Source of the DNA: an uncultured Planctomycetota bacterium
GTDB taxonomy: Bacteria; Planctomycetota; Planctomycetia; Isosphaerales; Isosphaeraceae
Reading direction: 5' to 3'
Assembly: GCA_963823665.1 (NCBI GenBank)
Contig: CAWGMQ010000010.1
Location: 1,632,001-1,696,000 of the forward strand
Length of the DNA stretch: 64,000 nucleotides
The translations under genes were made by a program, and so were the position numbers. The notes under the pieces are model-generated. The model was not told where the DNA came from. It did no database searches and was given only the letters and a program-made list of their open reading frames with translations. This document shows positions 1 to 64,000 of this stretch, piece after piece (position 1 is the first letter of the stretch; each line of letters begins with the position of its first letter).

Positions 1-3000
1 GCAACGCGAGGAGGCCCGAGTCAAAAGAGCGAGACGATCGCCCAGGCGGCTCGCCGGCGCGGTAAAGCGCGTCGTACTGTTCGGCGAGCTCCCAGAGCCC
101 GCGCGCGGCGACGAGGTCAATTATCCGCGCGAGGGCTGGTGCGAGACCCAAGAGGACGGCCTGACGCTTGGGCACGCTCTCAGGCAGCTTTTCTAGTGGG
201 GCCAGTCCGAGATTCCAGCGCCCTTTGGCCGCGGCGAGATCGCCGGCTCTAAAGCACGCGTCGCCGATCCTCAATTGAATTGATCGCGCCGCCTGCGCCA
301 GCATGGGCGAGTCGTTGCCCGCCTTTCGCCGGGCTTCGACCTGGACGAGCAAAGCTTCCAGGCGAGACTCGTCGGCAGCCGCTCCGCTCGCATCGATCAG
401 GCCGATCGTCAGCTCTCCCAAAAACCGGTCGTCCTCGAGCCGGCCCGGGCTATGAAGCGGCGAGTCGCTGCGGGTGGCACCGACCTTGGCGGCCGGCGGC
501 TCTTTGGCTGGCCGCCCCATCTCGGCCAAGAGGGACTTGACGTCCTCGCGTACCAGCAGCGGTCTCCAGCCTTGGTCGCTGCGAATCAAGTCAACGCGCT
601 GAAAGCCTTTGGCGGCGGCTGCGCGCAGGTCGGCTACCGCCAGGTCGGCCTCGCGCCGGGCCTCCTCATTCCACGACTTGGTTTCCTTGATGGCGAAGCC
701 GGGCTCGAGCAGGGCAACCAGCCTCACGCGCGAGAATGCCGCAGTGGCCATGGCCACGAGGTCGGCGGCTGGGCTGGTCTCGAGCGTCTCGGCCGCCTGC
801 CGGCCGAACGAGACGGCTTCGGCGGTCCGACCAAGAGTCTGCAAAAACTGACCATTCATCCCGAGCATACTCGCCAGCAAGCCGCGATAAGAGGTGACGT
901 CGGGATTCTCGGCAGATAGCTTGCGAAGGTAGGCGATTCCGTCGGCTGCGATCGACAGCGCTTGCTCGCGGCTACCGAGCTGCCAGGCTCCATTGGCGGC
1001 CTCGGTGTAGCTGCCGGCCAGGTCGGTCGCGAACTCACGATCGTGCGGACGCCGGGCCAGCCCGGCGCGGCCGTATTCGATCGAGCGCCTGCACAGCTCG
1101 AGCGACTCGGCTTGATGACCGCGCTGGCGCAGCACAATTCCGACATTGAGGAACGACTCGCTCAAGCCGTGAAGCAAGTCGGCGTCCTCGGGAATCTCGT
1201 CGGCGAGCTTGAGCCGCAGCTCGAGCGAGCGCCGATAGGCGTCGAGATTCCCTGGGCCCGCCGGGTCTGTAATCGCCAACCCATTGAACGATCGGGATAG
1301 CGCCATGCGAAACCGCGGTTCCGTGGGATGCTCGTCGGCCAGACGCTGGCGGATCACGATCGCTTGCCGGTAGGCCGCGTTCGCGGTGCGCTGGTCGGTC
1401 TGGTAGTCAAGATCGCCGAGGCGGTGCCAGACCTCCGATTTGTGCTCGAGCAGATTGACGTCGCCGTGCCGTGCCGACAAGGTCTTGTCGTAGAGCTCGA
1501 CGGCCCTCTTGAAGGCAGCGCGAGCCTTGTCGCTCTGGGCGAGATCGGCCAGGATTTGCCCAACCCGCGCCTGGGTTGCGGCCAGGTCGGCGACGACGCC
1601 CGGTTCTTCGCCGCCGCGCTGAATGAGTTCCTCGTAGAAGCTCAGTGCCGACTCAAGGAGAACGCGGCGCAAGGGCCGCAGGCCCGGCACGGAGAGAAGC
1701 GTGCTTTCGCTGACCTTGGTGAACGAGTCGTCGACGGCCTTGCGGGCCAGGCCGAGGTTGGCCTGGGCCTCGGCCAGGCTTCTCTGGGCGCGGCTGCGCT
1801 GTGCGTCGGCTTCGATGCGGCGGGCTTCCGCCTCCTTCCCGGCTCGCTCGGCCCGGCGCTGTGCCGCCTCGGCGAGGTTGCGCGAGACCTCGGCGTCTGC
1901 GGCCGCCGCTCGGGCAGCCGCGGCGGTGTTGCGAAACCAGGCGGCCGAGATGAGCGAAGCGACAGAAATTCCCACCAGGAGCAGCGCCGAGAGGAAGAGC
2001 GACGCCGCGAGCCCCTTGTTTCGGCGGGCCCACCGGTAGAGCCGCTCGGAAGCCGAAACGCGCCGGGCCAGGATCGGCCGCCCGTCCAGGAAGCGCAGCA
2101 AGTCGTCGGCCAGCGCCCGTGCGTTTTCGTAGCGCTGGCGTGGGTCGCGGGCGATCGACTTGTGGATGATCGTCTCGAAGTCGTGGGGTACGTGCCGGTT
2201 CAGCTTGCGCAGCCGGGGAGGATCTTCCTGGGTCACCTGGCGGATCAGGCTGGCGCGGTCTGATTCGTTGAACGCCGGCCGCAGCGCGAGCAGCTCATAG
2301 AGAGTGAGTCCCAGCGCATAGAGATCCGCCCTCAGGTCGCCCGAGCCCTGGAACCGTTCCGGTGCCATGTACCGCAACGTGCCGACGATGTCGCCGGTGT
2401 GCGTCAAGTCCTCGCCACCGACCGCCTTGGCCAGCCCGAAGTCGGTCACCCAGACGGTGCCTTCACGATCCAGTAGCAGGTTTGACGGCTTGATGTCGCG
2501 GTGGAGAATGCCTTGCGCATGCGCGTGGGCGAGCGCCTCGGCCACCTGGACCCCTATCCGCGCCACCCCCTGTGCGAATCGCCGGTCGGTCTCGGAGAGG
2601 GTCGATACCGCCGACGTGCTGCTGGCCGCGACAATGTTCCTGTCCGATTGGCTTGCCGAATCCGGCAGACGCGCTGTCGTCACAGTGCTCCATGCTTCCG
2701 TGGCGCTGCGCCTGGCGCCAGGCTCGGCGAGGCGCTGCCGAGCCCGAACCGGCCGGTGACGAGCGACTGGGCGATGTCGGCCGCCGCGGCACGCCCTTTC
2801 GCCGGGCGGTCGGGCAGTGACGGCTCGATCGACTTCGATTCGCGAGCATCGCGCAGCCTCTTCAGCTCGGAGAGTACCGCATCCAGGCCCTGTCCCTGGA
2901 TGAACTGCATGACATAAAAATGCGTGCCTTCGTGCTCGCCGACGCCGAATATCGGTACGATGTTCGTATGATGCAGCCGTGCAGCCGATCGTGCCTCGCG

Positions 3001-3396
3001 CTCGAAACGGCGGATTTGCTTGAGGTCCGTAAGCGCCCCGCTCGGCAGTACCTTGAGAGCCACGCGGCGGCCGAGCGACTCTTGCTCGGCCTCGTACACG
3101 ACCCCCATGCCGCCGCGCCCCACCTCGCGCAAGAGACGGAAGTCCCCGATCCGTCCGGCGGCCGCGCCGACGTTCGCTGCGGCTAAGGCGCCCTGCGACG
3201 ACGTGAGGTCTGAAATCTCGCCGCCGAGCTCCTCCATCATCAATAGCGCCGGGAACAGCGTGAGGATCTCGTCGGCCAGTTCGGGATGCTTGCGGGCATA
3301 TTCCTCAGGCGTCACCGCCTCGCCGCGGCGAATCCGCTCGAGGAACTCTTCAGACAGGACCTCCACCGGGCTCCGATCTGCTCCGCCTGCCGTCAT
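1..3396 (-). CDS. Ser/Thr protein kinase with TM segment and TPR-like C-terminus; frameshifted (about 2710 and further 3'), runs off window edge
   Basis: ORF 2680..3462 has GRGGMGVVY and VALKVL. Another frame continues with HRDIKPSN, DFGLAK and GTLRYMAPE. ATG at 3396 has an upstream GGAAAGG. Confidence 0.85.
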
Positions 3397-3458
3397 GGTC
3401 GACCCTTTCCGGTGTGCGAGTATGCTGGAATCCGCGCACGTTACAAGGGCGCTCGCGA

Positions 3459-4058
3459 TCAATTTGAGGCTCTGCGCTGGAAACGCGGTAGCGACGCCAT
3501 GATCACGCTGATCCGCTTCAAAGCGCGAACGTACGCCTCGCTGGCCTGCGCGCTCGAGATGGAGAGCACGGCGGCGACCTCATCGTTGGTAAGCTGTTCG
3601 CAATGCCGTAGCGTCAGCACTTCGCGGTCGATCGGGTCCATCGCATTGAGCGTTTCCTGGAGCATGATCCTCTGTTCGGCGCGGGCGGCGGCCTGGTCGT
3701 CCTCGCCGCCGCCTTTGCCCAGCAGGTGGGCGGCGAGAGAGACCGACGTCGCCTCCGGCAGCGCGCCTCGGTACAGCGAAATGTCGCCGCGCACGTCGGG
3801 CCCGAGCCGCTCCTGGTGAATGCGTAGCAAGACCCCACCGACGACCTGGCGAAACCAGAGGAAAGAACTGGCTGCCGCCCCGGCCGGCTCGTTGCCGCGG
3901 CGCTCGATCTCTTCGCGGGCCAATTGCAGCACGCCCGAAGAATCGACGATCCCCGTCAGCCGGCGGTCGAGTCGAAGCCGCACCGTGCGCCGCAGGCGAT
4001 CTTTGTAGCGGTCGAACAAGGCCGACACGTCGAACCGTTCGCCGGTGGTGTCGGACAT
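3459..4058 (-). CDS. ECF sigma-70 factor, planctomycete STK-associated type
   Basis: Region 2 RLRRTVRLRLDRRL and region 4 DREVLTLRHCEQLTNDEVAAVL; directly upstream of the kinase. Confidence 0.85.
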   Translation of the reverse strand: MSDTTGERFDVSALFDRYKDRLRRTVRLRLDRRLTGIVDSSGVLQLAREEIERRGNEPAGAAASSFLWFRQVVGGVLLRIHQERLGPDVRGDISLYRGALPEATSVSLAAHLLGKGGGEDDQAAARAEQRIMLQETLNAMDPIDREVLTLRHCEQLTNDEVAAVLSISSAQASEAYVRALKRISVIMASLPRFQRRASN

Positions 4059-4259
4059 CGGAATACCCTGAATTGAACCCAGGAACGCGCGCCTGGATCA
4101 ATCGTACCGCCTTCGCCGCCTTGAGGAAAGCTATAGACAGTGCTCGCGGAGCAGGGGAGTGGGAAGAGCTCAAGCCGCATCAGCTCGAAGCCGCCGAATC
4201 CGTGATTGCCGCCGAGCAGTTTGCCAAGGTTGAGATCCCCAGCCTGGAGCCTCTGCGAT

Positions 4260-4372
4260 GGAAAAGGTGTCAGCCACCTTTCCATGCGTCCAGCTCTCGT
4301 TCCGACGCCCGGCGTCGGAGGTCCGAAGTGACGCTCTGCGTCGACCGACAGAAAAGGTGTCAGCCGATTTTC
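4260..4372. repeat. REP-like doublet GAAAAGGTGTCAGCC with an internal palindrome
   Basis: Copies at 4261 and 4351; TCCGACGCC-C-GGCGTCGGA at 4301-4319. Confidence 0.6.
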
Positions 4373-4395
4373 TGGTTCTGTCCGCAGTCGGGAAG

Positions 4396-5838
4396 TTATT
4401 TCCGGCCCGTATCTTTGAGCTCTCGCTCCAGTTTCTTTTCTTTCGCCACTTCAAGCGACCAGTTCGCCTTCGCGGCTAGCTCCTCCGAGCCGGCCTTATC
4501 AATCTCGCTCTTGAGCTCCTTGATGGTCTTGTCCCGCGTATACTCGACCAGCACCTTCTTGACGGACTGGGCCTGTTCGAGAGAGAACTGGGCCTTCTTG
4601 AGGGCCAGCTCTGCTGAGATCTTCATCGCGGTTGCGCGACCCGATTTTTCCGGCGCCGGATCTGCCTTCTTGAAGGCACCGTCGCCACGGTCGACGTCCG
4701 CTTTGGCAATCTCGATCTGATGCTCGGCAGCAGCCAGCTCGCGCGGATAGATCACATCTTCATATTCCTCGACAGCGATCCCCGCGAGCTGGCGGTTCAG
4801 CGAGGCGATCTCGTACACGACTTTGGCTCGTCGCGTTCTCAGTTGCTGAGCACGCAGGTTTGTCGGGGTCGCGGTGGTTGGTGGTCCCTGCGCCGTCACG
4901 CGTGTCGGCTGCTTCGAGGCTGGCGCTACCTCCTTCGGCTTTGGTTCTTGAGAGCTGCGCAAATAGATCATTGCCCCGCCAGGCACAATTCCCACCGCAA
5001 GGGCACCGATCGCCAGAAACCGAAGTTGATTCCACAACATGCCTCGGACGGCTCCTTGAGTCAGCGAGAGAACCTTTTCCGAAGCGGCAATCGCAGGCAA
5101 CAGCCGGTTTGTCAGCCGCATCGCGGCGCCGACGGTCTTCTGCGACAGCTCCTGGAGCGTCCCCCCTACGGCCGCTTGCCTCATGGACTCGACGGCCGCG
5201 CCGGCAACCGCGAGCCCCACGCCTCGACGCGCCAGTCGATCTCGCACGAGCCCGCGGGCCTGCGATTGGCGGCTTTTGACAGTGCCGATCGGCCAGCCCA
5301 GAAATCGCGCTGCCTCCTGGTGCGTGCGGCCTTCCAAGTCGCAGAGCACCAGCGGCGCGCGATATTTCTCCGGCAAGCGGTTCACTTCCTCGTGAACGGC
5401 GGCATCACGATCGGGGTCGTTCTCTGGTCCGAGTCCCACGACGCGACTCGTGTTCCTCTCGGCTGAGCGCTGCTCGTGTTTGCGCCGCCGGATGATCGTT
5501 GCGCGCAGACAAGCCGCCGTGCGGCAGGCCACTTGATGCAGCCACGGCCCCAGCGAGTCGCGCACCCAGAGCGAGCGCGCCTTGCGCACCAGCACCAGAA
5601 ACGTGGCCTGGAACGCATCCTCGGCCTCATGCTCCTCGCGCAGGACGGCCAGGCAGACGCGCCACACCATCGCCTCGTGCCGCTCGACGAGAGCCGCGAA
5701 AGCCAGCTCGGCCACCTCGTCGCCGTCGGTTGCAAATCGTTCCAAGAGCTGGCCGTCGGTCAGCGTTCCCATAGTCCCTACGTCGTAGAGACCCTGGAGC
5801 TGACGAAGGATGCCGCGCTCCCGGCGTCTGACTCTCAC
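4396..5838 (-). CDS. ECF sigma-70 factor with long C-terminal extension (TM plus coiled coil)
   Basis: TDGQLLERF, EAEDAFQATFLVL, LPEKYRAPLVLCDLEG and GWPIGTVKSR motifs. Confidence 0.92.
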   Translation of the reverse strand: MRVRRRERGILRQLQGLYDVGTMGTLTDGQLLERFATDGDEVAELAFAALVERHEAMVWRVCLAVLREEHEAEDAFQATFLVLVRKARSLWVRDSLGPWLHQVACRTAACLRATIIRRRKHEQRSAERNTSRVVGLGPENDPDRDAAVHEEVNRLPEKYRAPLVLCDLEGRTHQEAARFLGWPIGTVKSRQSQARGLVRDRLARRGVGLAVAGAAVESMRQAAVGGTLQELSQKTVGAAMRLTNRLLPAIAASEKVLSLTQGAVRGMLWNQLRFLAIGALAVGIVPGGAMIYLRSSQEPKPKEVAPASKQPTRVTAQGPPTTATPTNLRAQQLRTRRAKVVYEIASLNRQLAGIAVEEYEDVIYPRELAAAEHQIEIAKADVDRGDGAFKKADPAPEKSGRATAMKISAELALKKAQFSLEQAQSVKKVLVEYTRDKTIKELKSEIDKAGSEELAAKANWSLEVAKEKKLERELKDTGRK

Positions 5839-6173
5839 CGTGTGTTCTCCGCAGCCAGCAACCCCGTCTTCCTCGCGGGATCGCGCTTGACCATTTCATC
5901 ATAATGTGACGAGCGACCCGATTGGTTCTAGATTTTCGCCGCGCCGCTCGAGGAACAGGCCGGAACTCACTTCCCGGCTCGCCGCATTTCCAAAGTAGTA
6001 GGCACACTCCGTGTGCCGTTCACCAGTTACGGCACACGGAGTTTGCCTACTTCGAAGAGTCGCCCCCGACGTCAACCGGGGAATTTATTTCCGGCCTGTT
6101 CCTGAGCACCCGCGCGCTGGATGTCAGTCCCTCGCCCTGACATCTCCCAGAACGACCACTCTCCAGCGCAAGG

Positions 6174-8216
6174 TCAGTGTTTTCCGCCCAGATCCCAGAT
6201 CAAAATCGACGTATCCAGCAATCCCGCGGCAATTCGCTTGCCGTCCGGCGTGAACGCCACCGACTCGATCCAGGGACAGGGGGAGTCGAATGTCTCCAGC
6301 TCTGCCTTGTCTCGCAGCCGGAAGACGCGCATCATCCCCCGCTCGGGGTGAAACATCAGGATGCCGGCGGCGACGGCTGTTCCGTCCGGAGAAAACGCCA
6401 GGCATTTGACTGTGGACTCAGGCACGTCAAGCTCGCGGCGCACTCGCCCCGTCTGGCTGTCAAGCCAGAGAATCGTGCTGGTCGCGGTCGTGTTGTCAAC
6501 GCTGATCTCCCGGTTGGCGAGCTCAAACCGCCTGCCGACTCCGCGCCTGGCGATCGCCAGGCTCCGGCCATCGGGCGCGAACGCGCACGCACTGTAGCGC
6601 AACGAAGACGAAGTTGTGAATCGCGGTTTGCCGCTGCCGATGTCCACCACCTGCACGTCGCCTTCGGCGCGCAATGCAACCGATTGGCCGTCACCGGAGA
6701 AGACGACGTCGTTTACCTCGCTTAACCGTTTTCCCCCGTTGGGCACGGGTTGATTTCCTCCGGTTCGATTGTCCCACAGTCGAACCGAGCCATCGCTGAG
6801 CGCCGCGATGACGGATTTGTCGTTCCTGGAAAGCCTCACTCCGCGCAGGATTGCACGGTCCGCAAACCAGGCTCGAATGAGTTCACCGCTCTTCAGATTC
6901 CACAGCCGGACGGAACCCCATCCCGGATACGACTCGCCCGCCGCGACGAGCAAGCCATCCGTGGATAAACAGAGCGATCGTATCCAGCCGGTGTGCGGTA
7001 GGACTCTTGTCTGCCGCCCTGTCGCCAGATCCCAGACCCGCACAGTCCGGTCGTCGCTTCCCGAGATGAGCGTCTTGCCGTCGGGGCGGAATGCCAGGGC
7101 TCCCACGCCGCCTGAGTGCGCATCGGGAGTCGCCAGGCGGTCGGTGGCTGTCGCCAGATCCCAGAAATGAAGGGACTGTCGCTCACTCGTGGTCGCGAAC
7201 GTTTTTCCGTCCGGTGAAAACGACATCGGCCCGTCCACGCGAACAGTCATGAACCGATCCAGCAAGTTTTCCGTCGCGACGTCGAAGACCACCGGCGGGC
7301 TTCCATTGCCGGTTGCAGCCATCGTGCTCCCATCCGGTGTGAAAGCAAGATACTGTGCGATTGTCGTCTCCGGCCTGCTCAATTTCCGGACGAGCTTGCC
7401 GTCGCTGAGGCGCCAGAAGCGAATGTCCGTTCCGCCCCCCGAGATGCCCGCCGCAAGCGTTTCTCCGTCCGGCGAGAACTTAACAGAGATTGCGCGTCCC
7501 TCGCCTTCGATCGTGATGACGCGGGCGTCCCGCCGGCGCCCGATATCCCAGATGCGAACCGTGTGGTCACTCGTGATTGCGATCAGGTTGCTCACGGCGC
7601 CGGGAGAGAACGCGATTGTGAGGCGAGTCTGTTCCGCCATGCGCTCCTCGTGCAAGATTTGAGCAGTGGCGGCATCGCGAACACGGAGAATCCCCTCGTA
7701 ACTTGTCGTCACCACAAAGCGTCCGTCCGGAGAGAACAGCACGTTCTCGTCTTCGGACCTCCCGCCGATCTCGACTTCACGAATCGGCCGCCCCGACTGT
7801 CGATCCGTGAAGGTAAGCAGACTCGCGACCGTGTTCCGCTTCGCGTCGTACTGAAAACCCACCGCCGCAATCGTTTTCCCATCCGGCGAGCAAGCGAAAT
7901 CACGCAAAGTTTCGACCCGGACGTCGAGCGAGCGCAAGTTCTTTCCATCGCGAGCGTCCCATATCTGAAGATGACGGCTCTCGTTGTCGGTCATCACCAA
8001 CTGACCGTCCGGCGAATAAACAACGTGCTTGATGAAGGGGGCGTGGCGGAAGCGAACGGTTCCCAAACGCATCGTCGCCCCACGCGGCATTGGGTCGCCG
8101 TAGCGGTCGTTCAGCGTGTGCCTCACACCATTGATTGGAGAATCATCCGCCCACGCGAGCGCTCCATGCACCACCAAAAGCACGGTTGCGAATTGAGCAC
8201 GAAGTCGGAGCATCAT
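6174..8216 (-). CDS. Exported WD40-repeat protein
   Basis: Signal peptide, DRYGDPMPRGATMRLGT, many FSPDG...WD repeats. Confidence 0.9.
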   Translation of the reverse strand: MMLRLRAQFATVLLVVHGALAWADDSPINGVRHTLNDRYGDPMPRGATMRLGTVRFRHAPFIKHVVYSPDGQLVMTDNESRHLQIWDARDGKNLRSLDVRVETLRDFACSPDGKTIAAVGFQYDAKRNTVASLLTFTDRQSGRPIREVEIGGRSEDENVLFSPDGRFVVTTSYEGILRVRDAATAQILHEERMAEQTRLTIAFSPGAVSNLIAITSDHTVRIWDIGRRRDARVITIEGEGRAISVKFSPDGETLAAGISGGGTDIRFWRLSDGKLVRKLSRPETTIAQYLAFTPDGSTMAATGNGSPPVVFDVATENLLDRFMTVRVDGPMSFSPDGKTFATTSERQSLHFWDLATATDRLATPDAHSGGVGALAFRPDGKTLISGSDDRTVRVWDLATGRQTRVLPHTGWIRSLCLSTDGLLVAAGESYPGWGSVRLWNLKSGELIRAWFADRAILRGVRLSRNDKSVIAALSDGSVRLWDNRTGGNQPVPNGGKRLSEVNDVVFSGDGQSVALRAEGDVQVVDIGSGKPRFTTSSSLRYSACAFAPDGRSLAIARRGVGRRFELANREISVDNTTATSTILWLDSQTGRVRRELDVPESTVKCLAFSPDGTAVAAGILMFHPERGMMRVFRLRDKAELETFDSPCPWIESVAFTPDGKRIAAGLLDTSILIWDLGGKH

Positions 8217-8625
8217 TCGATTCCCTCCGCCTTGTTGGTAACGCGCCTCCGACGCAGAGAGCCAGCGAGTCGTGTCACAATTCTTCCGTGCGATTTCATT
8301 TTTGTTGGATGCAGCGTATCATTAATGGATGCAGTCGTTTCTCGTCGCCGGCGGTCTGAGAGTGTCATCTTGGCGTTCCGGCGCGGTCAAACGCGGGTTT
8401 CTGGCGGTCGAATTCCCGAAACGGGGCCTGCGCCTCGAATTCTTATGATAAACTTTCGGATGGTCCGTTCGAGGTCGAGAATCCGTATCCGCCGTTCAGG
8501 AAGAGCTTTTCGTCATGGGCAGACCGTCCTGGCCAGGCACGCGCACCATCCCCTCGTAGTGACGGGCGAGGAAATTGCATGCAACGACGTATACAGCCTT
8601 ACATTTGACAGCCTGGGAGGTTCGG

Positions 8626-11600
8626 ATGGCGATTTCGTTCTCGCTTCGTGATTGGGCCGCTGGGCGCGGCTTGCGCGGTTCCTTGCGTTGGAGCAGCCGC
8701 AGTCGGTCGAAGCGGCAACTGATCCTCGAGGGGCTCGAGGATCGGATCACTCTGACGACCGACGTTTGGACGGGCGCCGCGGCAGCGGCGCAGCAAGACT
8801 ACAGTTGGTCGAACGCCAATAACTGGTCGGACAAGGCTCCGCAGAGCGGCCAGGATCTGATTTTCCCAACTGCAACCGGCTCGACCTTTGTACCGGTGGT
8901 GCCGATCCTTAACGATCTCGCGAACATGACGTTCAGCTCGATCGAGATCGACGCCGCGGGCTACACGATCGGCGGCGATGCAATCAGTTTGAGCTCGGCC
9001 ATGCCACTCATCGCGAATTACGCGGGCATCTCGGCATACAACATCAACACGAATCTGGGAGCCAACGACGGTGTCTCGGTCGCCGCCGGCGGTGATCTCG
9101 ATATCAATGGGATCGTCACTGGCAGCAAAGGCCTCGACCTGACGGGCGGCGGCACGATCAGCGGAACGGGTCAGGTGCCCACGCTGACGGTCGAAGGGAG
9201 CGCCGTTCAGCCCGGAACTCTCGGCGTCGGCAAGCTTTCCGTCGACGGAATCGCCGCTTTTGATTCGGCCAGCACGTTCTCGACAAACATCACCGGGCCA
9301 GCGACCTATGGCACGCTCTTCACGACCGGTAGCACGATTTCCCCGGTGACCCTTCTTGACCCTACTCTCACGGCCACGGTCGCCGCGGGTTACAACCCCA
9401 CGCCGGGGACTTCGTTCACGATCATCCAGGGGGCAGTCGTCGGTGGGTTCAACACGCTACCCGAGGGGTCGTATTACACGCCCACCGCCGGCGGACCAAC
9501 TTTCCAGGTGACGTATGATTCGGGTGTCGTGTTGACCGCCGTCGTGCCCACGACGCTCTCGCTCAGCGTGCGGAGCGGCAACTCGACAAGCGTCTTCGGC
9601 CAAAGTGTGACTTTCACCGCCACGATCAGTGGCACCGGCGGCACACCGACGGGAACGGTGACGTTCGACAACAACGGCGTCCCGATTGGTACCCCCGTGA
9701 ATGTGGGCCTAGGCGGAGTCACGTCGCTCACGACCTCGCAGCTCCCCGTCGGTACGGATGCGATCACCGCCACTTACAGCGGCGATACCAGGTTCACCTC
9801 CAGCACCGCGACGGCAATCGTTCAGACGGTCGACGAGGATTCGACCGTCACGACCGTCAGCTCGACGGCGAATCCCAGCGCGATCGGCCAGAACGTGACC
9901 TTCACCGCGAAGGTGACGCCCGTTTCGCCTGGGGGAGGAACGCCGACCGGTACAGTCACGTTTTACGATGGCACCACCCCGCTGACCGCGGTCTTGCTCG
10001 CTGGCGGCGTGGCCACGTACCCGACCTCCACACTCACCATGGGGCTCCACCCCATATCCGTCGTCTACGACGGCGACGACAACTTCCTCGGCAGTGTCTC
10101 GACAACGCTTAACCAGAATGTCAACCGGTCGATCTCGACCACGACGATCGCCTCGTCGGTCAACCCCAGCACGTTCGGACAAGGCGTGACGTTCACCGCC
10201 CTGGTGGCGGCCTCCGGCGGCGCGAGCGGGACGCCGACCGGCTCGGTCACGTTCTTCGACGGCATAACATCCCTGGCGACGGAGCCGCTCGATGGCGACA
10301 TTGCCATGTACTCCACGACGAGCCTTTCGCGCGGCAGTCACCAGATCACTGCGCAGTACATTGGCGATTCCCAGTTCGCCGCCAGCACTTCGGCCGTCGT
10401 CTCCCAGGCCGTGAACCAGGCGAACACAACGACCGCGGTCACGCCGTCGCCCGCCGCGAGCAACCCGGGCCAGAGCGTGACGTTCACGGCACTGGTCATG
10501 CCCACCGCGCCCGGAAACGGCGTGCCAACCGGTGGGGTCACATTCTATGACGGCTCGACCCAGATCGGCAGCACGACGAACTTGAGTTCCGGCAGTGCCA
10601 GCGTCTCGGTATCGGACCTCGCGGTGGGCAGCCATTCCATCACGGCCGATTATGCGGGAGACGGTGTCGACTTCGTTGGCAGCATCTCGAACCCGGTCAT
10701 CGAGCTTGTCGGCGGCACCACGGTTGCCCTGCTCGCGTCGAATAACCCCATCACATTCGGCCAGAGCGTGACCTTCACCGCAACGGTCGCGGCTGCCGCG
10801 GCAGGCAGCAGTGTGCCGACCGGATCGGTCACCTTCATGGACGGCACCCAGTCCCTGGGCACGTTCACCCTCAACGACTCGGGTGCCGCCAGCTTGACCA
10901 CAGCGAGCCTGAGCGGCGGCACACACGCGATCACGGCGGTCTACGGAGGTGCCACTGACTTCGCCGCGAACACGTCGAGCGAGACCGACGAGATCGTGAA
11001 CCAGGCGACCACGACCACGACGGTTTCTCCATCGGTGAAGGAGAGCACCTTCGGCCAGACCGTGACTTTCACCGCGACCGTCACGGGATTCGTGGGGTCG
11101 CCCGCCGGCTCGGTGACATTCACGGACGGGAACAAGATCCTGGCGACTGTCCCTGTCAATGCGGCTGGTGTCGCGGTGTACTCGTCGAGCACGCTCGCAG
11201 TCGGATTGCATACCCTTGGCTTCGCGTATGGCGGGACCGCGTCCTACGCTCCCTCTTCCCCAAGCTCCACTCTGGCTTTCACCGTCAGCCAGGCATCGAC
11301 GACGATGGTCTTGACGAGTTCATCGGCCACGCCATTAGTGGGCCAGCCGGTGACCTTCACGGCAACAATCGCGCCCGGCGCGGGCTCTCCCACAGGCGTG
11401 GTGGCCTTCAGCGACGGTTCGTCCGTGATCGGCACCGTGCCGGTTTCCGGCGGCGTAGCATCGCTGACCGTCGCATTCCCCGCGGCCGGAGTGTCGCACG
11501 TGATTGTGGCCTCGTATGAAGGCAGCACGGACTATGCTTCGAGCGATTCGACGGGCGACACAGTCAGCGTCGCGCAAGCAACGCCCACCGCGACCTTGAT

Positions 11601-11892
11601 CGTCATTCCCAAATTCGTGCGCAAGACGGCCAAGAGCGTGACGTTGGAAGTTTCGGTGCCGGCGGAGTTCGTCGGCGGCCCTGTGCCGACTGGATCCGTC
11701 ACGTTCGACATCGGCAAGCGCAAGTTGCGGACCGTGCACCTGGTCAACGGCTCGGCGTCTGTCGTGGTCGCCGTGGGCAAGGTGACCGGGCAAAGCGTCG
11801 TCGGGCGTTATCTTGGCGATACGAACTACGCGCCGGCGGCATCGAGCACGGTGCATGTCACGAAGAAGCTTCTCAAATCCAAGCCGGCGTGA
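8626..11892 (+). CDS. Extracellular Ig-like (group 3) repeat protein
   Basis: LEGLEDRITL motif; about 8 repeats of GQSVTFTATV...PTGTVTF..G...H.ITA.Y.GD; GGAGG RBS at 8616. Confidence 0.9.
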   Translation: MAISFSLRDWAAGRGLRGSLRWSSRSRSKRQLILEGLEDRITLTTDVWTGAAAAAQQDYSWSNANNWSDKAPQSGQDLIFPTATGSTFVPVVPILNDLANMTFSSIEIDAAGYTIGGDAISLSSAMPLIANYAGISAYNINTNLGANDGVSVAAGGDLDINGIVTGSKGLDLTGGGTISGTGQVPTLTVEGSAVQPGTLGVGKLSVDGIAAFDSASTFSTNITGPATYGTLFTTGSTISPVTLLDPTLTATVAAGYNPTPGTSFTIIQGAVVGGFNTLPEGSYYTPTAGGPTFQVTYDSGVVLTAVVPTTLSLSVRSGNSTSVFGQSVTFTATISGTGGTPTGTVTFDNNGVPIGTPVNVGLGGVTSLTTSQLPVGTDAITATYSGDTRFTSSTATAIVQTVDEDSTVTTVSSTANPSAIGQNVTFTAKVTPVSPGGGTPTGTVTFYDGTTPLTAVLLAGGVATYPTSTLTMGLHPISVVYDGDDNFLGSVSTTLNQNVNRSISTTTIASSVNPSTFGQGVTFTALVAASGGASGTPTGSVTFFDGITSLATEPLDGDIAMYSTTSLSRGSHQITAQYIGDSQFAASTSAVVSQAVNQANTTTAVTPSPAASNPGQSVTFTALVMPTAPGNGVPTGGVTFYDGSTQIGSTTNLSSGSASVSVSDLAVGSHSITADYAGDGVDFVGSISNPVIELVGGTTVALLASNNPITFGQSVTFTATVAAAAAGSSVPTGSVTFMDGTQSLGTFTLNDSGAASLTTASLSGGTHAITAVYGGATDFAANTSSETDEIVNQATTTTTVSPSVKESTFGQTVTFTATVTGFVGSPAGSVTFTDGNKILATVPVNAAGVAVYSSSTLAVGLHTLGFAYGGTASYAPSSPSSTLAFTVSQASTTMVLTSSSATPLVGQPVTFTATIAPGAGSPTGVVAFSDGSSVIGTVPVSGGVASLTVAFPAAGVSHVIVASYEGSTDYASSDSTGDTVSVAQATPTATLIVIPKFVRKTAKSVTLEVSVPAEFVGGPVPTGSVTFDIGKRKLRTVHLVNGSASVVVAVGKVTGQSVVGRYLGDTNYAPAASSTVHVTKKLLKSKPA

Positions 11893-12078
11893 TCAATCAG
11901 GACGGGTCTTGGATTGACGGCAGGTTCTCGTTCGGCATCGATTTCATTGGGTCCCTGGCGCACATCGACCAGCCGGTCATCACGGCGTCGCGGGGAAGCG
12001 CCCGCGCGAACCGCGAGAGCTTGCGGTGTGTCGTGGGAAGCTAGAGTTTCCCTCACGCCCATAGTGGAGATCCAGCTC

Positions 12079-12564
12079 ATGAATACCGCACCCACGTCAG
12101 AACTTCTCGCCGCCTACCTCGACGGGCCGCCCAGCTTGCGGCGAATTGTCTCCGACATGACCACCGAACAGCTCAGGGCTCGGCCGGTCGCGGGTAAATG
12201 GAGCACGCTCGAAGTGGTGTGTCATCTGGTCGACAGTGAGCAGGCGTGGTGCCACCGCATGAAGCGCGTGATCGCCGAGCAGAATCCGCTGATCATCGGC
12301 TACGACGAGACTCGGTTCACAGCCGCCCTCGCGTATCATGCGCATGACCTCGAAGAGGAGCTGACATTACTCGATTGCATGCGCAAACAAATGGCGCGTG
12401 TTCTCGCCGGCGTTTCGGCCGAGGCGTGGTCTCGCGCCTGTGTGCACAGCGAGCGTGGGCTGATGACCCTCGCGGAAATGCTCAAAGCCGAGGTCGATCA
12501 CATTCCGCATCACATCCGACACATCGGTGAAAAACGCGCGGCGCTGGGGCTGGCTGCCAGGTAG
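12079..12564 (+). CDS. DinB/YfiT-family protein
   Basis: GKWSTLEVVCHLVDSE and HIPHH metal-binding motifs. Confidence 0.88.
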   Translation: MNTAPTSELLAAYLDGPPSLRRIVSDMTTEQLRARPVAGKWSTLEVVCHLVDSEQAWCHRMKRVIAEQNPLIIGYDETRFTAALAYHAHDLEEELTLLDCMRKQMARVLAGVSAEAWSRACVHSERGLMTLAEMLKAEVDHIPHHIRHIGEKRAALGLAAR

Positions 12565-12608
12565 GGCGGTGGGATTCGGTTACTGGATGACCAGCATCGG
12601 GTGAGCCG

Positions 12609-13004
12609 TCACTCGTCATACTGGGCGAGCTGCTCCTGGAGATCGTCGAACAGCCGCTCTGGCGTCACGACGATCCCGCGCTCCGCCGTCGTCGGGAAAA
12701 CGGCGACCATCCGGCCGTCACGAGTCATTCCAGGAGTCCATTTTTCGATCCAGTGATCGAGTGGAATGGCAGCCGGCTCGGCTCCAGCCCAATCGCCCTC
12801 GGCGAATGCCTGCGCGTAGCGACTGTGAGGCCAGACGGGCAGGCATTCACGGCCGTCGGGATCGCCCAGCACCACCCAGCCGGACGCGGCCTTCAGGCTC
12901 CAGATCTCCTTCCAGTCGGCGGCCTGACGGACGAAGTGGCCGTAGCGCTCGGGCGCGGGCAAGGCGATGACGGCGGCATATTCTTGGTCGCTGACCTTTT
13001 TCAT
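12609..13004 (-). CDS. DUF2750-like protein
   Basis: RYGHFVRQAADWKEIWSL and CLPVWPHSRYAQ. Confidence 0.75.
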   Translation of the reverse strand: MKKVSDQEYAAVIALPAPERYGHFVRQAADWKEIWSLKAASGWVVLGDPDGRECLPVWPHSRYAQAFAEGDWAGAEPAAIPLDHWIEKWTPGMTRDGRMVAVFPTTAERGIVVTPERLFDDLQEQLAQYDE

Positions 13005-14041
13005 GGCTGTATCCGCGGAAAACCTGGATCGGACCGAGGACTTCGGATTCGTCAAAATCGGTTTCGCTGTTTCACGCAGGGATTCTTCGTTTGGGCAGAT
13101 TCAATCCCGCTGCGAATCGATTTGATTCTCGCACGAACGTCTCTGACGCGCCTCGTGGAGTTCCACGCCTCAACGAACAAGCGTGAAATGGTCCGGGGTC
13201 TGCCTTCCCACCGGTGTCGCCTCTCCGCGAGTTGTGATCGTTCGGTCGCACCAGGGTCAGAATGACGAAAGCGTATCACCCAAAGCCATCGCCAACCGGC
13301 GAACAGAGGGCGATGACGGCAAAACCGTGCTGTGGCTGGTCATTGTCCGCGCGAACCGCTTGGGCCGCCTGTCAGTCGCTGTCTTGCCCAAGAGTTCATG
13401 CGGACAACGACGTAGACATCGAACGCAGACGTGGCTCCCAGGAATTTGTCCCAATAATTCTCCCGATCAGCGCCTCATCCGTAACCGGGGGGCATCATCG
13501 GCGCGCCGTCGAAGGAGCAGCGAGTGGTCTGGGCGTGCGCCTGGCTTGCTCCCTTTGTCGCAGAGTGAGAACGACCAGGAGGAGCACTGCGAACATTGCC
13601 ACGACGACCATCAGACGCCCGATCGAAACCCTGAAACGATCCGCACCCCAGATGTAATGGTGGGCTTTAGCCCGGAGACCTGGGCAGGGCTCTGCCGCTT
13701 CCCGCGAACCGGTGCGAGTCAGGTGTGTCTAGCTTCCCCCGGAACCCACTCCAGAGATTGAGTGTTTTGCTCTCTTATCATGGCGGGAACTATGCAGCAG
13801 TTCTGAAAGCATGATGTCCCGGAGACCAAGGAGAACGTCGGGGACTGGATCAACCTGACCCCCAGGAGGATCATCGGCGGACAGTCTTCACGAAAACCAT
13901 GCTGAATCTTGCTCTTTCGTTACTTGAATCTTCGTCATTGTTTGGCAGAATAGATGTGCGCCCGGTCAAATCCAGCAAAGCGTCATTTCGAATGGTTAGC
14001 AAGCAGGTGCGCAGGGATGCAGCGTAACGGAGTCAATTCCT

Positions 14042-14353
14042 GTGGCTCAGAAGTTCCACGTGGCCCGTCGTCAGGTCGCGATTACCAACGTCCTCGGGCT
14101 CCATCTGAGAGCCGCCGACAAGTTCGTGAGATTGGCGCAAGCGTTCCAGTCCGATGTCAAAGTTCGCAGCAACGGCATCATTGCGGACGGCAGGAGCATA
14201 CTAGACCTGCTCAGCCTCGCCGCCGATTGCGGAACGATGCTGGCTGTGGAAGCCCAGGGTTTTGACGCCGAGGATGCCGTTGCCGCTCTGGCTAACTTGA
14301 TCTCGGCTCAGCCTCATGAGTCTGCGGATCAAATTGGGTTAAGGGCGGGTTAG
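14042..14353 (+). CDS. ptsH: HPr-family phosphocarrier protein
   Basis: GLHLRAA (His15 site) and DGRSILDLLSL (Ser46 site). Confidence 0.88.
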   Translation: MAQKFHVARRQVAITNVLGLHLRAADKFVRLAQAFQSDVKVRSNGIIADGRSILDLLSLAADCGTMLAVEAQGFDAEDAVAALANLISAQPHESADQIGLRAG

Positions 14354-14538
14354 AGCCAGGAGGAGCCAGACTCCCGACCTCTGGTCACGCGGAGGCAGAC
14401 ACCCACCGCTCGGCCACTACAGGCCTTGGTTTTTGTCCGTCTGCTATCCCAAGGCCGTGACGTGCGGCCGGCGCCGCCGACGCCGCTCGACGCCGTGTTT
14501 TGATCCCCCGCCCTCGCGATCGCCGCCGCGGTTAAACG

Positions 14539-14982
14539 TCAGTCGAGAAAGACGCTCGGCGGAACTCCAAAGTATTCGGCGAGAATGCCGACCTGCCGGC
14601 GCGTCAGCTTCTTCTTTCCGTGGATGACCTCAGAAATCGTCGACATCGGCATGTCGACATCGGCCGAAAGTTTCGCCTGCGTAATACCCCGAGCTTCGAT
14701 TAAATAATAAAGCATATCTGCATCCCATAGGGGAGACATCGGACAATGTTCGGTCTCGTATCTCTCAACGATATCGGTAAGGACATCAAGGTAATCTTGT
14801 TCGCCGCGGGAGAGCTTACCCCGGACGATCAACGAATTGATCACCTTGATAGCCGGGTCCAATTCGCGGTCTGATCGCAGATGTCTGAGGGGAAACGCCT
14901 GCACGAGCTCGAGGTAGCGGTGCTTTCCGTCCTCGTCGGTTGCAGCTCGCTTTCTGGCTGCGACACTCATGTCAATCTCCAT
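14539..14982 (-). CDS. higA: HigA-like HTH antitoxin
   Basis: YLDVLTDIVERYE plus HTH ITQAKLSADVDMPMSTISEVIHGKKKLT. Confidence 0.82.
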   Translation of the reverse strand: MEIDMSVAARKRAATDEDGKHRYLELVQAFPLRHLRSDRELDPAIKVINSLIVRGKLSRGEQDYLDVLTDIVERYETEHCPMSPLWDADMLYYLIEARGITQAKLSADVDMPMSTISEVIHGKKKLTRRQVGILAEYFGVPPSVFLD

Positions 14983-15016
14983 TAGAATATAATTGCGAGG
15001 GATAATATTTGCATCC

Positions 15017-15130
15017 CTAGCCTAAGTCGGAAGCCTTTTTCTCCTTCTCGATTTGTTGGTCGATTTCCTTGAGATCCAGTTTGTCGTATTCCGCGTGCGT
15101 GAAAATGCCAAACACGTGGACGATACCCCG
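15017..15130 (-). pseudogene. higB: 3' remnant of a HigB-like toxin
   Basis: RGIVHVFGIFTHAEYDK resembles the HigB C-terminus; the N-terminal part is absent. Confidence 0.7.
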
Positions 15131-15180
15131 TTTTCGTAAATTTACGAAAGTCAACGCCGCGTTTCGTAAAACACGAAAAC
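15131..15180 (-). promoter_or_regulatory. Twin palindromic operators and TTGACT -35 box (putative HigA operator)
   Basis: Perfect TTTCGTAAATTTACGAAA at 15132-15149 and TTTCGT-N5-ACGAAA at 15162-15178. Confidence 0.6.
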
Positions 15181-15420
15181 TGGAATCGACCGAGCCGCTG
15201 CCGGCGGAGTGTATCGACACCGGCGATCGGTCACCGCCTGCGATTCCATCCCAACGGCGTTGAACAATGTGTCCTGGCCCTCGACGGGGTCCTCTTTCCG
15301 GTCGCCGTCTACGCCACGAAGGCCGCTTGCAAGCGACTTCTACGGTGGCGTCATCACTTTAACCTCTGAAGTACTGTGCCCGGCGTCGGCCGCGAGGCAT
15401 CCGGCAATCGCGGGGCGCGC

Positions 15421-15648
15421 ACCGGTGCGAGTCACGTGTGCCTGGCTTTTCCCTGAACCAGTCCAGAGAATGATGGCTGGCTCCTCTGGCTTCTCTCCGA
15501 GTCACGTGTGCCTGGCTTTTCCCGGAACCGAGTCCAGAGAGTGCGTGTCTGGCTTCCCTGGCTTTTCCCGGAACCGAGTCCAGAGAGTGCGTGTCTGGCT
15601 TCCCTGGCTTCCCGGAACCGAGTCCAGAGAGTGCGTGTCTGGCTTCCC
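15421..15648. repeat. Tandem 44-46-bp repeats (CCTGGCTTTTCCCGGAACCGAGTCCAGAGAGTGCGTGTCTGGCTT), REP-like
   Basis: Units start at 15511, 15557 and 15603; a degenerate copy at 15421 also matches 13708-13757. Confidence 0.85.
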
Positions 15649-15893
15649 TCTGTTGCAATTTGGTCGGGTTGCGAATATTCTTAGTGTGGTCGGACGTTAG
15701 TCAGACTAATCTGCGACGTTCGGCGTTCAATCGACGAGGAAGCGCCCGGGGTTACTTTGGTGAGCTGTTTCGCCGACATTTGATGGACTGTCCGGTCGTC
15801 GCCTGCGTCGTGTTTGATGCCGTCGGTACCCCGACGGACGCCAACTTTCAGCGGAACGAGACTTCACGAGACCATCGTGGGAGAGACCACATC

Positions 15894-17360
15894 ATGAAAC
15901 GATTGTGTGGCGCGCTGTGTTGGATCGTGCTGCTGACTGTTATCGTGCCCCTCGGATACCGGGCAACCCGCTGGTTGCTGCGGTACGACTGGGAACCGAA
16001 AGCTGACGCCGTGGCGTCGGAGGCCGGACGCGATCTATTTCTCCACGAGTGGACGCCCGGCGATCCGCTGGCCGCCAAAGGCGACGGTTTGGGGCCCGTC
16101 TTCAACGCGTCCTCTTGCGCCGCCTGCCACCAGCAAGGGGGAGCCGGAGGGAGCGGGTCGATGGAGCATAACGTCACGGTCTTTACCCGAGCGCCCAAAG
16201 CCGGCGCAGGAGCCACCCGCGGCGTGATCCATCAATTTGCGATCGACGCGGCATCTCAGGAAACGCTCCAGAATATCTCCTCGCAATTTCCGAAAAAGAG
16301 CCGGCCGACACTTGCGGATCTGACGGCGCTTCTACCCAAGCCCGCCAATCCGTCCGCCGGCGTCCAACCCATCCGAGCTGTCACTGTCGCTATCCCCGAA
16401 ATCGACATGGGCCAGCGCAACACGCCTTCGCTCTTCGGCGCAAGCGTCATCGACGCGATCCCGGACGCGGCCATCCTGGCCAACGAGCGCAATCAGCGCC
16501 TGAAGCTCCGCCTGTCGGCTTTCAATGGCGGGGAAATTCCCGCCGGGCGCGCCGCGAAGTTGTCCCGCAAGCGAATCGGAAAATTCGGTTGGAAGGCCAA
16601 CATCGGAAACCTGGCCGAGTTCGTGCGGGTCGCGTGCGCCAACGAGCTGGGGCTCGGCAATCCCTTGCAGGCCCAGCCGGCATCGCTGTCGCAACCAGAG
16701 TATCGTCCCCGCGGACTCGATCTCACGGACCAGCAGTGCGATCAGATGACGGCCTTCATCGCCTCGCTGCCGCGGCCCCGGGAAGTGATCCCCGCCTCCG
16801 CGGCCGAGGCCGCCCGCGCCGTCGCAGGCAAACAGCACTTCAAGCAAATCGGCTGCATCAACTGCCACACTGCCGATCTGGCCGAGGCACAAGGGATCTA
16901 CAGCGATTTGCTGCTGCACCAGATGGGGGAGGGGCTCGGCGGTGGTGGATCCTACGGAGAAGAGCCCTCGGACCCGTCAGCGGACCCGGACTCGGGCGGT
17001 GACTCGACGTCCCCAAGCGAATGGCGCACACCGCCGCTGTGGGGTATTGCAGATTCCGCGCCCTATCTTCACGACGGCCGAGCAGCGACCCTGGCCGAGG
17101 CCATCAAGCTGCACGCCGGTCAGGCGTCGTCTTCCGCGAATCGCTTCGAGGGTCTCTCCGACGTCCAGCAAGAAGAGCTGGTTGCGTTCCTGAACACGCT
17201 GCGAGCCCCGAGTCTTGAGTGCGAGAGGCCCCAAATGGTGAAGGGCCAAATAGCAAATCGTTCGGCCGCTCGCTCTGCCTTCGGGAACTTGTTCAAGGTA
17301 ACCGTCGCACCCCTGGACGCGGATTCGTTTCCCCTCGCCGCGAATTCGAGTCGTCGGTGA
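15894..17360 (+). CDS. Di-heme oxidoreductase (DHOR) family c-type cytochrome
   Basis: GDGLGPVFNASSCAACH, CINCH, WRTPPLWG and PYLHDGRA. Confidence 0.9.
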   Translation: MKRLCGALCWIVLLTVIVPLGYRATRWLLRYDWEPKADAVASEAGRDLFLHEWTPGDPLAAKGDGLGPVFNASSCAACHQQGGAGGSGSMEHNVTVFTRAPKAGAGATRGVIHQFAIDAASQETLQNISSQFPKKSRPTLADLTALLPKPANPSAGVQPIRAVTVAIPEIDMGQRNTPSLFGASVIDAIPDAAILANERNQRLKLRLSAFNGGEIPAGRAAKLSRKRIGKFGWKANIGNLAEFVRVACANELGLGNPLQAQPASLSQPEYRPRGLDLTDQQCDQMTAFIASLPRPREVIPASAAEAARAVAGKQHFKQIGCINCHTADLAEAQGIYSDLLLHQMGEGLGGGGSYGEEPSDPSADPDSGGDSTSPSEWRTPPLWGIADSAPYLHDGRAATLAEAIKLHAGQASSSANRFEGLSDVQQEELVAFLNTLRAPSLECERPQMVKGQIANRSAARSAFGNLFKVTVAPLDADSFPLAANSSRR

Positions 17361-17479
17361 AGTTCGAGTCGTCGGTGAAAGCCGCAGCGCCGGGCTGCCC
17401 CACGCTGCGGCTGACTTCGACCGGGCCTGACTACCGGGCATTGTTTTGCCGCGGCCTGGAGAACGCCTGATGGGCAAGT

Positions 17480-19464
17480 TTGGCGGGCGGGTTCTCGCGG
17501 CCTGGGGAGCGGGGGGTTTATTCGTTCGCCTTTCGTCCGCCCCGCGCCCTGTTCTTGTGGGTCCTCGTCGTTGTCGCCTTGATGCTGGCCGCGCCTCACG
17601 GGGCTTTTGCGTCGGGCGAGGAGCGGACGACGGTCGGGGATGACCTCGTGATTCGCACGGACACGCGCTGGGCGGGAGGGACTCTCGGTGGCTATCTTCC
17701 TGTGCGAGTGGAGATTGCAAATCAGGGTCCCCGCGCGAGCTAGTGCTCGAAGTCACGCCCGCCGACCGGGCGCACGGGGCGACCGTCAAGCGAGTCGTTG
17801 GCGTGGGTGAGCGCGCAACCACGCGTTTCACGCTTTCCATTCCGCTCACGGCGTTCGGACAGGGGCGGCTCCGCGTCTACGACGGGCGAGGCGAGCTGGA
17901 ATCGCACGTGCGTCTCATCGGGGGCGCGGGGTTTTTCGGCGGGGGGACAGCGCCTGCGATGCTCGTGGTCTCGTCCCGGCCGGTCGATTGTACGAGTTAC
18001 ATCACGGCGGCCGGCGGACCGCGCGACGCGACGTTTGGCCCGCCGAACGCGTCCGCGCTTGCGGAAGTGGTTCCACCGGCCAGCTTGCCCGATTCGTGGA
18101 TTGATTTTAGCGGACTCGACCTCGTCGCCATTTCGCGCGACGACCTCGCGGACCTCAAGCCGCCGGTACGATCGGCGGTCTTGAAATGGGTCCATTGCGG
18201 CGGAAATCTGATTGTTCACCAGGCGGGCAAGACCTCCAAGGACGTTGAGATGCTCGAGCGCCTGCTCGAATTCAACAAAAACGCGGCGGGCGACGCGAAA
18301 TGGATCGAGTCGCGTCCGCCTGTTGCGACTCGCCCACTCATGCTCGGACTGGTCTGCGCCTTTCCCGATCAATTGCCCGATTCGCCGACCGCCTGGACCG
18401 CATTCTTGAGCATCGTCGGCGTGCCTCGCTCCTCGTGGACGCAGCGGCATGGCATCGCGCCCGATTTCGGGACCCAGGAATTCTTCAATTTCATGAATCC
18501 CGGCATCCGCGGCGTTCCCGTCTATGGCTTCATGGTCTTGATCACCGCTTTCGCTGTCTTGATCGGGCCCGTGAATTATTTCTACCTCCGGCGCAAGAGA
18601 TTGTTATGGCTGCTCCTTGTCACGGTGCCAGCCACGGCTCTCGTGACAAGTGTGCTGCTCGTTGGATATGCGGTAGCCGCGCACGGGTTTAGCATCAGGT
18701 CGCGGATCCGCAGCCTGACGGTGCTCGACCAGAAGAGCCATAGGGCGGTGACGGTCGCGCGGTTGGCTCTCTTTGCCGGTGTGGCGCCGGCGCGCGGCAT
18801 GCAGTTTTCCCCGGAAACGGCCGTCTATCCGGTGTTCCCGCCAACAGCCGAGCCGGGCGCGTTCACCGTCGACTGGACCGAGAACCAAGCCCTGACGTCA
18901 GGCTGGCTGTTGTCGCGGACACGAACGCAATTCTTGACCATTCGCCATGCCGAGCAGCCAGAGCGCGTCGACATCAAACCGGGACAAGACGGGGGCCTCG
19001 CGATCTCCAACGGCTTGCCTTGGGAGCTGGAGGCCGTACTTGTCGCCGACGAGTCGGGCCGGCTTTCGTCGGCGCGGAATGTTTTGCCGAAGGCATCCGA
19101 GCCGCTCGCCGACCTTTCGGAGACGGATCGGTCGGACTTTGTCCAGCTCTTGGGCCGGAACCGTCCTGAGCTTCCCGAGAATTTCAGCTTCTCCGTTCTC
19201 AATCCGATGTTTGGCGGCCGGCTGAGACGATTCAATATGTTCGGCCGTTTTCCAGATGCGCATTTCGATTCGAATCTGATGGAGCGGCTGATTCAAACGT
19301 GGTCGAGAGACCTTACTCCAAAGGGTGCTTTCCTCTTGGGCAAAAAGACGTGCCTCTCGCCGCGCTCCTTCCTGGCGGTCCTCCGCCAGAATCCCGGGGT
19401 CGAGACGGGAGTCGGAGTAACTACCGAACAAGCAGGCTACCACTTACTGCTCGGCTACTACTGA
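17480..19464 (+). CDS. Membrane/exported accessory protein of ABC operon; frameshift near 17740; start uncertain
   Basis: GYLPVRVEIAN, LPDSWIDFSGLDLV and VLIGPVNY TM pair; lies just upstream of the ABC ATPase. Confidence 0.7.
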
Positions 19465-19478
19465 GCTGACTGCGGACG

Positions 19479-20462
19479 ATGATGACGGCATCAAACGGCA
19501 ACGGCGGCACGCCCGCAATTGAAATCTGCGACCTGCACCGGCACTTTGGCAAGCTCCGCGCCGTCGATGGTGTCTCGTTCAAGGCGTATCCGGGCCAGGT
19601 GATGGGATTTATCGGCCCCAACGGCGCGGGCAAGACGACCGCGATGCGGATCCTGGCCACGCTCGACGTTCCGACGTCCGGAGAGGCATTCATCAATGGC
19701 TATTCGGTCGTCGACGATCCGGACAAGGTGCGCCGCATTGTGGGCTTCATGCCGGACAGTTTCGGCAAGTACGCGAACATGGATGTCGTGGAATACGTCG
19801 ACTTCTTCGCCAGGGCCTACGGACTTTCGGGGGCCATCCGGCGAGACGCAGTCGAGCGCGTCCTGGTTTTCACCGAGCTGCGGAAGCTGGCGGACAAATC
19901 GATCAAAACTCTCTCAAAAGGGATGTCGCAACGGCTGGCGCTGGGGCGAACGTTGATTCACGATCCCTCGGTGCTGGTGCTCGACGAACCGGCCGCCGGG
20001 CTGGACCCGCGGGCGCGGATCGAGCTGCGGGGGCTCATCCACGTACTGGCGACCGACCTGCAAAAGACGGTGCTCATCAGCTCGCACATCCTCACCGAGC
20101 TCGGCGAGATCTGCGACTCGGCCGCGATCATCGAGGCGGGACGCCTCCTGGCCTGCGGAACGATGACAGAACTCAATCAGGCACAACGCGCCTCGGAAGG
20201 GCGCGCTGACGGATCGGTCATTTCGGTCCGCGTGCTGCGCGACGCCGAGAAGCTGGAGCACCTGCTGTGCCAGGAGCCCTTGGTGCGGAACGTCGAGCTC
20301 GCGGACCGGGTCGCGACGTTCGAGTTCACGGGAGTTGAATCTGAGCTGTCGGCGATCCTCAAGCGGCTCGTTCGGGCCGAGCTCGAGGTGGTCGAGTTTC
20401 GCGGCCGGGTCGAGAGCCTGGAGGATGCGTTCATGGCCATCACGAAGGGGATCACGCAATGA
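19479..20462 (+). CDS. ABC transporter ATP-binding protein
   Basis: GPNGAGKTT, LSKGMSQR, LDEPAAGLD and SSH. Confidence 0.95.
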   Translation: MMTASNGNGGTPAIEICDLHRHFGKLRAVDGVSFKAYPGQVMGFIGPNGAGKTTAMRILATLDVPTSGEAFINGYSVVDDPDKVRRIVGFMPDSFGKYANMDVVEYVDFFARAYGLSGAIRRDAVERVLVFTELRKLADKSIKTLSKGMSQRLALGRTLIHDPSVLVLDEPAAGLDPRARIELRGLIHVLATDLQKTVLISSHILTELGEICDSAAIIEAGRLLACGTMTELNQAQRASEGRADGSVISVRVLRDAEKLEHLLCQEPLVRNVELADRVATFEFTGVESELSAILKRLVRAELEVVEFRGRVESLEDAFMAITKGITQ

Positions 20463-21988
20463 GGGCTGCGTTAGCGATGGTCAACCGGCTGGAACGCCTG
20501 GGCGACCGGTTCAATCCCATCGTCGTGAAGGAGGTGCGCCAGGCGCTCAAAAGCCGCCAGTTCGTGATCACTTTTCTGCTTCTGCTTCTGGTGGCGTGGG
20601 CCGGGTCGATTTTCGGCGTATCGTATCTGGGCGAGTCGATCGACTACGGGTCGTCGGCCGTGACTTTTTATTCGGGATTTCTGTTCGCTCTCTGCGCGGC
20701 CACGTTGGTCATCGTTCCGTTCTCGACGTTTCGCAGCATTATCGAAGAGCGTACCGAGACAACGCTTGAGCTGTTGCAAATCACGGCGCTGTCGCCCGTG
20801 CAGATCGTCCGCGGTAAGGTCTTGAGCGCGATGGTTCAGGTGCTGGTTTACTACTGCGCGATCGCTCCTTTCATCGCGTTCACGGCGCTCTTGCCGGGCT
20901 TTGATATCGTCCACGTGGCCTTTTCGCTGGTCATGCTTTTGATCACCGCGCTGTGTTTCTCGGTGATCGCCCTGGCAATCGGCACTCAAGCCCGCAACAC
21001 GACGTTCCAAGCTCTCTCGTCGCTTTTTGTGATCGCGACGGCCTTCGCAGGAATGATGACTTTTTTCGCCTTCATGACGGCGGCCGGCAACGCCATCCAG
21101 TTCGACGAATCGGATACGTGGTGGGCGCTCGCGCTGGTCGTGTTCCTCGGCCTTTCGACCGGATATGTCTGCGAGCAGGCGGCCGTCTCACAACTCACTT
21201 TCGAATCTGACAACCGCAGCACGGGCATCCGGTTGGCCGTGGGCGCGCAGTGGCTTCTTAGCTGGATCGGTTTGCTGACATATTTTATCGTGCACCAGCG
21301 GCCGCGGTCTCCCGGCGCGTTGTCCCCCATTTTGACGCTGACCGCGACGTACATCACGGTAGGCGGTCTGTTGTTCGCCAGCGCGCCCGATTCTCTGTCG
21401 CGGCGAGTCAGCCGCGGCCTGCCCCGCTCGCGCGCACTGAGGGTGCTGTGGGCCCCGTTCCTGCCGGGTGGCGCGCGCGGGATGCTCTATGCCCTCATGT
21501 CGCTGGTGCTGCTGGCCTTCTTTGTGACGGTCCTACTCCCACAGCTTACCTTTAACAGCATCTTCAACGATCAGCAAGCCTCTCGATACGCGATCGCCCT
21601 GGCTGCCTATTCGGTGATTTATCTCGGAGCGGGCGCGCTGTGTGCGCGACTGCTGCGGCGCGTGGTGCAACGCATCCATTCGTATCAGGTGCTCGCGATT
21701 CTGGCATTGGCGAACTCACTCTTGGTCGTTGGGGCCGAAGTGATCCACTTCGTGACCCGCGTGCCCGCGCCACAACTCATCGATGTGGTCAATCCAGTTG
21801 TGACGTTGCAATCGATCGCCGACGCCGCTCGCGGCTCCGTCGATGCCGTCTCCTGCCTTGTGGTCGCCGCGGTTGTTGCGATGGCGGCGAACGCGATCGC
21901 GCTTTGGTGCGGGGTCCGCGACGTTGTGAACGACCCGGTCCGCGCCCAGATTGAAAGCCAGCGGCTTCCCGATGGGCTTGTCAATTGA
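20459..21988 (+). CDS. ABC-2 type permease
   Basis: NPIVVKEVRQALKSR, multiple TM helices, ATGA overlap. Confidence 0.85.
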   Translation: MRAALAMVNRLERLGDRFNPIVVKEVRQALKSRQFVITFLLLLLVAWAGSIFGVSYLGESIDYGSSAVTFYSGFLFALCAATLVIVPFSTFRSIIEERTETTLELLQITALSPVQIVRGKVLSAMVQVLVYYCAIAPFIAFTALLPGFDIVHVAFSLVMLLITALCFSVIALAIGTQARNTTFQALSSLFVIATAFAGMMTFFAFMTAAGNAIQFDESDTWWALALVVFLGLSTGYVCEQAAVSQLTFESDNRSTGIRLAVGAQWLLSWIGLLTYFIVHQRPRSPGALSPILTLTATYITVGGLLFASAPDSLSRRVSRGLPRSRALRVLWAPFLPGGARGMLYALMSLVLLAFFVTVLLPQLTFNSIFNDQQASRYAIALAAYSVIYLGAGALCARLLRRVVQRIHSYQVLAILALANSLLVVGAEVIHFVTRVPAPQLIDVVNPVVTLQSIADAARGSVDAVSCLVVAAVVAMAANAIALWCGVRDVVNDPVRAQIESQRLPDGLVN

Positions 21989-22168
21989 CGTGCGTGAGCC
22001 AGCCGTGGCCCGGATCGTCGAATCCCAGGTTTCCGGTGCTCAAGTGGTGGGTAGGAAAACTCCGCCAACCGAGATTGGGCTGTGTACCGCGAATAGCTGG
22101 AAGGTGTCCCAGGATGCTATTGCCGAGGTTCGCGCCTCTGTGGACCGGTTCGTCCGTAAACAACATTC

Positions 22169-23659
22169 TTAATCCAAATCCGCCCTGCACCAGCGGCGGT
22201 AAGCCAGCGCGATTGTTGCCACGCTCGCCGCGGCCAGGACCGACGCGATCGCCATATTGACTTCGACGCCGATGCTGCCGTTCATCGTCCAGAGCATCCA
22301 GCTCGCAGTCGCCATGAATGCGCAGAGTGCGCACCCGACGCTTGCGATCATTCCTCGTTTCAAGGACCAAATTCCCATGGCATACGCACAAAGTTGGGCC
22401 ATCCCTGTGCAGAAAATGAACAAGATTATGTTTTTGACTTGCAGGAGTTCCGGCGCCCAGATGGCTGCGGCTATTCCCATACACAGAACGCCCCCGAGCC
22501 ACCATTGGATGATGTCCCACAAGAGCGCCAGGCCGAGCTCTCGAACGAATTCCTGTCGCGTTCGCGGCCGCACGGATTCATAACCCAGACGATGACGGCG
22601 TTTGAACCAGGAGGGCCAAGTCCTGTTAAAAGGATTCGTCATGACCTGCACTGAGAATATCACCACAGTGTCCCTGCCCGGAAAAAGTCGCAGCAATAGA
22701 GGCATCGTGAGGAGCGTCATCACCATGAGAAACCCCACGTCTGTGGAGGTACGCAGCGACTGGGTCCCAAGCCGCCATAACTGTAAACGTTGCCATAGGC
22801 TTCTCTCGCTGTACCCGGAGAGGCTCTCGACTTGTTTCAGGTTGGTAAACGGGTTTTTCAGCGGGTCCAAGTTCTGAAGGGCGGTCCGTTTATTAGCCGG
22901 CAAAGCAGCGGGATATTCCTCGATTGTCTTCGTTTTGGATTGTTTCAGCGCCCGGGGTTTGATTACTTCCGCCCAGGGGTTCCCGAACTGCCCCCCGAAA
23001 GTTTGCACACCCCGCCCGCGGAGAAAATCGCCCCACAAGCGCGCAAGATAATACTCCGCCGCCGTATCTTCATTCAACGCAAGCAACCGCCAGGCTAAGG
23101 CCCAGAGCGCTACCAAACTAATGAATACAAAAAGCGCAGAGGCTGCTGGGTTTGTTCCCGCGAGGAAACGCGCGAAGTCGGGGTCGGATGAAGAGCGCGC
23201 CGTTACAAAAGCCAAGAACGGGAACGCCAAGACGCCCATGACCGGATGGTGGAGCGTCCACAATCCCGCCGCCAAGGAAGTCAGGAAGATCACGGCAACG
23301 CTCGTCGGCGCGATGTCGCTTGTTCCCACGAACATCATCGAAAACATCGGGATCCCAAGGAAAAGCAATGCGATGAGCGTTGCCGCCAGCAGATGCTTCT
23401 TCCGATAATGCGGCAGCACGGACGCCCACGGGTGGGCGATGTTGTCTCTGAGGAGGACGCCTAATATGCAAGCATTGAAGTACGTAAACATTGCCATGTA
23501 TGATTTTCTCGAAAGGACGCCAGCAACGATGCCACCTTGGTTGCGCCCGATCTCTCCGTCGTCTAATGACACACTCAAGAGGCAGACCAACATGAACAAC
23601 CACACCGCCGCTGCTGCCCCGCGCATGTAGACTCTCGCGATCGGCAGGTAATTACGCAT
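22169..23659 (-). CDS. Multi-pass membrane protein (permease of ytr-like ABC system)
   Basis: Many TM segments; overlaps the ATPase stop. Confidence 0.75.
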   Translation of the reverse strand: MRNYLPIARVYMRGAAAAVWLFMLVCLLSVSLDDGEIGRNQGGIVAGVLSRKSYMAMFTYFNACILGVLLRDNIAHPWASVLPHYRKKHLLAATLIALLFLGIPMFSMMFVGTSDIAPTSVAVIFLTSLAAGLWTLHHPVMGVLAFPFLAFVTARSSSDPDFARFLAGTNPAASALFVFISLVALWALAWRLLALNEDTAAEYYLARLWGDFLRGRGVQTFGGQFGNPWAEVIKPRALKQSKTKTIEEYPAALPANKRTALQNLDPLKNPFTNLKQVESLSGYSERSLWQRLQLWRLGTQSLRTSTDVGFLMVMTLLTMPLLLRLFPGRDTVVIFSVQVMTNPFNRTWPSWFKRRHRLGYESVRPRTRQEFVRELGLALLWDIIQWWLGGVLCMGIAAAIWAPELLQVKNIILFIFCTGMAQLCAYAMGIWSLKRGMIASVGCALCAFMATASWMLWTMNGSIGVEVNMAIASVLAAASVATIALAYRRWCRADLD

Positions 23660-24530
23660 GATGCAGCTCCAGGAAGATGTCCTCGAGATTTAGATCTTGC
23701 ACCGCCACCGACGCCGACCACTGTTGGGCGATTCGTTCCGGCAAATCGGCCGTGAAGTCTTGCACGCTCACCACCGCCTCGTTGCCGGTCACCTTGGCGT
23801 ACAGCATGCCGGGCACGCGGAAAGAACCGTTCGGCAAGGGCGCGGCCGCCTGGACATGCAGCCGTTTCACGCTGTCCTTGAGGGCATCGAGTTCTCCGTT
23901 GTAGAAAATCTTGCCGTCTTTGAGGACCGCGACGCGGTCGGCCACACGCTCCAAGTCCGACGTGATGTGCGTGGAGAAAAGCACCGTGCGCGCGCCGACC
24001 ATGTCGAGCAGCGTTTCCAAGAACCGCCGCCGCGCCACGGGATCCAAGCTAGCGGCAGGCTCATCGAGGACCAGCAGATCCGGCTCATGACCGAGGGCCA
24101 AGATGATGGCTAGCTTCTGCATCTGGCCAACCGACAACGGCCCGACGCGGTCTTCCGGGTTCAGCTCCCATTCGCGCAGCAGCCGGTCGACAAGGGCCTT
24201 GTTCCACCTGGGATAGAAAGCGCCCGTGTAGGCGGTGATTTGTCGGATCTTCATCCAAGGATAGAGGTTGATTTCCTGCGGCACGTAGCCGAGCCGTTCC
24301 TTGCCCGCGGCGCTCAGCTCCCAAGCCGGCTCGCCCAAGATGCGGACGTCGCCGAGCTGAGGGCGCTGCAGGCCCAAAGCGCATTTGAGCAACGTCGTCT
24401 TGCCGGCGCCGTTCTTGCCCACGAGGCCCAAGACCGAGCCTGCCGGCAAGGTCAGATCGACTTCTTTGAGCACAAGCTTGTGACCGAAACTTTTCGAAAC
24501 TCCGCGCAGCTCGAGCATCGTTTCACTCAT
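23652..24530 (-). CDS. ABC transporter ATP-binding protein (YtrB-like)
   Basis: GKNGAGKTT, LSVGQMQK and LDEPAASLD. Confidence 0.93.
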   Translation of the reverse strand: MSETMLELRGVSKSFGHKLVLKEVDLTLPAGSVLGLVGKNGAGKTTLLKCALGLQRPQLGDVRILGEPAWELSAAGKERLGYVPQEINLYPWMKIRQITAYTGAFYPRWNKALVDRLLREWELNPEDRVGPLSVGQMQKLAIILALGHEPDLLVLDEPAASLDPVARRRFLETLLDMVGARTVLFSTHITSDLERVADRVAVLKDGKIFYNGELDALKDSVKRLHVQAAAPLPNGSFRVPGMLYAKVTGNEAVVSVQDFTADLPERIAQQWSASVAVQDLNLEDIFLELHHA

Positions 24531-24921
24531 GGCCGAGCTCCTTTAGTAGAGGGTCGAGGGCCGCCAACACTTGTTCCCGTGTCAGGGCCAACTGATACGC
24601 CTGGGTGGCCACCTGCTCCAACAGCGGCCGCAGCTCATTCTGACGTTCCTTGATCGTTCCCCTAGGCGATCTATGGTTGACGCGCATCCCCTGCCCACGC
24701 ACGCGCTCGACGACCCCTTCGCGCTCCAGCAGCGAATACGCCTTGGACACGGTCATCTGGTTGACTTGCAGGTCCTGGCCGGCCTGCCGCACGGACGGGA
24801 GCAAGTCCCCTTCCGCCAACCGCCCGCTGGCGACGAGCGCGCGGACCTGGTCCATCAACTGCCGATAAATCGGCACGCCGGAGGAGGTGTTCACCTGGAA
24901 GTAAGACGCGCTGGCTCGCAT
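24523..24921 (-). CDS. GntR family regulator, YtrA subfamily
   Basis: PIYRQL, LPSVR and VNQMTVSKAY; short C-terminus; precedes ABC genes. Confidence 0.92.
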   Translation of the reverse strand: MRASASYFQVNTSSGVPIYRQLMDQVRALVASGRLAEGDLLPSVRQAGQDLQVNQMTVSKAYSLLEREGVVERVRGQGMRVNHRSPRGTIKERQNELRPLLEQVATQAYQLALTREQVLAALDPLLKELGHE

Positions 24922-24923
24922 AG

Positions 24924-24963
24924 GTGTATTACTACTGTAATGCACTAATGCGGTGATAGTCAA
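24924..24963 (-). promoter_or_regulatory. YtrA-type operator overlapping a sigma70 promoter
   Basis: GTGTATTAC-N4-GTAATGCAC at 24924-24945; TTGACT-N18-TACAGT on the minus strand. Confidence 0.65.
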
Positions 24964-25002
24964 GCCAAGGGTTTTCTTTTTTGATCGGCGCCAGGGATGT
25001 CA

Positions 25003-25145
25003 GGATGTCAGACACCCACCTTTTGCGGAGCGTCGGGCACGCGCCTTGTGCGTGTTCGAAATGGCCAGAGGCCGTGCTTTGCGCCGGACGTGCGAGCCGC
25101 GAATGAATCGGGGGAGCGTGACAAAAGGATGGGTTTCTGGAATCC
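25003..25145. mobile_element. MITE/REPIN-like element, copy 1 of 4
   Basis: Imperfect terminal inverted repeats GACACCCACCTTTTG / CAAAAGGATGGGT; homologous to 27236, 32110 and 57241. Confidence 0.75.
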
Positions 25146-25426
25146 TTCCAACCGAGCATCGGCTCAGGCCAAGCGACGATCGAGCTCGCGAGTTTTGTGC
25201 GAGTTTTACGACGCTTAGCCTAACCGCACGGCCTGCTCACAATGCTAGTTGGGCATGAGCCAGGAAACCATCCGGTCCTCCGCTCTGATCCTTGTTGTGC
25301 GCCTTCCTTATTCCCCCTCCCCGTCAGCGCCGGGCACGTCGACCGCCCAGCCATGGGTGGAAAGTTAGAACAGTGCATGTTACCATGCACGCCTAGTCTT
25401 CTTGCATTCGAGCGCGAGAGAAACCA

Positions 25427-26770
25427 ATGAAATGCGAGCGAGTTGGTCGACGGTTTCGGCCGGTCTTATCTGAGAGCCTCGAGCCGCGCGCCTTGTTGAC
25501 GATGACGGCGACAGCCCAATTGCCGAACGTGAACGTCGTCACGGGCGTTGCGGTGTCACCGGTGAATCTGAATTCCTACTTTCATGACCCGGACGCGTCG
25601 CCCGATTTCGCGATCTTCAACACGACATTGGGCACGATACCCGTACTTCTGACCCCGACGACGACTCCGCTGACGGTTGCGAATTTCCTGACTTACGTGA
25701 ACCAAGGGGCTTATACGAACAGCATCGTGCACCGCTCGGTTCCCGGCTTCATCTGGCAAGCCGGCGGTTATCAACTGACGTCAACGCCAAGCATCGTTCA
25801 GACGCCCACGAATGCGCCAGTTCAGAACGAGTACGGTGCACCCAACGTCCGCGGCACGATCGCGATGGCCAAGCTGGGAGATGATCCCAACAGCGCCACG
25901 AGCCAGTTCTTCTTCAATGAAGCCGACAACTCATCCAACCTGGATAACCAGAATGGGGGCTTCACGGTTTTCGGCAACGTGGTGGGAACCGCGGGATTGG
26001 CCGTAATGGACGCGATTGCCGCAGTGCCAGTGCCCTCGCCAGGTCCGTTCGCGTCGCCGCTGGATCAGATTCCCCTCCAGAATTACTCCACCGGCGCTAC
26101 CGTAGAGCCTGCCAACTTGATCCTGATCAGTAGCGTGACAAACACCAGTGACCTGTTTCTGGTCTCCAGTGACGCACCCAGCGTCGCGAACGTCTCGGTT
26201 CTCGGAAATTCCTTGACGATCACGACAGGCGCAATCGGCACTGCGCATATTTCGGTCGTCGGTTACGGCTCTGACGGCAAGACTGCGACAGAGACTTTTG
26301 CGGTCAATGTCACTTCTCCACCCGCACCCCCGCCACCACCGCCGCCACCGCCATCCCCTCCGCCGCCTCCTCCTCCGCCGCCTCCTCCAGCTCCGCCGGT
26401 CGTTGTACCACCGTCGGTATTGGTTCCAACAGCCAGCGGCGCATTGCCTGGTTCGGTGATCGCCGGTAAGAAGACTAAAATTCAACAGACGATTTCATTG
26501 GTCGATTCGAGAAGCAATGTCGCTCAAAAGGAGCTTGTCACGCTGAGCCTCTCCACGGAGTCGGATTCCTCAGCGCCAGATTTCGTCATCGCCAGCGCCA
26601 ATCCGAAGGTCAAGTTGAAAGCCGGCAAGAAATTCAAAGTGAAACTTTCAGCCAGTCGAGTGAGCGCGAACATTCCGGCCGGCGTTTACCATGTGCTGGT
26701 CACCGTGAAGGATCCGAACGGATCAACAACCACGATCGACACGGGGAAGAAGTTGACGATCCGGGCGTGA
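25427..26770 (+). CDS. Secreted cyclophilin-type peptidyl-prolyl isomerase with poly-Pro linker
   Basis: ESLEPRALL, HRSVPGFIWQAGG, RGTIAMAK and SATSQFFFN. Confidence 0.9.
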   Translation: MKCERVGRRFRPVLSESLEPRALLTMTATAQLPNVNVVTGVAVSPVNLNSYFHDPDASPDFAIFNTTLGTIPVLLTPTTTPLTVANFLTYVNQGAYTNSIVHRSVPGFIWQAGGYQLTSTPSIVQTPTNAPVQNEYGAPNVRGTIAMAKLGDDPNSATSQFFFNEADNSSNLDNQNGGFTVFGNVVGTAGLAVMDAIAAVPVPSPGPFASPLDQIPLQNYSTGATVEPANLILISSVTNTSDLFLVSSDAPSVANVSVLGNSLTITTGAIGTAHISVVGYGSDGKTATETFAVNVTSPPAPPPPPPPPPSPPPPPPPPPPPAPPVVVPPSVLVPTASGALPGSVIAGKKTKIQQTISLVDSRSNVAQKELVTLSLSTESDSSAPDFVIASANPKVKLKAGKKFKVKLSASRVSANIPAGVYHVLVTVKDPNGSTTTIDTGKKLTIRA

Positions 26771-26891
26771 TGGGCGGAAGGAGCTGGCAATCAGCTCGGC
26801 TGCTGTTCGCGTCGCGAAATCGCGGGTGCTCAAGCGGTTGCGCGAAGAGGTTGGAATGCGGTGATGCGATGCCGATTACGAGGACATCCCG

Positions 26892-27152
26892 GTGAACCTG
26901 CTATTGCGGTTGTATTTCAATGCCCTGTTCAAGGGAAATCCGTTCGTGGTGGCGATCACGATCATCGGGGTCGCTGCGCTGTGCGTGGGACCATTTTATG
27001 AAGGTCTCTCCAAGCGTGATCCGGCGGCGATCGGGATCGTTGCGCTAATCCTTTTGGGAATCACCATACTGCTCGTGGTCGCGATCATCGACCGAAGGAA
27101 TCAGTCTCCAAAAGGGAAGAACCGGAGTCCGAACCGGGGACGCCCGCGGTGA
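26892..27152 (+). CDS. Small two-TM hypothetical protein
   Basis: GAGGA RBS, two hydrophobic helices, basic tail. Confidence 0.65.
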   Translation: MNLLLRLYFNALFKGNPFVVAITIIGVAALCVGPFYEGLSKRDPAAIGIVALILLGITILLVVAIIDRRNQSPKGKNRSPNRGRPR

Positions 27153-27235
27153 TCGCCGACGCGAGCGCCAGCGCAGCTCGGCGGGAGCGTCGCGCTCGCG
27201 AATCTCATAATGCCGTTTAACCTTTGGCATCCTGA

Positions 27236-27380
27236 GACTCGCCTTGTGCGTGTTCGAAATGACCGGAGGCCGTTGTTTTGCTCCGAATGTGCGAGCCGCG
27301 AATGAATGGATGCGGGGGACCGTGACAAATGGATGGGCATGTGGAATCTCTTAAGCGAAATCCAAGACACCCACTTTTCG
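27236..27380. mobile_element. MITE/REPIN-like element, copy 2 (5'-degenerate, followed by an extra TIR)
   Basis: Matches the internal sequence of 25003-25145. Confidence 0.7.
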
Positions 27381-27427
27381 CGACGCATCCAAAGGTCAAT
27401 GCGGGTTACTGGAGCCAACTTACGGAT

Positions 27428-27490
27428 ATGAACCGATATATTCACCCATTAACGGCTTTTAAACGCAACACCGCCGAGTTCCTTGCCCGG
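27428..27490 (+). pseudogene. Fragment of a Phd/YefM-like antitoxin
   Basis: IHPLTAFKRNTAEFL resembles the N-terminus of prevent-host-death antitoxins; ends at a GGGAAGCC repeat cluster. Confidence 0.5.
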
Positions 27491-27715
27491 GAAGCCAGAG
27501 GGGAAGCCGGGAAGCCTTTCGGTTGATTGATGCCGATCTCCACATCTGAGCCCTGGGTGTCTTCCTCCGCATGCCCATCTGCGTCTGCGTGCCCCGGAAG
27601 CCGATCTAAAGGTCGGGTTTCTGGCTCCTCGAAGTCAGCGCGCATGGCGGCGTTCGCGATCCAACGTCAAGCGACGCCAGCTCCGTCACCAATCTCGCGA
27701 TCGCAACTGTCACGG

Positions 27716-29108
27716 CTACTTCGAAGTCGCTGCGATCGGCTTGAGGCCCAATTCTTCGAGAATCCCCCGACGCAAGTAAGGTTTGGACGATTTGTAGCGG
27801 TCGAGAATCCTCTGATACTCAGCCGCGTCTGGATGCCGCACCTTGATCGAAAGCGTCGTATGGTTATGGTTACCGAAATCCTTCCGAAATGTCTTTTCCG
27901 ACTTCGCCAATAACTCGATCGCTTTCTGCTGCCACTTGACGGCCGACGCAAAGTCTCCCGTCTCCGAACACGCCGCCGCCAGCGTCTTGAGCGCCCGCGG
28001 TTCGCTCCAGTCGAAAAGCTCACAGGCGCGCGTCGCTAGCTCGACACCCTCCGCGGGCTTCCGCAGCTTCGCATCGGGACAGTTCGTCAAGAGTCGGGCG
28101 CGCTCGCGGAGCGCTCGCGCCGAATTCGGCGCGAAGCGAATGAGCTCGCCCAGATCATCAAGCGCCTTGTCGTACCTGCCGATCGACTCAAAAACGATGG
28201 CTCGGTTTCCGTGTGACTCGGGACTTTGTGGGTCGGCGTCGACCGCCTGATCGAGAATCGCGATCGCGTTCGTCGAGTCACCCCGCTTCAAGTACAAGAG
28301 GGCGTACCCTGAGAACGCGTCCGCCTGTTTCGGGTCCAATTTGATCGCCCTGTTGAATTCCGGTTCGGCCTTCGACAGCTTCCCTTTCTCGATGAACATC
28401 ATCCCCCGGGCAATGTGGCTGATCGCGGCGTCCGACCCCAGTTCCTTCGCCTTGTCGAAGTCTTGGACGGCCTTGTCGTACTGATTGAGGTTGTACTCAA
28501 ATACGCCGCGTGCGAGGTACGCATACGAGCTGCGTCCGTCAAGCTCGATCGCTTTGCCAGCATCTTCAACCGCTCGGTCAAGCCGATTCCGCCACTGCCA
28601 GAGCTGGGCCCAGGCGATAAGCGCCGGGATGTACTTCGCATCGAGCTTGATCGCCGCGTCCAGGTCAGCCGAGGCACCCTCGACATCATGATTCTCGAGG
28701 CGGGCAACCCCGCGCATCATGTAAACGAACGCGTTGCGAGGATCGCGCTTGATCTGCGCTGAAAATGTACGCCTCCGCGTCAGCGAGCGGCACCATCTCC
28801 CCGGGCGAGACCCAGCCGCGAAGCCCTTCATTCAGGTCAGAAACCAGCAGCCGATCATCTTCTTTCTGCTCAACGAAGTAGATAAAGCCCGCCACACTCG
28901 GCGTGATCTTCTTGTCGCTATCCCGGAGCGTGATCGCAGGGTTTTTCTGCACGCATTCGGACGCCCGGAGATGGGGGCTGACCGACTTCTTGGGCGCCAG
29001 TGCTGTCTTCAACTGGCTCAGTTGAGTTCGATCCGCCGCACGGACCTCAGTACTGGCCAAATTCAGCCCGATCAGCAAGACCGCGCAAACCGCGTGGACG
29101 CGCGACAT
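27716..29108 (-). CDS. Exported TPR protein; frameshift near 28770
   Basis: Signal peptide in 28686..29126; TPRs and ATRACEL..W...LAAA.SE.GDF..A.KWQ in 27716..28831. Confidence 0.8.
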
Positions 29109-29398
29109 CGACGGAGTCCTTTGCAACGCACGAACGCGGGAGAATCGCCGTCAATATGGCGCGAAGTGCGAACCGAAGCAAGGCGAGATTCGGCCCATGT
29201 CCGCCGTTGAGATGCGACGACAGATTCCCTAACCATGCGATAACCGAGGTCATTTCTGTCTGGTCGCGTTCGAGATCCACGACGCCCCCCCGCGCAGATC
29301 TCGTCGCAGGCCAAAAAACGGCGTCAGGCGTCTGCGCCTTACAAGCCTTGAATTTACGCCTGACGATGCCTTTTGCTGCGTCTCGGATTAGTGGCCAG

Positions 29399-29680
29399 CT
29401 TCCACTCCTGCCGGTCGAGGCCGAAATCGCCGTGATCATGCGAGCTTACATCCGGCATCAGTTGATGCCGGCTAATCCCACCGGTGACGCTCTCCAATTG
29501 GCTTTGGCTTCGTACCATAAGTGTGACTTTCTGGTAACTTGGAACCGTCTTCACTTGGCCAATGCGAACAAGTTCGGCCACATTCGCCGTGTCAACACGA
29601 TGCTTGGGCTATTCACTTCCACGATCGCGACTCCTCTAGAATTATTGGGAGGCATCGATGTCGGAGAAGGAGCGGAGTGA
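29399..29680 (+). pseudogene. 5'-truncated PIN-domain (VapC-like) toxin
   Basis: DALQLALAS...DFLVTWNRLHLAN...TPLEL; no N-terminal PIN half. Confidence 0.7.
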
Positions 29681-29846
29681 TCCTGTTATCGATGAGGTCC
29701 GAGCAGTTCGGTGCCGGATCTCTGCGCTGTTCGATCATGATCCGGACAAACTCATCGAACACTACGTGAAGCTCCAGGAACGGCATGCAGATCGTTTGAT
29801 CGGAAACGCCGTTGAGTCTGGACACACGGATGAAGCCGCCGCGTGA
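29658..29846 (+). CDS. Small putative antitoxin downstream of the PIN remnant
   Basis: DPVIDEVRAVR..IS..FDHD; GGAGG RBS; overlaps the PIN stop. Confidence 0.65.
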   Translation: MSEKERSDPVIDEVRAVRCRISALFDHDPDKLIEHYVKLQERHADRLIGNAVESGHTDEAAA

Positions 29847-30139
29847 CCTGCTCGCTGCGACAGCTCGCATTCGCCGTGGGACGTTTGGGTAGAGCCGCCA
29901 GCTTGAATCGACATCGGCACGAAATACCCCTCCGCGAAGTCCCTGGCGTGGCCCGCCGGATCGTGCCATATAGCCGCTGCGATGGCGACGTGCTGATCAT
30001 GCCAGGTTTGCGGCACAAGAAATCGGCTATGTGGCGGAAGGGGTTCATGCTGCCGGCGGACTAAGACGCCCTATCTGTTGCGATTCCACCAAACTGCCAG
30101 CAAAGGTAGGATTGGCAAAGTTTCAACACGGAGGACGTT

Positions 30140-30421
30140 ATGAAGACGGCAACTTTATCCGCCGAGGCCTTATCCCTCTTCCGCCTGCGTGTTGAACGCG
30201 CTGGCGATATTATCGTGAACGATTCCAACCGCGAGATATACCGCGAGTTGGCGCGAGCTGGGTTTATGCAGGCAGTGAGTACGTTCGCGGGCGGCCAAGA
30301 ATCTGCTTACCGTGTAACGAAAGAGGGGTTTGATAGGAAGGCTGAGCTTTCGGGCAGTGTCAAAGCAGTGGGGCAACTCAGCGCGCTCTGGCCCGGTCGA
30401 GCCTCCTCGCGTGATCGGTAA
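30140..30421 (+). CDS. Small hypothetical (winged-helix-like) protein
   Basis: GGAGG RBS; NREIYRELARAGFM...YRVTKEG. Confidence 0.6.
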   Translation: MKTATLSAEALSLFRLRVERAGDIIVNDSNREIYRELARAGFMQAVSTFAGGQESAYRVTKEGFDRKAELSGSVKAVGQLSALWPGRASSRDR

Positions 30422-30744
30422 TCGGAGGTTCCGTCTTTGCGACCGCCTTCACTGCTGCCGCGTTAGGCATTTCGCCAGAGCCGGCTACCCTTCTGACCTT
30501 TCAACGGATCGGGATTCGGGACCCCTGAGTCGATAACGATGCCTGTCGTGTTTCCGCCGCTTGGCGTCCATGGAAGTCGAGCACCCACCACCGTCCATTC
30601 CCATCATAGTCCGGCTGGTCGTTCAAGTTTTTCGAGGATGCCAAGTTCCTGTATACGGATGGTGCAGTACTCTTCGAGCTTACCCGCGTACGTTTGAGCG
30701 AATCGCTGGGCATGGTCGGCCCGTCTATTTCTTGGAGCCTTCGC

Positions 30745-31614
30745 ATGCGAAGCTCGGATCCCCGTCCTCGGTGGTTCGGCCCGGCGTTCCGCATGCGTGG
30801 CCTGACGATCGGCGTGCTCGCTATCGGTACATGTCTGGGTTGGTACATGCGAAGCGAAAGAACGCAACGCGACGCGGCGGCGGCGATCAGACGCGCTGGC
30901 GGTTTAGCCCAGTACGACTGGGAGTGGCGCGAAGGCCACGAAGTCGCCGGAGCCACGCCACCAGCCCCGAAGTGGTTACTCGATCGCCTCGGTCTCCGAC
31001 TATTTCGGAACCGTGGTGAGGATTCAATTAATGCCTGATCCTGACGTCTTGGAGGTCCAATTGATGAGCGTTGCTGCGCTGCAGCGAATCGAAGAATTTG
31101 AGACTACGGGCGCGGGAGTAACCGACGCCGCGCCAAGATTCTGGGAGGGCTGAAGGATCTGAGATTCCTGTATCTCACGAACGCAGCTCTGACGGACGCC
31201 GGGTTGAAGTATTTAAGGGGATTGACACAATTGGAGGTTCTGGAACTTCGCACGACGGCCATCACGGACGCTGGCTTGGCGCACCTGAGCGTGCTGACCG
31301 GTTTGAAACGGCTTGACCTTGGATCTTGCCACGGCATCGCCGACCCTGGGCTTGCAAATATAAAAACGCTGACTCGCCTCGAGGAACTCGACCTGGATGA
31401 TTGCAGCATCACCGACGCCGGCATGGTGCATTTGCGAGATCTCCCCAACCTTCGGGTTCTCGCGCTCGGCGAGACGCGCGTGTCCGATGTGGGGCTAGAG
31501 AATCTCAAGGGAAGTTCCAAGCTTTGTGAGCTCTTTGTTGAAAAATCCGCGGTCACACAAGCTGGAAAGGATTCGCTGAGGCGAGCGCTGCCTGGATTGA
31601 AAATCGAGCGCTGA
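30745..31614 (+). CDS. Leucine-rich-repeat protein; frameshifted at about 31020-31100
   Basis: N-terminal TM then AAAAIRRAGG..YDWE; LxxLxL..ITDAGL repeats. Confidence 0.75.
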
Positions 31615-31887
31615 GCCCGTGTCTGCCGCGATTAAAAACTGGGCCAGGGACGTAAACGGGGACGCGAGAAAACGGTGGGCAATCGGAGATCTGTCCGCAG
31701 ATGCTGCCGATGGGACGCAGATGGGATGACAAGGCCGAGGAAGACGGGAGGGCGTCGGCAGGATGCAGGGCTGAAATGCTGGTTGACCACGGATGGCACG
31801 GATCTTCACGGATGAACGCGGGGGAGGCAACGAAGCTGGTCGGCGCGGGTCGTTGGTGATGGGTACCTTTGCGCTCGCGGGAAGCTT

Positions 31888-32017
31888 GAGACCTCCGGTC
31901 GCGAAGACGGCGGGGTCGGAGACCCGCGCCGAACCGGGCAGGACGCCGCTGGCGGCGCTGAGGGCGAAGGGGAGACCTTCGGTCAGGAAGACGGCGGTGT
32001 CGGAGACCCGCGCCGAA
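31888..32017. repeat. Two REP-like units GAGACC(T/C)TCGGTC...GTCGGAGACCCGCGCCGAAC
   Basis: Direct copies at about 31888 and 31971; same family as the in-gene element at 54728. Confidence 0.75.
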
Positions 32018-32109
32018 CTGGCGATCCGTGGCGAGCTGCCGATTCGTGGCTCGTTGCGAGCGAAGGGTTGAGTTTGGCAAGAATGAATGGGGTGTTGCGT
32101 CGATCTTGC

Positions 32110-32233
32110 CGAGCGTCGGGCACTCGCCTTCTGCCTGTTCCAATCGACCAGAGGTCTTGGTTTTGCGCCGTACGCGCAAGCCGCAAATGAATGGTCGCGG
32201 GGGACCGTGACAAAAGGATGGGGGTCTGGAATC
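32110..32233. mobile_element. MITE/REPIN-like element, copy 3
   Basis: GAGCGTCGGGCACTCGCCTT...GTGACAAAAGGATGGGGGTCTGGAATC. Confidence 0.7.
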
Positions 32234-32398
32234 TTCCGGAATCCCGGAATCCCTCGCGGGCTTTCGTTAATTGGGTGGCGTGGATGTTCCGCGCCGTTGA
32301 CACTCTCCCCCGGCGTTGACACGCCGGGCTATATGATGTCGCCCCTAGCGGGGCTCGGGTTGATTGGGCTGCGTTGATCTCCTCCCGGCGTTGGCCTT

Positions 32399-33322
32399 CT
32401 AGCGTTCGAGTCCCGGCACTCCGGCCAGAACCAGCATCGGCACGATGTAGCCGTTGACGAGCGCGGGGTGGAGGAACAGGCCGACAGGCAGGATAACCAC
32501 GGCCGCGGTCCAGATTCGCCCGAGCCAGGGTTGGCCCCGGAGCAGACGGCGGGCGGGGTGGGTGCGTTCGGCCGCCACTCCGAGGTACTGCAGCAGGAAG
32601 TAGAGGGCGGGCCTGCCGTAGCCAGCTCGGGCCATGAAGCTGAGTAACTCGTGGTAGAACCCGCTATAGAGGAACACCGCCAGCAGCGCGGCCCGCGCGC
32701 CGGCCCGGCGCGCCACGGGGTAGAAGATGACTTCGCGCAACACCCCCGAGACGAGGCGGTTCCAGCGCCGACCCCAGAAGTCGCCGAGCGAGGTCGCGGC
32801 GATGGGACAGTCCCAGAGCTTCTCGACCGCGAAGCCCATCGCCCGGAAGATCAACGTATAGAAGTCGAACCGCGCGATGAGGCTAAGGAAGCAGATGCCC
32901 ACCAAGCCGATCCAGAGCCGGACCGGAAAGGGCGTCGCGGCCGGCAGCAGGCGCGGCACGAGCCAGAGGAGGGCCGCGCCGGTGGCCACGTTCAGGAGGA
33001 GCCCGCGCACCGTGGGAACCGGGGCCCCGGGCGTGGTCTGCTGACCTTTGAGGAATTGCGCCGGCTGCATCCCCAACCAGACGCAGTAGGCCAGAAACCT
33101 CATTCGGGTGAATCGAGCCCACGACTCCGGCGGCAGGCAGAGCAGCGAGGCCGCCTTCCACGAGGCCATGAGGACAACGGGCTGTCCGATATTGAACGTC
33201 GTCGTCCCTAGCCAGGGCCGGCAGCACCAGAAGGCGGCGAGACCGCCAACCATCAGGGCCCAGGCCAGAATGTACCGGTATAACGGGGCGGGTTGCTGCG
33301 TCGATGGCATGGTCGGTCGCAC
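32399..33322 (-). CDS. MBOAT (wax-synthase-like) O-acyltransferase
   Basis: PIAATSLGDFWGRRWN and SGFYHE; multi-TM. Confidence 0.9.
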   Translation of the reverse strand: MRPTMPSTQQPAPLYRYILAWALMVGGLAAFWCCRPWLGTTTFNIGQPVVLMASWKAASLLCLPPESWARFTRMRFLAYCVWLGMQPAQFLKGQQTTPGAPVPTVRGLLLNVATGAALLWLVPRLLPAATPFPVRLWIGLVGICFLSLIARFDFYTLIFRAMGFAVEKLWDCPIAATSLGDFWGRRWNRLVSGVLREVIFYPVARRAGARAALLAVFLYSGFYHELLSFMARAGYGRPALYFLLQYLGVAAERTHPARRLLRGQPWLGRIWTAAVVILPVGLFLHPALVNGYIVPMLVLAGVPGLER

Positions 33323-33383
33323 TCGTCCTCAGGTGTCCGTCGTCTCGTTGTAGCCGAGCCGGCGGGACGAAACGAGGGGATGT

Positions 33384-33427
33384 CGCTGGGTAGGTCTGGG
33401 TGGTCAACCACCCAGACCTACCCAGCG
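33384..33427. repeat. Perfect 21-bp-stem palindrome (GTAG...CTAC, REP-like)
   Basis: CGCTGGGTAGGTCTGGGTGGT-CA-ACCACCCAGACCTACCCAGCG. Confidence 0.85.
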
Positions 33428-33662
33428 GAATTGTCCCGGTGTGGTCGCCCATGCCGTTGCCCGCCACGCTTTCGATGATCGAAGCCGTCAGCAAGGTCCG
33501 CGGTTCGAGCGGGCCACGGTCAGCCGGCTCCGCCGCGGGGGCGCTGCGCAGCGGTGGCGACTGATGCGAGCGCGAAGCCCGGCGTCGCGCGACTTCGCGC
33601 TCACGCCGTACAGGAATCGCCGGAGAGCGGTCATCGTTTGGGTCCTCGAGTGGGTCGGCATC

Positions 33663-36600
33663 TCAGTGATGCACGAACGAACGGGCAGGCCGGTGAACCA
33701 CCGCCAGGTCCGCGGGGATCGACGGCTGCAAGCGAACGGGATGCCTCGAGCCGATCGTGGCCTCACGTTCGATCACGGCGTCGACCGCGGAGGAATCGAG
33801 GGCGAGGCGGAAGTCGGCCCGGCTCATGGTTGGGGCATTCAGGGTGACGCCGCTCTTGCGGAGAACAGCCACGACATTCGTGCCGTTGTTCAGCGGACGG
33901 CCCAGCGCATCGAGCAGACTGGCGGCATTGACCGTCAGCTCCAGCGCCGGGCTCAGCACGAGCGCCTTGCGGGGCGTCAGAGTCACCGTGAGCATTGTCG
34001 CGTTGTAACTCGCCGAGGCCAGCGCCACCGGCTTGCTCTTTTGCTTCTTCGAGCTGGCCACCGTGACGAGTCTATAGACACCGAGGTTCCGCGCGTCGCT
34101 CGCATTGAGCGCCGCGCTGAATTTCAACACGATCACCTGCGACGTCTTATGCTTGCCCGTCTTGATCTTCTGAATCGAGACGTTCTGGACCGTCGCCAGC
34201 GGAACCGTGACCGTGAGCGTGCCGTCGATGTACGAGATCTTGTAATTGCGCAGACCACTGCCCGTCGCGGCGCTGGGCACGATGGGATACGTGCCCAACT
34301 TCGCCGACGCCGGCGCCCCGGTGCTGGTTCTCGGTCACGCCGGTGATCGTGTCGCCGTTGGCCGTCACCAGGCCGGTTTCGGTGAACGCCGTGCCGAGGA
34401 AGGTCTCCAGCGTGCCGTAGATCTTGCTGCCATTGTGGGCGGTAATAGTCAAGGTTGCCGGGTTGACTGTTTGACTCAGACTGCCTGAGCTGTTCGCAAA
34501 ATTCCCAGTCGGAGTATAGAAAGCAGTGATCGATTGGCTCCCTGCCGGCAACGTCGAGGCGGTAAACGTCGAGGTTGCGCTGTTCCCACTGCCGCTGAGC
34601 GAAGATCCAGACCCGAGATCGGTTGACCCGTAATAGAACGCGACGCTGCCGCTAGGCACGCCACCGCCGGTGTCGCTGACGGTGGCCGTGAATGTCACCG
34701 ACTGGCCGTAGGTCGACGGATTGAGCGAGGAGGTCACGCCCGTGGTGGTGGACACGGGTGTCGTCGTCGGGTCGAAGAACAGCCCGTTGACGATGGCATT
34801 GGTCGGGCCCGTATTCGTGACCGTGATGAGCACGTTACCCGAGATGGTCCAGATCAGGTAGTCGCCGCCCGAGAAATTCGACAGGGTCTCCGTGTCTAGC
34901 ACCGTCCCCGTGATGGCGTCGCTGAGCTGGATTGTCTCGGTACGTCTTTCGGAGTCAAAGTCTGTGGCGTAGAGTTCCAGGTTGTGGGAATTCCCGTCGG
35001 TCACATCGACATCGACCGTGAAGCTGGAGGCGGAGTACCAGTCCGCGGCGATGTGGTTGTTGCTTGAGTTTGGCACGTTTTCCAGAGCGCGGGGATCGCT
35101 GGAGTTGGTCGAGTAGACGTAGGTTGACTGTCCGGCCGGCGTGATGGTGGCGTAGGTGGGTGCGCTGACCGGGCCGTCGATGATGTCGTAGCCCTGGGTG
35201 CCGTAGACACCGACCCAGTTGCCCTGGGTCGAGGTGTCCGTGCCGTTGAAGATTGCGCTCGATGAGCAGCAGACCGTCCCGCTCAGGTCCACGCGCAGCC
35301 CTGTGTAGGTATCGCCGTCGTTGTGGACGATGAAATCGAGCGTGTTCGTGCCGGACTTAAAACTGACGCCACTACCGCTGCCAGTACTCTGGTCGGTGAT
35401 CGTGAAGTAGTGCAGCGTGTCAAATGACGCGGCAGTCGTGGTGCTAATCGTCGCTCCGGGACTCATGACCTGCTCGCCGTTGAGCCAGATCGTGCCTTCG
35501 TTATCGGCCGCCCAATTCCCCGTGAGCACCGCCGTTTGTGGGTTACAATTACAATCCGTGGGCATAACGAACGTGGTTTCGTAATCGTAATAGCCACCGG
35601 GGCTGCCCATGTCATACCCGGACGGATCGGGCGAGATCCACTCCGAACTCGGGCCGTCGGCGACGTACGGGGGGAAGAGGCCCGAGCTGCTGTTGATTAC
35701 ATAGGTGGGTGCGGGGAGAGGCAGGGTGGCGGGTGTGTCGCCGTTTACGGGGGTAACCAGCGTGTAGTGCGGGTCACTGGGCATGGGCGAGACCGGATTC
35801 GTGGACAACAACGCTCCGGAGGTGTTCAGGCCGGTGCCGAACACCGGCAGGGGGACCGGGTCCGCGCAGCAGGCCGTCCCGCTCAGGTCCACGCGCAGCC
35901 CTGTGGGGCTTTCAATGTTTGAGTTGGGGAGGTCGTCGTTGTGGACGATGAAATCGAGATAGTTCGTACCGGTCTGAAAACTGACGCCACTACCGCCGCC
36001 AGTACTCTGGTCGGTGATTACGAAGGGCTGCAGCGTCTGAAATGATGTGCGATCAGTGGTGGTAATCGTCCCTCCGGAACTACTGCTAACCGGCTTGCCG
36101 TTGACCAAGATATAGCCTTCGTTATCGACTGCCCAATCCCCCTTGAGCACGACCGATTCTGGGCTAAGACCCGGGGCCAGGACGAACGTGGTTCGGTAAT
36201 CGTAATAGCCACTGGGCTCGTCTGCGGAATACCCGGTCGAATCGGGCGAGATCCACTCCGATGTCGTGCTGTTGCCGTCGTACAACGCTGGGGAGTTAAA
36301 GATGGTGTCGCTCTTGTTGAGCACATGGGCGGGGGGAGATGGGTACGGGGCGGCGACGTTTGGGGCGGTGAACGTAGGGATGAGGCCGGGCAAAGAACCG
36401 AAGGTGACTGGGGCGGTTGGATTGGGGGTTAGCGGTTGCAGCGTGTAGTGCGGGTCGATGGGCATGGTCGAGACCGGGTTCGTCGACAACAACGCTCCGG
36501 TGGTGCCCACTCCGGTACCGAACACCGGCAGGGGGAGCGGTGCGTTACAGTACAGTTCGTTGCTGACTGACGTGAACTGAATGTTGAAAGTCGAGGTAGT

Positions 36601-37285
36601 GACCCCGATCGCTGTGTCGATTTGAGACGTGAGGTCTAGGTAGGTCCCGGCGGGGGCGGGTTCTATCCCGGGGGCGGGGGGTTCCGTGACATCAATAGAT
36701 GGGATCGGGCTCCCATTCACCGCGCCAGGGCCAAGGGGGTTGAACGGTATAGTCCCCGGTCCGAGGGTGTCTGACAAGAATAGCCAGCCCGCGGTCACGT
36801 TGTCTAGGGATGCCGTCAACGTGATGCTCAGTGTGTCGTTGAGACCATTAGCGCTTCCCTGAACGATTGAAACACCCGGTTCATAGATATTAAAATTGAC
36901 GACATATACACCCACGGGGACGTTTGGGGTGCTTGTCGAGCCCGGGGCGTTCGAATAGGTAGTTTGCCCATCAACCTCCCCAAAATTCGGCGGGGTTCTC
37001 ATTGGTAATTGTTACAATTGAATCATTTAAAGATGAACTGATCGGAGCTGGATTGTTTGGTGGGTAAACATATGGTCCTTCTCCTGGTAGGTTATCGCCT
37101 AATGACGCCAAGATCGCACCACTCGGGTTCGAAGCATCAATTGCAACGTAAACCGCTACCGGTAACTGGGCGAGCAGGCAGCGATTCTCCAGCTCCAAGA
37201 TCTGGGGGCGGGTGGCGTTGCGTCCTCCATTGGGGCGGCGGTGGTGTTTGGAGGGTTTGAACTCACCTGCCAAGGTCAAGTTCAT
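33663..37285 (-). CDS. Large extracellular protein (two repeated beta-sandwich domains, Ig-like and MBG-like domains); two frameshifts
   Basis: LELENRCLL motif; ORFs 36971..37315, 34147..37002 and 33663..34298 abut; duplicated DPHYTL...SEWISPD...GYYDY.TTF...W..DNEG. Confidence 0.8.
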
Positions 37286-37459
37286 CTCCCTCTCTGGCTT
37301 CGTCGCGGTCAACATGGCTGAATCCTCCGGGTTGGTTCTCGATCATTGCGCGATGGTCGCTCGGGATCGGTGGAGAATCGGCGGTTGGCTCGCCGAGAAC
37401 CACCGGGTCCGGCCCACCGGCCACCCGGTGATCATGCCTGCGTTCCTCGCTTACAGAGG

Positions 37460-37507
37460 AACTCGCTGGCGCGGCGAATAACCCCGCAACCACGCGCGGA
37501 TTTTTTT
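37460..37507 (-). promoter_or_regulatory. Shared 32-bp motif, copy A (putative ECF promoter)
   Basis: AACTCGCTGGCGCGGCGAATAACCCCGCAACC-N9-T7 on the plus strand. Confidence 0.6.
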
Positions 37508-37731
37508 CCGAATTGGGTCTGCTCCGCTGGCAGGCTCGGTGCGAGAGTGGTCTCGTGTTGGCAGGGAGCAGCCTGCCGGGATGTCGATCGGGTCGGCATT
37601 CTGCCACGCACGGATCGACTCGCCAGATTAGAGTATTTGCGTGAGAAAATTATGTTTGCATTCCGGTATCCGCCACCCCATCATGAATGCGTCAAACCCT
37701 TCGTTCCTCGCGGTCGAAGGAAGCCGCGCCG

Positions 37732-37845
37732 ATGGACCTGGAAGGTTCGGTCACGCACTGGATCTCTCAGCTCAAGCAGGGCGACCGCGCCGCCGCGGAG
37801 GCCCTCTGGCGGGCCTATTTCCACCGCCGGGAGGGGAATTCATGA
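37732..37845 (+). pseudogene. In-frame internally deleted ECF sigma (37-aa mini-ORF)
   Basis: MDLEGSVTHWISQLKQGDRAAAEALWRAYFHR-REGNS* corresponds to the N- and C-termini of the 48926 sigma. Confidence 0.85.
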
Positions 37846-40800
37846 GCGGTGCGACCCCGACCGAGGAAGGGGACGGTTCGGCGTCGCTGGGCGGACGCTT
37901 GGAAGAGATATGCGACCGCTTCGAGGCCGCCTGGAAGGCAGGAGAGCGGCCGACGATCGAGGATTACCTCGGTGAATTACCTGAGGCCGATCAGACGGCG
38001 CTGTTTCGCGAACTGCTGGTGCTGGAGCTGACCTACCGCCGCCGGCTTGGCGAACGGCCGACGCAGGAGGGATATCAGTGCCGGTTTCCTGAGCAGGTCG
38101 CCGTGATCAATGCTGTCTTCGGAGCGGAGCCCCCTCTTCGGGCCGCCCGGCCCCGGGCCGGCGCGGACCACAACCTGCTGTTCGGCCTGCTCGCCCTGCA
38201 GAATAACTTCATCGATCGCGACACGCTCGTGGCCGCCTTCGCCGCTTGGGTCACCGACAAGCCCCGGGACCTGGGGCGGATCCTGCTCGAGCGCGGCGCC
38301 GTCGACGCCGACACCCACGCCCTGCTCGAGGCCCTGGCCCGCAAGCATCTGCAGGTGCACCGCGGCGATCTTGAAGAGAGTCTGGCTGCGCTTAGCTCGC
38401 TCGGATCGGTCCGCGCGGATCTGGAAGGGGTCGCCGACCCCGAGCTGCAAACTTGTCTCACCCGCGTCCCCACGACCAACAACCGGGCGGGCCAGGACAC
38501 CTCGGCCCCGCGGGCCGAGACGGCCGGTACCGCGGGTACACGGTTCCGCATCCTGCGGCTGCACAGGACCGGCGGCCTGGGCGCCGTCTACGTCGCCCGC
38601 GACGAAGAGCTGCACCGCGAGGTGGCCCTGAAGGAAATCCGCGAACGACTCGCCCACGACCCGGACAGCCGGTCCCGGTTCGTGCAGGAAGCCGAGATCA
38701 CCGGCCGGCTGGAGCATCCCGGGATCATCCCGGTCTACGGCCTGGGTACCTACGCCGACGGCCGGCCGTTCTACGCCATGCGGTTCATCAAGGGGGACAA
38801 CCTCAAGGACGCCATCGCGCGGTTCCACGAGGCGGACGTCCCGGGCGCGACCCGGGCGGGCGGGCCCTGGCGCTGCGCGAGCTGCTCGGCCGGTTCGTCG
38901 ACGTCTGCAACGCGATGGCCTACGCACACAGCCGAGGCATCCTGCACCGCGACCTCAAGCCGAACAACATCCTGTTGGGCCCGTACGGCGAGACCCTGGT
39001 GGTCGATTGGGGGCTGGCCAAGCCGGTTGGTCGGCCCAAAGAGGGGTCGCGCACCGAGGAGGTGACGCTCCGGCCCGATTCGGCTGGTTCGAGCAAGACA
39101 ACGCTCCCGGGCGACACGCCTGGCACCCCGGCTTACATGAGCCCGGAGCAGGCCGCCGGCGACATCGACCGGCTCGGGCTGTCGTCCGACGTGTACAGCC
39201 TGGGGGCGACCCTCTACTGCCTGCTGACCGGCCGGGCGCCGGTCGAGGACGGGGACATCGAAGCGGTCCTGGATAAGGTCCGACGCGGTGAGTTCCCGCC
39301 GCCGAGGGCGGTGAACCGGGCGATCGACCCGGCAATGGAGGCGATCTGCCTGAAAGCGATGGCGTTGGTCCCCGAAGGCCGCTACAGGTCCCCCATCGCC
39401 CTGGCCGACGACATCGAGCATTGGCTGGCCGGTGAGCCCGTGTCGGCTTACCCCGAGAATCGGACCGAGCGAGTGACGCGCTGGATGGGCCGGCATCGCA
39501 GCGCGGTCCGGGCGGCGCTGGTGACCTCGCTGATCGTGTCCGTCGTTGCGATTTCGTTCGCCTTTTTCCTGGAACAGGCGCGACGCCAGGAGCACAAAGC
39601 CCGGAAGAATGAGCAGCTCGCCCTGGTCCAGGTCCAGAAGGCACGCACCACGGAAGCACTCGCGTTAACCGATGCCCAGCGCCAGCGCGATCTCGCGGAA
39701 GAGAGCTACCGGGTGGCCCGCGAGGCCATGGACGAGCTCGACGAAATCGCTAATACCCCCACTTCGGGCGAAGAAGATTCCCGGAAGCGACTCGCAATGA
39801 TCAAGGCCGTATTGACTGAACGCACCGCGCTCCTTCCTGATCCCATCGCCAATCTGAATCTCGACTTCGAGGCTAAAGATCCACCGCCCAAGAAGCTGTC
39901 CGCGAAGCCGAACGGGTGGGATATCGACGGTGACGGCTACGACATACACCTAGACCCGACGGCCGCGCGGTCGGGCCGGCAATCCCTTCGCATCCGGTTC
40001 AAGCAGGGATCGATGGGTCGGATCGGCCAGGCCTCGCGGGAGATTTCCGTGGCCACGGCGGCGGGGAAGCAGGTCCGCGTCAGCGGGTATATCAAGACCG
40101 AGGGGATCTCCACCGGGTATGCGGGGCTCTGGTGCCGCGTTGATAGCAGAGAGGGTACGATCGCCCTGCACACAATGGGCGAACGGTACGATCACGTCGA
40201 CCCCAAAACCGGCGTCCCTATCTGGAACGACAACTTGAAGGGTCGCGGTGTCCGCGGCACGACCCCGTGGGCCCGATTCCAGATCGAGCTCCGGTTAGCC
40301 TCAGGCGCGACACGACTCGTCTTCGGCGGCCTGCTGACCGGCGACGGCACCGCGTGGTTCGACGATCTGGCGATCGAGGTCGACGGCAGGCCGCTGGCGT
40401 CGGCAGTCGCCGCGCTCCCCATGCCCCGACCTTCCGCCGACCTGAACCTCGGATTCGAGGTCGATGAACCGAAATTGGAGACGCCGAAGGGATGGAGAGT
40501 GAGCGGGAGGGGCAGCAGCCCGTCAGTGGGAGGGGGAAAGGGCTACGAGTCCGAACTGGATGCGACGACCGCGAGATCGGGCCGGCAGAGTTTGCGAGTA
40601 CGTTCCACCGGGGAACGAGGAGAAGGCCAATTCGGCGTCTTCGGTCAGCGCATCCCGGCCTCCGTGGCTGCCGGAAAGCGTGTTCGCGTTAGTGGCCACA
40701 TCAAGACCGATGGAATCACGGAAGGGTACGCGGGCCTGTTCTGCAGGATCGACGGGCAATACGATACGACGCTCGCGGGCGACAACATGGCGGTCCGTTG

Positions 40801-41527
40801 GGAGTACGGTGGAGTCCAAAAAAGAGACGATCGCGGAGTCCGCGGCACAACGGCGTGGAAACATTACCAGATTGCGCTTGACGTCCCCGCCAGAGCGACG
40901 ATCATCACCTTCGGCGGCCTGCTGACCGGCGACGGCACCGCGTGGTTCGACGATCTGGCGATCGAGGTCGACGGCAGGCCGCTGGCGCGGTCACTCGCGT
41001 ACGAGCCCACAAGAGAGCAGGTCGTCTCGGGCTTGACCAAGGAATATCATCCTTGGAATTTCTCCGTGGACCAGCCAGCTCACTGGACGACGTTGAATAC
41101 CCGCGACGTGTCCGTCGAGGGGAAGGCACTTTTCGCCTGGCGTACGCAACCACAGAATGAAGTGGTCATTTTCATTCTGAAAGAAACCCAAGCGCACAAC
41201 CCACGCATCCTGCTCAACCAATTCGCTCTGGCTGTAAGACAAGCGTATAAAGCTGAGGTCAAAGCCGCCGAGGTCAAGGCGGTCGCCGGCATGCGGGCGA
41301 TGTGGTTGGTATTCACAAGCAAGGGGACCGGACGGATGGTTGACGGAGTCGGAGACATCCCGACGACCCAGCACCGGGTCGAAATCCCGCGCGAGAAGGA
41401 CAGATTGGTACTGATGCTTACGTCGCCAACGGATCGCTATCCGGCCGCCTTGAAGGAATTCGAGGCGATGCTCAAAACACTCAAAGTCGAGGGCACGCAG
41501 ACCAAGGAGCAGGCCGAGGCCCAATAA
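37842..41527 (+). CDS. Ser/Thr kinase with TM and two CBM-like/galactose-binding-fold domains; frameshift near 38845
   Basis: GGLGAVY, VALKE, HRDLKPNN, DWGLAK and GTPAYMSPEQ; repeat RVSG.IKT..AGL.CR.D..GVRGTT.W..WFDDL. Confidence 0.85.
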
Positions 41528-41568
41528 TCCGCTTGGCCGGGAATTCCCCCGGTCTCCTTGACCAATTC

Positions 41569-42578
41569 CTAGGCAATGTCGCGGATGGCCGGGTCGTCGC
41601 TCTGGACGCACGCGGTGCTCCGCCTCCAGGGCGCCGCTTCCTGGGGTGCTTCGGGCCGGGCCGTTCGAGGAAGTGGGGCGTCCTTGCGCCGACCGACCAG
41701 GACCAGCGCCTCCAACCGGACCAGCGCCCCCTCCGGCGTCGGCGCCACGGTGACCTCTCAGAGCCAGTTGCGTTCATCGGGACGCCGCACCCGGCGGTAG
41801 CTCTTCAGGGCCCCGGGTGGTTCGACCTTGAGGTCGAAGGTCAGGGGGACCTGGTCGCAATAGGTGCCGGGGATGGGGAAGTTCAGGACTCCGACGTCAT
41901 CGCGGTTGCGGGTGGCGACGACAGCCTGGGCGCTGGCGTGGATGACGCCCAGCCCGTCGAGCGGGGGGGCGGGCCGCGCGGGGGCCGGCCGCAGCAAACG
42001 CGCGAGGAGACCGCCTGGCGGCTTGGGAAGCCCCGGACCAGCCTTCTTCGGGCCGCCGACTCGGAGATGGGCGTCGGAGACCGAGATGGGCTGGGCGGTC
42101 GCGTTGATGACCCAGGCCGTCAACGTCGCCGTGCCCGGGGGGACAACATAGTCCCGGGTCAATTTGGTCCATTTCCCGGCGACCAGGTCGAACGGAGTGC
42201 TCGACTGAAAGGTGAGATCGCGATCCTTGTCGTAGCCGATCACATTGACAGACGCCTTCTGCCCGTCGGTGTGCCCGCGGACCTGGCAGTCGAAGCGGAG
42301 TTCGCTGTCCGCGGGCACCGGGCTGATGGCGACACCCACGTGCGACCACGACTGCGGCCCCGGCTCGACACCGTCGAGCCGCACAGAGGCGCTGTCGCCA
42401 TGACGAAGCTCCGGCTCGGGGACGGCACCTCGGAGGTACCACCCCTCGGCCCGGTGCTCGAAGGTGGGGTTCTTGAAGAGCTCGGAACCCTGGGGATCTC
42501 ACGAGCCCCCAAAGTCCGGCACAGCCCCAGAAGCGTCAAGACGACCAGGGCCGATGCGAGGTAAAGCAAGCATCTCAC
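41569..42578 (-). pseudogene. Secreted CBM-like/transglutaminase-like protein; disrupted and truncated
   Basis: Signal peptide, frameshift near 42490, TGA at 41758, ends after VQSDDPAIR. Confidence 0.55.
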
Positions 42579-42783
42579 AGGGATCTCCTTTCTCGAACTA
42601 ACGGTGGCGGGCATACCCGAGGTCAGACTTGGTTTTTGGGCTATGCTAGAGCGAAAAACCAAGACCAAGTCTGACCCCACGAGCTTTACGAGGACTTTGC
42701 GCCTCGGCCGCCGTCGGCTTCCACGGCCAGCCCGACACCAAGGCGGTGCGGTTCCCGCGCGACAGTGGTGCGACCAAGCCTTA

Positions 42784-43968
42784 CTAAGTGATAACGACCG
42801 GGCACACAAAGGGGCCATTCTCGATGTAGAAGCCTGTTTTACCGTAGGCGATGCCTGCCGTGCCGCCGCCGCCGCCCAGATTGTTGCCGCCGGGGCTGAA
42901 GTAGAGCTCATCTCCACTGAAAAGCGTGAGCATGCCACCCTCGTAAGCGACCAACTCCACCACCTTCTGGGACCCACTGTAGGCGTTGACGGTTCTGCCG
43001 CCGCCGCCGACGTTGAGGCCGGTGGGGCTGAAGTAGACGCTGCCGGTGCTGAACTCCGTGTCCACGCCGTCCCAGACGGCGAACAACTGCACCGCTCGCC
43101 CAGTCCCAGTGTAGGCGTTGACCGTACTGCCGCCGCCGCCGACGTTGAGGCCGGTGGGGCTGAAGTAGACCGAGCCGGAGGCGAACAGCGTTTCCACGCC
43201 CACCGTGCCCTCTAAGCCCCCGATCATGTTGTTGACGGCAACGATCTGCACCGCTCGCCCAGGCCCATTGTAGGCGTTGACCGTACCGGGGCCGCCACCT
43301 ACATTATTGCCGGTGGTGCTGAAGTAGACACTACCCGAGGCGAACAGCGTGTCCACGCCGCCGTTGACGGCAACCAACTGCATCGGTTCATCAGACCCAA
43401 TGTAGGCCTTGACCGTGCCGCCGCCGCCGCCCAGATAGTTGCCGGTGGGGCTGTGGTAGACGTAGTTGAAGACTCCGGAGTCGAACAGCGTGTCCACACC
43501 GCCGCTCCCGTTCTCGCCAACCGGGACTATCTCCACCACGCGTTCCTTGCCGGTGTAGGCCTGGACGGTACTGCCGGAGTACGTATTGCTGCCCGGCACG
43601 ATGCCGCCGTTCCAGCTGCCGGGGGGGCTGTACCAGACGGTTCCGTCCTGAAAGAGCGTATCCAGACCGCCGTCAGCCGGCACAATCTCCACCACCCGGC
43701 CATGCTGCTGGTTCGACGGGGTGTGGATAGAGAGGAAGTTGTAGTAGACATCCCCGTCGTTGCTGAGCTCGTACGCGCCAACGCTGACCTTCGCCGTCTG
43801 CACCACCTGAAACGGTCCGTTGAAATTGGGAACTGGTATCGCAGACAGCAGCATGCGGCCCTCCATGGTTTCGACCTGAGGTCGCTGCTGCCGCCTGGTA
43901 TGTTGCCGGGTCCGCTGGCTGCGAGGCGAAAGCCGACCGAAAAGGTCATGAAGTCGTAAGAAACGCAT
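42784..43968 (-). CDS. Secreted protein with about 6 Gly-rich ~48-aa repeats (probable beta-propeller)
   Basis: ETMEGRMLLS motif; repeat GVDTLF.SGSVYFSPTG.N.GGGG.TV.AY.G..R.V..VAV. Confidence 0.8.
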   Translation of the reverse strand: MRFLRLHDLFGRLSPRSQRTRQHTRRQQRPQVETMEGRMLLSAIPVPNFNGPFQVVQTAKVSVGAYELSNDGDVYYNFLSIHTPSNQQHGRVVEIVPADGGLDTLFQDGTVWYSPPGSWNGGIVPGSNTYSGSTVQAYTGKERVVEIVPVGENGSGGVDTLFDSGVFNYVYHSPTGNYLGGGGGTVKAYIGSDEPMQLVAVNGGVDTLFASGSVYFSTTGNNVGGGPGTVNAYNGPGRAVQIVAVNNMIGGLEGTVGVETLFASGSVYFSPTGLNVGGGGSTVNAYTGTGRAVQLFAVWDGVDTEFSTGSVYFSPTGLNVGGGGRTVNAYSGSQKVVELVAYEGGMLTLFSGDELYFSPGGNNLGGGGGTAGIAYGKTGFYIENGPFVCPVVIT

Positions 43969-44447
43969 GGTCGTACTTCTTTCTTTGGTTGAGGTCTGCG
44001 GATGTGAATCGTCTCATGCCGGCCAGGACACAACTTGTGGCCTGGCCACTCAGGACCGCGGGGAGTCACCGCCCGACGGACGGGCGCACCCCGAACGGGG
44101 GCGCCCGATCACGACACGCCTTCCGGTTCCGCCGACCCGGCGGAAGCCCCTTCGACCCAACGCGAGCGAAACCTCCACATCAGGGCCGGGAGCCCGACCC
44201 CGTCCGGGTCAAGCGCCAGCGGCCGGCCATTTGATGTCAGGTGCGGGGTTGCGCGGAGCTTGAACGCCGCCGCCGAGCCCCAGGAACCGGGCGAACCGCC
44301 GCTGGCGCTGGCGGGCGTACCAAGATTGCCGAGCCCGATCCATCGTCCGCCTCGCCCGTGTCGCGTCCATGGTAGGTGCCCTCTCCGAGCGGGACGCCGG
44401 ACCACCGGCCACCCGGCGATCGTTCCTGCATCCCACGCTCACAAAGG

Positions 44448-44495
44448 AACTCGCTGGCGCGGCGAATAACCCCGCAACCCGCTCCCGATTTTTTT
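44448..44495 (-). promoter_or_regulatory. Shared 32-bp motif, copy B
   Basis: Identical 32-mer plus T-tract. Confidence 0.6.
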
Positions 44496-45046
44496 CGAGG
44501 ATGCCAAAGCTAGCTGGAAACGCCTGGAGCGCTGTGAAATTTTGAGTTGTAACCGCCTTGCGCACCCGCCTGACCGCGATGGGACTGGGCTGGGACGAAG
44601 ATGAGAGGCCCGTCCCGGAAGGGCCGAGGACCTCGCGCTCCGGGGGCCGGGAGGCCCGCTCCGCCGCCTCCGGTTCAATCCCGACGGCACCAAGCTGGCC
44701 CTCCTGTTCCGCAACGACGGGCCGTCCGGATATGGGCCCTCGCCTCCTTGCGCATCCGACTGGCGGCGATGCGCCTGGATTGGGACGAAGATGAAAGGCC
44801 CGTCCCGGATGGGCGTCAGGCGTGATGGACGCTGATCGTAATTACCTTCGCAACCACGATCCGCACAAATCCTCACAGCCGATTCGGTCCAGCGACCGCC
44901 GATCGCGGTTCCCGGAAGATTAGGGATCAACTACGGAATCCACCGAATTACACCGACAAAGAGAATCTGGATGAACTCCCCTTTTTCCGTGTCCGTCGGC
45001 TTTTTCCGTGGTTACCCATTTGTGATGATCTTTCTTGCCGAAGTAA

Positions 45047-45390
45047 TAGCCGAACACATTGACAGACGCCTTCTGCCCGTCGGCGTGCCCGCGGACCTGG
45101 CAGTCGAAGCGGAGTTCGCGGTCCGCGGGAACCGGGCTGATGGCGACCCCCGCGTGTGACCACGATTGCGGCCCCGGCTCGACACCGTCGAGCCGCACCG
45201 AGGCGCTGTCGCCATGACGAAGCTCCGGTTCGGGGACAGCACTTCGGAGGAACCGCCCCTCAGCCCGGCGGTCGAGGGTGGGGTTCAAGAGCTCGGAACC
45301 CTCGGTGATCTCACGAGCCCTCGAGGTACGGCACAGCTCCAAAAGCGTCAGGACGACCAGGGCGGATGCGAGGTAAAACAGGCGTCTCAC
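45047..45390 (-). pseudogene. Second, shorter copy of the 5' part of the 42578 gene
   Basis: 45047-45491 aligns with 42233-42686. Confidence 0.75.
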
Positions 45391-45434
45391 AGGGATCTCC
45401 TTTCTCGAACTGGCGGTGGCGGACATACCCGAGG

Positions 45435-45695
45435 TCAGACTTGGTTATTCCAGAGCGAAAAACCAAGAACCAAGTCTGACCCCACGAGCTTCCCAGAACC
45501 AAGTCTGACCGCACGAGCTTCCCCTTCAATGCCCACGCCCACACCGCCAATGCCATCGTTAGCCCCACCACCGACGACACTCTCCTCCTCGTCGGGGGTC
45601 AGCTCCCTGAAGTCCTCGGACTCCGGGAGGTCCTGGATCCTGTCCTCATCGGCCTTCGCCTTTTTCGGGTCGTTCGTCGGGTTGCTGGTCGCCAT
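45435..45695 (-). CDS. Double-glycine-leader peptide (bacteriocin/RiPP-precursor-like); 3' end invaded by repeat
   Basis: GAAGGAAAG RBS; ELTPDEEESVVGG leader motif; Gly-rich core. Confidence 0.6.
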   Translation of the reverse strand: MATSNPTNDPKKAKADEDRIQDLPESEDFRELTPDEEESVVGGGANDGIGGVGVGIEGEARAVRLGSGKLVGSDLVLGFSLWNNQV

Positions 45696-45899
45696 GTCTT
45701 TCCTTCAGTCAATGGACTGCACTTGCCTCCTCGTCTCGGAAACTGTGCGGCGTGGGCGGAGGCCAGCCACGTTCACAGTTTTCTCACAGAGCACCGACGA
45801 CTTCCGCCTGCGTCGCGTCCATCATCAGTGCCCTGTGCGAGCGGGACGCCGGCCCGCCGGCCACGCGGCGATCGTTCCTGCGTTCCACGCTCACAAAGG

Positions 45900-45948
45900 A
45901 ACTCGCTGGCGCGGCGGATAAACTAGCAACCCGCGCCCGATTCTTTTT
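45900..45948 (-). promoter_or_regulatory. Shared 32-bp motif, copy C (4 mismatches)
   Basis: AACTCGCTGGCGCGGCGGATAAACTAGCAACC plus T-rich tract. Confidence 0.55.
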
Positions 45949-46318
45949 CCGGGACGGGATCCGCCTTGCCGGGCTTGCCGCGCCGCCCGCCCCACTCCAC
46001 AACCGGGATGACTTCCGGCGGTTCGTCGCCAAGCTATTCGACCGCGTGTTCCCGGCCGACCCGATTGCCCGCTGAGCGGGTTGGTCGTGGCGAAGCGCAA
46101 CTTGCACCAGAATCGCCCGGCCGTCGCACCGATGCACGCTGCGTCTGGCCACGGTCATTCCATCCCTGCCTGAAGAAGCAAACGGCCCTCGCCGGAATCC
46201 CGGGACGACCGCGCTGTCGCACGGCACGACACCTTCAAGCCGACGCGGCCTAACCGCAACATTCGTGTGACCAGCCGCAAAGGAACCATTCCTCAATTCC
46301 AAGTTGGTCGAAAACCAG

Positions 46319-46366
46319 AAAAGGAGGCAGTTCATTTTTCGCTAGAAAAATGAACTGCCTCCTTTT
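46319..46366. terminator. Perfect 22-bp-stem hairpin (bidirectional terminator or REP)
   Basis: AAAAGGAGGCAGTTCATTTTTC-GCTA-GAAAAATGAACTGCCTCCTTTT, downstream of the protease gene. Confidence 0.65.
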
Positions 46367-46458
46367 ATTCCCAGATGTCGAGCTTGGACGCCACCAAACC
46401 TTGCCGCCACTCTTGGCGAACGGTTACGTCTGCGCCCGGTACGCCAGGGGTCCGCCGC

Positions 46459-48570
46459 TCATGAGGCGTCTCCCGAGAAAGTTCTTGGATCGACCTGGCC
46501 GATTCTCTGGAGGGGACGAGGTCGCAGAACAGGGAAGTCATAGACGTCCACGCTGGCCGCGACACTCTGAGTCGGAAGAACCAAGTCCGCGATTGCCGCG
46601 TCCCGCAGAGCCGTGGCGGCCCACCCTAAGGTATCGGCACTGTCGTTGCTGCTCGTTGTCCCGTTGCGCGGGGCCAGCGATCCCACGCTTGGCGAGAGCT
46701 CGGACCCGGTCTGTGGCAGGCTTTCCGCCTCGGAAATCGTGGCCGACGGGCTGGCGTCGACGGGGCCGACGGGCTGGGGACAATTGCCGTCCAGGTAGAA
46801 GTTCGCCGTGAGCTGGTTCCAGTTGAGGTTCAGAATTCCCGGGTCGGCGCCATAATCGCCTTTGTTGTTCACGCCCCAAGGATTCAGCAGCTCGAACGAC
46901 TGGTCCGACGGATTGTAACTTATGACCGCATAACAGTGATCGCCTACGATCGGCGAGCTATCGCCCGGGTAGCTGTCGAGGGTGAGCAGTGTTTGAGAGT
47001 TGATCGCGCTGATGAAACTGCCCTCGCTTGCCAACAGGTTCGAGTGGCTTTCCTGAAGGCCGGTGATGACCGGCAGGGTCCACGATGCCTCGCCGCTCAG
47101 AGACGCATAGGCGTTGGAAGAGGGCTGACCGTTCCACCCGGATTCGCAGAGCTGGGCATACGCCTTCTCCGCCAGGGGGACCCAGAGGACGTTACTCGGG
47201 TCGCTTATGGATTGAAGTTGACCTTGGTTGAGACTATCATGTGCGAATTCAAAATAGTCACCGGTGTAACTGGTTCCTTCATAGCTCGGGTTAATTTCGT
47301 ACGGAAAATAATTGTTGACCGTGAGATAGGATGCCACGCCGTTGTCATAGAAGCAGACCGTCCAGACCTGAGCCCCGTCCACGGTTCCGTCGTACGTGAA
47401 CATGTTTTTGATGGCGACGGCGTCATGCGCGGCCGTTTCCGCGTAAGAGGCCAGCAGCCAGCAGTCGCCGTCATTTCCTTGATAAACGTCGTTGTAGCTG
47501 GGGCCGCCGCTGCTGCACAGGTTGCCGCTGGCGAGCGCGTAGCTGGGGGTCGGGGTCTGGGCAACCCCGTTGTAGTAGGTTGTCGGATCCGGATAGTCTT
47601 CGCCCAGGAACCACTTATTGACCAGGTCCTGCAAATGCGTGGCCGAACTGCCCACTTGCAGGTTGCCCAGCGGAACGCTTTTCTCCGCGTTGCTCGAGTT
47701 AAGGTATTGGTAGTCGGTGTTGCCCGGGTCCCCGAATACCACTTTGCTTGCGAGGTCGGTGAGGCCCGTGCCCGTCATGAAGCAATCCTCTCCAATATTG
47801 CTCGCAAGTGTCTGCAAGCACTCCATTTGCAGGGGCAGAAGGCCGCCCGAGGGCACCTCGCCCTCCACGGTTTGGAGCAGCCCCAGCATGTCGTTGAAGT
47901 TAAGTGATCGATCGCGGTCGAGATCCGTCAGCGCATCGGCGAGCACCGTTGGTTCGTTCGGGTCGGACGTGGATGCGGGGCCATTGATCTGCACGTTGGT
48001 GACGAACGCGTTGTTGTCCCCCGAGAGCGGGTTCAAGCCTCTGAACACGAGGGTATGCAAGCCCGTTCCCGCTACACTGAAGTTCATGCTTTGGTACGAG
48101 GTGTAGCCAGTGGTGGCGGGCACCACCACGTCCACCAAGGCGTTGTCCAACCAAACCCCTACGGCTTGAAAACTGGATTGAAGATTCTGCCGCTGGGCGG
48201 CCTCGAACGAGATGCTGTAGTTGCCCGGCTGGAGGTTGAACGACTGCGACATGTTGCCGTTGTTTGGCAGAAAGGCCACCTGGCTCGGGGCGGAGACATT
48301 AGGGTTGCCGATGGTGAACTTGCTGCCGTTGCCGCTCACGCCTGCGCCTCCGTAGAATGCCCAGGGCGAGCCGGGCCCGTTGGCCCCGTAATCATAGGGA
48401 GGGGGGGCCGTTTGGAACGGCGTGGCAAAAGTACCGTCGCTGAACGCCACACTCATCATCGTCCGCGTTTCCAACCGCTCGACGCGCAAGGACGCGCCGC
48501 GTCTGTTCCGACCGGAGGTCCGAATCGACTGTGACTCGCCGGCACAAACTCGTTGAAGCATGCGTTTCAT
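46459..48570 (-). CDS. Secreted C2-family (calpain-like) cysteine protease with N-terminal CBM-like domain
   Basis: VERLETRTMM motif; QGNDGDCWLLAS (Cys), GDHCYAV (His), LLNPWG (Asn) and LWVPLAEKAYAQ. Confidence 0.88.
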   Translation of the reverse strand: MKRMLQRVCAGESQSIRTSGRNRRGASLRVERLETRTMMSVAFSDGTFATPFQTAPPPYDYGANGPGSPWAFYGGAGVSGNGSKFTIGNPNVSAPSQVAFLPNNGNMSQSFNLQPGNYSISFEAAQRQNLQSSFQAVGVWLDNALVDVVVPATTGYTSYQSMNFSVAGTGLHTLVFRGLNPLSGDNNAFVTNVQINGPASTSDPNEPTVLADALTDLDRDRSLNFNDMLGLLQTVEGEVPSGGLLPLQMECLQTLASNIGEDCFMTGTGLTDLASKVVFGDPGNTDYQYLNSSNAEKSVPLGNLQVGSSATHLQDLVNKWFLGEDYPDPTTYYNGVAQTPTPSYALASGNLCSSGGPSYNDVYQGNDGDCWLLASYAETAAHDAVAIKNMFTYDGTVDGAQVWTVCFYDNGVASYLTVNNYFPYEINPSYEGTSYTGDYFEFAHDSLNQGQLQSISDPSNVLWVPLAEKAYAQLCESGWNGQPSSNAYASLSGEASWTLPVITGLQESHSNLLASEGSFISAINSQTLLTLDSYPGDSSPIVGDHCYAVISYNPSDQSFELLNPWGVNNKGDYGADPGILNLNWNQLTANFYLDGNCPQPVGPVDASPSATISEAESLPQTGSELSPSVGSLAPRNGTTSSNDSADTLGWAATALRDAAIADLVLPTQSVAASVDVYDFPVLRPRPLQRIGQVDPRTFSGDAS

Positions 48571-48644
48571 GGAAGGTTCCTTGCTGCCAGGCAGCTTTCG
48601 CGGTTTCAGTTGCGGGGCAAGACATGTTGTCCTCTCTACAGAAC

Positions 48645-48692
48645 AACTCGCTGGCGCGGCGAATAACCCCGCAACCCTGGCCGAATTTTTTT
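48645..48692 (-). promoter_or_regulatory. Shared 32-bp motif, copy D
   Basis: Identical 32-mer plus T-tract, 75 nt from the protease ATG. Confidence 0.6.
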
Positions 48693-48925
48693 CAGGTTTG
48701 GGTCTGCCCCCCCGACAGGCTCGGTGCGGAGGGGGTCGCGTGTCGGGGCGGGCCGGCGAGGCAGGGCCGAACGGTATGTCGGTCGGGGCCGTATTTGCGC
48801 CGCATCGATCGACTCGCCAGATTAATGTATCTGGTTGAAAAGAATATGTTTGCAATCCGGGGGCCGAGTCCCGATCATGAGGGCGTCGGCCCCGTCGTTC
48901 CTCGCGGTCGGAGGAAGCCGCACCC

Positions 48926-49516
48926 ATGGACCCCGAAGGTTCGGTTACGCGCTGGATCTCTCAGCTCAAGCACGGCGATCGCGCCGCCGCCGCGCCCCTC
49001 TGGGAGGCCTACTTCCACCGCCTCGTCGCCCTGGCGCGCACGCGACTCAGCGGCACCCCGCGCCGCGCCGCCGACGAGGAGGACGTGGCCCTCGCCGCCT
49101 TCGACAGCTTCTACCGTCGCGCCGAACGCGGCCAGTTCCCCAGGCTCGAGGGCCGCGACGACCTCTGGCAGCTCCTGTTCGTCCTCACCGTGCGCAAGGC
49201 GGTCGACCTGACGCGCCGCGAGGCCCGCCAGCCCGGGCGCGGCGCCTGGGGGCGGTCGCTCTGGGAGCAGGCCGAGCTGAAGCTCGAGCTGCTGCTCGGC
49301 TCGGAGCCCACGCCCGAGTTCGCCGCCCTGGTGGCCGACGAGTGCCGGCGACTGCTCGCCCGCCTCGGGGATGAGACGTTGCAGTCGGTGGCCGTCTGGA
49401 AGATGGAAGGCGAGACCAACGCCGCGATCGCCGCGCGGCTGGGCTGCGTCGCCAAGACCGTCGAGCGCAAACTCCGGCGCATCCGCGAGCTCTGGGGCAG
49501 AGAGGGAGTTTCATGA
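48926..49516 (+). CDS. ECF sigma factor (STK-associated, Sigma70_ECF-like)
   Basis: SVTRWISQL, DEEDVAL.AFDSF and TVERKLRRIR; ATGA-coupled to the kinase. Confidence 0.9.
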   Translation: MDPEGSVTRWISQLKHGDRAAAAPLWEAYFHRLVALARTRLSGTPRRAADEEDVALAAFDSFYRRAERGQFPRLEGRDDLWQLLFVLTVRKAVDLTRREARQPGRGAWGRSLWEQAELKLELLLGSEPTPEFAALVADECRRLLARLGDETLQSVAVWKMEGETNAAIAARLGCVAKTVERKLRRIRELWGREGVS

Positions 49517-52500
49517 GCGACGTGACCCCGACCGAGGAATGGGATCGTTCACCCTCGCTGGGCGGACGGGTGGAGGCGATGTGCGACCGCTTCGAGGCCG
49601 CCTGGAAGGCGGGCCGGCGGCCGCCGATCGAGGATTACCTCCGTGAAGTGCCCGAGGGCGGACAGACGGCGTTGTTCCGTGAGCTGCTGGAGCTGGAGCT
49701 GGCATACCGCCGTCGCGCCGGCGAGCGGCCGACGCCGGAGGAGTATCAGTGCCGGTTCCCGCAGCAGGTTGCCGAGATCGAGACCATTCTTGGCGGGGCG
49801 CCCCCTCCTCGGGCCGGCGCGGACCACCACCTGCTGTTCGGCATGCTCACCCAGTCTTCCGCTCCTTTTCAGGAGTACCCGGTGAAGATCGATCGCTATC
49901 GACTGATCCGGTCGCTCGGCCAGGGGGGATTCGGGCGTGTCTACCTCGCCCGCGACGACGATCTTGACCGCCCTGTGGCGGTCAAAGTCCCACGCCCCGA
50001 GCGAGTTTCTTGCCCGGAAGATATCGAGGCGTACCTGACCGAAGCCCGAATCGTTGCGAGCCTCGATCATCCCCATATTGTTCCGGTCCACGACGTAGGG
50101 CGCACCGACGACGGGCTGTGCTTTGTCGTGTCCAAGTTCATCGAGGGGAGCGACCTTGCAACCAGGATCAAGGAAGCACGCCTCAGCTTTCACGAGTCAG
50201 CGGGATTGGTGGAAACGGTCGCCGAAGCCCTTCATCACGCACATACTCGTGGCTTGGTCCACCGCGACATCAAGCCCGCCAACATCTTGATTGATGCCTC
50301 AGGGAAGGCGCACGTTGCCGACTTCGGTCTTGCACTTACTGACGAGGACTCAGGGAGACCTGGTGGGCTGGCTGGAACCCCTTCGTACATGAGTCCCGAG
50401 CAGGCACGGGGCGAAGGTCACCGGGTCGATGGGCGATCCGACATGTTCAGCCTTGGCGTGGTGTTCTACGAACTACTGACCGGGCGACGACCGTTCGTCA
50501 CCAAAGCCCAAGACAACGACGAAGCTCGCAACGAACTGCTGGACCTCATCGCTGCCACCGAAGCCCGCCCTCCGCGCCAGATCGACGACACGATCCCCAA
50601 GGAATTAGAACGCATCTGTTTGAAGGCGATGAGCAAGCGAGCGTCCGACCGGTACACCACCGGATGTGACATGGCTGAGGATCTGCGAGCCTTTCTCCAC
50701 ACCGTCAGAGGAGTGGCAATTCCCGCCACCATGTCCGCTCCGGTCAGCCCGCCTCCCGGTTCAACCGACGTGGTGACACCGGTCCCATCTACCTCCAGGC
50801 AATCCGACTCCGACCAACGACCGTTGAAGATTGTCCCCAAGGGATTGCGGTCCTTCGATCAACACGACGCCGATTTCTTCCTCGAACTGCTGCCGGGACC
50901 ACGAGATCGAGATGGTCTGCCCGACAGCATCCGATTCTGGAAGGATCGCATTGAAGAGACCGACCCTGATCAGACCTTTCGGGTGGGACTCATCTATGGA
51001 CCTTCGGGTTGCGGCAAGTCGTCGCTTGTGAAGGCGGGATTGTTGCCGCGGCTGGGCAAGCACGTTCAAACGGTTTACGTCGAGGCGACCGCGGAGGAAA
51101 CGGAAACCAGGCTCCTGAAGGGGTTGAGGAGGGTTTGCTCTGAGTTGCCAACAGGGCTGGGCTTGGTGGGTTCTCTGGCAACGGTGCGGAAGGGTCGGGT
51201 TCTGCGGGCCGACCGGAAACTCCTGCTTGTGCTGGACCAGTTCGAGCAGTGGCTTCATGCGAAGCGCGGTGAGGAGAACACGGAGCTGGTCGCCGCTCTT
51301 CGACAGTGCGACGGTGAGCATGTTCAGGCGGTTGTGATGGTGCGGGATGATTTCTGGATGGCCGCAACCCGGTTTATGAGGGATCTGGAGATCCGCCTTG
51401 TCGAAGGGGAGAACTCGGTAGCCGTTGATCTCTTCGACCTTGACCACGCCGGAGGAATCCTGTTGGCATTTGGTCGGGCGTTCGGCAGGCTGCCTGAGGA
51501 TGCGTCCGATACCTTGAAATATCAGAAGGACTTTCTCAAGGAATCCGTCAATGGACTGGCAGAAGACGGCAAGGTTGTTTCCGTCCGCTTGGCGTTGTTT
51601 GCCGAGATGATGAAGGGGAAGTTGTGGACCCCCGCCACGCTCAAAGAGGTGGGCGGCACGAAGGGTGTGGGTGTCACATTCCTCGAAGAGACCTTCAGCG
51701 CCTCGACCGCCCCTCCCGAGCATCGCTTTCACCAGAAAGCAGCGCAGGCGGTTCTCAAAGCTCTTCTGCCGGAAAGCGGCACCGACATCAAGGGGCAAAT
51801 GAGATCTCGTCAGGACCTGCTTGAAGCTTCGCGGTATGCGAACCGACCAAGCGACTTCAATGACCTGATTCACACTCTCGACCCGGAGCTGCGCCTGATC
51901 ACACCCACCGACCCGGAAGGCTCCGACGATGATCAAACCGTGACGAAGCCCGGAGAGCGTTATTATCAACTCACCCACGATTACCTCGTCCACTCGTTGC
52001 GGGACTGGCTGACACGCAAACAAAGGCAAACCCACCGTGGGCGTGCGGAACTGCGGCTGGCGGAACGCTCCTCGCTATGGAACGCCAAACCAGAGAACCG
52101 CTATCTGCCGTCCGCGCTGGAGTGGGCGAACATCAGGTCGCTGACCGAGAAGCGGGAGTGGACCGATGCCCAACGCAAGATGATGAAACGGGCGGGACGG
52201 CTGCATGGGGTGCGGGCGATCGCGTTCTCGGCCGTTGCCGCAGTGCTGGCAGCCACGGGAATAAACGCTTGGAAGCGTGAAGTTGAGGCCAACAGAGCAA
52301 AGGCCAGTGCCGCGACGAGCCGCATCCAACAACTTCTCAAGGTCCAAACCGCCGATGTCCCCGGAGTCGCTCTGGCTATGGAGGAAGATCGCCTCCGGAC
52401 CGACCCTGAGCTGAGACGCATCGTCGCGAATCCATGGCTTCGGCCGAAGGCCAAGCTTCACGCCAGCCTCGCGCTCTTGCCGGTTGATCCCAGCCAGTTG

Positions 52501-55500
52501 GAGTATCTGGAGTCGCGACTTTTCGACGCCGCGCCCGACGAGCTACTCGTCCTGAGGGATTCCCTTCGACCCTATCAGTCCAGGCTGCCCCCGAAACTGT
52601 GGCCCATACTCGCAGAAGCCAAGGCCGGCGATCCCAGGTTACTTCCGACCGCCGGCGCCCTCGCCCTGTACGACCCTGACAATCCTCGATGGGACAACCT
52701 GGGTCGCGAGGTGGCTCAGGCACTCGTGACGGTGAATTCCGTCGACCTCGGCCCTTGGCTCCATGTCCTTCGTCCCGTGCGCGGCAAGCTGACAGCACCA
52801 ATCGCGGCCATCTTCCGGAATAAAAAGAGTTCCGAGTCCGTACAGTCGCTGGCGACCGACATCCTCGTCGACTACGCCAGCGATGAACCCGAGCAGCTTG
52901 CCGAGCTGCTGATGGTTTCCGATCCCAAGGCGTTTGCGAAGCTCTTCACGGTGGCCGAGCGCCAGGCAGCGCGAACGATGCCCGTGTTCCTGGCCGAGAT
53001 CGCCAAGAAGGCGACCTTCAACTGGAACGACCGGCCGCTCGAACCCCCCTGGACGAAACCCGATCCGACGTTGGTGCGTCAAATCGAAACGGCGCAGGGC
53101 GTGCTTGCCGAGCGATTTGCGCTCTGCCAGACGATGCCGCTCGAGGATTTCCGCAGGATCGTCGAGAGTCTGCGAACCTTGGGCTATCGCCCCACTCGGT
53201 TTCGACCGTTTGCCGATCGGCAGGCCGTGAAGGTCGCGGCGGTCTGGACGCGCGACGCTCGGAAGTGGCGGGTCGCGTCAGGCCTGACCGCCGAGCAGGT
53301 TCGCCAGCAGGACGAGACGAACCGGAATGCGAAGTTCCTCCCCACGGACATCGCCGGCTACTTGACAACCGATGCCGGAAAACTTGCAAACCAATACGCT
53401 GTGCTCTGGGTCGAGCAAGCCGGCGGCGACGACGCCCGGCTCTTTGCCGGGGCGGCCGACGACGAGTTGGCCGACCTCCAGAAGCCCTTGGAAGACGCCA
53501 AGCTCATCCCCCGCACGCTGCACGCCCTGCGCGGGCCCGACGGTCGCCTACGATACTGCGGCGTCTGGGGCAAGCCCCCTTCCGCCGCCGTCAGCGCCCA
53601 GGAGTACCGCGACCTTTTCGAGGGGAACCTCACCGTGGATCTGGTGAATATGAGCGACCAGTTGGTCCTCGATGTAGCGGTCAGCGAGGCGGGCAAGCCG
53701 CAAACAACGCGCGAGCTTGCCCAGGCCGCCCGGCAGCGTGCGGACAAGAAACTCGAGACCACGCCCGACGATCCCGACACCTGCCAAGCCCGGGCTGTGG
53801 CGAGCTTCCGTCTGGGAGAGAATCAAAAGGCACTCGATGACCTTCAGGTCGTGATCGGCAAAAACCCGGAAGCCGCCACCGCCAAAGAGTACAGGGTCAT
53901 CGTCCTCGCCCGGCTCGGGAAGAAGCAAGACGCCCTGACCGAACTGGCAAAGTTCCGGAATGGAGTCGACCCGGAGCGTAGCAAGCTCAGCCTGGCCGCC
54001 GTCGCGGCCGCCGAGATCGGCGAAGGGGCCGACAAGGCACTGGAGGTCCTGGACGCGGCGCTCAAGAAGCAGCCAAAGGATTCGGAGCTCAGGTATGACG
54101 CTGCCCGTGCCTTCGCTCTGGCCTCGCAAGCCGTTGCCAAGCAAAACCAGGCCAGGGGTCGCCAACTGGCGGAGCGATCCCTTCTATTGCTCCAGGAAGC
54201 GCTGAAGGACGGTGGTGCCGATTTCGGCAAGATGGACGTCGACCCGGCCCTCGACCCAGTCCGTGATGACCCGGCGTTCGCCGAGGTCATGAAGGCCGGC
54301 CACCCCGATCGCCGCTATTCGGCCGTCTGGTCTGGTGATGCACGGTTCGACTCAACGCAAAGCCACGGTCTCGACCCCGCCGCCCACTTGCGGCGCTGCC
54401 ACGAGCTGATCGCCCAAGGATACCGGCCGGTCTCCAGTGTCCACCGCACGGACCTTCCCCGATGGCCCGATGGTGACGGCCTCGGTCTGGCATCGCCCCT
54501 CCGTGAGCGAGCAGGTCAAGGACGATCTGGCCGAGCGGCAGGCACGGGCTGCGGCGGCCCTGGTCCGGCTGGGCCAAGCCGATCAAGTCTGGCCCTTGCT
54601 GGTGCACAGCCCCGATCCGCGGCTGCGCAGCTTCATCGTCAACTGGCTGAAACCTCTGGGAGCCGAAGCCGGCGTCATCGCCGCCGAATTCGACCGCGTG
54701 GATAAAGCTGGGCGCGGGTCGGACAAAGTTGGGCGCGGGTCTCCAGACCCCGCCGAGGAGCCAGACCGAAGGTCTTCTGCCCCTGGACGAACCGCCGAAT
54801 CGGGGAGACCTTCGGTCCCGGGGAGGGCGGGGTCTGGAGACCCGCGCCCAACGCCCGGCACCGGGTCCGGAGACCCACGCCCGACAGTCGACCGTGCCAC
54901 AGACTTGATGGAAACGATTCTCTTCGACCCCAACAGCTCGATCCGACGCGCGCTCATCCTGACGCTCGGGACCTACGACAATGACGGGCTCTCCCTCGGC
55001 GAGCGTGATGCCATGATCGCCAAGCTGCTCGACCTCTACCAAGTCGACCCCGACGCCGGCATCCACGGTGCGGCGGAGTGGACGCTGCGGCAATGGAAGC
55101 AAGAAGAAAAGCTGAAGGCTGTCCAGGCCGAGCTGACCAAGCTCAAGGACAAAGGCAACGGCCCCCGCCGTTGGATCGTCAACAGCCAGGGCCAGACATT
55201 CGCCGTGATCGACGGCCCCGTCGAGTTCCGCATGGGCTCCCCGCCCGATGAGCCCGATCGGAATCCCGACGAGACGCCCCGTGCCCAGGTCATCTCCCGT
55301 CGGTTCGCGATCGGCTTCAAGGAGGTGACCGTCGAGCAGTACGAACGGTTCGTTCAGAGCGGAAACCAGGAATTCGGTCGCCCGAGGAGCGACCTGGACA
55401 AGTTCAGCCCCGATCCTAGCGGTCCCATGATTGGGGTGACTTGGTTTGGCGCGGCGGCCTACTGCAACTGGCTCAACAAGCAGGAAGGCCTGCCCGAGGA

Positions 55501-55978
55501 CCAGTGGTGCTACCTGCCCAACGACCAGCAAAAGTATGACGCGGGGATGAAGATCCCCGCCGACGCCCTCAAGCGGACAGGCTACCGCCTGCCCGCCGAG
55601 GCCGAATGGGAATACGCCTGCCGCGCGGGCACGGTCACGAGCCGGTATCATGGTCTCTCGCTCCGACTACTCGAGGCTTATGCCCAGTATGCGGGCAACA
55701 GCAAGGTGCATGCATGGCCCGGCGGGACTCTGCTGCCCAATGACCTGGGCCTGTTCGACATGCTTGGGAACGTGACTGAATGGTGCCAGGAACGTTACGC
55801 GAACCATCAGCCTGGAGTAGTCGAATCAGTAAGTGATGATATACGCAACAAACGTCTGCTTCGGGGCGGGTGTTTCATCTATCTTCCGGCGGTCGTCCGC
55901 TCGGCGCACCGGGCCGGGGTCGCCCCGTCGAGCCCCGGCGCGGGCTACGGTTTCCGTCCCGCCAGGACTTACCACTGA
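49513..55978 (+). CDS. STK - nSTAND-type P-loop NTPase - repeat/TPR - FGE-sulfatase (C-type lectin fold) protein; frameshift near 54435
   Basis: GQGGFGRVY, HRDIKPAN, DFGLA; GPSGCGKSS and VLDQFEQ; GYRP...AVW repeats; FRMGS, YRLPAEAEWEYACRAG, GLFDMLGNVTEW, RGG and GFRPAR. Confidence 0.9.
54728..54852. repeat. REPIN-like long hairpin inserted in frame within the CDS
   Basis: Perfect 27-bp inverted repeat (54728-54754 / 54826-54852) plus an inner 12-bp inverted repeat. Confidence 0.85.
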
Positions 55979-56186
55979 TCCTCTTTACGACTTTACCACT
56001 ACCGCCGAGTGGTATATCCTGAACTGACACGAATGACACGGTAATAGCCGCCGAGCCACGTCCAGTAAGGCGTCACGTGCTTCGTGAGGTGGATCGGCCA
56101 GTAGGCGCTTCCGGGCCTAGCAGTCGTTGCGTGTGTCGGGGGAAACCGCAGGCTGGTCTTGCAGGACGAGAAGGGAGCACCGCCGG

Positions 56187-56496
56187 GACCGCGCGGTTCT
56201 GGGATGCCGCCACCGGAAAGCCGATCGGGTCATCGCTCGTGCATCAAGGCCCGGTCCGTGCCGTGGCCTTCGGTCCCGATGGCAGGACGCTTCTCACGGG
56301 GAGCGCCGACGGCACGGCGCGGCTCCGGGATGTGCCAGATCCCGTCGAAGGGGACGTGGAACGAATCGAGTGCTGGATTCAATTCCTGACCGGCCTGGAA
56401 TTCGACGACTACGACGCGATCCGACCGATGGACACCGCCGCCTGGCGTGAGAACCGCCGACGTCTGGATGACCTGGGTGGCCCGCCCAAGCCGTGA
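56187..56496 (+). pseudogene. Orphan C-terminal remnant of a WD40-type STK
   Basis: TARFWDAATGKPIG..HQGPV.AVAF.PDG..LTGS.D.TARL, ending WRENRRRLDDLGGPP. Confidence 0.7.
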
Positions 56497-56582
56497 AGTG
56501 CTGGGACGCCGGGCGACGGGTGTGACGGTCTGCCCGGCCGTCGGGGAGACTGGCGGATCGGTTCCTGGCACCTTATCCGGTT

Positions 56583-57185
56583 TAGAACATGACCTCGCGC
56601 AACACCCCCGAGACGAGGCGGTTCCAGCGCCGGCCCCAGAAGTCGCCGAGCGAGGTCGCGGCAATGGGACAGTCCCAGAGCTTCTCGACCGCGAAGCCCA
56701 TCGCCCGGAAGATCAGCACATAGAAGTCGAACCGCGCGATGAGGCTAAAGAAGGTGATGCCCACCAGGCCGATTCAGAACCGGACCGGAAAGGGGGTCGC
56801 GGCCGGCAGCAGGCGCGGCACGAGCCAGAGGAGGGCCGCGCCAGTGGCCATGTTCAGCAGGAACCCGCGCACCGTCGGAACCGGGGCCCCGGCGCGCGGT
56901 CTGCTGACCCTTGAGGAATTGCGTCGGCTGCATCCCCAACCAGACGCAGTAGGCCAGAAACCTCAAGAGGGTGAACCGAGCCCACGCCTCGGACGGCAGG
57001 CAGAGCAGCGAGGCCGCCTTCCACGAGACGCCGAGGATCAGGAGCTGTCCGATATTGAACGTCCTCGTCCCCAGCCAGGGCCGGCAGCACCAGAAGCCGG
57101 CCAGACCGTCGGTCATCAGGGCCCAGGCCAGGATGTACCGGTACAACGGGGCGGGATGCTGCGTCGATTGCATGGTCGGTCGCAC
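56583..57185 (-). pseudogene. Truncated, frameshifted second copy of the MBOAT gene
   Basis: 56583-57244 aligns with 32721-33381. Confidence 0.88.
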
Positions 57186-57240
57186 TCGTCCTCAGGTGTC
57201 CGTCGTCCCGTTGTAACCGAGCCGGCGGGACGAAGCGAGG

Positions 57241-57390
57241 GGATCTCCGACACCCACCCTTTGCGGAGCGTCGGGCACTCGCCTTATGCGTGCTGGAAAT
57301 GACCGGAGGCCGTGGTTTTGCGCCGAACGTGCGAGCCGCGAATGAAACGATGCGGGGGACCATGACAAAAGGATGGGTGTCTGGAATCCC
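57241..57390. mobile_element. MITE/REPIN-like element, copy 4
   Basis: GGATCTCCGACACCCACCCTTTG ... CAAAAGGATGGGTGTCTGGAATCCC. Confidence 0.78.
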
Positions 57391-57600
57391 CTAGTAATCG
57401 AAGTGTCATGGAGGCTTGCTGTCGCACGCCGGCGTCGACATCGTTGAGTAAAGGGGTCAAGAACGGGGCGAGGTGTGGACCCCGGTTGGAGCATTGACGC
57501 AAAGCCGCCGTCGATGCCGCACGCACTCCTGCATCCGAATGCGTCAATCGCTTGACCAATTCCTCGGTCCCATTCACTGCGAATCTTGCGAATGCGAACG
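57391..57600 (-). pseudogene. HEAT-repeat fragment
   Basis: LTHSDAGVRAASTAAL and LLNDVDAGVRQQAS. Confidence 0.5.
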
Positions 57601-57875
57601 CGCCCTGAAAACGCAAACTGGATCGTGGCCTCACTCGTGGCGGCGCGGACATGTCGGTTGACGCCCGCCGGCGGGTTGGGTGAATGTCGCCAACGAACCC
57701 AGAGGCTCGCGGACTGGAGGGACACCCTGGACGCGGGGGTCGCGTTGGGTGTTTTTTTGCGTTTTTTGGCCGCGGCGCGCAGGACGGAAACTGGGGACGG
57801 AAACTGGGACGGGGACGGAAACTGGGACGCGATTAGTATTGAGGGAAGCGTTCAGTTCTGTGAGCGGATGTTGTC

Positions 57876-58045
57876 ATGCCAAGTACAGCGAGAGTGGCAC
57901 CTGGGGGCTTTGTTTATCACGTCCTGAACCGATCCGTCGGCTTGATGCATATGTTTCGCAAGGAGTCCGACTTTGAGGCGTTCGAGCGTGTGATGGTTGA
58001 GGCTCACCTGCGGCGACCCATTCGTATTCTGTCGTATTGCATGTC
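57876..58045 (+). pseudogene. Truncated REP-associated tyrosine transposase (RAYT, Y1/HUH family)
   Basis: MP..ARVAPGGFVYHVLNR...F....D..AF...IRILSYC; breaks off before the NHxH motif; three GGACGGAAACTGGG copies upstream (57782-57826). Confidence 0.78.
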
Positions 58046-58801
58046 GGAGCAATGCATGGGCAGAGAAATTTCGCTCGAATTGGACGAATCCCACATGTTT
58101 TGCGCAAAAAAATCGGGGCGTTTGTAGATCATCTAGGGTAGAGGCCAAGAGTACCGTCATTTTTTATGTCAAACGGAACTGGATCGCCTTGAGGCATTTT
58201 CACTCGAAAGCTTGCTTGATTGGGCGGCGACAACGGGGGCCGGCGGCTTCCGTGTGCGCTGGGCGGCCCATCAGTAGGAGTAGAAATACGAGTACGAGTA
58301 CAAGTACGAGGACGAGTATGAGCAGGAGAGGGAGTATGCCTTTCGCGTGCCGCCGGGCGCCCCTCGGCCGGCTGCGGCGGCACCTCCCTGACGGGAGATA
58401 TACAGTACTGTACGGATGCTTTGACTCGGCCCAAACGCGCCATTTTGCGCCGATTTTGCGCCACTCTTCGCGGGGGGCGGCGGCTGTTGGGGTCGTTCCG
58501 CATACCGTTGTGATACAAGAGGATCGGAAGTCGGCGACGGGCTTTTTGGCTCGTCGGCTACGCCGTGGCGCGGGTTGCATCAAAGCGCCACATTTGATCG
58601 GGGGTCTTGTTCACTATGCTTGACCGACGTTGCTTCAAAGGAATCTCTGGCTCGATTGCGCGGGACACCGGTCTGATGAAAAGCGGTCTGGAATGGCGAA
58701 ATCCCGTGTCGACGATTCGGCGTTTTCTGTTGCGCGACGGTTCAGTCTCGATCGCTGACACCGGAGTCGGCGCGAGGCTCCACCCCAACGGCACGCAGAA
58801 T

Positions 58802-58864
58802 GTAGGGGTGTGTGAACACGACCGGACGTCAGTGTACATGGATGGTGGGTTGCACCCACCCTAC
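58802..58864. repeat. GTAG-type REP doublet
   Basis: GTAGGGTGGGTGCAACCCACC on the minus strand (58844-58864) facing GTAGGGGTGTGTGAACAC at 58802. Confidence 0.6.
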
Positions 58865-59106
58865 GAAGAAACCGCCAGGCCCGATGAGTCGGCGCGCGGG
58901 AACAACCATGTCTATGGAACATCGTGCGGGCGAGGAAAGGTTCGAGTTTGACCCGTGGCTCGCGGTCAAAAGTGCGCGCGTTCGTTCCCGTAAGCCTTGT
59001 GGCGTAAGGACGCGCGACAAATCTACAAAACGAAATCCTCCCTGGTCGAAGCCCGAAAAATGGACCCACCAGGAGTTGGATTCAGTGCCAATATATAGAA
59101 CCCGGA

Positions 59107-59294
59107 GTTCCGAATATTCCATCGTCACGCCATAACTTTAGTCACCATGGGATTTTACGTCTGAAATCGCCAGTGTTCCGAATATTCCATCGTCACGCCC
59201 TAAATACCGGCCGAACAGTTGTTTACGACGATAAACCCCGGGTTCCGATTATTCCATCGTCACACTTAAGTCCAATCGTGGTAAGGACGTGACG
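59107..59294. repeat. Three-unit interspaced repeat array (CRISPR-like spacing, no cas)
   Basis: GTTCCGA(A/T)TATTCCATCGTCAC...TAA at 59107, 59175 and 59242; periods 68 and 67; unique intervening sequence. Confidence 0.75.
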
Positions 59295-59565
59295 CCAAAC
59301 GGTGGTTTTGAGGTTGGCGAAGTCGTGGTTCCACTCTCCGTGGGGGTGGGCGATCACGTTTTGCACTACAGGAGTTGGCTCCCTGCGTTGTGATGTCAGA
59401 ATTGGAGCGTTGATTGCTGGATCGTCGCGCGTCAGCTTGTCGATCGCTGTGGGAGAGCGACGATTCGCGAAACGGGCGGCCCGCCCGAAAAGGAGTGCTG
59501 GTTTCGACCGGGCTGGCCGATTATCCTGGCTCGAAGCCAAAGGACCTGGAATTCTCCCTTTGCGA

Positions 59566-60747
59566 ATGAGCATCTCCAAACTGACGCTCTACAAGGTTGC
59601 TGTACCGCTAAAACGCGCTGTGCGGCATGCTTCCTTTGCCCGAACCGAGAGCGAAAATCTGGTCGTGCGGGCGACGCTTTCCGACGGCACCACTGGATTT
59701 GGCGAAGGGGTTCCGCGACCGTATGTCACGGGTGAGACCGTCGAGTCGACGTTTAGGGACCTCGCGGCCGGCGACTGGGCGCGCAGCATGGGCCAACCCG
59801 CTAGCTTTGCGGAAGTCGTCGAGCGATTGGAGGTGCTCACCCTGCCGCGCATCGAGTCAGACCCGCGCGGAATGGCGGGCAACGCGGCGCGGTGTGCTCT
59901 CGAGTTGGCCATTCTCGACGCTTACGGCCGGCGGTTCGGCGAGTCACTGGGCCGGGCCGTCGAGCTGTCGCGAGCAACTGGATTGGCGCGGTTCGGCAAG
60001 CCCCGCGGCGTTCGTTACAGCGGAGCGATCACGGCCGAATCCAAGCGCGCCGAGCGGATCTCTGCCTGGAAGATTTGGATTTATGGATTCCGGCAAGTGA
60101 AAATCAAAGTCGGGACGAAGGGCCAGGATGACCCGGCGCGACTGGCTCGGCTCAGGCAGATTCTCGGCCGGCGCATGGATATCCGGCTCGACGCGAATGA
60201 AGCCTGGCCGGCGGCAGAGCTGCTCGACCGCGTGGCGGCGCTCGTGCGATTTGGCCCGACTGCCCTCGAGCAGCCCGTGCCACATTCCGAGGTCGAGTCG
60301 CTGGCAGAGCTTCGGCCCCGGTTGGGCATCCCGGTGATGCTGGATGAGTCGCTCTGCGGGTATCCCGACGCGGTGGCGGCCGTCGAGCGCCGGACTGCCG
60401 ACCTCTTCAACGTTCGGCTCTCGAAGTGCGGCGGGATTCTGCCTTCGCTGCGGATCATCGCGCTGGCGCAGAGCAAGGGATTGGGCGTTCAGCTTGGTTG
60501 TCACCCGGGCGAGACGTCGTTGCTCTCGGCGGCGGGGCGGCATGTTGCCTCGCGAGTTTCTGGCCTGCGCTATGTCGAAGGCTCGTACGATCGGCATATC
60601 CTGAGGTCGAATGTGACCACGCGAGATGTGACTTTTGGATATGGCGGGCGGGCGCGGGCGATTGTCGGGCCCGGACTCGGCGTTCTAGTCGATCCGTCCG
60701 CGCTGGAGTCGATGACGGTTGAGAGCCGAGAGATTTGCTATGAGTGA
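59566..60747 (+). CDS. Enolase-superfamily enzyme (dipeptide epimerase/muconate cycloisomerase-like)
   Basis: KIKVG, RLDANEAW, LEQP and MLDES. Confidence 0.9.
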   Translation: MSISKLTLYKVAVPLKRAVRHASFARTESENLVVRATLSDGTTGFGEGVPRPYVTGETVESTFRDLAAGDWARSMGQPASFAEVVERLEVLTLPRIESDPRGMAGNAARCALELAILDAYGRRFGESLGRAVELSRATGLARFGKPRGVRYSGAITAESKRAERISAWKIWIYGFRQVKIKVGTKGQDDPARLARLRQILGRRMDIRLDANEAWPAAELLDRVAALVRFGPTALEQPVPHSEVESLAELRPRLGIPVMLDESLCGYPDAVAAVERRTADLFNVRLSKCGGILPSLRIIALAQSKGLGVQLGCHPGETSLLSAAGRHVASRVSGLRYVEGSYDRHILRSNVTTRDVTFGYGGRARAIVGPGLGVLVDPSALESMTVESREICYE

Positions 60748-61636
60748 ACGAGGTCCCGAAATTCGTTCGTTCGTGGCGTCCGACGGCTATCCGCTGCACG
60801 TCGCACTTTGGCCTGCGGAGATCCCGCCGCGCGGGCACGTGGTGGTTCTGCATGGGGTGCAGAGTCACGGTGGGTGGTATCACCGGCTGGGGCGGACGCT
60901 TTCGTCGGCGGGGTACGTCGTGTCGTTCCCGGACCGGCGAGGCTCCGGCGCCAATTCACGTGATCGGGGTCACACGCCGTCGGCTCGCCGGCTGATTCGT
61001 GACTTGATGGAGTGGATTCAACAGGTGCGCAGCGAGCAGCCGGGAACTCCTGTCGCCGTGGCCGGGATCAGTTGGGGCGGAAAGCTCGCGGTGATTCTGG
61101 CGGCCTGGCATCCCGCGCTGGTCGATGCCCTCGCACTGATCTGCCCGGGCTTGCATCCACGAGTTGGTGTGACGGCCGGGGAGCGGCTGAAGATTGCCTG
61201 GGCTTTGATGACGAATCGAAAGAAAACGTTCCCGATCCCGTTGTCGGACCCGGCGCTGTTCACGGATAGCCCCGAGGGCCAAGCATTCATCGCGGCCGAC
61301 CCGCTGTCTTTGCACGAGGCGACGGCCGGCTTGCTGGCTGCGAGTGTGTTGATCGACCGGCTGGTCGCGCGAACCCCGTCGCGGATCAAGCAGTCTGCGC
61401 TCTTGATGCAGGCGGGGCGCGATCGGATTATTGATAATGAGCGTACGCTCGCGTTTTTCAAACGGCTGGCGGCGAGCGACACAAGGGTGATTGACTATCC
61501 CGAGGGCCATCATACGCTGGAGTTCGACCCGGATCCCGACCGTTATGCGCGGGATCTCATTGCGTGGCTTGATCGTCATCTTGAGAGGCGGGAAAAACGG
61601 TCAGGAGCAGAAGATCATGGAACCGACCAAACGTGA
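60740..61636 (+). CDS. Alpha/beta hydrolase (lysophospholipase-like)
   Basis: LHGVQSHGGWY, DRRGSG, GISWGG, D-RII and HHTLEF. Confidence 0.92.
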   Translation: MSERGPEIRSFVASDGYPLHVALWPAEIPPRGHVVVLHGVQSHGGWYHRLGRTLSSAGYVVSFPDRRGSGANSRDRGHTPSARRLIRDLMEWIQQVRSEQPGTPVAVAGISWGGKLAVILAAWHPALVDALALICPGLHPRVGVTAGERLKIAWALMTNRKKTFPIPLSDPALFTDSPEGQAFIAADPLSLHEATAGLLAASVLIDRLVARTPSRIKQSALLMQAGRDRIIDNERTLAFFKRLAASDTRVIDYPEGHHTLEFDPDPDRYARDLIAWLDRHLERREKRSGAEDHGTDQT

Positions 61637-61814
61637 GCTGCGGCAATTGAAGCGGGAAGTGAAGCGCGAGGGGAGCCAGCGCCGCCGCCGCCAGTGGAAG
61701 CGGGACCTACGCGAGAACCCGGAAGAGGCGCCGTTCTCAGAAGAGGATTTCGGCCGCTGTTCCACGGCGCCCTTGAACGGGATCGATCAGGACAACACAC
61801 GCAGGCGCTCGTGA
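61617..61814 (+). CDS. Small basic hypothetical protein
   Basis: AGGAG RBS; KRELRQLKREVKREG...KRDLRENPEEA. Confidence 0.65.
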   Translation: MEPTKRELRQLKREVKREGSQRRRRQWKRDLRENPEEAPFSEEDFGRCSTAPLNGIDQDNTRRRS

Positions 61815-61941
61815 CCAGGCCGATCGTGCTCCAGACGATCAAGGGATGCCGGTCGCGACGACGATCAGGAATATGCCCTCCGCCAATTGAAGCTGCCCGA
61901 GTGAACTGCGTTCGGTTCGGTCGTGACTAAGGGGGAAATCC

Positions 61942-63042
61942 GTGTCCGGATCCGATTCCACGAAGTCGATTTCCGCCCCTGCCGTTCCGGGCCGGGACCG
62001 TCTTAGACGCCTCGGCCGTTTGGGTCTGCTGTTGATGGGCATTGCGATATCTGCCTTCGCGATGGCTTTTCTTTACGGCGCGATGGAGCCTAATTTCGAG
62101 GCGACCACGGTCGTGCTCGTGGATCGTAGCCACCCGGCCGACCTGGAAGATCTGGTAACGCGAACCCAAAGCGCGACGCATCGCCCCGGAACGTTCCGTA
62201 TCGAACCTCACCCGGCGGAGTTTTCGCTCCACGTTTGGGCCCGCGACCGCGATCCCGTCAAGGCGGTCGATCTGGCCGGCTCTGCGGCATCGGCTTACAA
62301 GCAAATGCTGGATACGCGCATCGGTTTTTTGGAGCAGCAGATCAACGGGCAGGCTCGCCGGCGCATCGCCTTGCTGGATGAGCTCGACAAGGAATTCGGC
62401 GACTACGTCGATTTGAAAGCCCTCGGCCGAAACCGAATTCTGGCGTGGTTCGAGCTGACGCTCAATGCACTGGAGGAGAGCGAGCATCAAACGGAAGCTT
62501 ATTTCGGGAAGATGGACGCGAATCAATTGAGAGAGTACCAATGGTTCTTTCAGATGACGCCTGACCTTGCGACGAGGGCCAAGATCAAAGCTCGATTCGA
62601 TCAACTCGATTCGCTTCAGAGGGAACTTTTTCTCAAGTTTGTTGCTCAGTGGCCGCTCAAAGAACTCGCTGGGATCAGAGACGCAATGCGCCGAGATTTT
62701 CGCGAGGACGTGTCCCTCGCGGAGGAGGCGTGCGAGGCACGCAAGGAGCTGGGAGCTCTCGCCGCAGTCGACCGTTCGCCCAGCGATGAGGGCAAGGTCA
62801 AGCTGCTTGCTTTGGTCGATTCCATCAGAGGGCGACTCGCGCAGGCTCGTTCGGAGATCAAGCCGGTGCCATCCTTCACAATGACCTTGCAGCCGGCGGT
62901 CATTCACGACCTCAGTCGAGCCCGGCGGATGACATGGGCGGCGGTCGCGGGAGTCGTGGTGTTTCTCGTTTGGATGGGACTCTCCCGCATTCTGATCATG
63001 CTTCAGAATATCCAGCGTGAAGCCGACCGTGTTTGGTCCTGA
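61942..63042 (+). CDS. Two-TM coiled-coil protein (Wzz/GumC-like topology)
   Basis: TM helices at both termini flanking a helical periplasmic region. Confidence 0.55.
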   Translation: MSGSDSTKSISAPAVPGRDRLRRLGRLGLLLMGIAISAFAMAFLYGAMEPNFEATTVVLVDRSHPADLEDLVTRTQSATHRPGTFRIEPHPAEFSLHVWARDRDPVKAVDLAGSAASAYKQMLDTRIGFLEQQINGQARRRIALLDELDKEFGDYVDLKALGRNRILAWFELTLNALEESEHQTEAYFGKMDANQLREYQWFFQMTPDLATRAKIKARFDQLDSLQRELFLKFVAQWPLKELAGIRDAMRRDFREDVSLAEEACEARKELGALAAVDRSPSDEGKVKLLALVDSIRGRLAQARSEIKPVPSFTMTLQPAVIHDLSRARRMTWAAVAGVVVFLVWMGLSRILIMLQNIQREADRVWS

Positions 63043-63085
63043 TCGAATGCGATCGAGTTCCACCTCGCTAACCACCAATCGTCGC

Positions 63086-64000
63086 TCAGCGCCGCGTGTT
63101 GCCCTCGAGGCGCTGCACCAACTTGATTGCCTCCTGGGCCATCTGCGGGTTCGTGCGCTCGCCTTTCTCGGCGGCCTTCTTCAAGTGCGGCACCGCCTTT
63201 TGAGCACGCGCACGGTCGTTTGCAATCATCTTGCCGAAGTGGAAATTGAGCATCGGGTGCTCGGGTGACTTCCTGAGTCCATCCAGATACGATTGCTCGG
63301 CATTCGTCTTCTGCCCGATCGACTCCTGGATCGCTCCGAGGGTGTCGTAGAACTCACAGGGCAACGCCCCGGAGTTCACGCGCTTTTGCAGCGCCACCAC
63401 GATCTCGAGCGCTTCCCGCGACCTGCCCAAATACGAGTGCAGAATCCACGCCTTGTTATTCACTGCCTCGATCGAATTCGGTTGCGCCTTGAGCACCAGG
63501 TCGTATTGCTCGACGGCCTTGGTGAATGCGGCCTTGGCCTCAGGCGTTTCGGGCTGGCTCTCCGCAATCGAGAGCAGCAAGTCGCCCATGTTGATGTGAG
63601 CGGGCACCGTGTTGAGCTTGGTTGCAGCCGTTTCGGCAAACGGCAGCGCCGCCTGAAGCTGCTGGGCTTTGTGTAGACCAACCGCGACTGCCAGGCTCAT
63701 GCTTCCTGAGGAGTCGTCTTTTGTCAGCTCGGCTGCGACACGCATTGCCTCGGCGATCTCGCTGTGGCTGGCCTCGGCACCCTTCTTGGCGCTTCCTGCG
63801 AGGATCTCGATCAAGAGCGAGGCTGCCGGGGCGTCCTTCGGGCTGACCTTCAAAACGTCCTTGAGCACCGAAGCTGCGGCCGTTTTGTCCTTGCGCTTGA
63901 GATGAATCTCGGCGAGCGTGTGGTATGCGTCGGCGAATTCCGGATTGGCGGCCACCACGGTTTTAAGCTGAGCGATCGCGGCTTGCTGCAGCCTGGCGCG
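63086..64000 (-). CDS. TPR protein, C-terminal part (5' end outside the window)
   Basis: EAVNNKAWIL, FYDTLGAI and HPMLNFHFG TPR motifs. Confidence 0.85.
   Translation of the reverse strand, partial: RARLQQAAIAQLKTVVAANPEFADAYHTLAEIHLKRKDKTAAASVLKDVLKVSPKDAPAASLLIEILAGSAKKGAEASHSEIAEAMRVAAELTKDDSSGSMSLAVAVGLHKAQQLQAALPFAETAATKLNTVPAHINMGDLLLSIAESQPETPEAKAAFTKAVEQYDLVLKAQPNSIEAVNNKAWILHSYLGRSREALEIVVALQKRVNSGALPCEFYDTLGAIQESIGQKTNAEQSYLDGLRKSPEHPMLNFHFGKMIANDRARAQKAVPHLKKAAEKGERTNPQMAQEAIKLVQRLEGNTRR

Follow-up and report, generated by a model that had tools for sequence, protein, structure and literature searches.

Does a 32-bp motif that recurs four times in a 64,000-nucleotide stretch of planctomycete DNA (hereafter the window) act as the promoter of a regulon, and which of the regulators encoded beside it would read it? 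A cassette in which a sigma factor gene is followed by a kinase gene is present twice in the window, one of the two sigma genes being broken. Planctomycetes have many ECF sigma factors that are associated with kinases, but no promoter of practical use can be taken from the reference classification of these groups; the likely reason is that promoters were searched upstream of the sigma gene, while the target at this locus faces the other way. In the explanation that we regard as best, and as rather probable, the locus holds a modular planctomycete cassette that is duplicated and in part decayed; the intact sigma would read the motif as a promoter, a membrane kinase likely switches this sigma on, and the divergent genes would be co-induced. 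Within its family the locus is ordinary, if partly decayed.

Two cassettes and their divergent genes

The cassettes correspond to two pairs of DNA repeats, 37444-37828 with 48630-49022 (79% identity) and 37831-38196 with 49502-49852 (78%), which bears out the original prediction that they are homologous and divergently arranged; its claim of a single intact sigma held as well. Sigma 2 (48926..49516, plus strand, 196 aa) matches PF07638 with 123 bits (cut-off 21.1) and is a short protein of sigma2 and sigma4 regions, as is typical of ECF (group 4 sigma70) factors; its match to Sigma70_r4_2 is weak, the profile search gave no Sigma70_r2 match and NCBIfam none of the TIGR02999 type. The closest named relatives belong to Planctomycetota, and the source genome holds about 15 close paralogues, most of them with Glu180. 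Sigma 1 is a 37-codon remnant (37732..37845, plus strand) left by an in-frame deletion of about 159 codons, despite which its stop still overlaps the kinase 1 start (ATGA), as the sigma 2 stop overlaps the kinase 2 start at 49513-49516. A kinase at +1 of the sigma and no anti-sigma gene is the arrangement by which kinase-associated ECF factors are broadly recognized. Among 150 representatives, a single sequence looked like a sigma-kinase fusion and was discarded as a partial, probably frameshift-derived join. A sigma70-like promoter candidate of the TTGCA-17-ATCAT type (37656..37684, plus strand) precedes the sigma 1 remnant and kinase 1; the same type of pattern precedes sigma 2, where the candidate for the sigma 2-kinase 2 operon lies at 48850..48878 (plus strand), and the cassettes of two relatives, G021 and G065.

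The sensors of the two kinases are unrelated, as had been proposed. Kinase 1 (37842..41527, plus strand, about 1228 codons) consists of a helical N-terminal domain, a Hanks kinase domain with VALK, HRD and DWG motifs, one TM helix, a sensor of two CBM_4_9-like domains (atlas 0.96) and a C-terminal domain without assignment. Kinase 2 (49513..55978, plus strand, about 2155 codons) has a similar helical domain, a kinase domain with VAVK, HRD and DFG motifs, nSTAND1, one weak TM helix, BTRD1, TPR and a C-terminal FGE/C-lectin domain (PF03781, 138.6 bits), and it belongs to a common planctomycete kinase-nSTAND1-FGE family.

The divergent genes all lie on the minus strand. The outermost encodes a large secreted Ig-type protein of about 1208 codons (33663..37285, in three pieces: 37285-36971, 37002-34330 and 34330-33663) with a planctomycete export-type N-terminal motif, an internal duplication and Big_3_5 and MBG_2-like domains. 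It is followed by a truncated CBM-like/transglutaminase-like copy (41542..42614; residues 1-358 of 591, catalytic core missing), which is whole in G065, and by a predicted secreted protein of 394 aa (42784..43968) with repeats of about 44 aa and an export-type N-terminal motif, for which family searches gave no match. Beyond them lie an Arg-rich protein of 53 aa (44209..44370), overlooked by the original prediction, a second, shorter transglutaminase-like remnant (44920..45426; residues 1-128) and an 86-aa peptide (45435..45695) whose 43-aa leader, ending in Gly-Gly, is conserved in six homologues that have unrelated cores. The last is a secreted calpain-like cysteine protease of 703 aa (46459..48570; Peptidase_C2, with Cys370, His545 and Asn563 assigned by motif).

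The motif, its copies and a probable family promoter

The motif is identical at 37460, 44448 and 48645 and carries four changes at 45900; all copies point toward minus-strand genes. Predicted -35 and -10 elements lie at 37488-37480 and 37468-37462 in copy 1 (37460..37491, minus strand), which has an A-tract upstream, and at 48673-48665 and 48653-48647 in copy 4 (48645..48676, minus strand). Copies 2 (44448..44479, minus strand) and 3 (45900..45931, minus strand) are stand-alone; the -35 of copy 3 is damaged (TGCTAGTTT). Occurrence throughout the genome irrespective of gene orientation had been named as evidence against a regulon: at up to three mismatches the 16.46-Mb genome contains four matches, all at this locus, and control matches were zero. 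The four copies are parts of longer duplicated segments and so are not independent sites. The proposal that a shared motif precedes four secreted products was upheld for the four copies and the minus-strand genes that they face; however, copy 2 first meets the 53-aa ORF, 80 nt downstream, and only after 482 nt the repeat protein, and copy 3 has a degenerate -35.

The synteny check in related planctomycetes found the motif-bearing cassette in three other genera (G021, G065 and G048), with other cargo, and twice in tandem in G065. The DNA, counted from the motif through the kinase N-terminal domain, is 85-90% alike, and it differs beyond; kinase bodies, sensors and cargo are swapped across these genera, while the cassette is kept. 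The duplications suggest another reading, which we consider unlikely, although not negligible: the motif copies would be passengers of recent segmental duplications, with copy 4, and perhaps copy 1, alone live, kinase 1 and the stand-alone copies being relics and no integrated regulon existing. All copies indeed lie inside longer repeats, sigma 1 is deleted, two transglutaminase-like genes are truncated, and the small ORFs behind copies 1 and 3 are decayed, besides the lesion in copy 3. The assembly also has four frameshifts, one each in kinase 1 (about 38845) and kinase 2 (about 54430) and two in the Ig-type gene (about 37000 and 34328); however, relatives' assemblies show single-base frameshifts at other positions, and at 34328 two short-read contigs lack one base of the assembly. 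The reads came from two soil runs containing 12% and 6% of the words and gave short contigs, none of them reported across the sigma 1 deletion or the 54430 frameshift. Passengers would also not explain why, among 12 motif copies of the clade, the -35 (0.86), the 11-nt spacer (0.91) and the -10 (0.94) are more conserved than the immediate flanks (0.55-0.57), nor why stand-alone copies recur in G021 and G048 ahead of secreted or lanthipeptide cargo.

The motif is most likely a -35/-10 promoter read by the intact sigma 2, since a related motif is found on the divergent strand at homologous sigma loci and the -35 core follows a residue of the sigma. Expectation maximization on 90 upstream regions of homologous sigmas, seeded with the window's own copies, yielded an A/T tract followed by TG(T/G)CGG.T and G.GA(T/G) on the divergent strand, with a log-likelihood of 302 against 142-184 in eight controls. 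In 62 of 88 loci the divergent strand received the higher held-out score, and training on the other strand gave no asymmetry; unseeded discovery (gapped k-mers and EM) found nothing above shuffles.

Residue 180, in the sigma4.2 helix, was compared with the -35 core in the 48 of 88 loci that have a confident site: Glu180 occurs with a G-rich core in 28/32 and Lys180 with a C-rich core in 9/9. This column is the best of the 196 sigma columns for the core, with three changes on a quick tree, and sigma 2, with Glu180 and G-rich sites, matches the rule. When the core was masked and the Lys loci were all removed from training, the same C-rich site was ranked first in 9/9 (background 23%). A same-strand control also picked C-rich sites in six of the nine Lys loci, in at least three of which a second, sigma-facing motif copy accounts for them. 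Seven of the nine Lys180 sigmas fall in one clade, and a single origin may be compatible with the strongly supported tree branches. Whole-region Mantel comparisons, which kinship confounds, gave no significant correlation of sigma4 with the -35 (r 0.11, p 0.14) and r 0.18 (p 0.008) for the spacer with sigma2. The change of one residue in step with the motif across relatives is a predicted recognition rule which, together with the promoter model, would make the regulons of kinase-associated ECF sigmas predictable and testable. Computationally, the motif is built like an ECF promoter, being bipartite, oriented and linked to sigma specificity residues; with its confinement to the locus and its covariation with the -35-reading helix across homologues, the regulon idea of the original prediction is well supported.

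The spacer, conserved like the boxes, is more constant than plain -35/-10 reading requires, and within the clade the motif contains a short inverted repeat, TCGC-7-GCGA. Both features would suit an operator for another DNA-binding protein, and many paralogous sigmas with Glu180 could read the sites in trans. These alternatives, improbable in our estimation, are countered by the absence of the inverted repeat from the more distant motif versions (L084 and L150), by a -35 core that follows the adjacent sigma's own residue 180, and by the paralogues' own divergent sites, which have other -10 boxes.

The kinase N-terminal domain and a proposed control of sigma 2

The candidate sigma-docking module is a five-helix domain at the N-terminus of kinase 2 (49555..49806, plus strand). 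The two kinases had been described as near-identical in this region; the domain is indeed shared, but the identity is 71% (82/115 aa), against 38-39% for the catalytic lobes. It is the trait of a large family, with 35 copies in the source genome and 21,692 sequence clusters; no match was found in Pfam above cut-off (effector-associated domains included), among PDB sequences or with Foldseek, and atlas matches are planctomycete clusters without names. A gene with this domain follows the sigma in 70/91 evaluable homologous loci, and only 5/58 relatives of kinase 2 carry it; these figures and the difference in identity suggest that it travels with the sigma and not with the kinase. It is probably a sigma-docking module, and it could explain in concrete terms how each of dozens of paralogous kinases recognizes its proper sigma.

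From sequence comparison it is plausible that sigma 2 integrates the sensors of both kinases, because kinase 1 keeps an upstream promoter and a docking-type domain and orphan kinases of this type are common here: 16 of the 20 examined in the source genome have no adjacent family sigma. That kinase 1, orphaned by the deletion, feeds into sigma 2 is a real possibility, although we lean slightly against it; sharing the domain does not set these two kinases apart from others. Elsewhere in the genome (C11), one sigma is surrounded by three kinases with very similar N-terminal domains.

That kinases control ECF sigmas has been established for ECF43, with EcfP/PknT of Vibrio parahaemolyticus and EcfK/PknS of Xanthomonas citri (PMC8999054, PMC13147305). 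The present locus resembles ECF43, which the PMC7826278 supplement also covers, in the Pfam Sigma70_ECF domain, in the Ser/Thr kinase at +1, which has a single TM helix and a variable outer sensor, and in the lack of an anti-sigma gene; PknS has a predicted N-terminal helical bundle before its kinase domain, and the linker phosphosite of EcfK, Thr106, recalls position 129 of the present family, which is Thr, Ser or Asp (Thr129 in sigma 2). Conversely, ECF43 is described as restricted to Proteobacteria, and it replaces the DAED motif with Ser/Thr, whereas D50 and D53 of the acidic sigma2.2 motif (D50-E-E-D53) are kept in 57/57 aligned homologues of sigma 2; for this reason activation should differ from that of EcfP. 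Ser57 and Ser61 are found in 55/57 and 56/57 homologues, and sigma 2 has Ala57 and Ser61; the phosphosite is uncertain, because sigma 2 is already acidic (DEED) and its clade does not have the family Ser57. No clear difference at residues 57, 61, 88 and 129 separates the sigmas that have a neighbouring N-domain gene from those that do not.

Among planctomycete factors, the group descriptions in PMC7826278 list a kinase at +1 and TPR or WD40 sensors for ECF59, ECF61, ECF62, ECF217 and the former group ECF60, and for ECF217s1 an extracellular protein nearby, as here; sigma 2 is likened to them by description. In these texts ECF60 is no longer grouped, possibly owing to a divergent sigma2, which fits the missing Sigma70_r2 match of sigma 2, and no conserved promoter is given for ECF61 and ECF62, and only 'TC in -35' for ECF59. 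PMC8103513 summarises ECF59 and the original ECF60 as having a phosphorylatable serine in sigma2.2. The ECF42 promoter (TGTCGAT / CGTC) in the PMC7826278 supplement starts its -35 like the TGTCGG type of the present family but differs in the -10, and regulation of ECF42 runs through a C-terminal TPR extension, which sigma 2 does not have. The literature search, with the promoter-logo tables of the ECF supplement outside its scope, gave no paper describing this promoter, the N-terminal domain or the 53-aa protein.

In the mechanism that we propose, sigma 2 and kinase 2 would be made from a promoter of housekeeping type. Kinase 2 would be activated when its extracytoplasmic sensor meets a signal, and its helical domain would dock the sigma. 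The sigma would then be freed by phosphorylation outside DxxD (Thr129 being the best candidate, then Ser61 or Thr88) or by release from the docking domain, and would bind TGCGGGGTT-11-CAGCGA. Its targets would be the protease behind copy 4, the Ig-type protein behind copy 1 and, behind copy 2, the 53-aa protein and probably also the repeat protein; from copy 3 the Gly-Gly-leader peptide would be transcribed weakly. The output may be a set of exported proteins for surface or interaction functions, which varies from genome to genome.

The original prediction had gone further, with one sigma integrating two sensors, one of them potentially hypervariable, to fire an immune-like response. The genome (91.9% complete) has 22 reverse-transcriptase matches, none on this contig, and the six with motifs examined are presumably group II intron or retron enzymes. 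No template repeat was found for the 3' end of the kinase 2 FGE domain, whose best non-self match, at 70% across 277 nt, shows mismatches at each of the four bases; lacking such a repeat and a nearby reverse transcriptase, the hypervariable sensor is unsupported, and in the preferred explanation, which we hold to be probable, the kinase 2 sensor is not DGR-diversified. PMC10907252 describes proteins with nSTAND1 and FGE domains that are targeted by DGRs in other bacteria, in some cases in trans, among them nSTAND1-CLec conflict systems that share with kinase 2 the nSTAND1, TPR and C-terminal FGE-type C-lectin domains, and differ from it in those DGR components and in the effector-associated domain. 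An anti-phage system was rejected, as PADLOC matches only the generic kinase domain. Even with these precedents, the promoter and N-terminal domain retained by kinase 1 and the three kinases around one sigma at C11, the immune-like reading is very improbable, given cargo that is unrelated across genomes and the results above.

A possible combinatorial layer and the 53-aa protein

A broader scheme is speculative, and we doubt that all its parts hold together: in planctomycetes the five-helix domain would be a portable sigma-docking or anti-sigma module on interchangeable kinase-sensor bodies, several kinases, orphans included, would converge on one ECF sigma under docking/release or linker-phosphorylation control distinct from the EcfP mechanism, and a one-residue -35 code would set the targets. 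In this locus, kinases 1 and 2 would both drive sigma 2, and the 53-aa protein would be a feedback or anti-termination factor.

This protein, the first gene after motif copy 2, has a conserved core of 32 residues and a variable tail. It may resemble anti-termination peptides that are arginine-rich and bind RNA, lambda N for example, a likeness supported by none of the searches in PDB, PHROGs, Pfam and NCBIfam, which gave no match. Specificity for this regulon was rejected, since only 2/110 loci fetched (with short flanks) contained a family sigma; beyond these, a family sigma also lies near the small-protein gene in two further loci, L080 and L081.

The two cassettes and the distribution of the motif

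Comparison of the window with itself revealed that 37444-37828 matches 48630-49022, and 37831-38196 matches 49502-49852, at 78-79% DNA identity; the original prediction of two related cassettes, of which a single one retains an intact sigma factor, is thus borne out. The intact sigma (48926-49516, plus strand, 196 aa, PF07638) has a stop codon overlapping the start of kinase 2. Sigma 1 is a remnant of 37 codons (37732-37845, plus strand), from which about 159 codons were lost in frame, leaving the start fused to the last residues and the overlap with kinase 1 preserved; since this deletion is too large for an assembly error, it is probably real. Other repeats are found in the window: a MBOAT acyltransferase gene and its frameshifted, 92%-identical copy (32721-33384 and 56583-57247) bracket a 23-kb block, perfect hairpins lie at 33384-33427 and 46319-46366, and four copies, 81-88% alike, of a dispersed repeat some 110-150 bp long are present (25003-25149, 27237-27349, 32106-32237 and 57241-57389).

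The 32-bp motif preceding the divergent genes is identical at 37460, 44448 and 48645 and carries four changes at 45900. Its 22-bp core, with up to 3 mismatches, has 4 matches in the 16.46-Mb genome, compared with 0 in the control, so the motif is not scattered genome-wide; relaxed patterns added one site within an ORF and one unrelated site. The named relatives point to a planctomycete, probably one of the Isosphaeraceae, as the host. Among the 121 genomes of the family, the motif is found at 0-1 mismatches in G021 (3 copies), G065 (2), G048 (1) and G008 (1). In the first three it stands opposite the sigma, as in the window; two cassettes lie in tandem in G065, and stand-alone copies are also present in G021 and G048. 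The cassette DNA of these three genomes is 85-90% alike from the motif through the end of the kinase N-terminal domain (N-domain), beyond which the cargo, the body of the kinase and its sensor (of WD40, TPR or FGE type) diverge, the G048 cargo being a mersacidin/lichenicidin-type lanthipeptide cluster. Upstream of the sigma, both cassettes of the window, that of G021 and the two of G065 have a TTGCA-17-ATCAT pattern (a search before the G048 sigma gave no match); for this reason a housekeeping promoter probably drives the sigma-kinase operon, and the motif would serve the divergent side.

In G048 (contig C42, about 44200-51000, L078) cassette and motif stand before a type 2 lanthipeptide cluster with a TIGR03898 precursor, where LanM-like, C39 transporter-like and HlyD-like genes were identified by eye; a second motif copy, with the small ORF of the 53-aa type described below, lies behind it. 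In G021 (contig C34, about 736800, L044) a stand-alone motif variant, a candidate trans target, precedes a small Cys-rich ORF far from any family sigma.

The motif as probable promoter of the sigma

Homologous sigma loci were analysed, 80 in number plus 17 from the window's genome; unseeded motif searches on them failed to yield the motif. EM seeded with the window's copies and run on 90 regions that excluded the window and its two nearest kin, recovered on the divergent strand an A/T tract, TG(T/G)CGG.T and G.GA(T/G), with a log-likelihood of 302 against 142-184 in controls (same strand, reversed sequence and six shuffles). In cross-validation over 88 loci, two near-duplicates having been dropped, held-out scores were higher on the divergent strand in 62, a count in which kin are not independent; the control displayed no asymmetry.

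The strongest test of the motif as the putative promoter of the sigma is its covariation with residue 180, which lies within TVERK, in the -35-reading helix, and ranks first among 196 sigma columns for -35 covariation. Where a site was assigned with confidence (48 loci), a G-rich -35 core is present in 28 of 32 Glu180 sigmas and in 0 of 9 Lys180 sigmas; all nine of the latter have a C-rich core. With the core masked, the C-rich site was found in 9/9 Lys and 2/38 Glu loci, and when all Lys loci were also kept out of training the same site came first in 9/9, over a background of 23%. On the same strand, taken as the control, C-rich sites were picked in six of the nine Lys loci, at least three of them second copies facing the sigma. 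Lys180 requires three changes on a quick tree and may have a single origin. The window's sigma has Glu180, and its sites are G-rich. Spacer conservation equal to that of the boxes (12 clade copies) and weak region-wide Mantel tests count against a pure -35/-10 reading. The regulon originally proposed is probably real, since the motif is confined, strand-oriented and tracks residue 180. At the Lys180 loci L120, L131 and L144 a second C-rich promoter-like site faces the sigma, generating back-to-back sites, in contrast to the window's cassette, and autoregulation is probable there.

The window's system would work in the manner of kinase-associated ECF systems but falls outside ECF43; by the group descriptions in PMC7826278 and PMC8103513, the closest planctomycete relative is at a guess the ungrouped ECF60. 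For ECF61 and ECF62 these descriptions name no conserved promoter, and for ECF59 only 'TC'. In EcfP, which has no acidic DAED motif, phosphorylation supplies the charge (PMC8999054), and EcfK has linker phosphosites as well, Thr106 foremost (PMC13147305). Among 57 aligned family sigmas, D50 and D53 are kept in all, Ser57 replaces the canonical Glu in 55, and linker position 129 is Thr, Ser or Asp in 51; Ala57 is found in the window's sigma, both G065 copies and G048. On these grounds, activation via linker Thr129 or by N-domain release would be favoured over the EcfP mechanism.

The kinases and their N-terminal domain

Kinase 1 comprises the helical N-domain, the kinase, one TM helix and two CBM_4_9-like domains; kinase 2 comprises N-domain, kinase, nSTAND1, a weak TM helix, BTRD1, TPR and FGE. 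The two ORFs of kinase 2 are read as one gene, because 3071 longer proteins among 8000 scored match its C-terminal part, many being 2000-2200 aa long and composed of the same domains, and because tblastn detects one change of frame, near 54430. Assembly errors probably account for the frameshifts, as related assemblies have single-base shifts elsewhere in the same genes, the extra base at 34328 is absent from two short-read contigs and the base missing at 38845 is present in a relative. REP-like inverted repeats inserted in frame at 54728-54900 create a linker of low complexity ahead of the HEAT/FGE part, with related copies at 31888-32021; directly after kinase 2, a WD40 C-terminus fragment of the planctomycete-kinase kind (56077-56496, plus strand) is a possible relic of an earlier sensor.

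The N-domains of the two kinases are homologous, as predicted, but 71% identical rather than near-identical, compared with 38-39% in the catalytic lobes. Of the 58 relatives of kinase 2 that bear a kinase, only 5 carry the domain, and at 70 of the 91 loci that could be evaluated the gene encoding it lies behind the sigma. The window's genome has 35 copies, and clustering at 50% identity gives 21,692 clusters with the domain; 55 of the 63 long top matches have a kinase motif. The predicted fold has five helices (pLDDT 93), and Pfam, PDB sequence and Foldseek searches gave no match. Because it goes with the sigma, the domain is a candidate docking module. Among the 35 N-domain genes, 20 further ones were examined, and 16 of these lack a family sigma in the roughly 1.5 kb before them, a count that could miss other ECF families; many-to-one kinase-sigma wiring is therefore plausible in general and not special to kinases 1 and 2, whose originally proposed convergence on one sigma may be an instance of it. 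Elsewhere in this genome, three kinases with very similar N-domains surround one family sigma (contig C11, about 834900-847800; L018, L302 and L303), a candidate natural many-to-one case, and at least nine scattered orphan genes (L307-L310, L313-L315, L319 and L321) share a closely related N-domain subtype with no adjacent family sigma.

The FGE sensor had been considered potentially hypervariable because nSTAND1-FGE proteins are DGR targets elsewhere (PMC10907252). This idea is unsupported: no template repeat of the FGE 3' end was found (the best other match, 70% across 277 nt, has mismatches at all four kinds of base), and none of 22 reverse transcriptase matches lies on the window's contig. 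The same genome holds seven equal-scoring reverse transcriptase copies with a 634-aa frame (L159-L170), several about 2 kb from a second type (contigs C3, C6 and C11); they are probably group II introns in a nested or paired arrangement.

Products of the divergent genes

An overlooked ORF of 53 aa (44370-44209, minus strand), with a ribosome-binding site, starts 80 bases after the motif copy at 44448. Its product has 128 homologues, with a near-invariant 32-residue Arg-rich core and a free tail; matches occur in 57 of the 121 family genomes, in up to 7 copies (loci L185-L294), and 83 distinct coding sequences exhibit clear synonymous variation (third positions 0.57 versus 0.84 and 0.90). Because the ORF also trails the motif in G021, G065 and G048, the gene is probably the ancestral first target of the cassette. 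Most family members lie elsewhere, mainly away from sigma-kinase cassettes, and a strong upstream site is present in 8/80. In the literature covered by the searches, which for the ECF groups comprised their descriptive text, no account of the small protein, the N-domain or the promoter was listed; what the analysis adds is the residue-180 rule, a docking-type domain that has no name, and this protein.

The three large minus-strand genes, coding for the Ig-type protein, the repeat protein and the calpain-like protease, begin with a basic stretch and (L/M)ExRx(L/M)(L/M), which we take to be of the planctomycete export type. Two truncated transglutaminase-like gene copies lie between the motif-linked genes. 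The Gly-Gly peptide after the motif copy at 45900 (45435-45695, minus strand) has a 43-aa leader kept in six homologues (P0392-P0397) with unrelated cores, which makes the family hypervariable outside the leader; none of the region's ORFs was recognised as a peptidase-transporter. The tail of the window's peptide runs into short repeats, found also at about 42620-42690.
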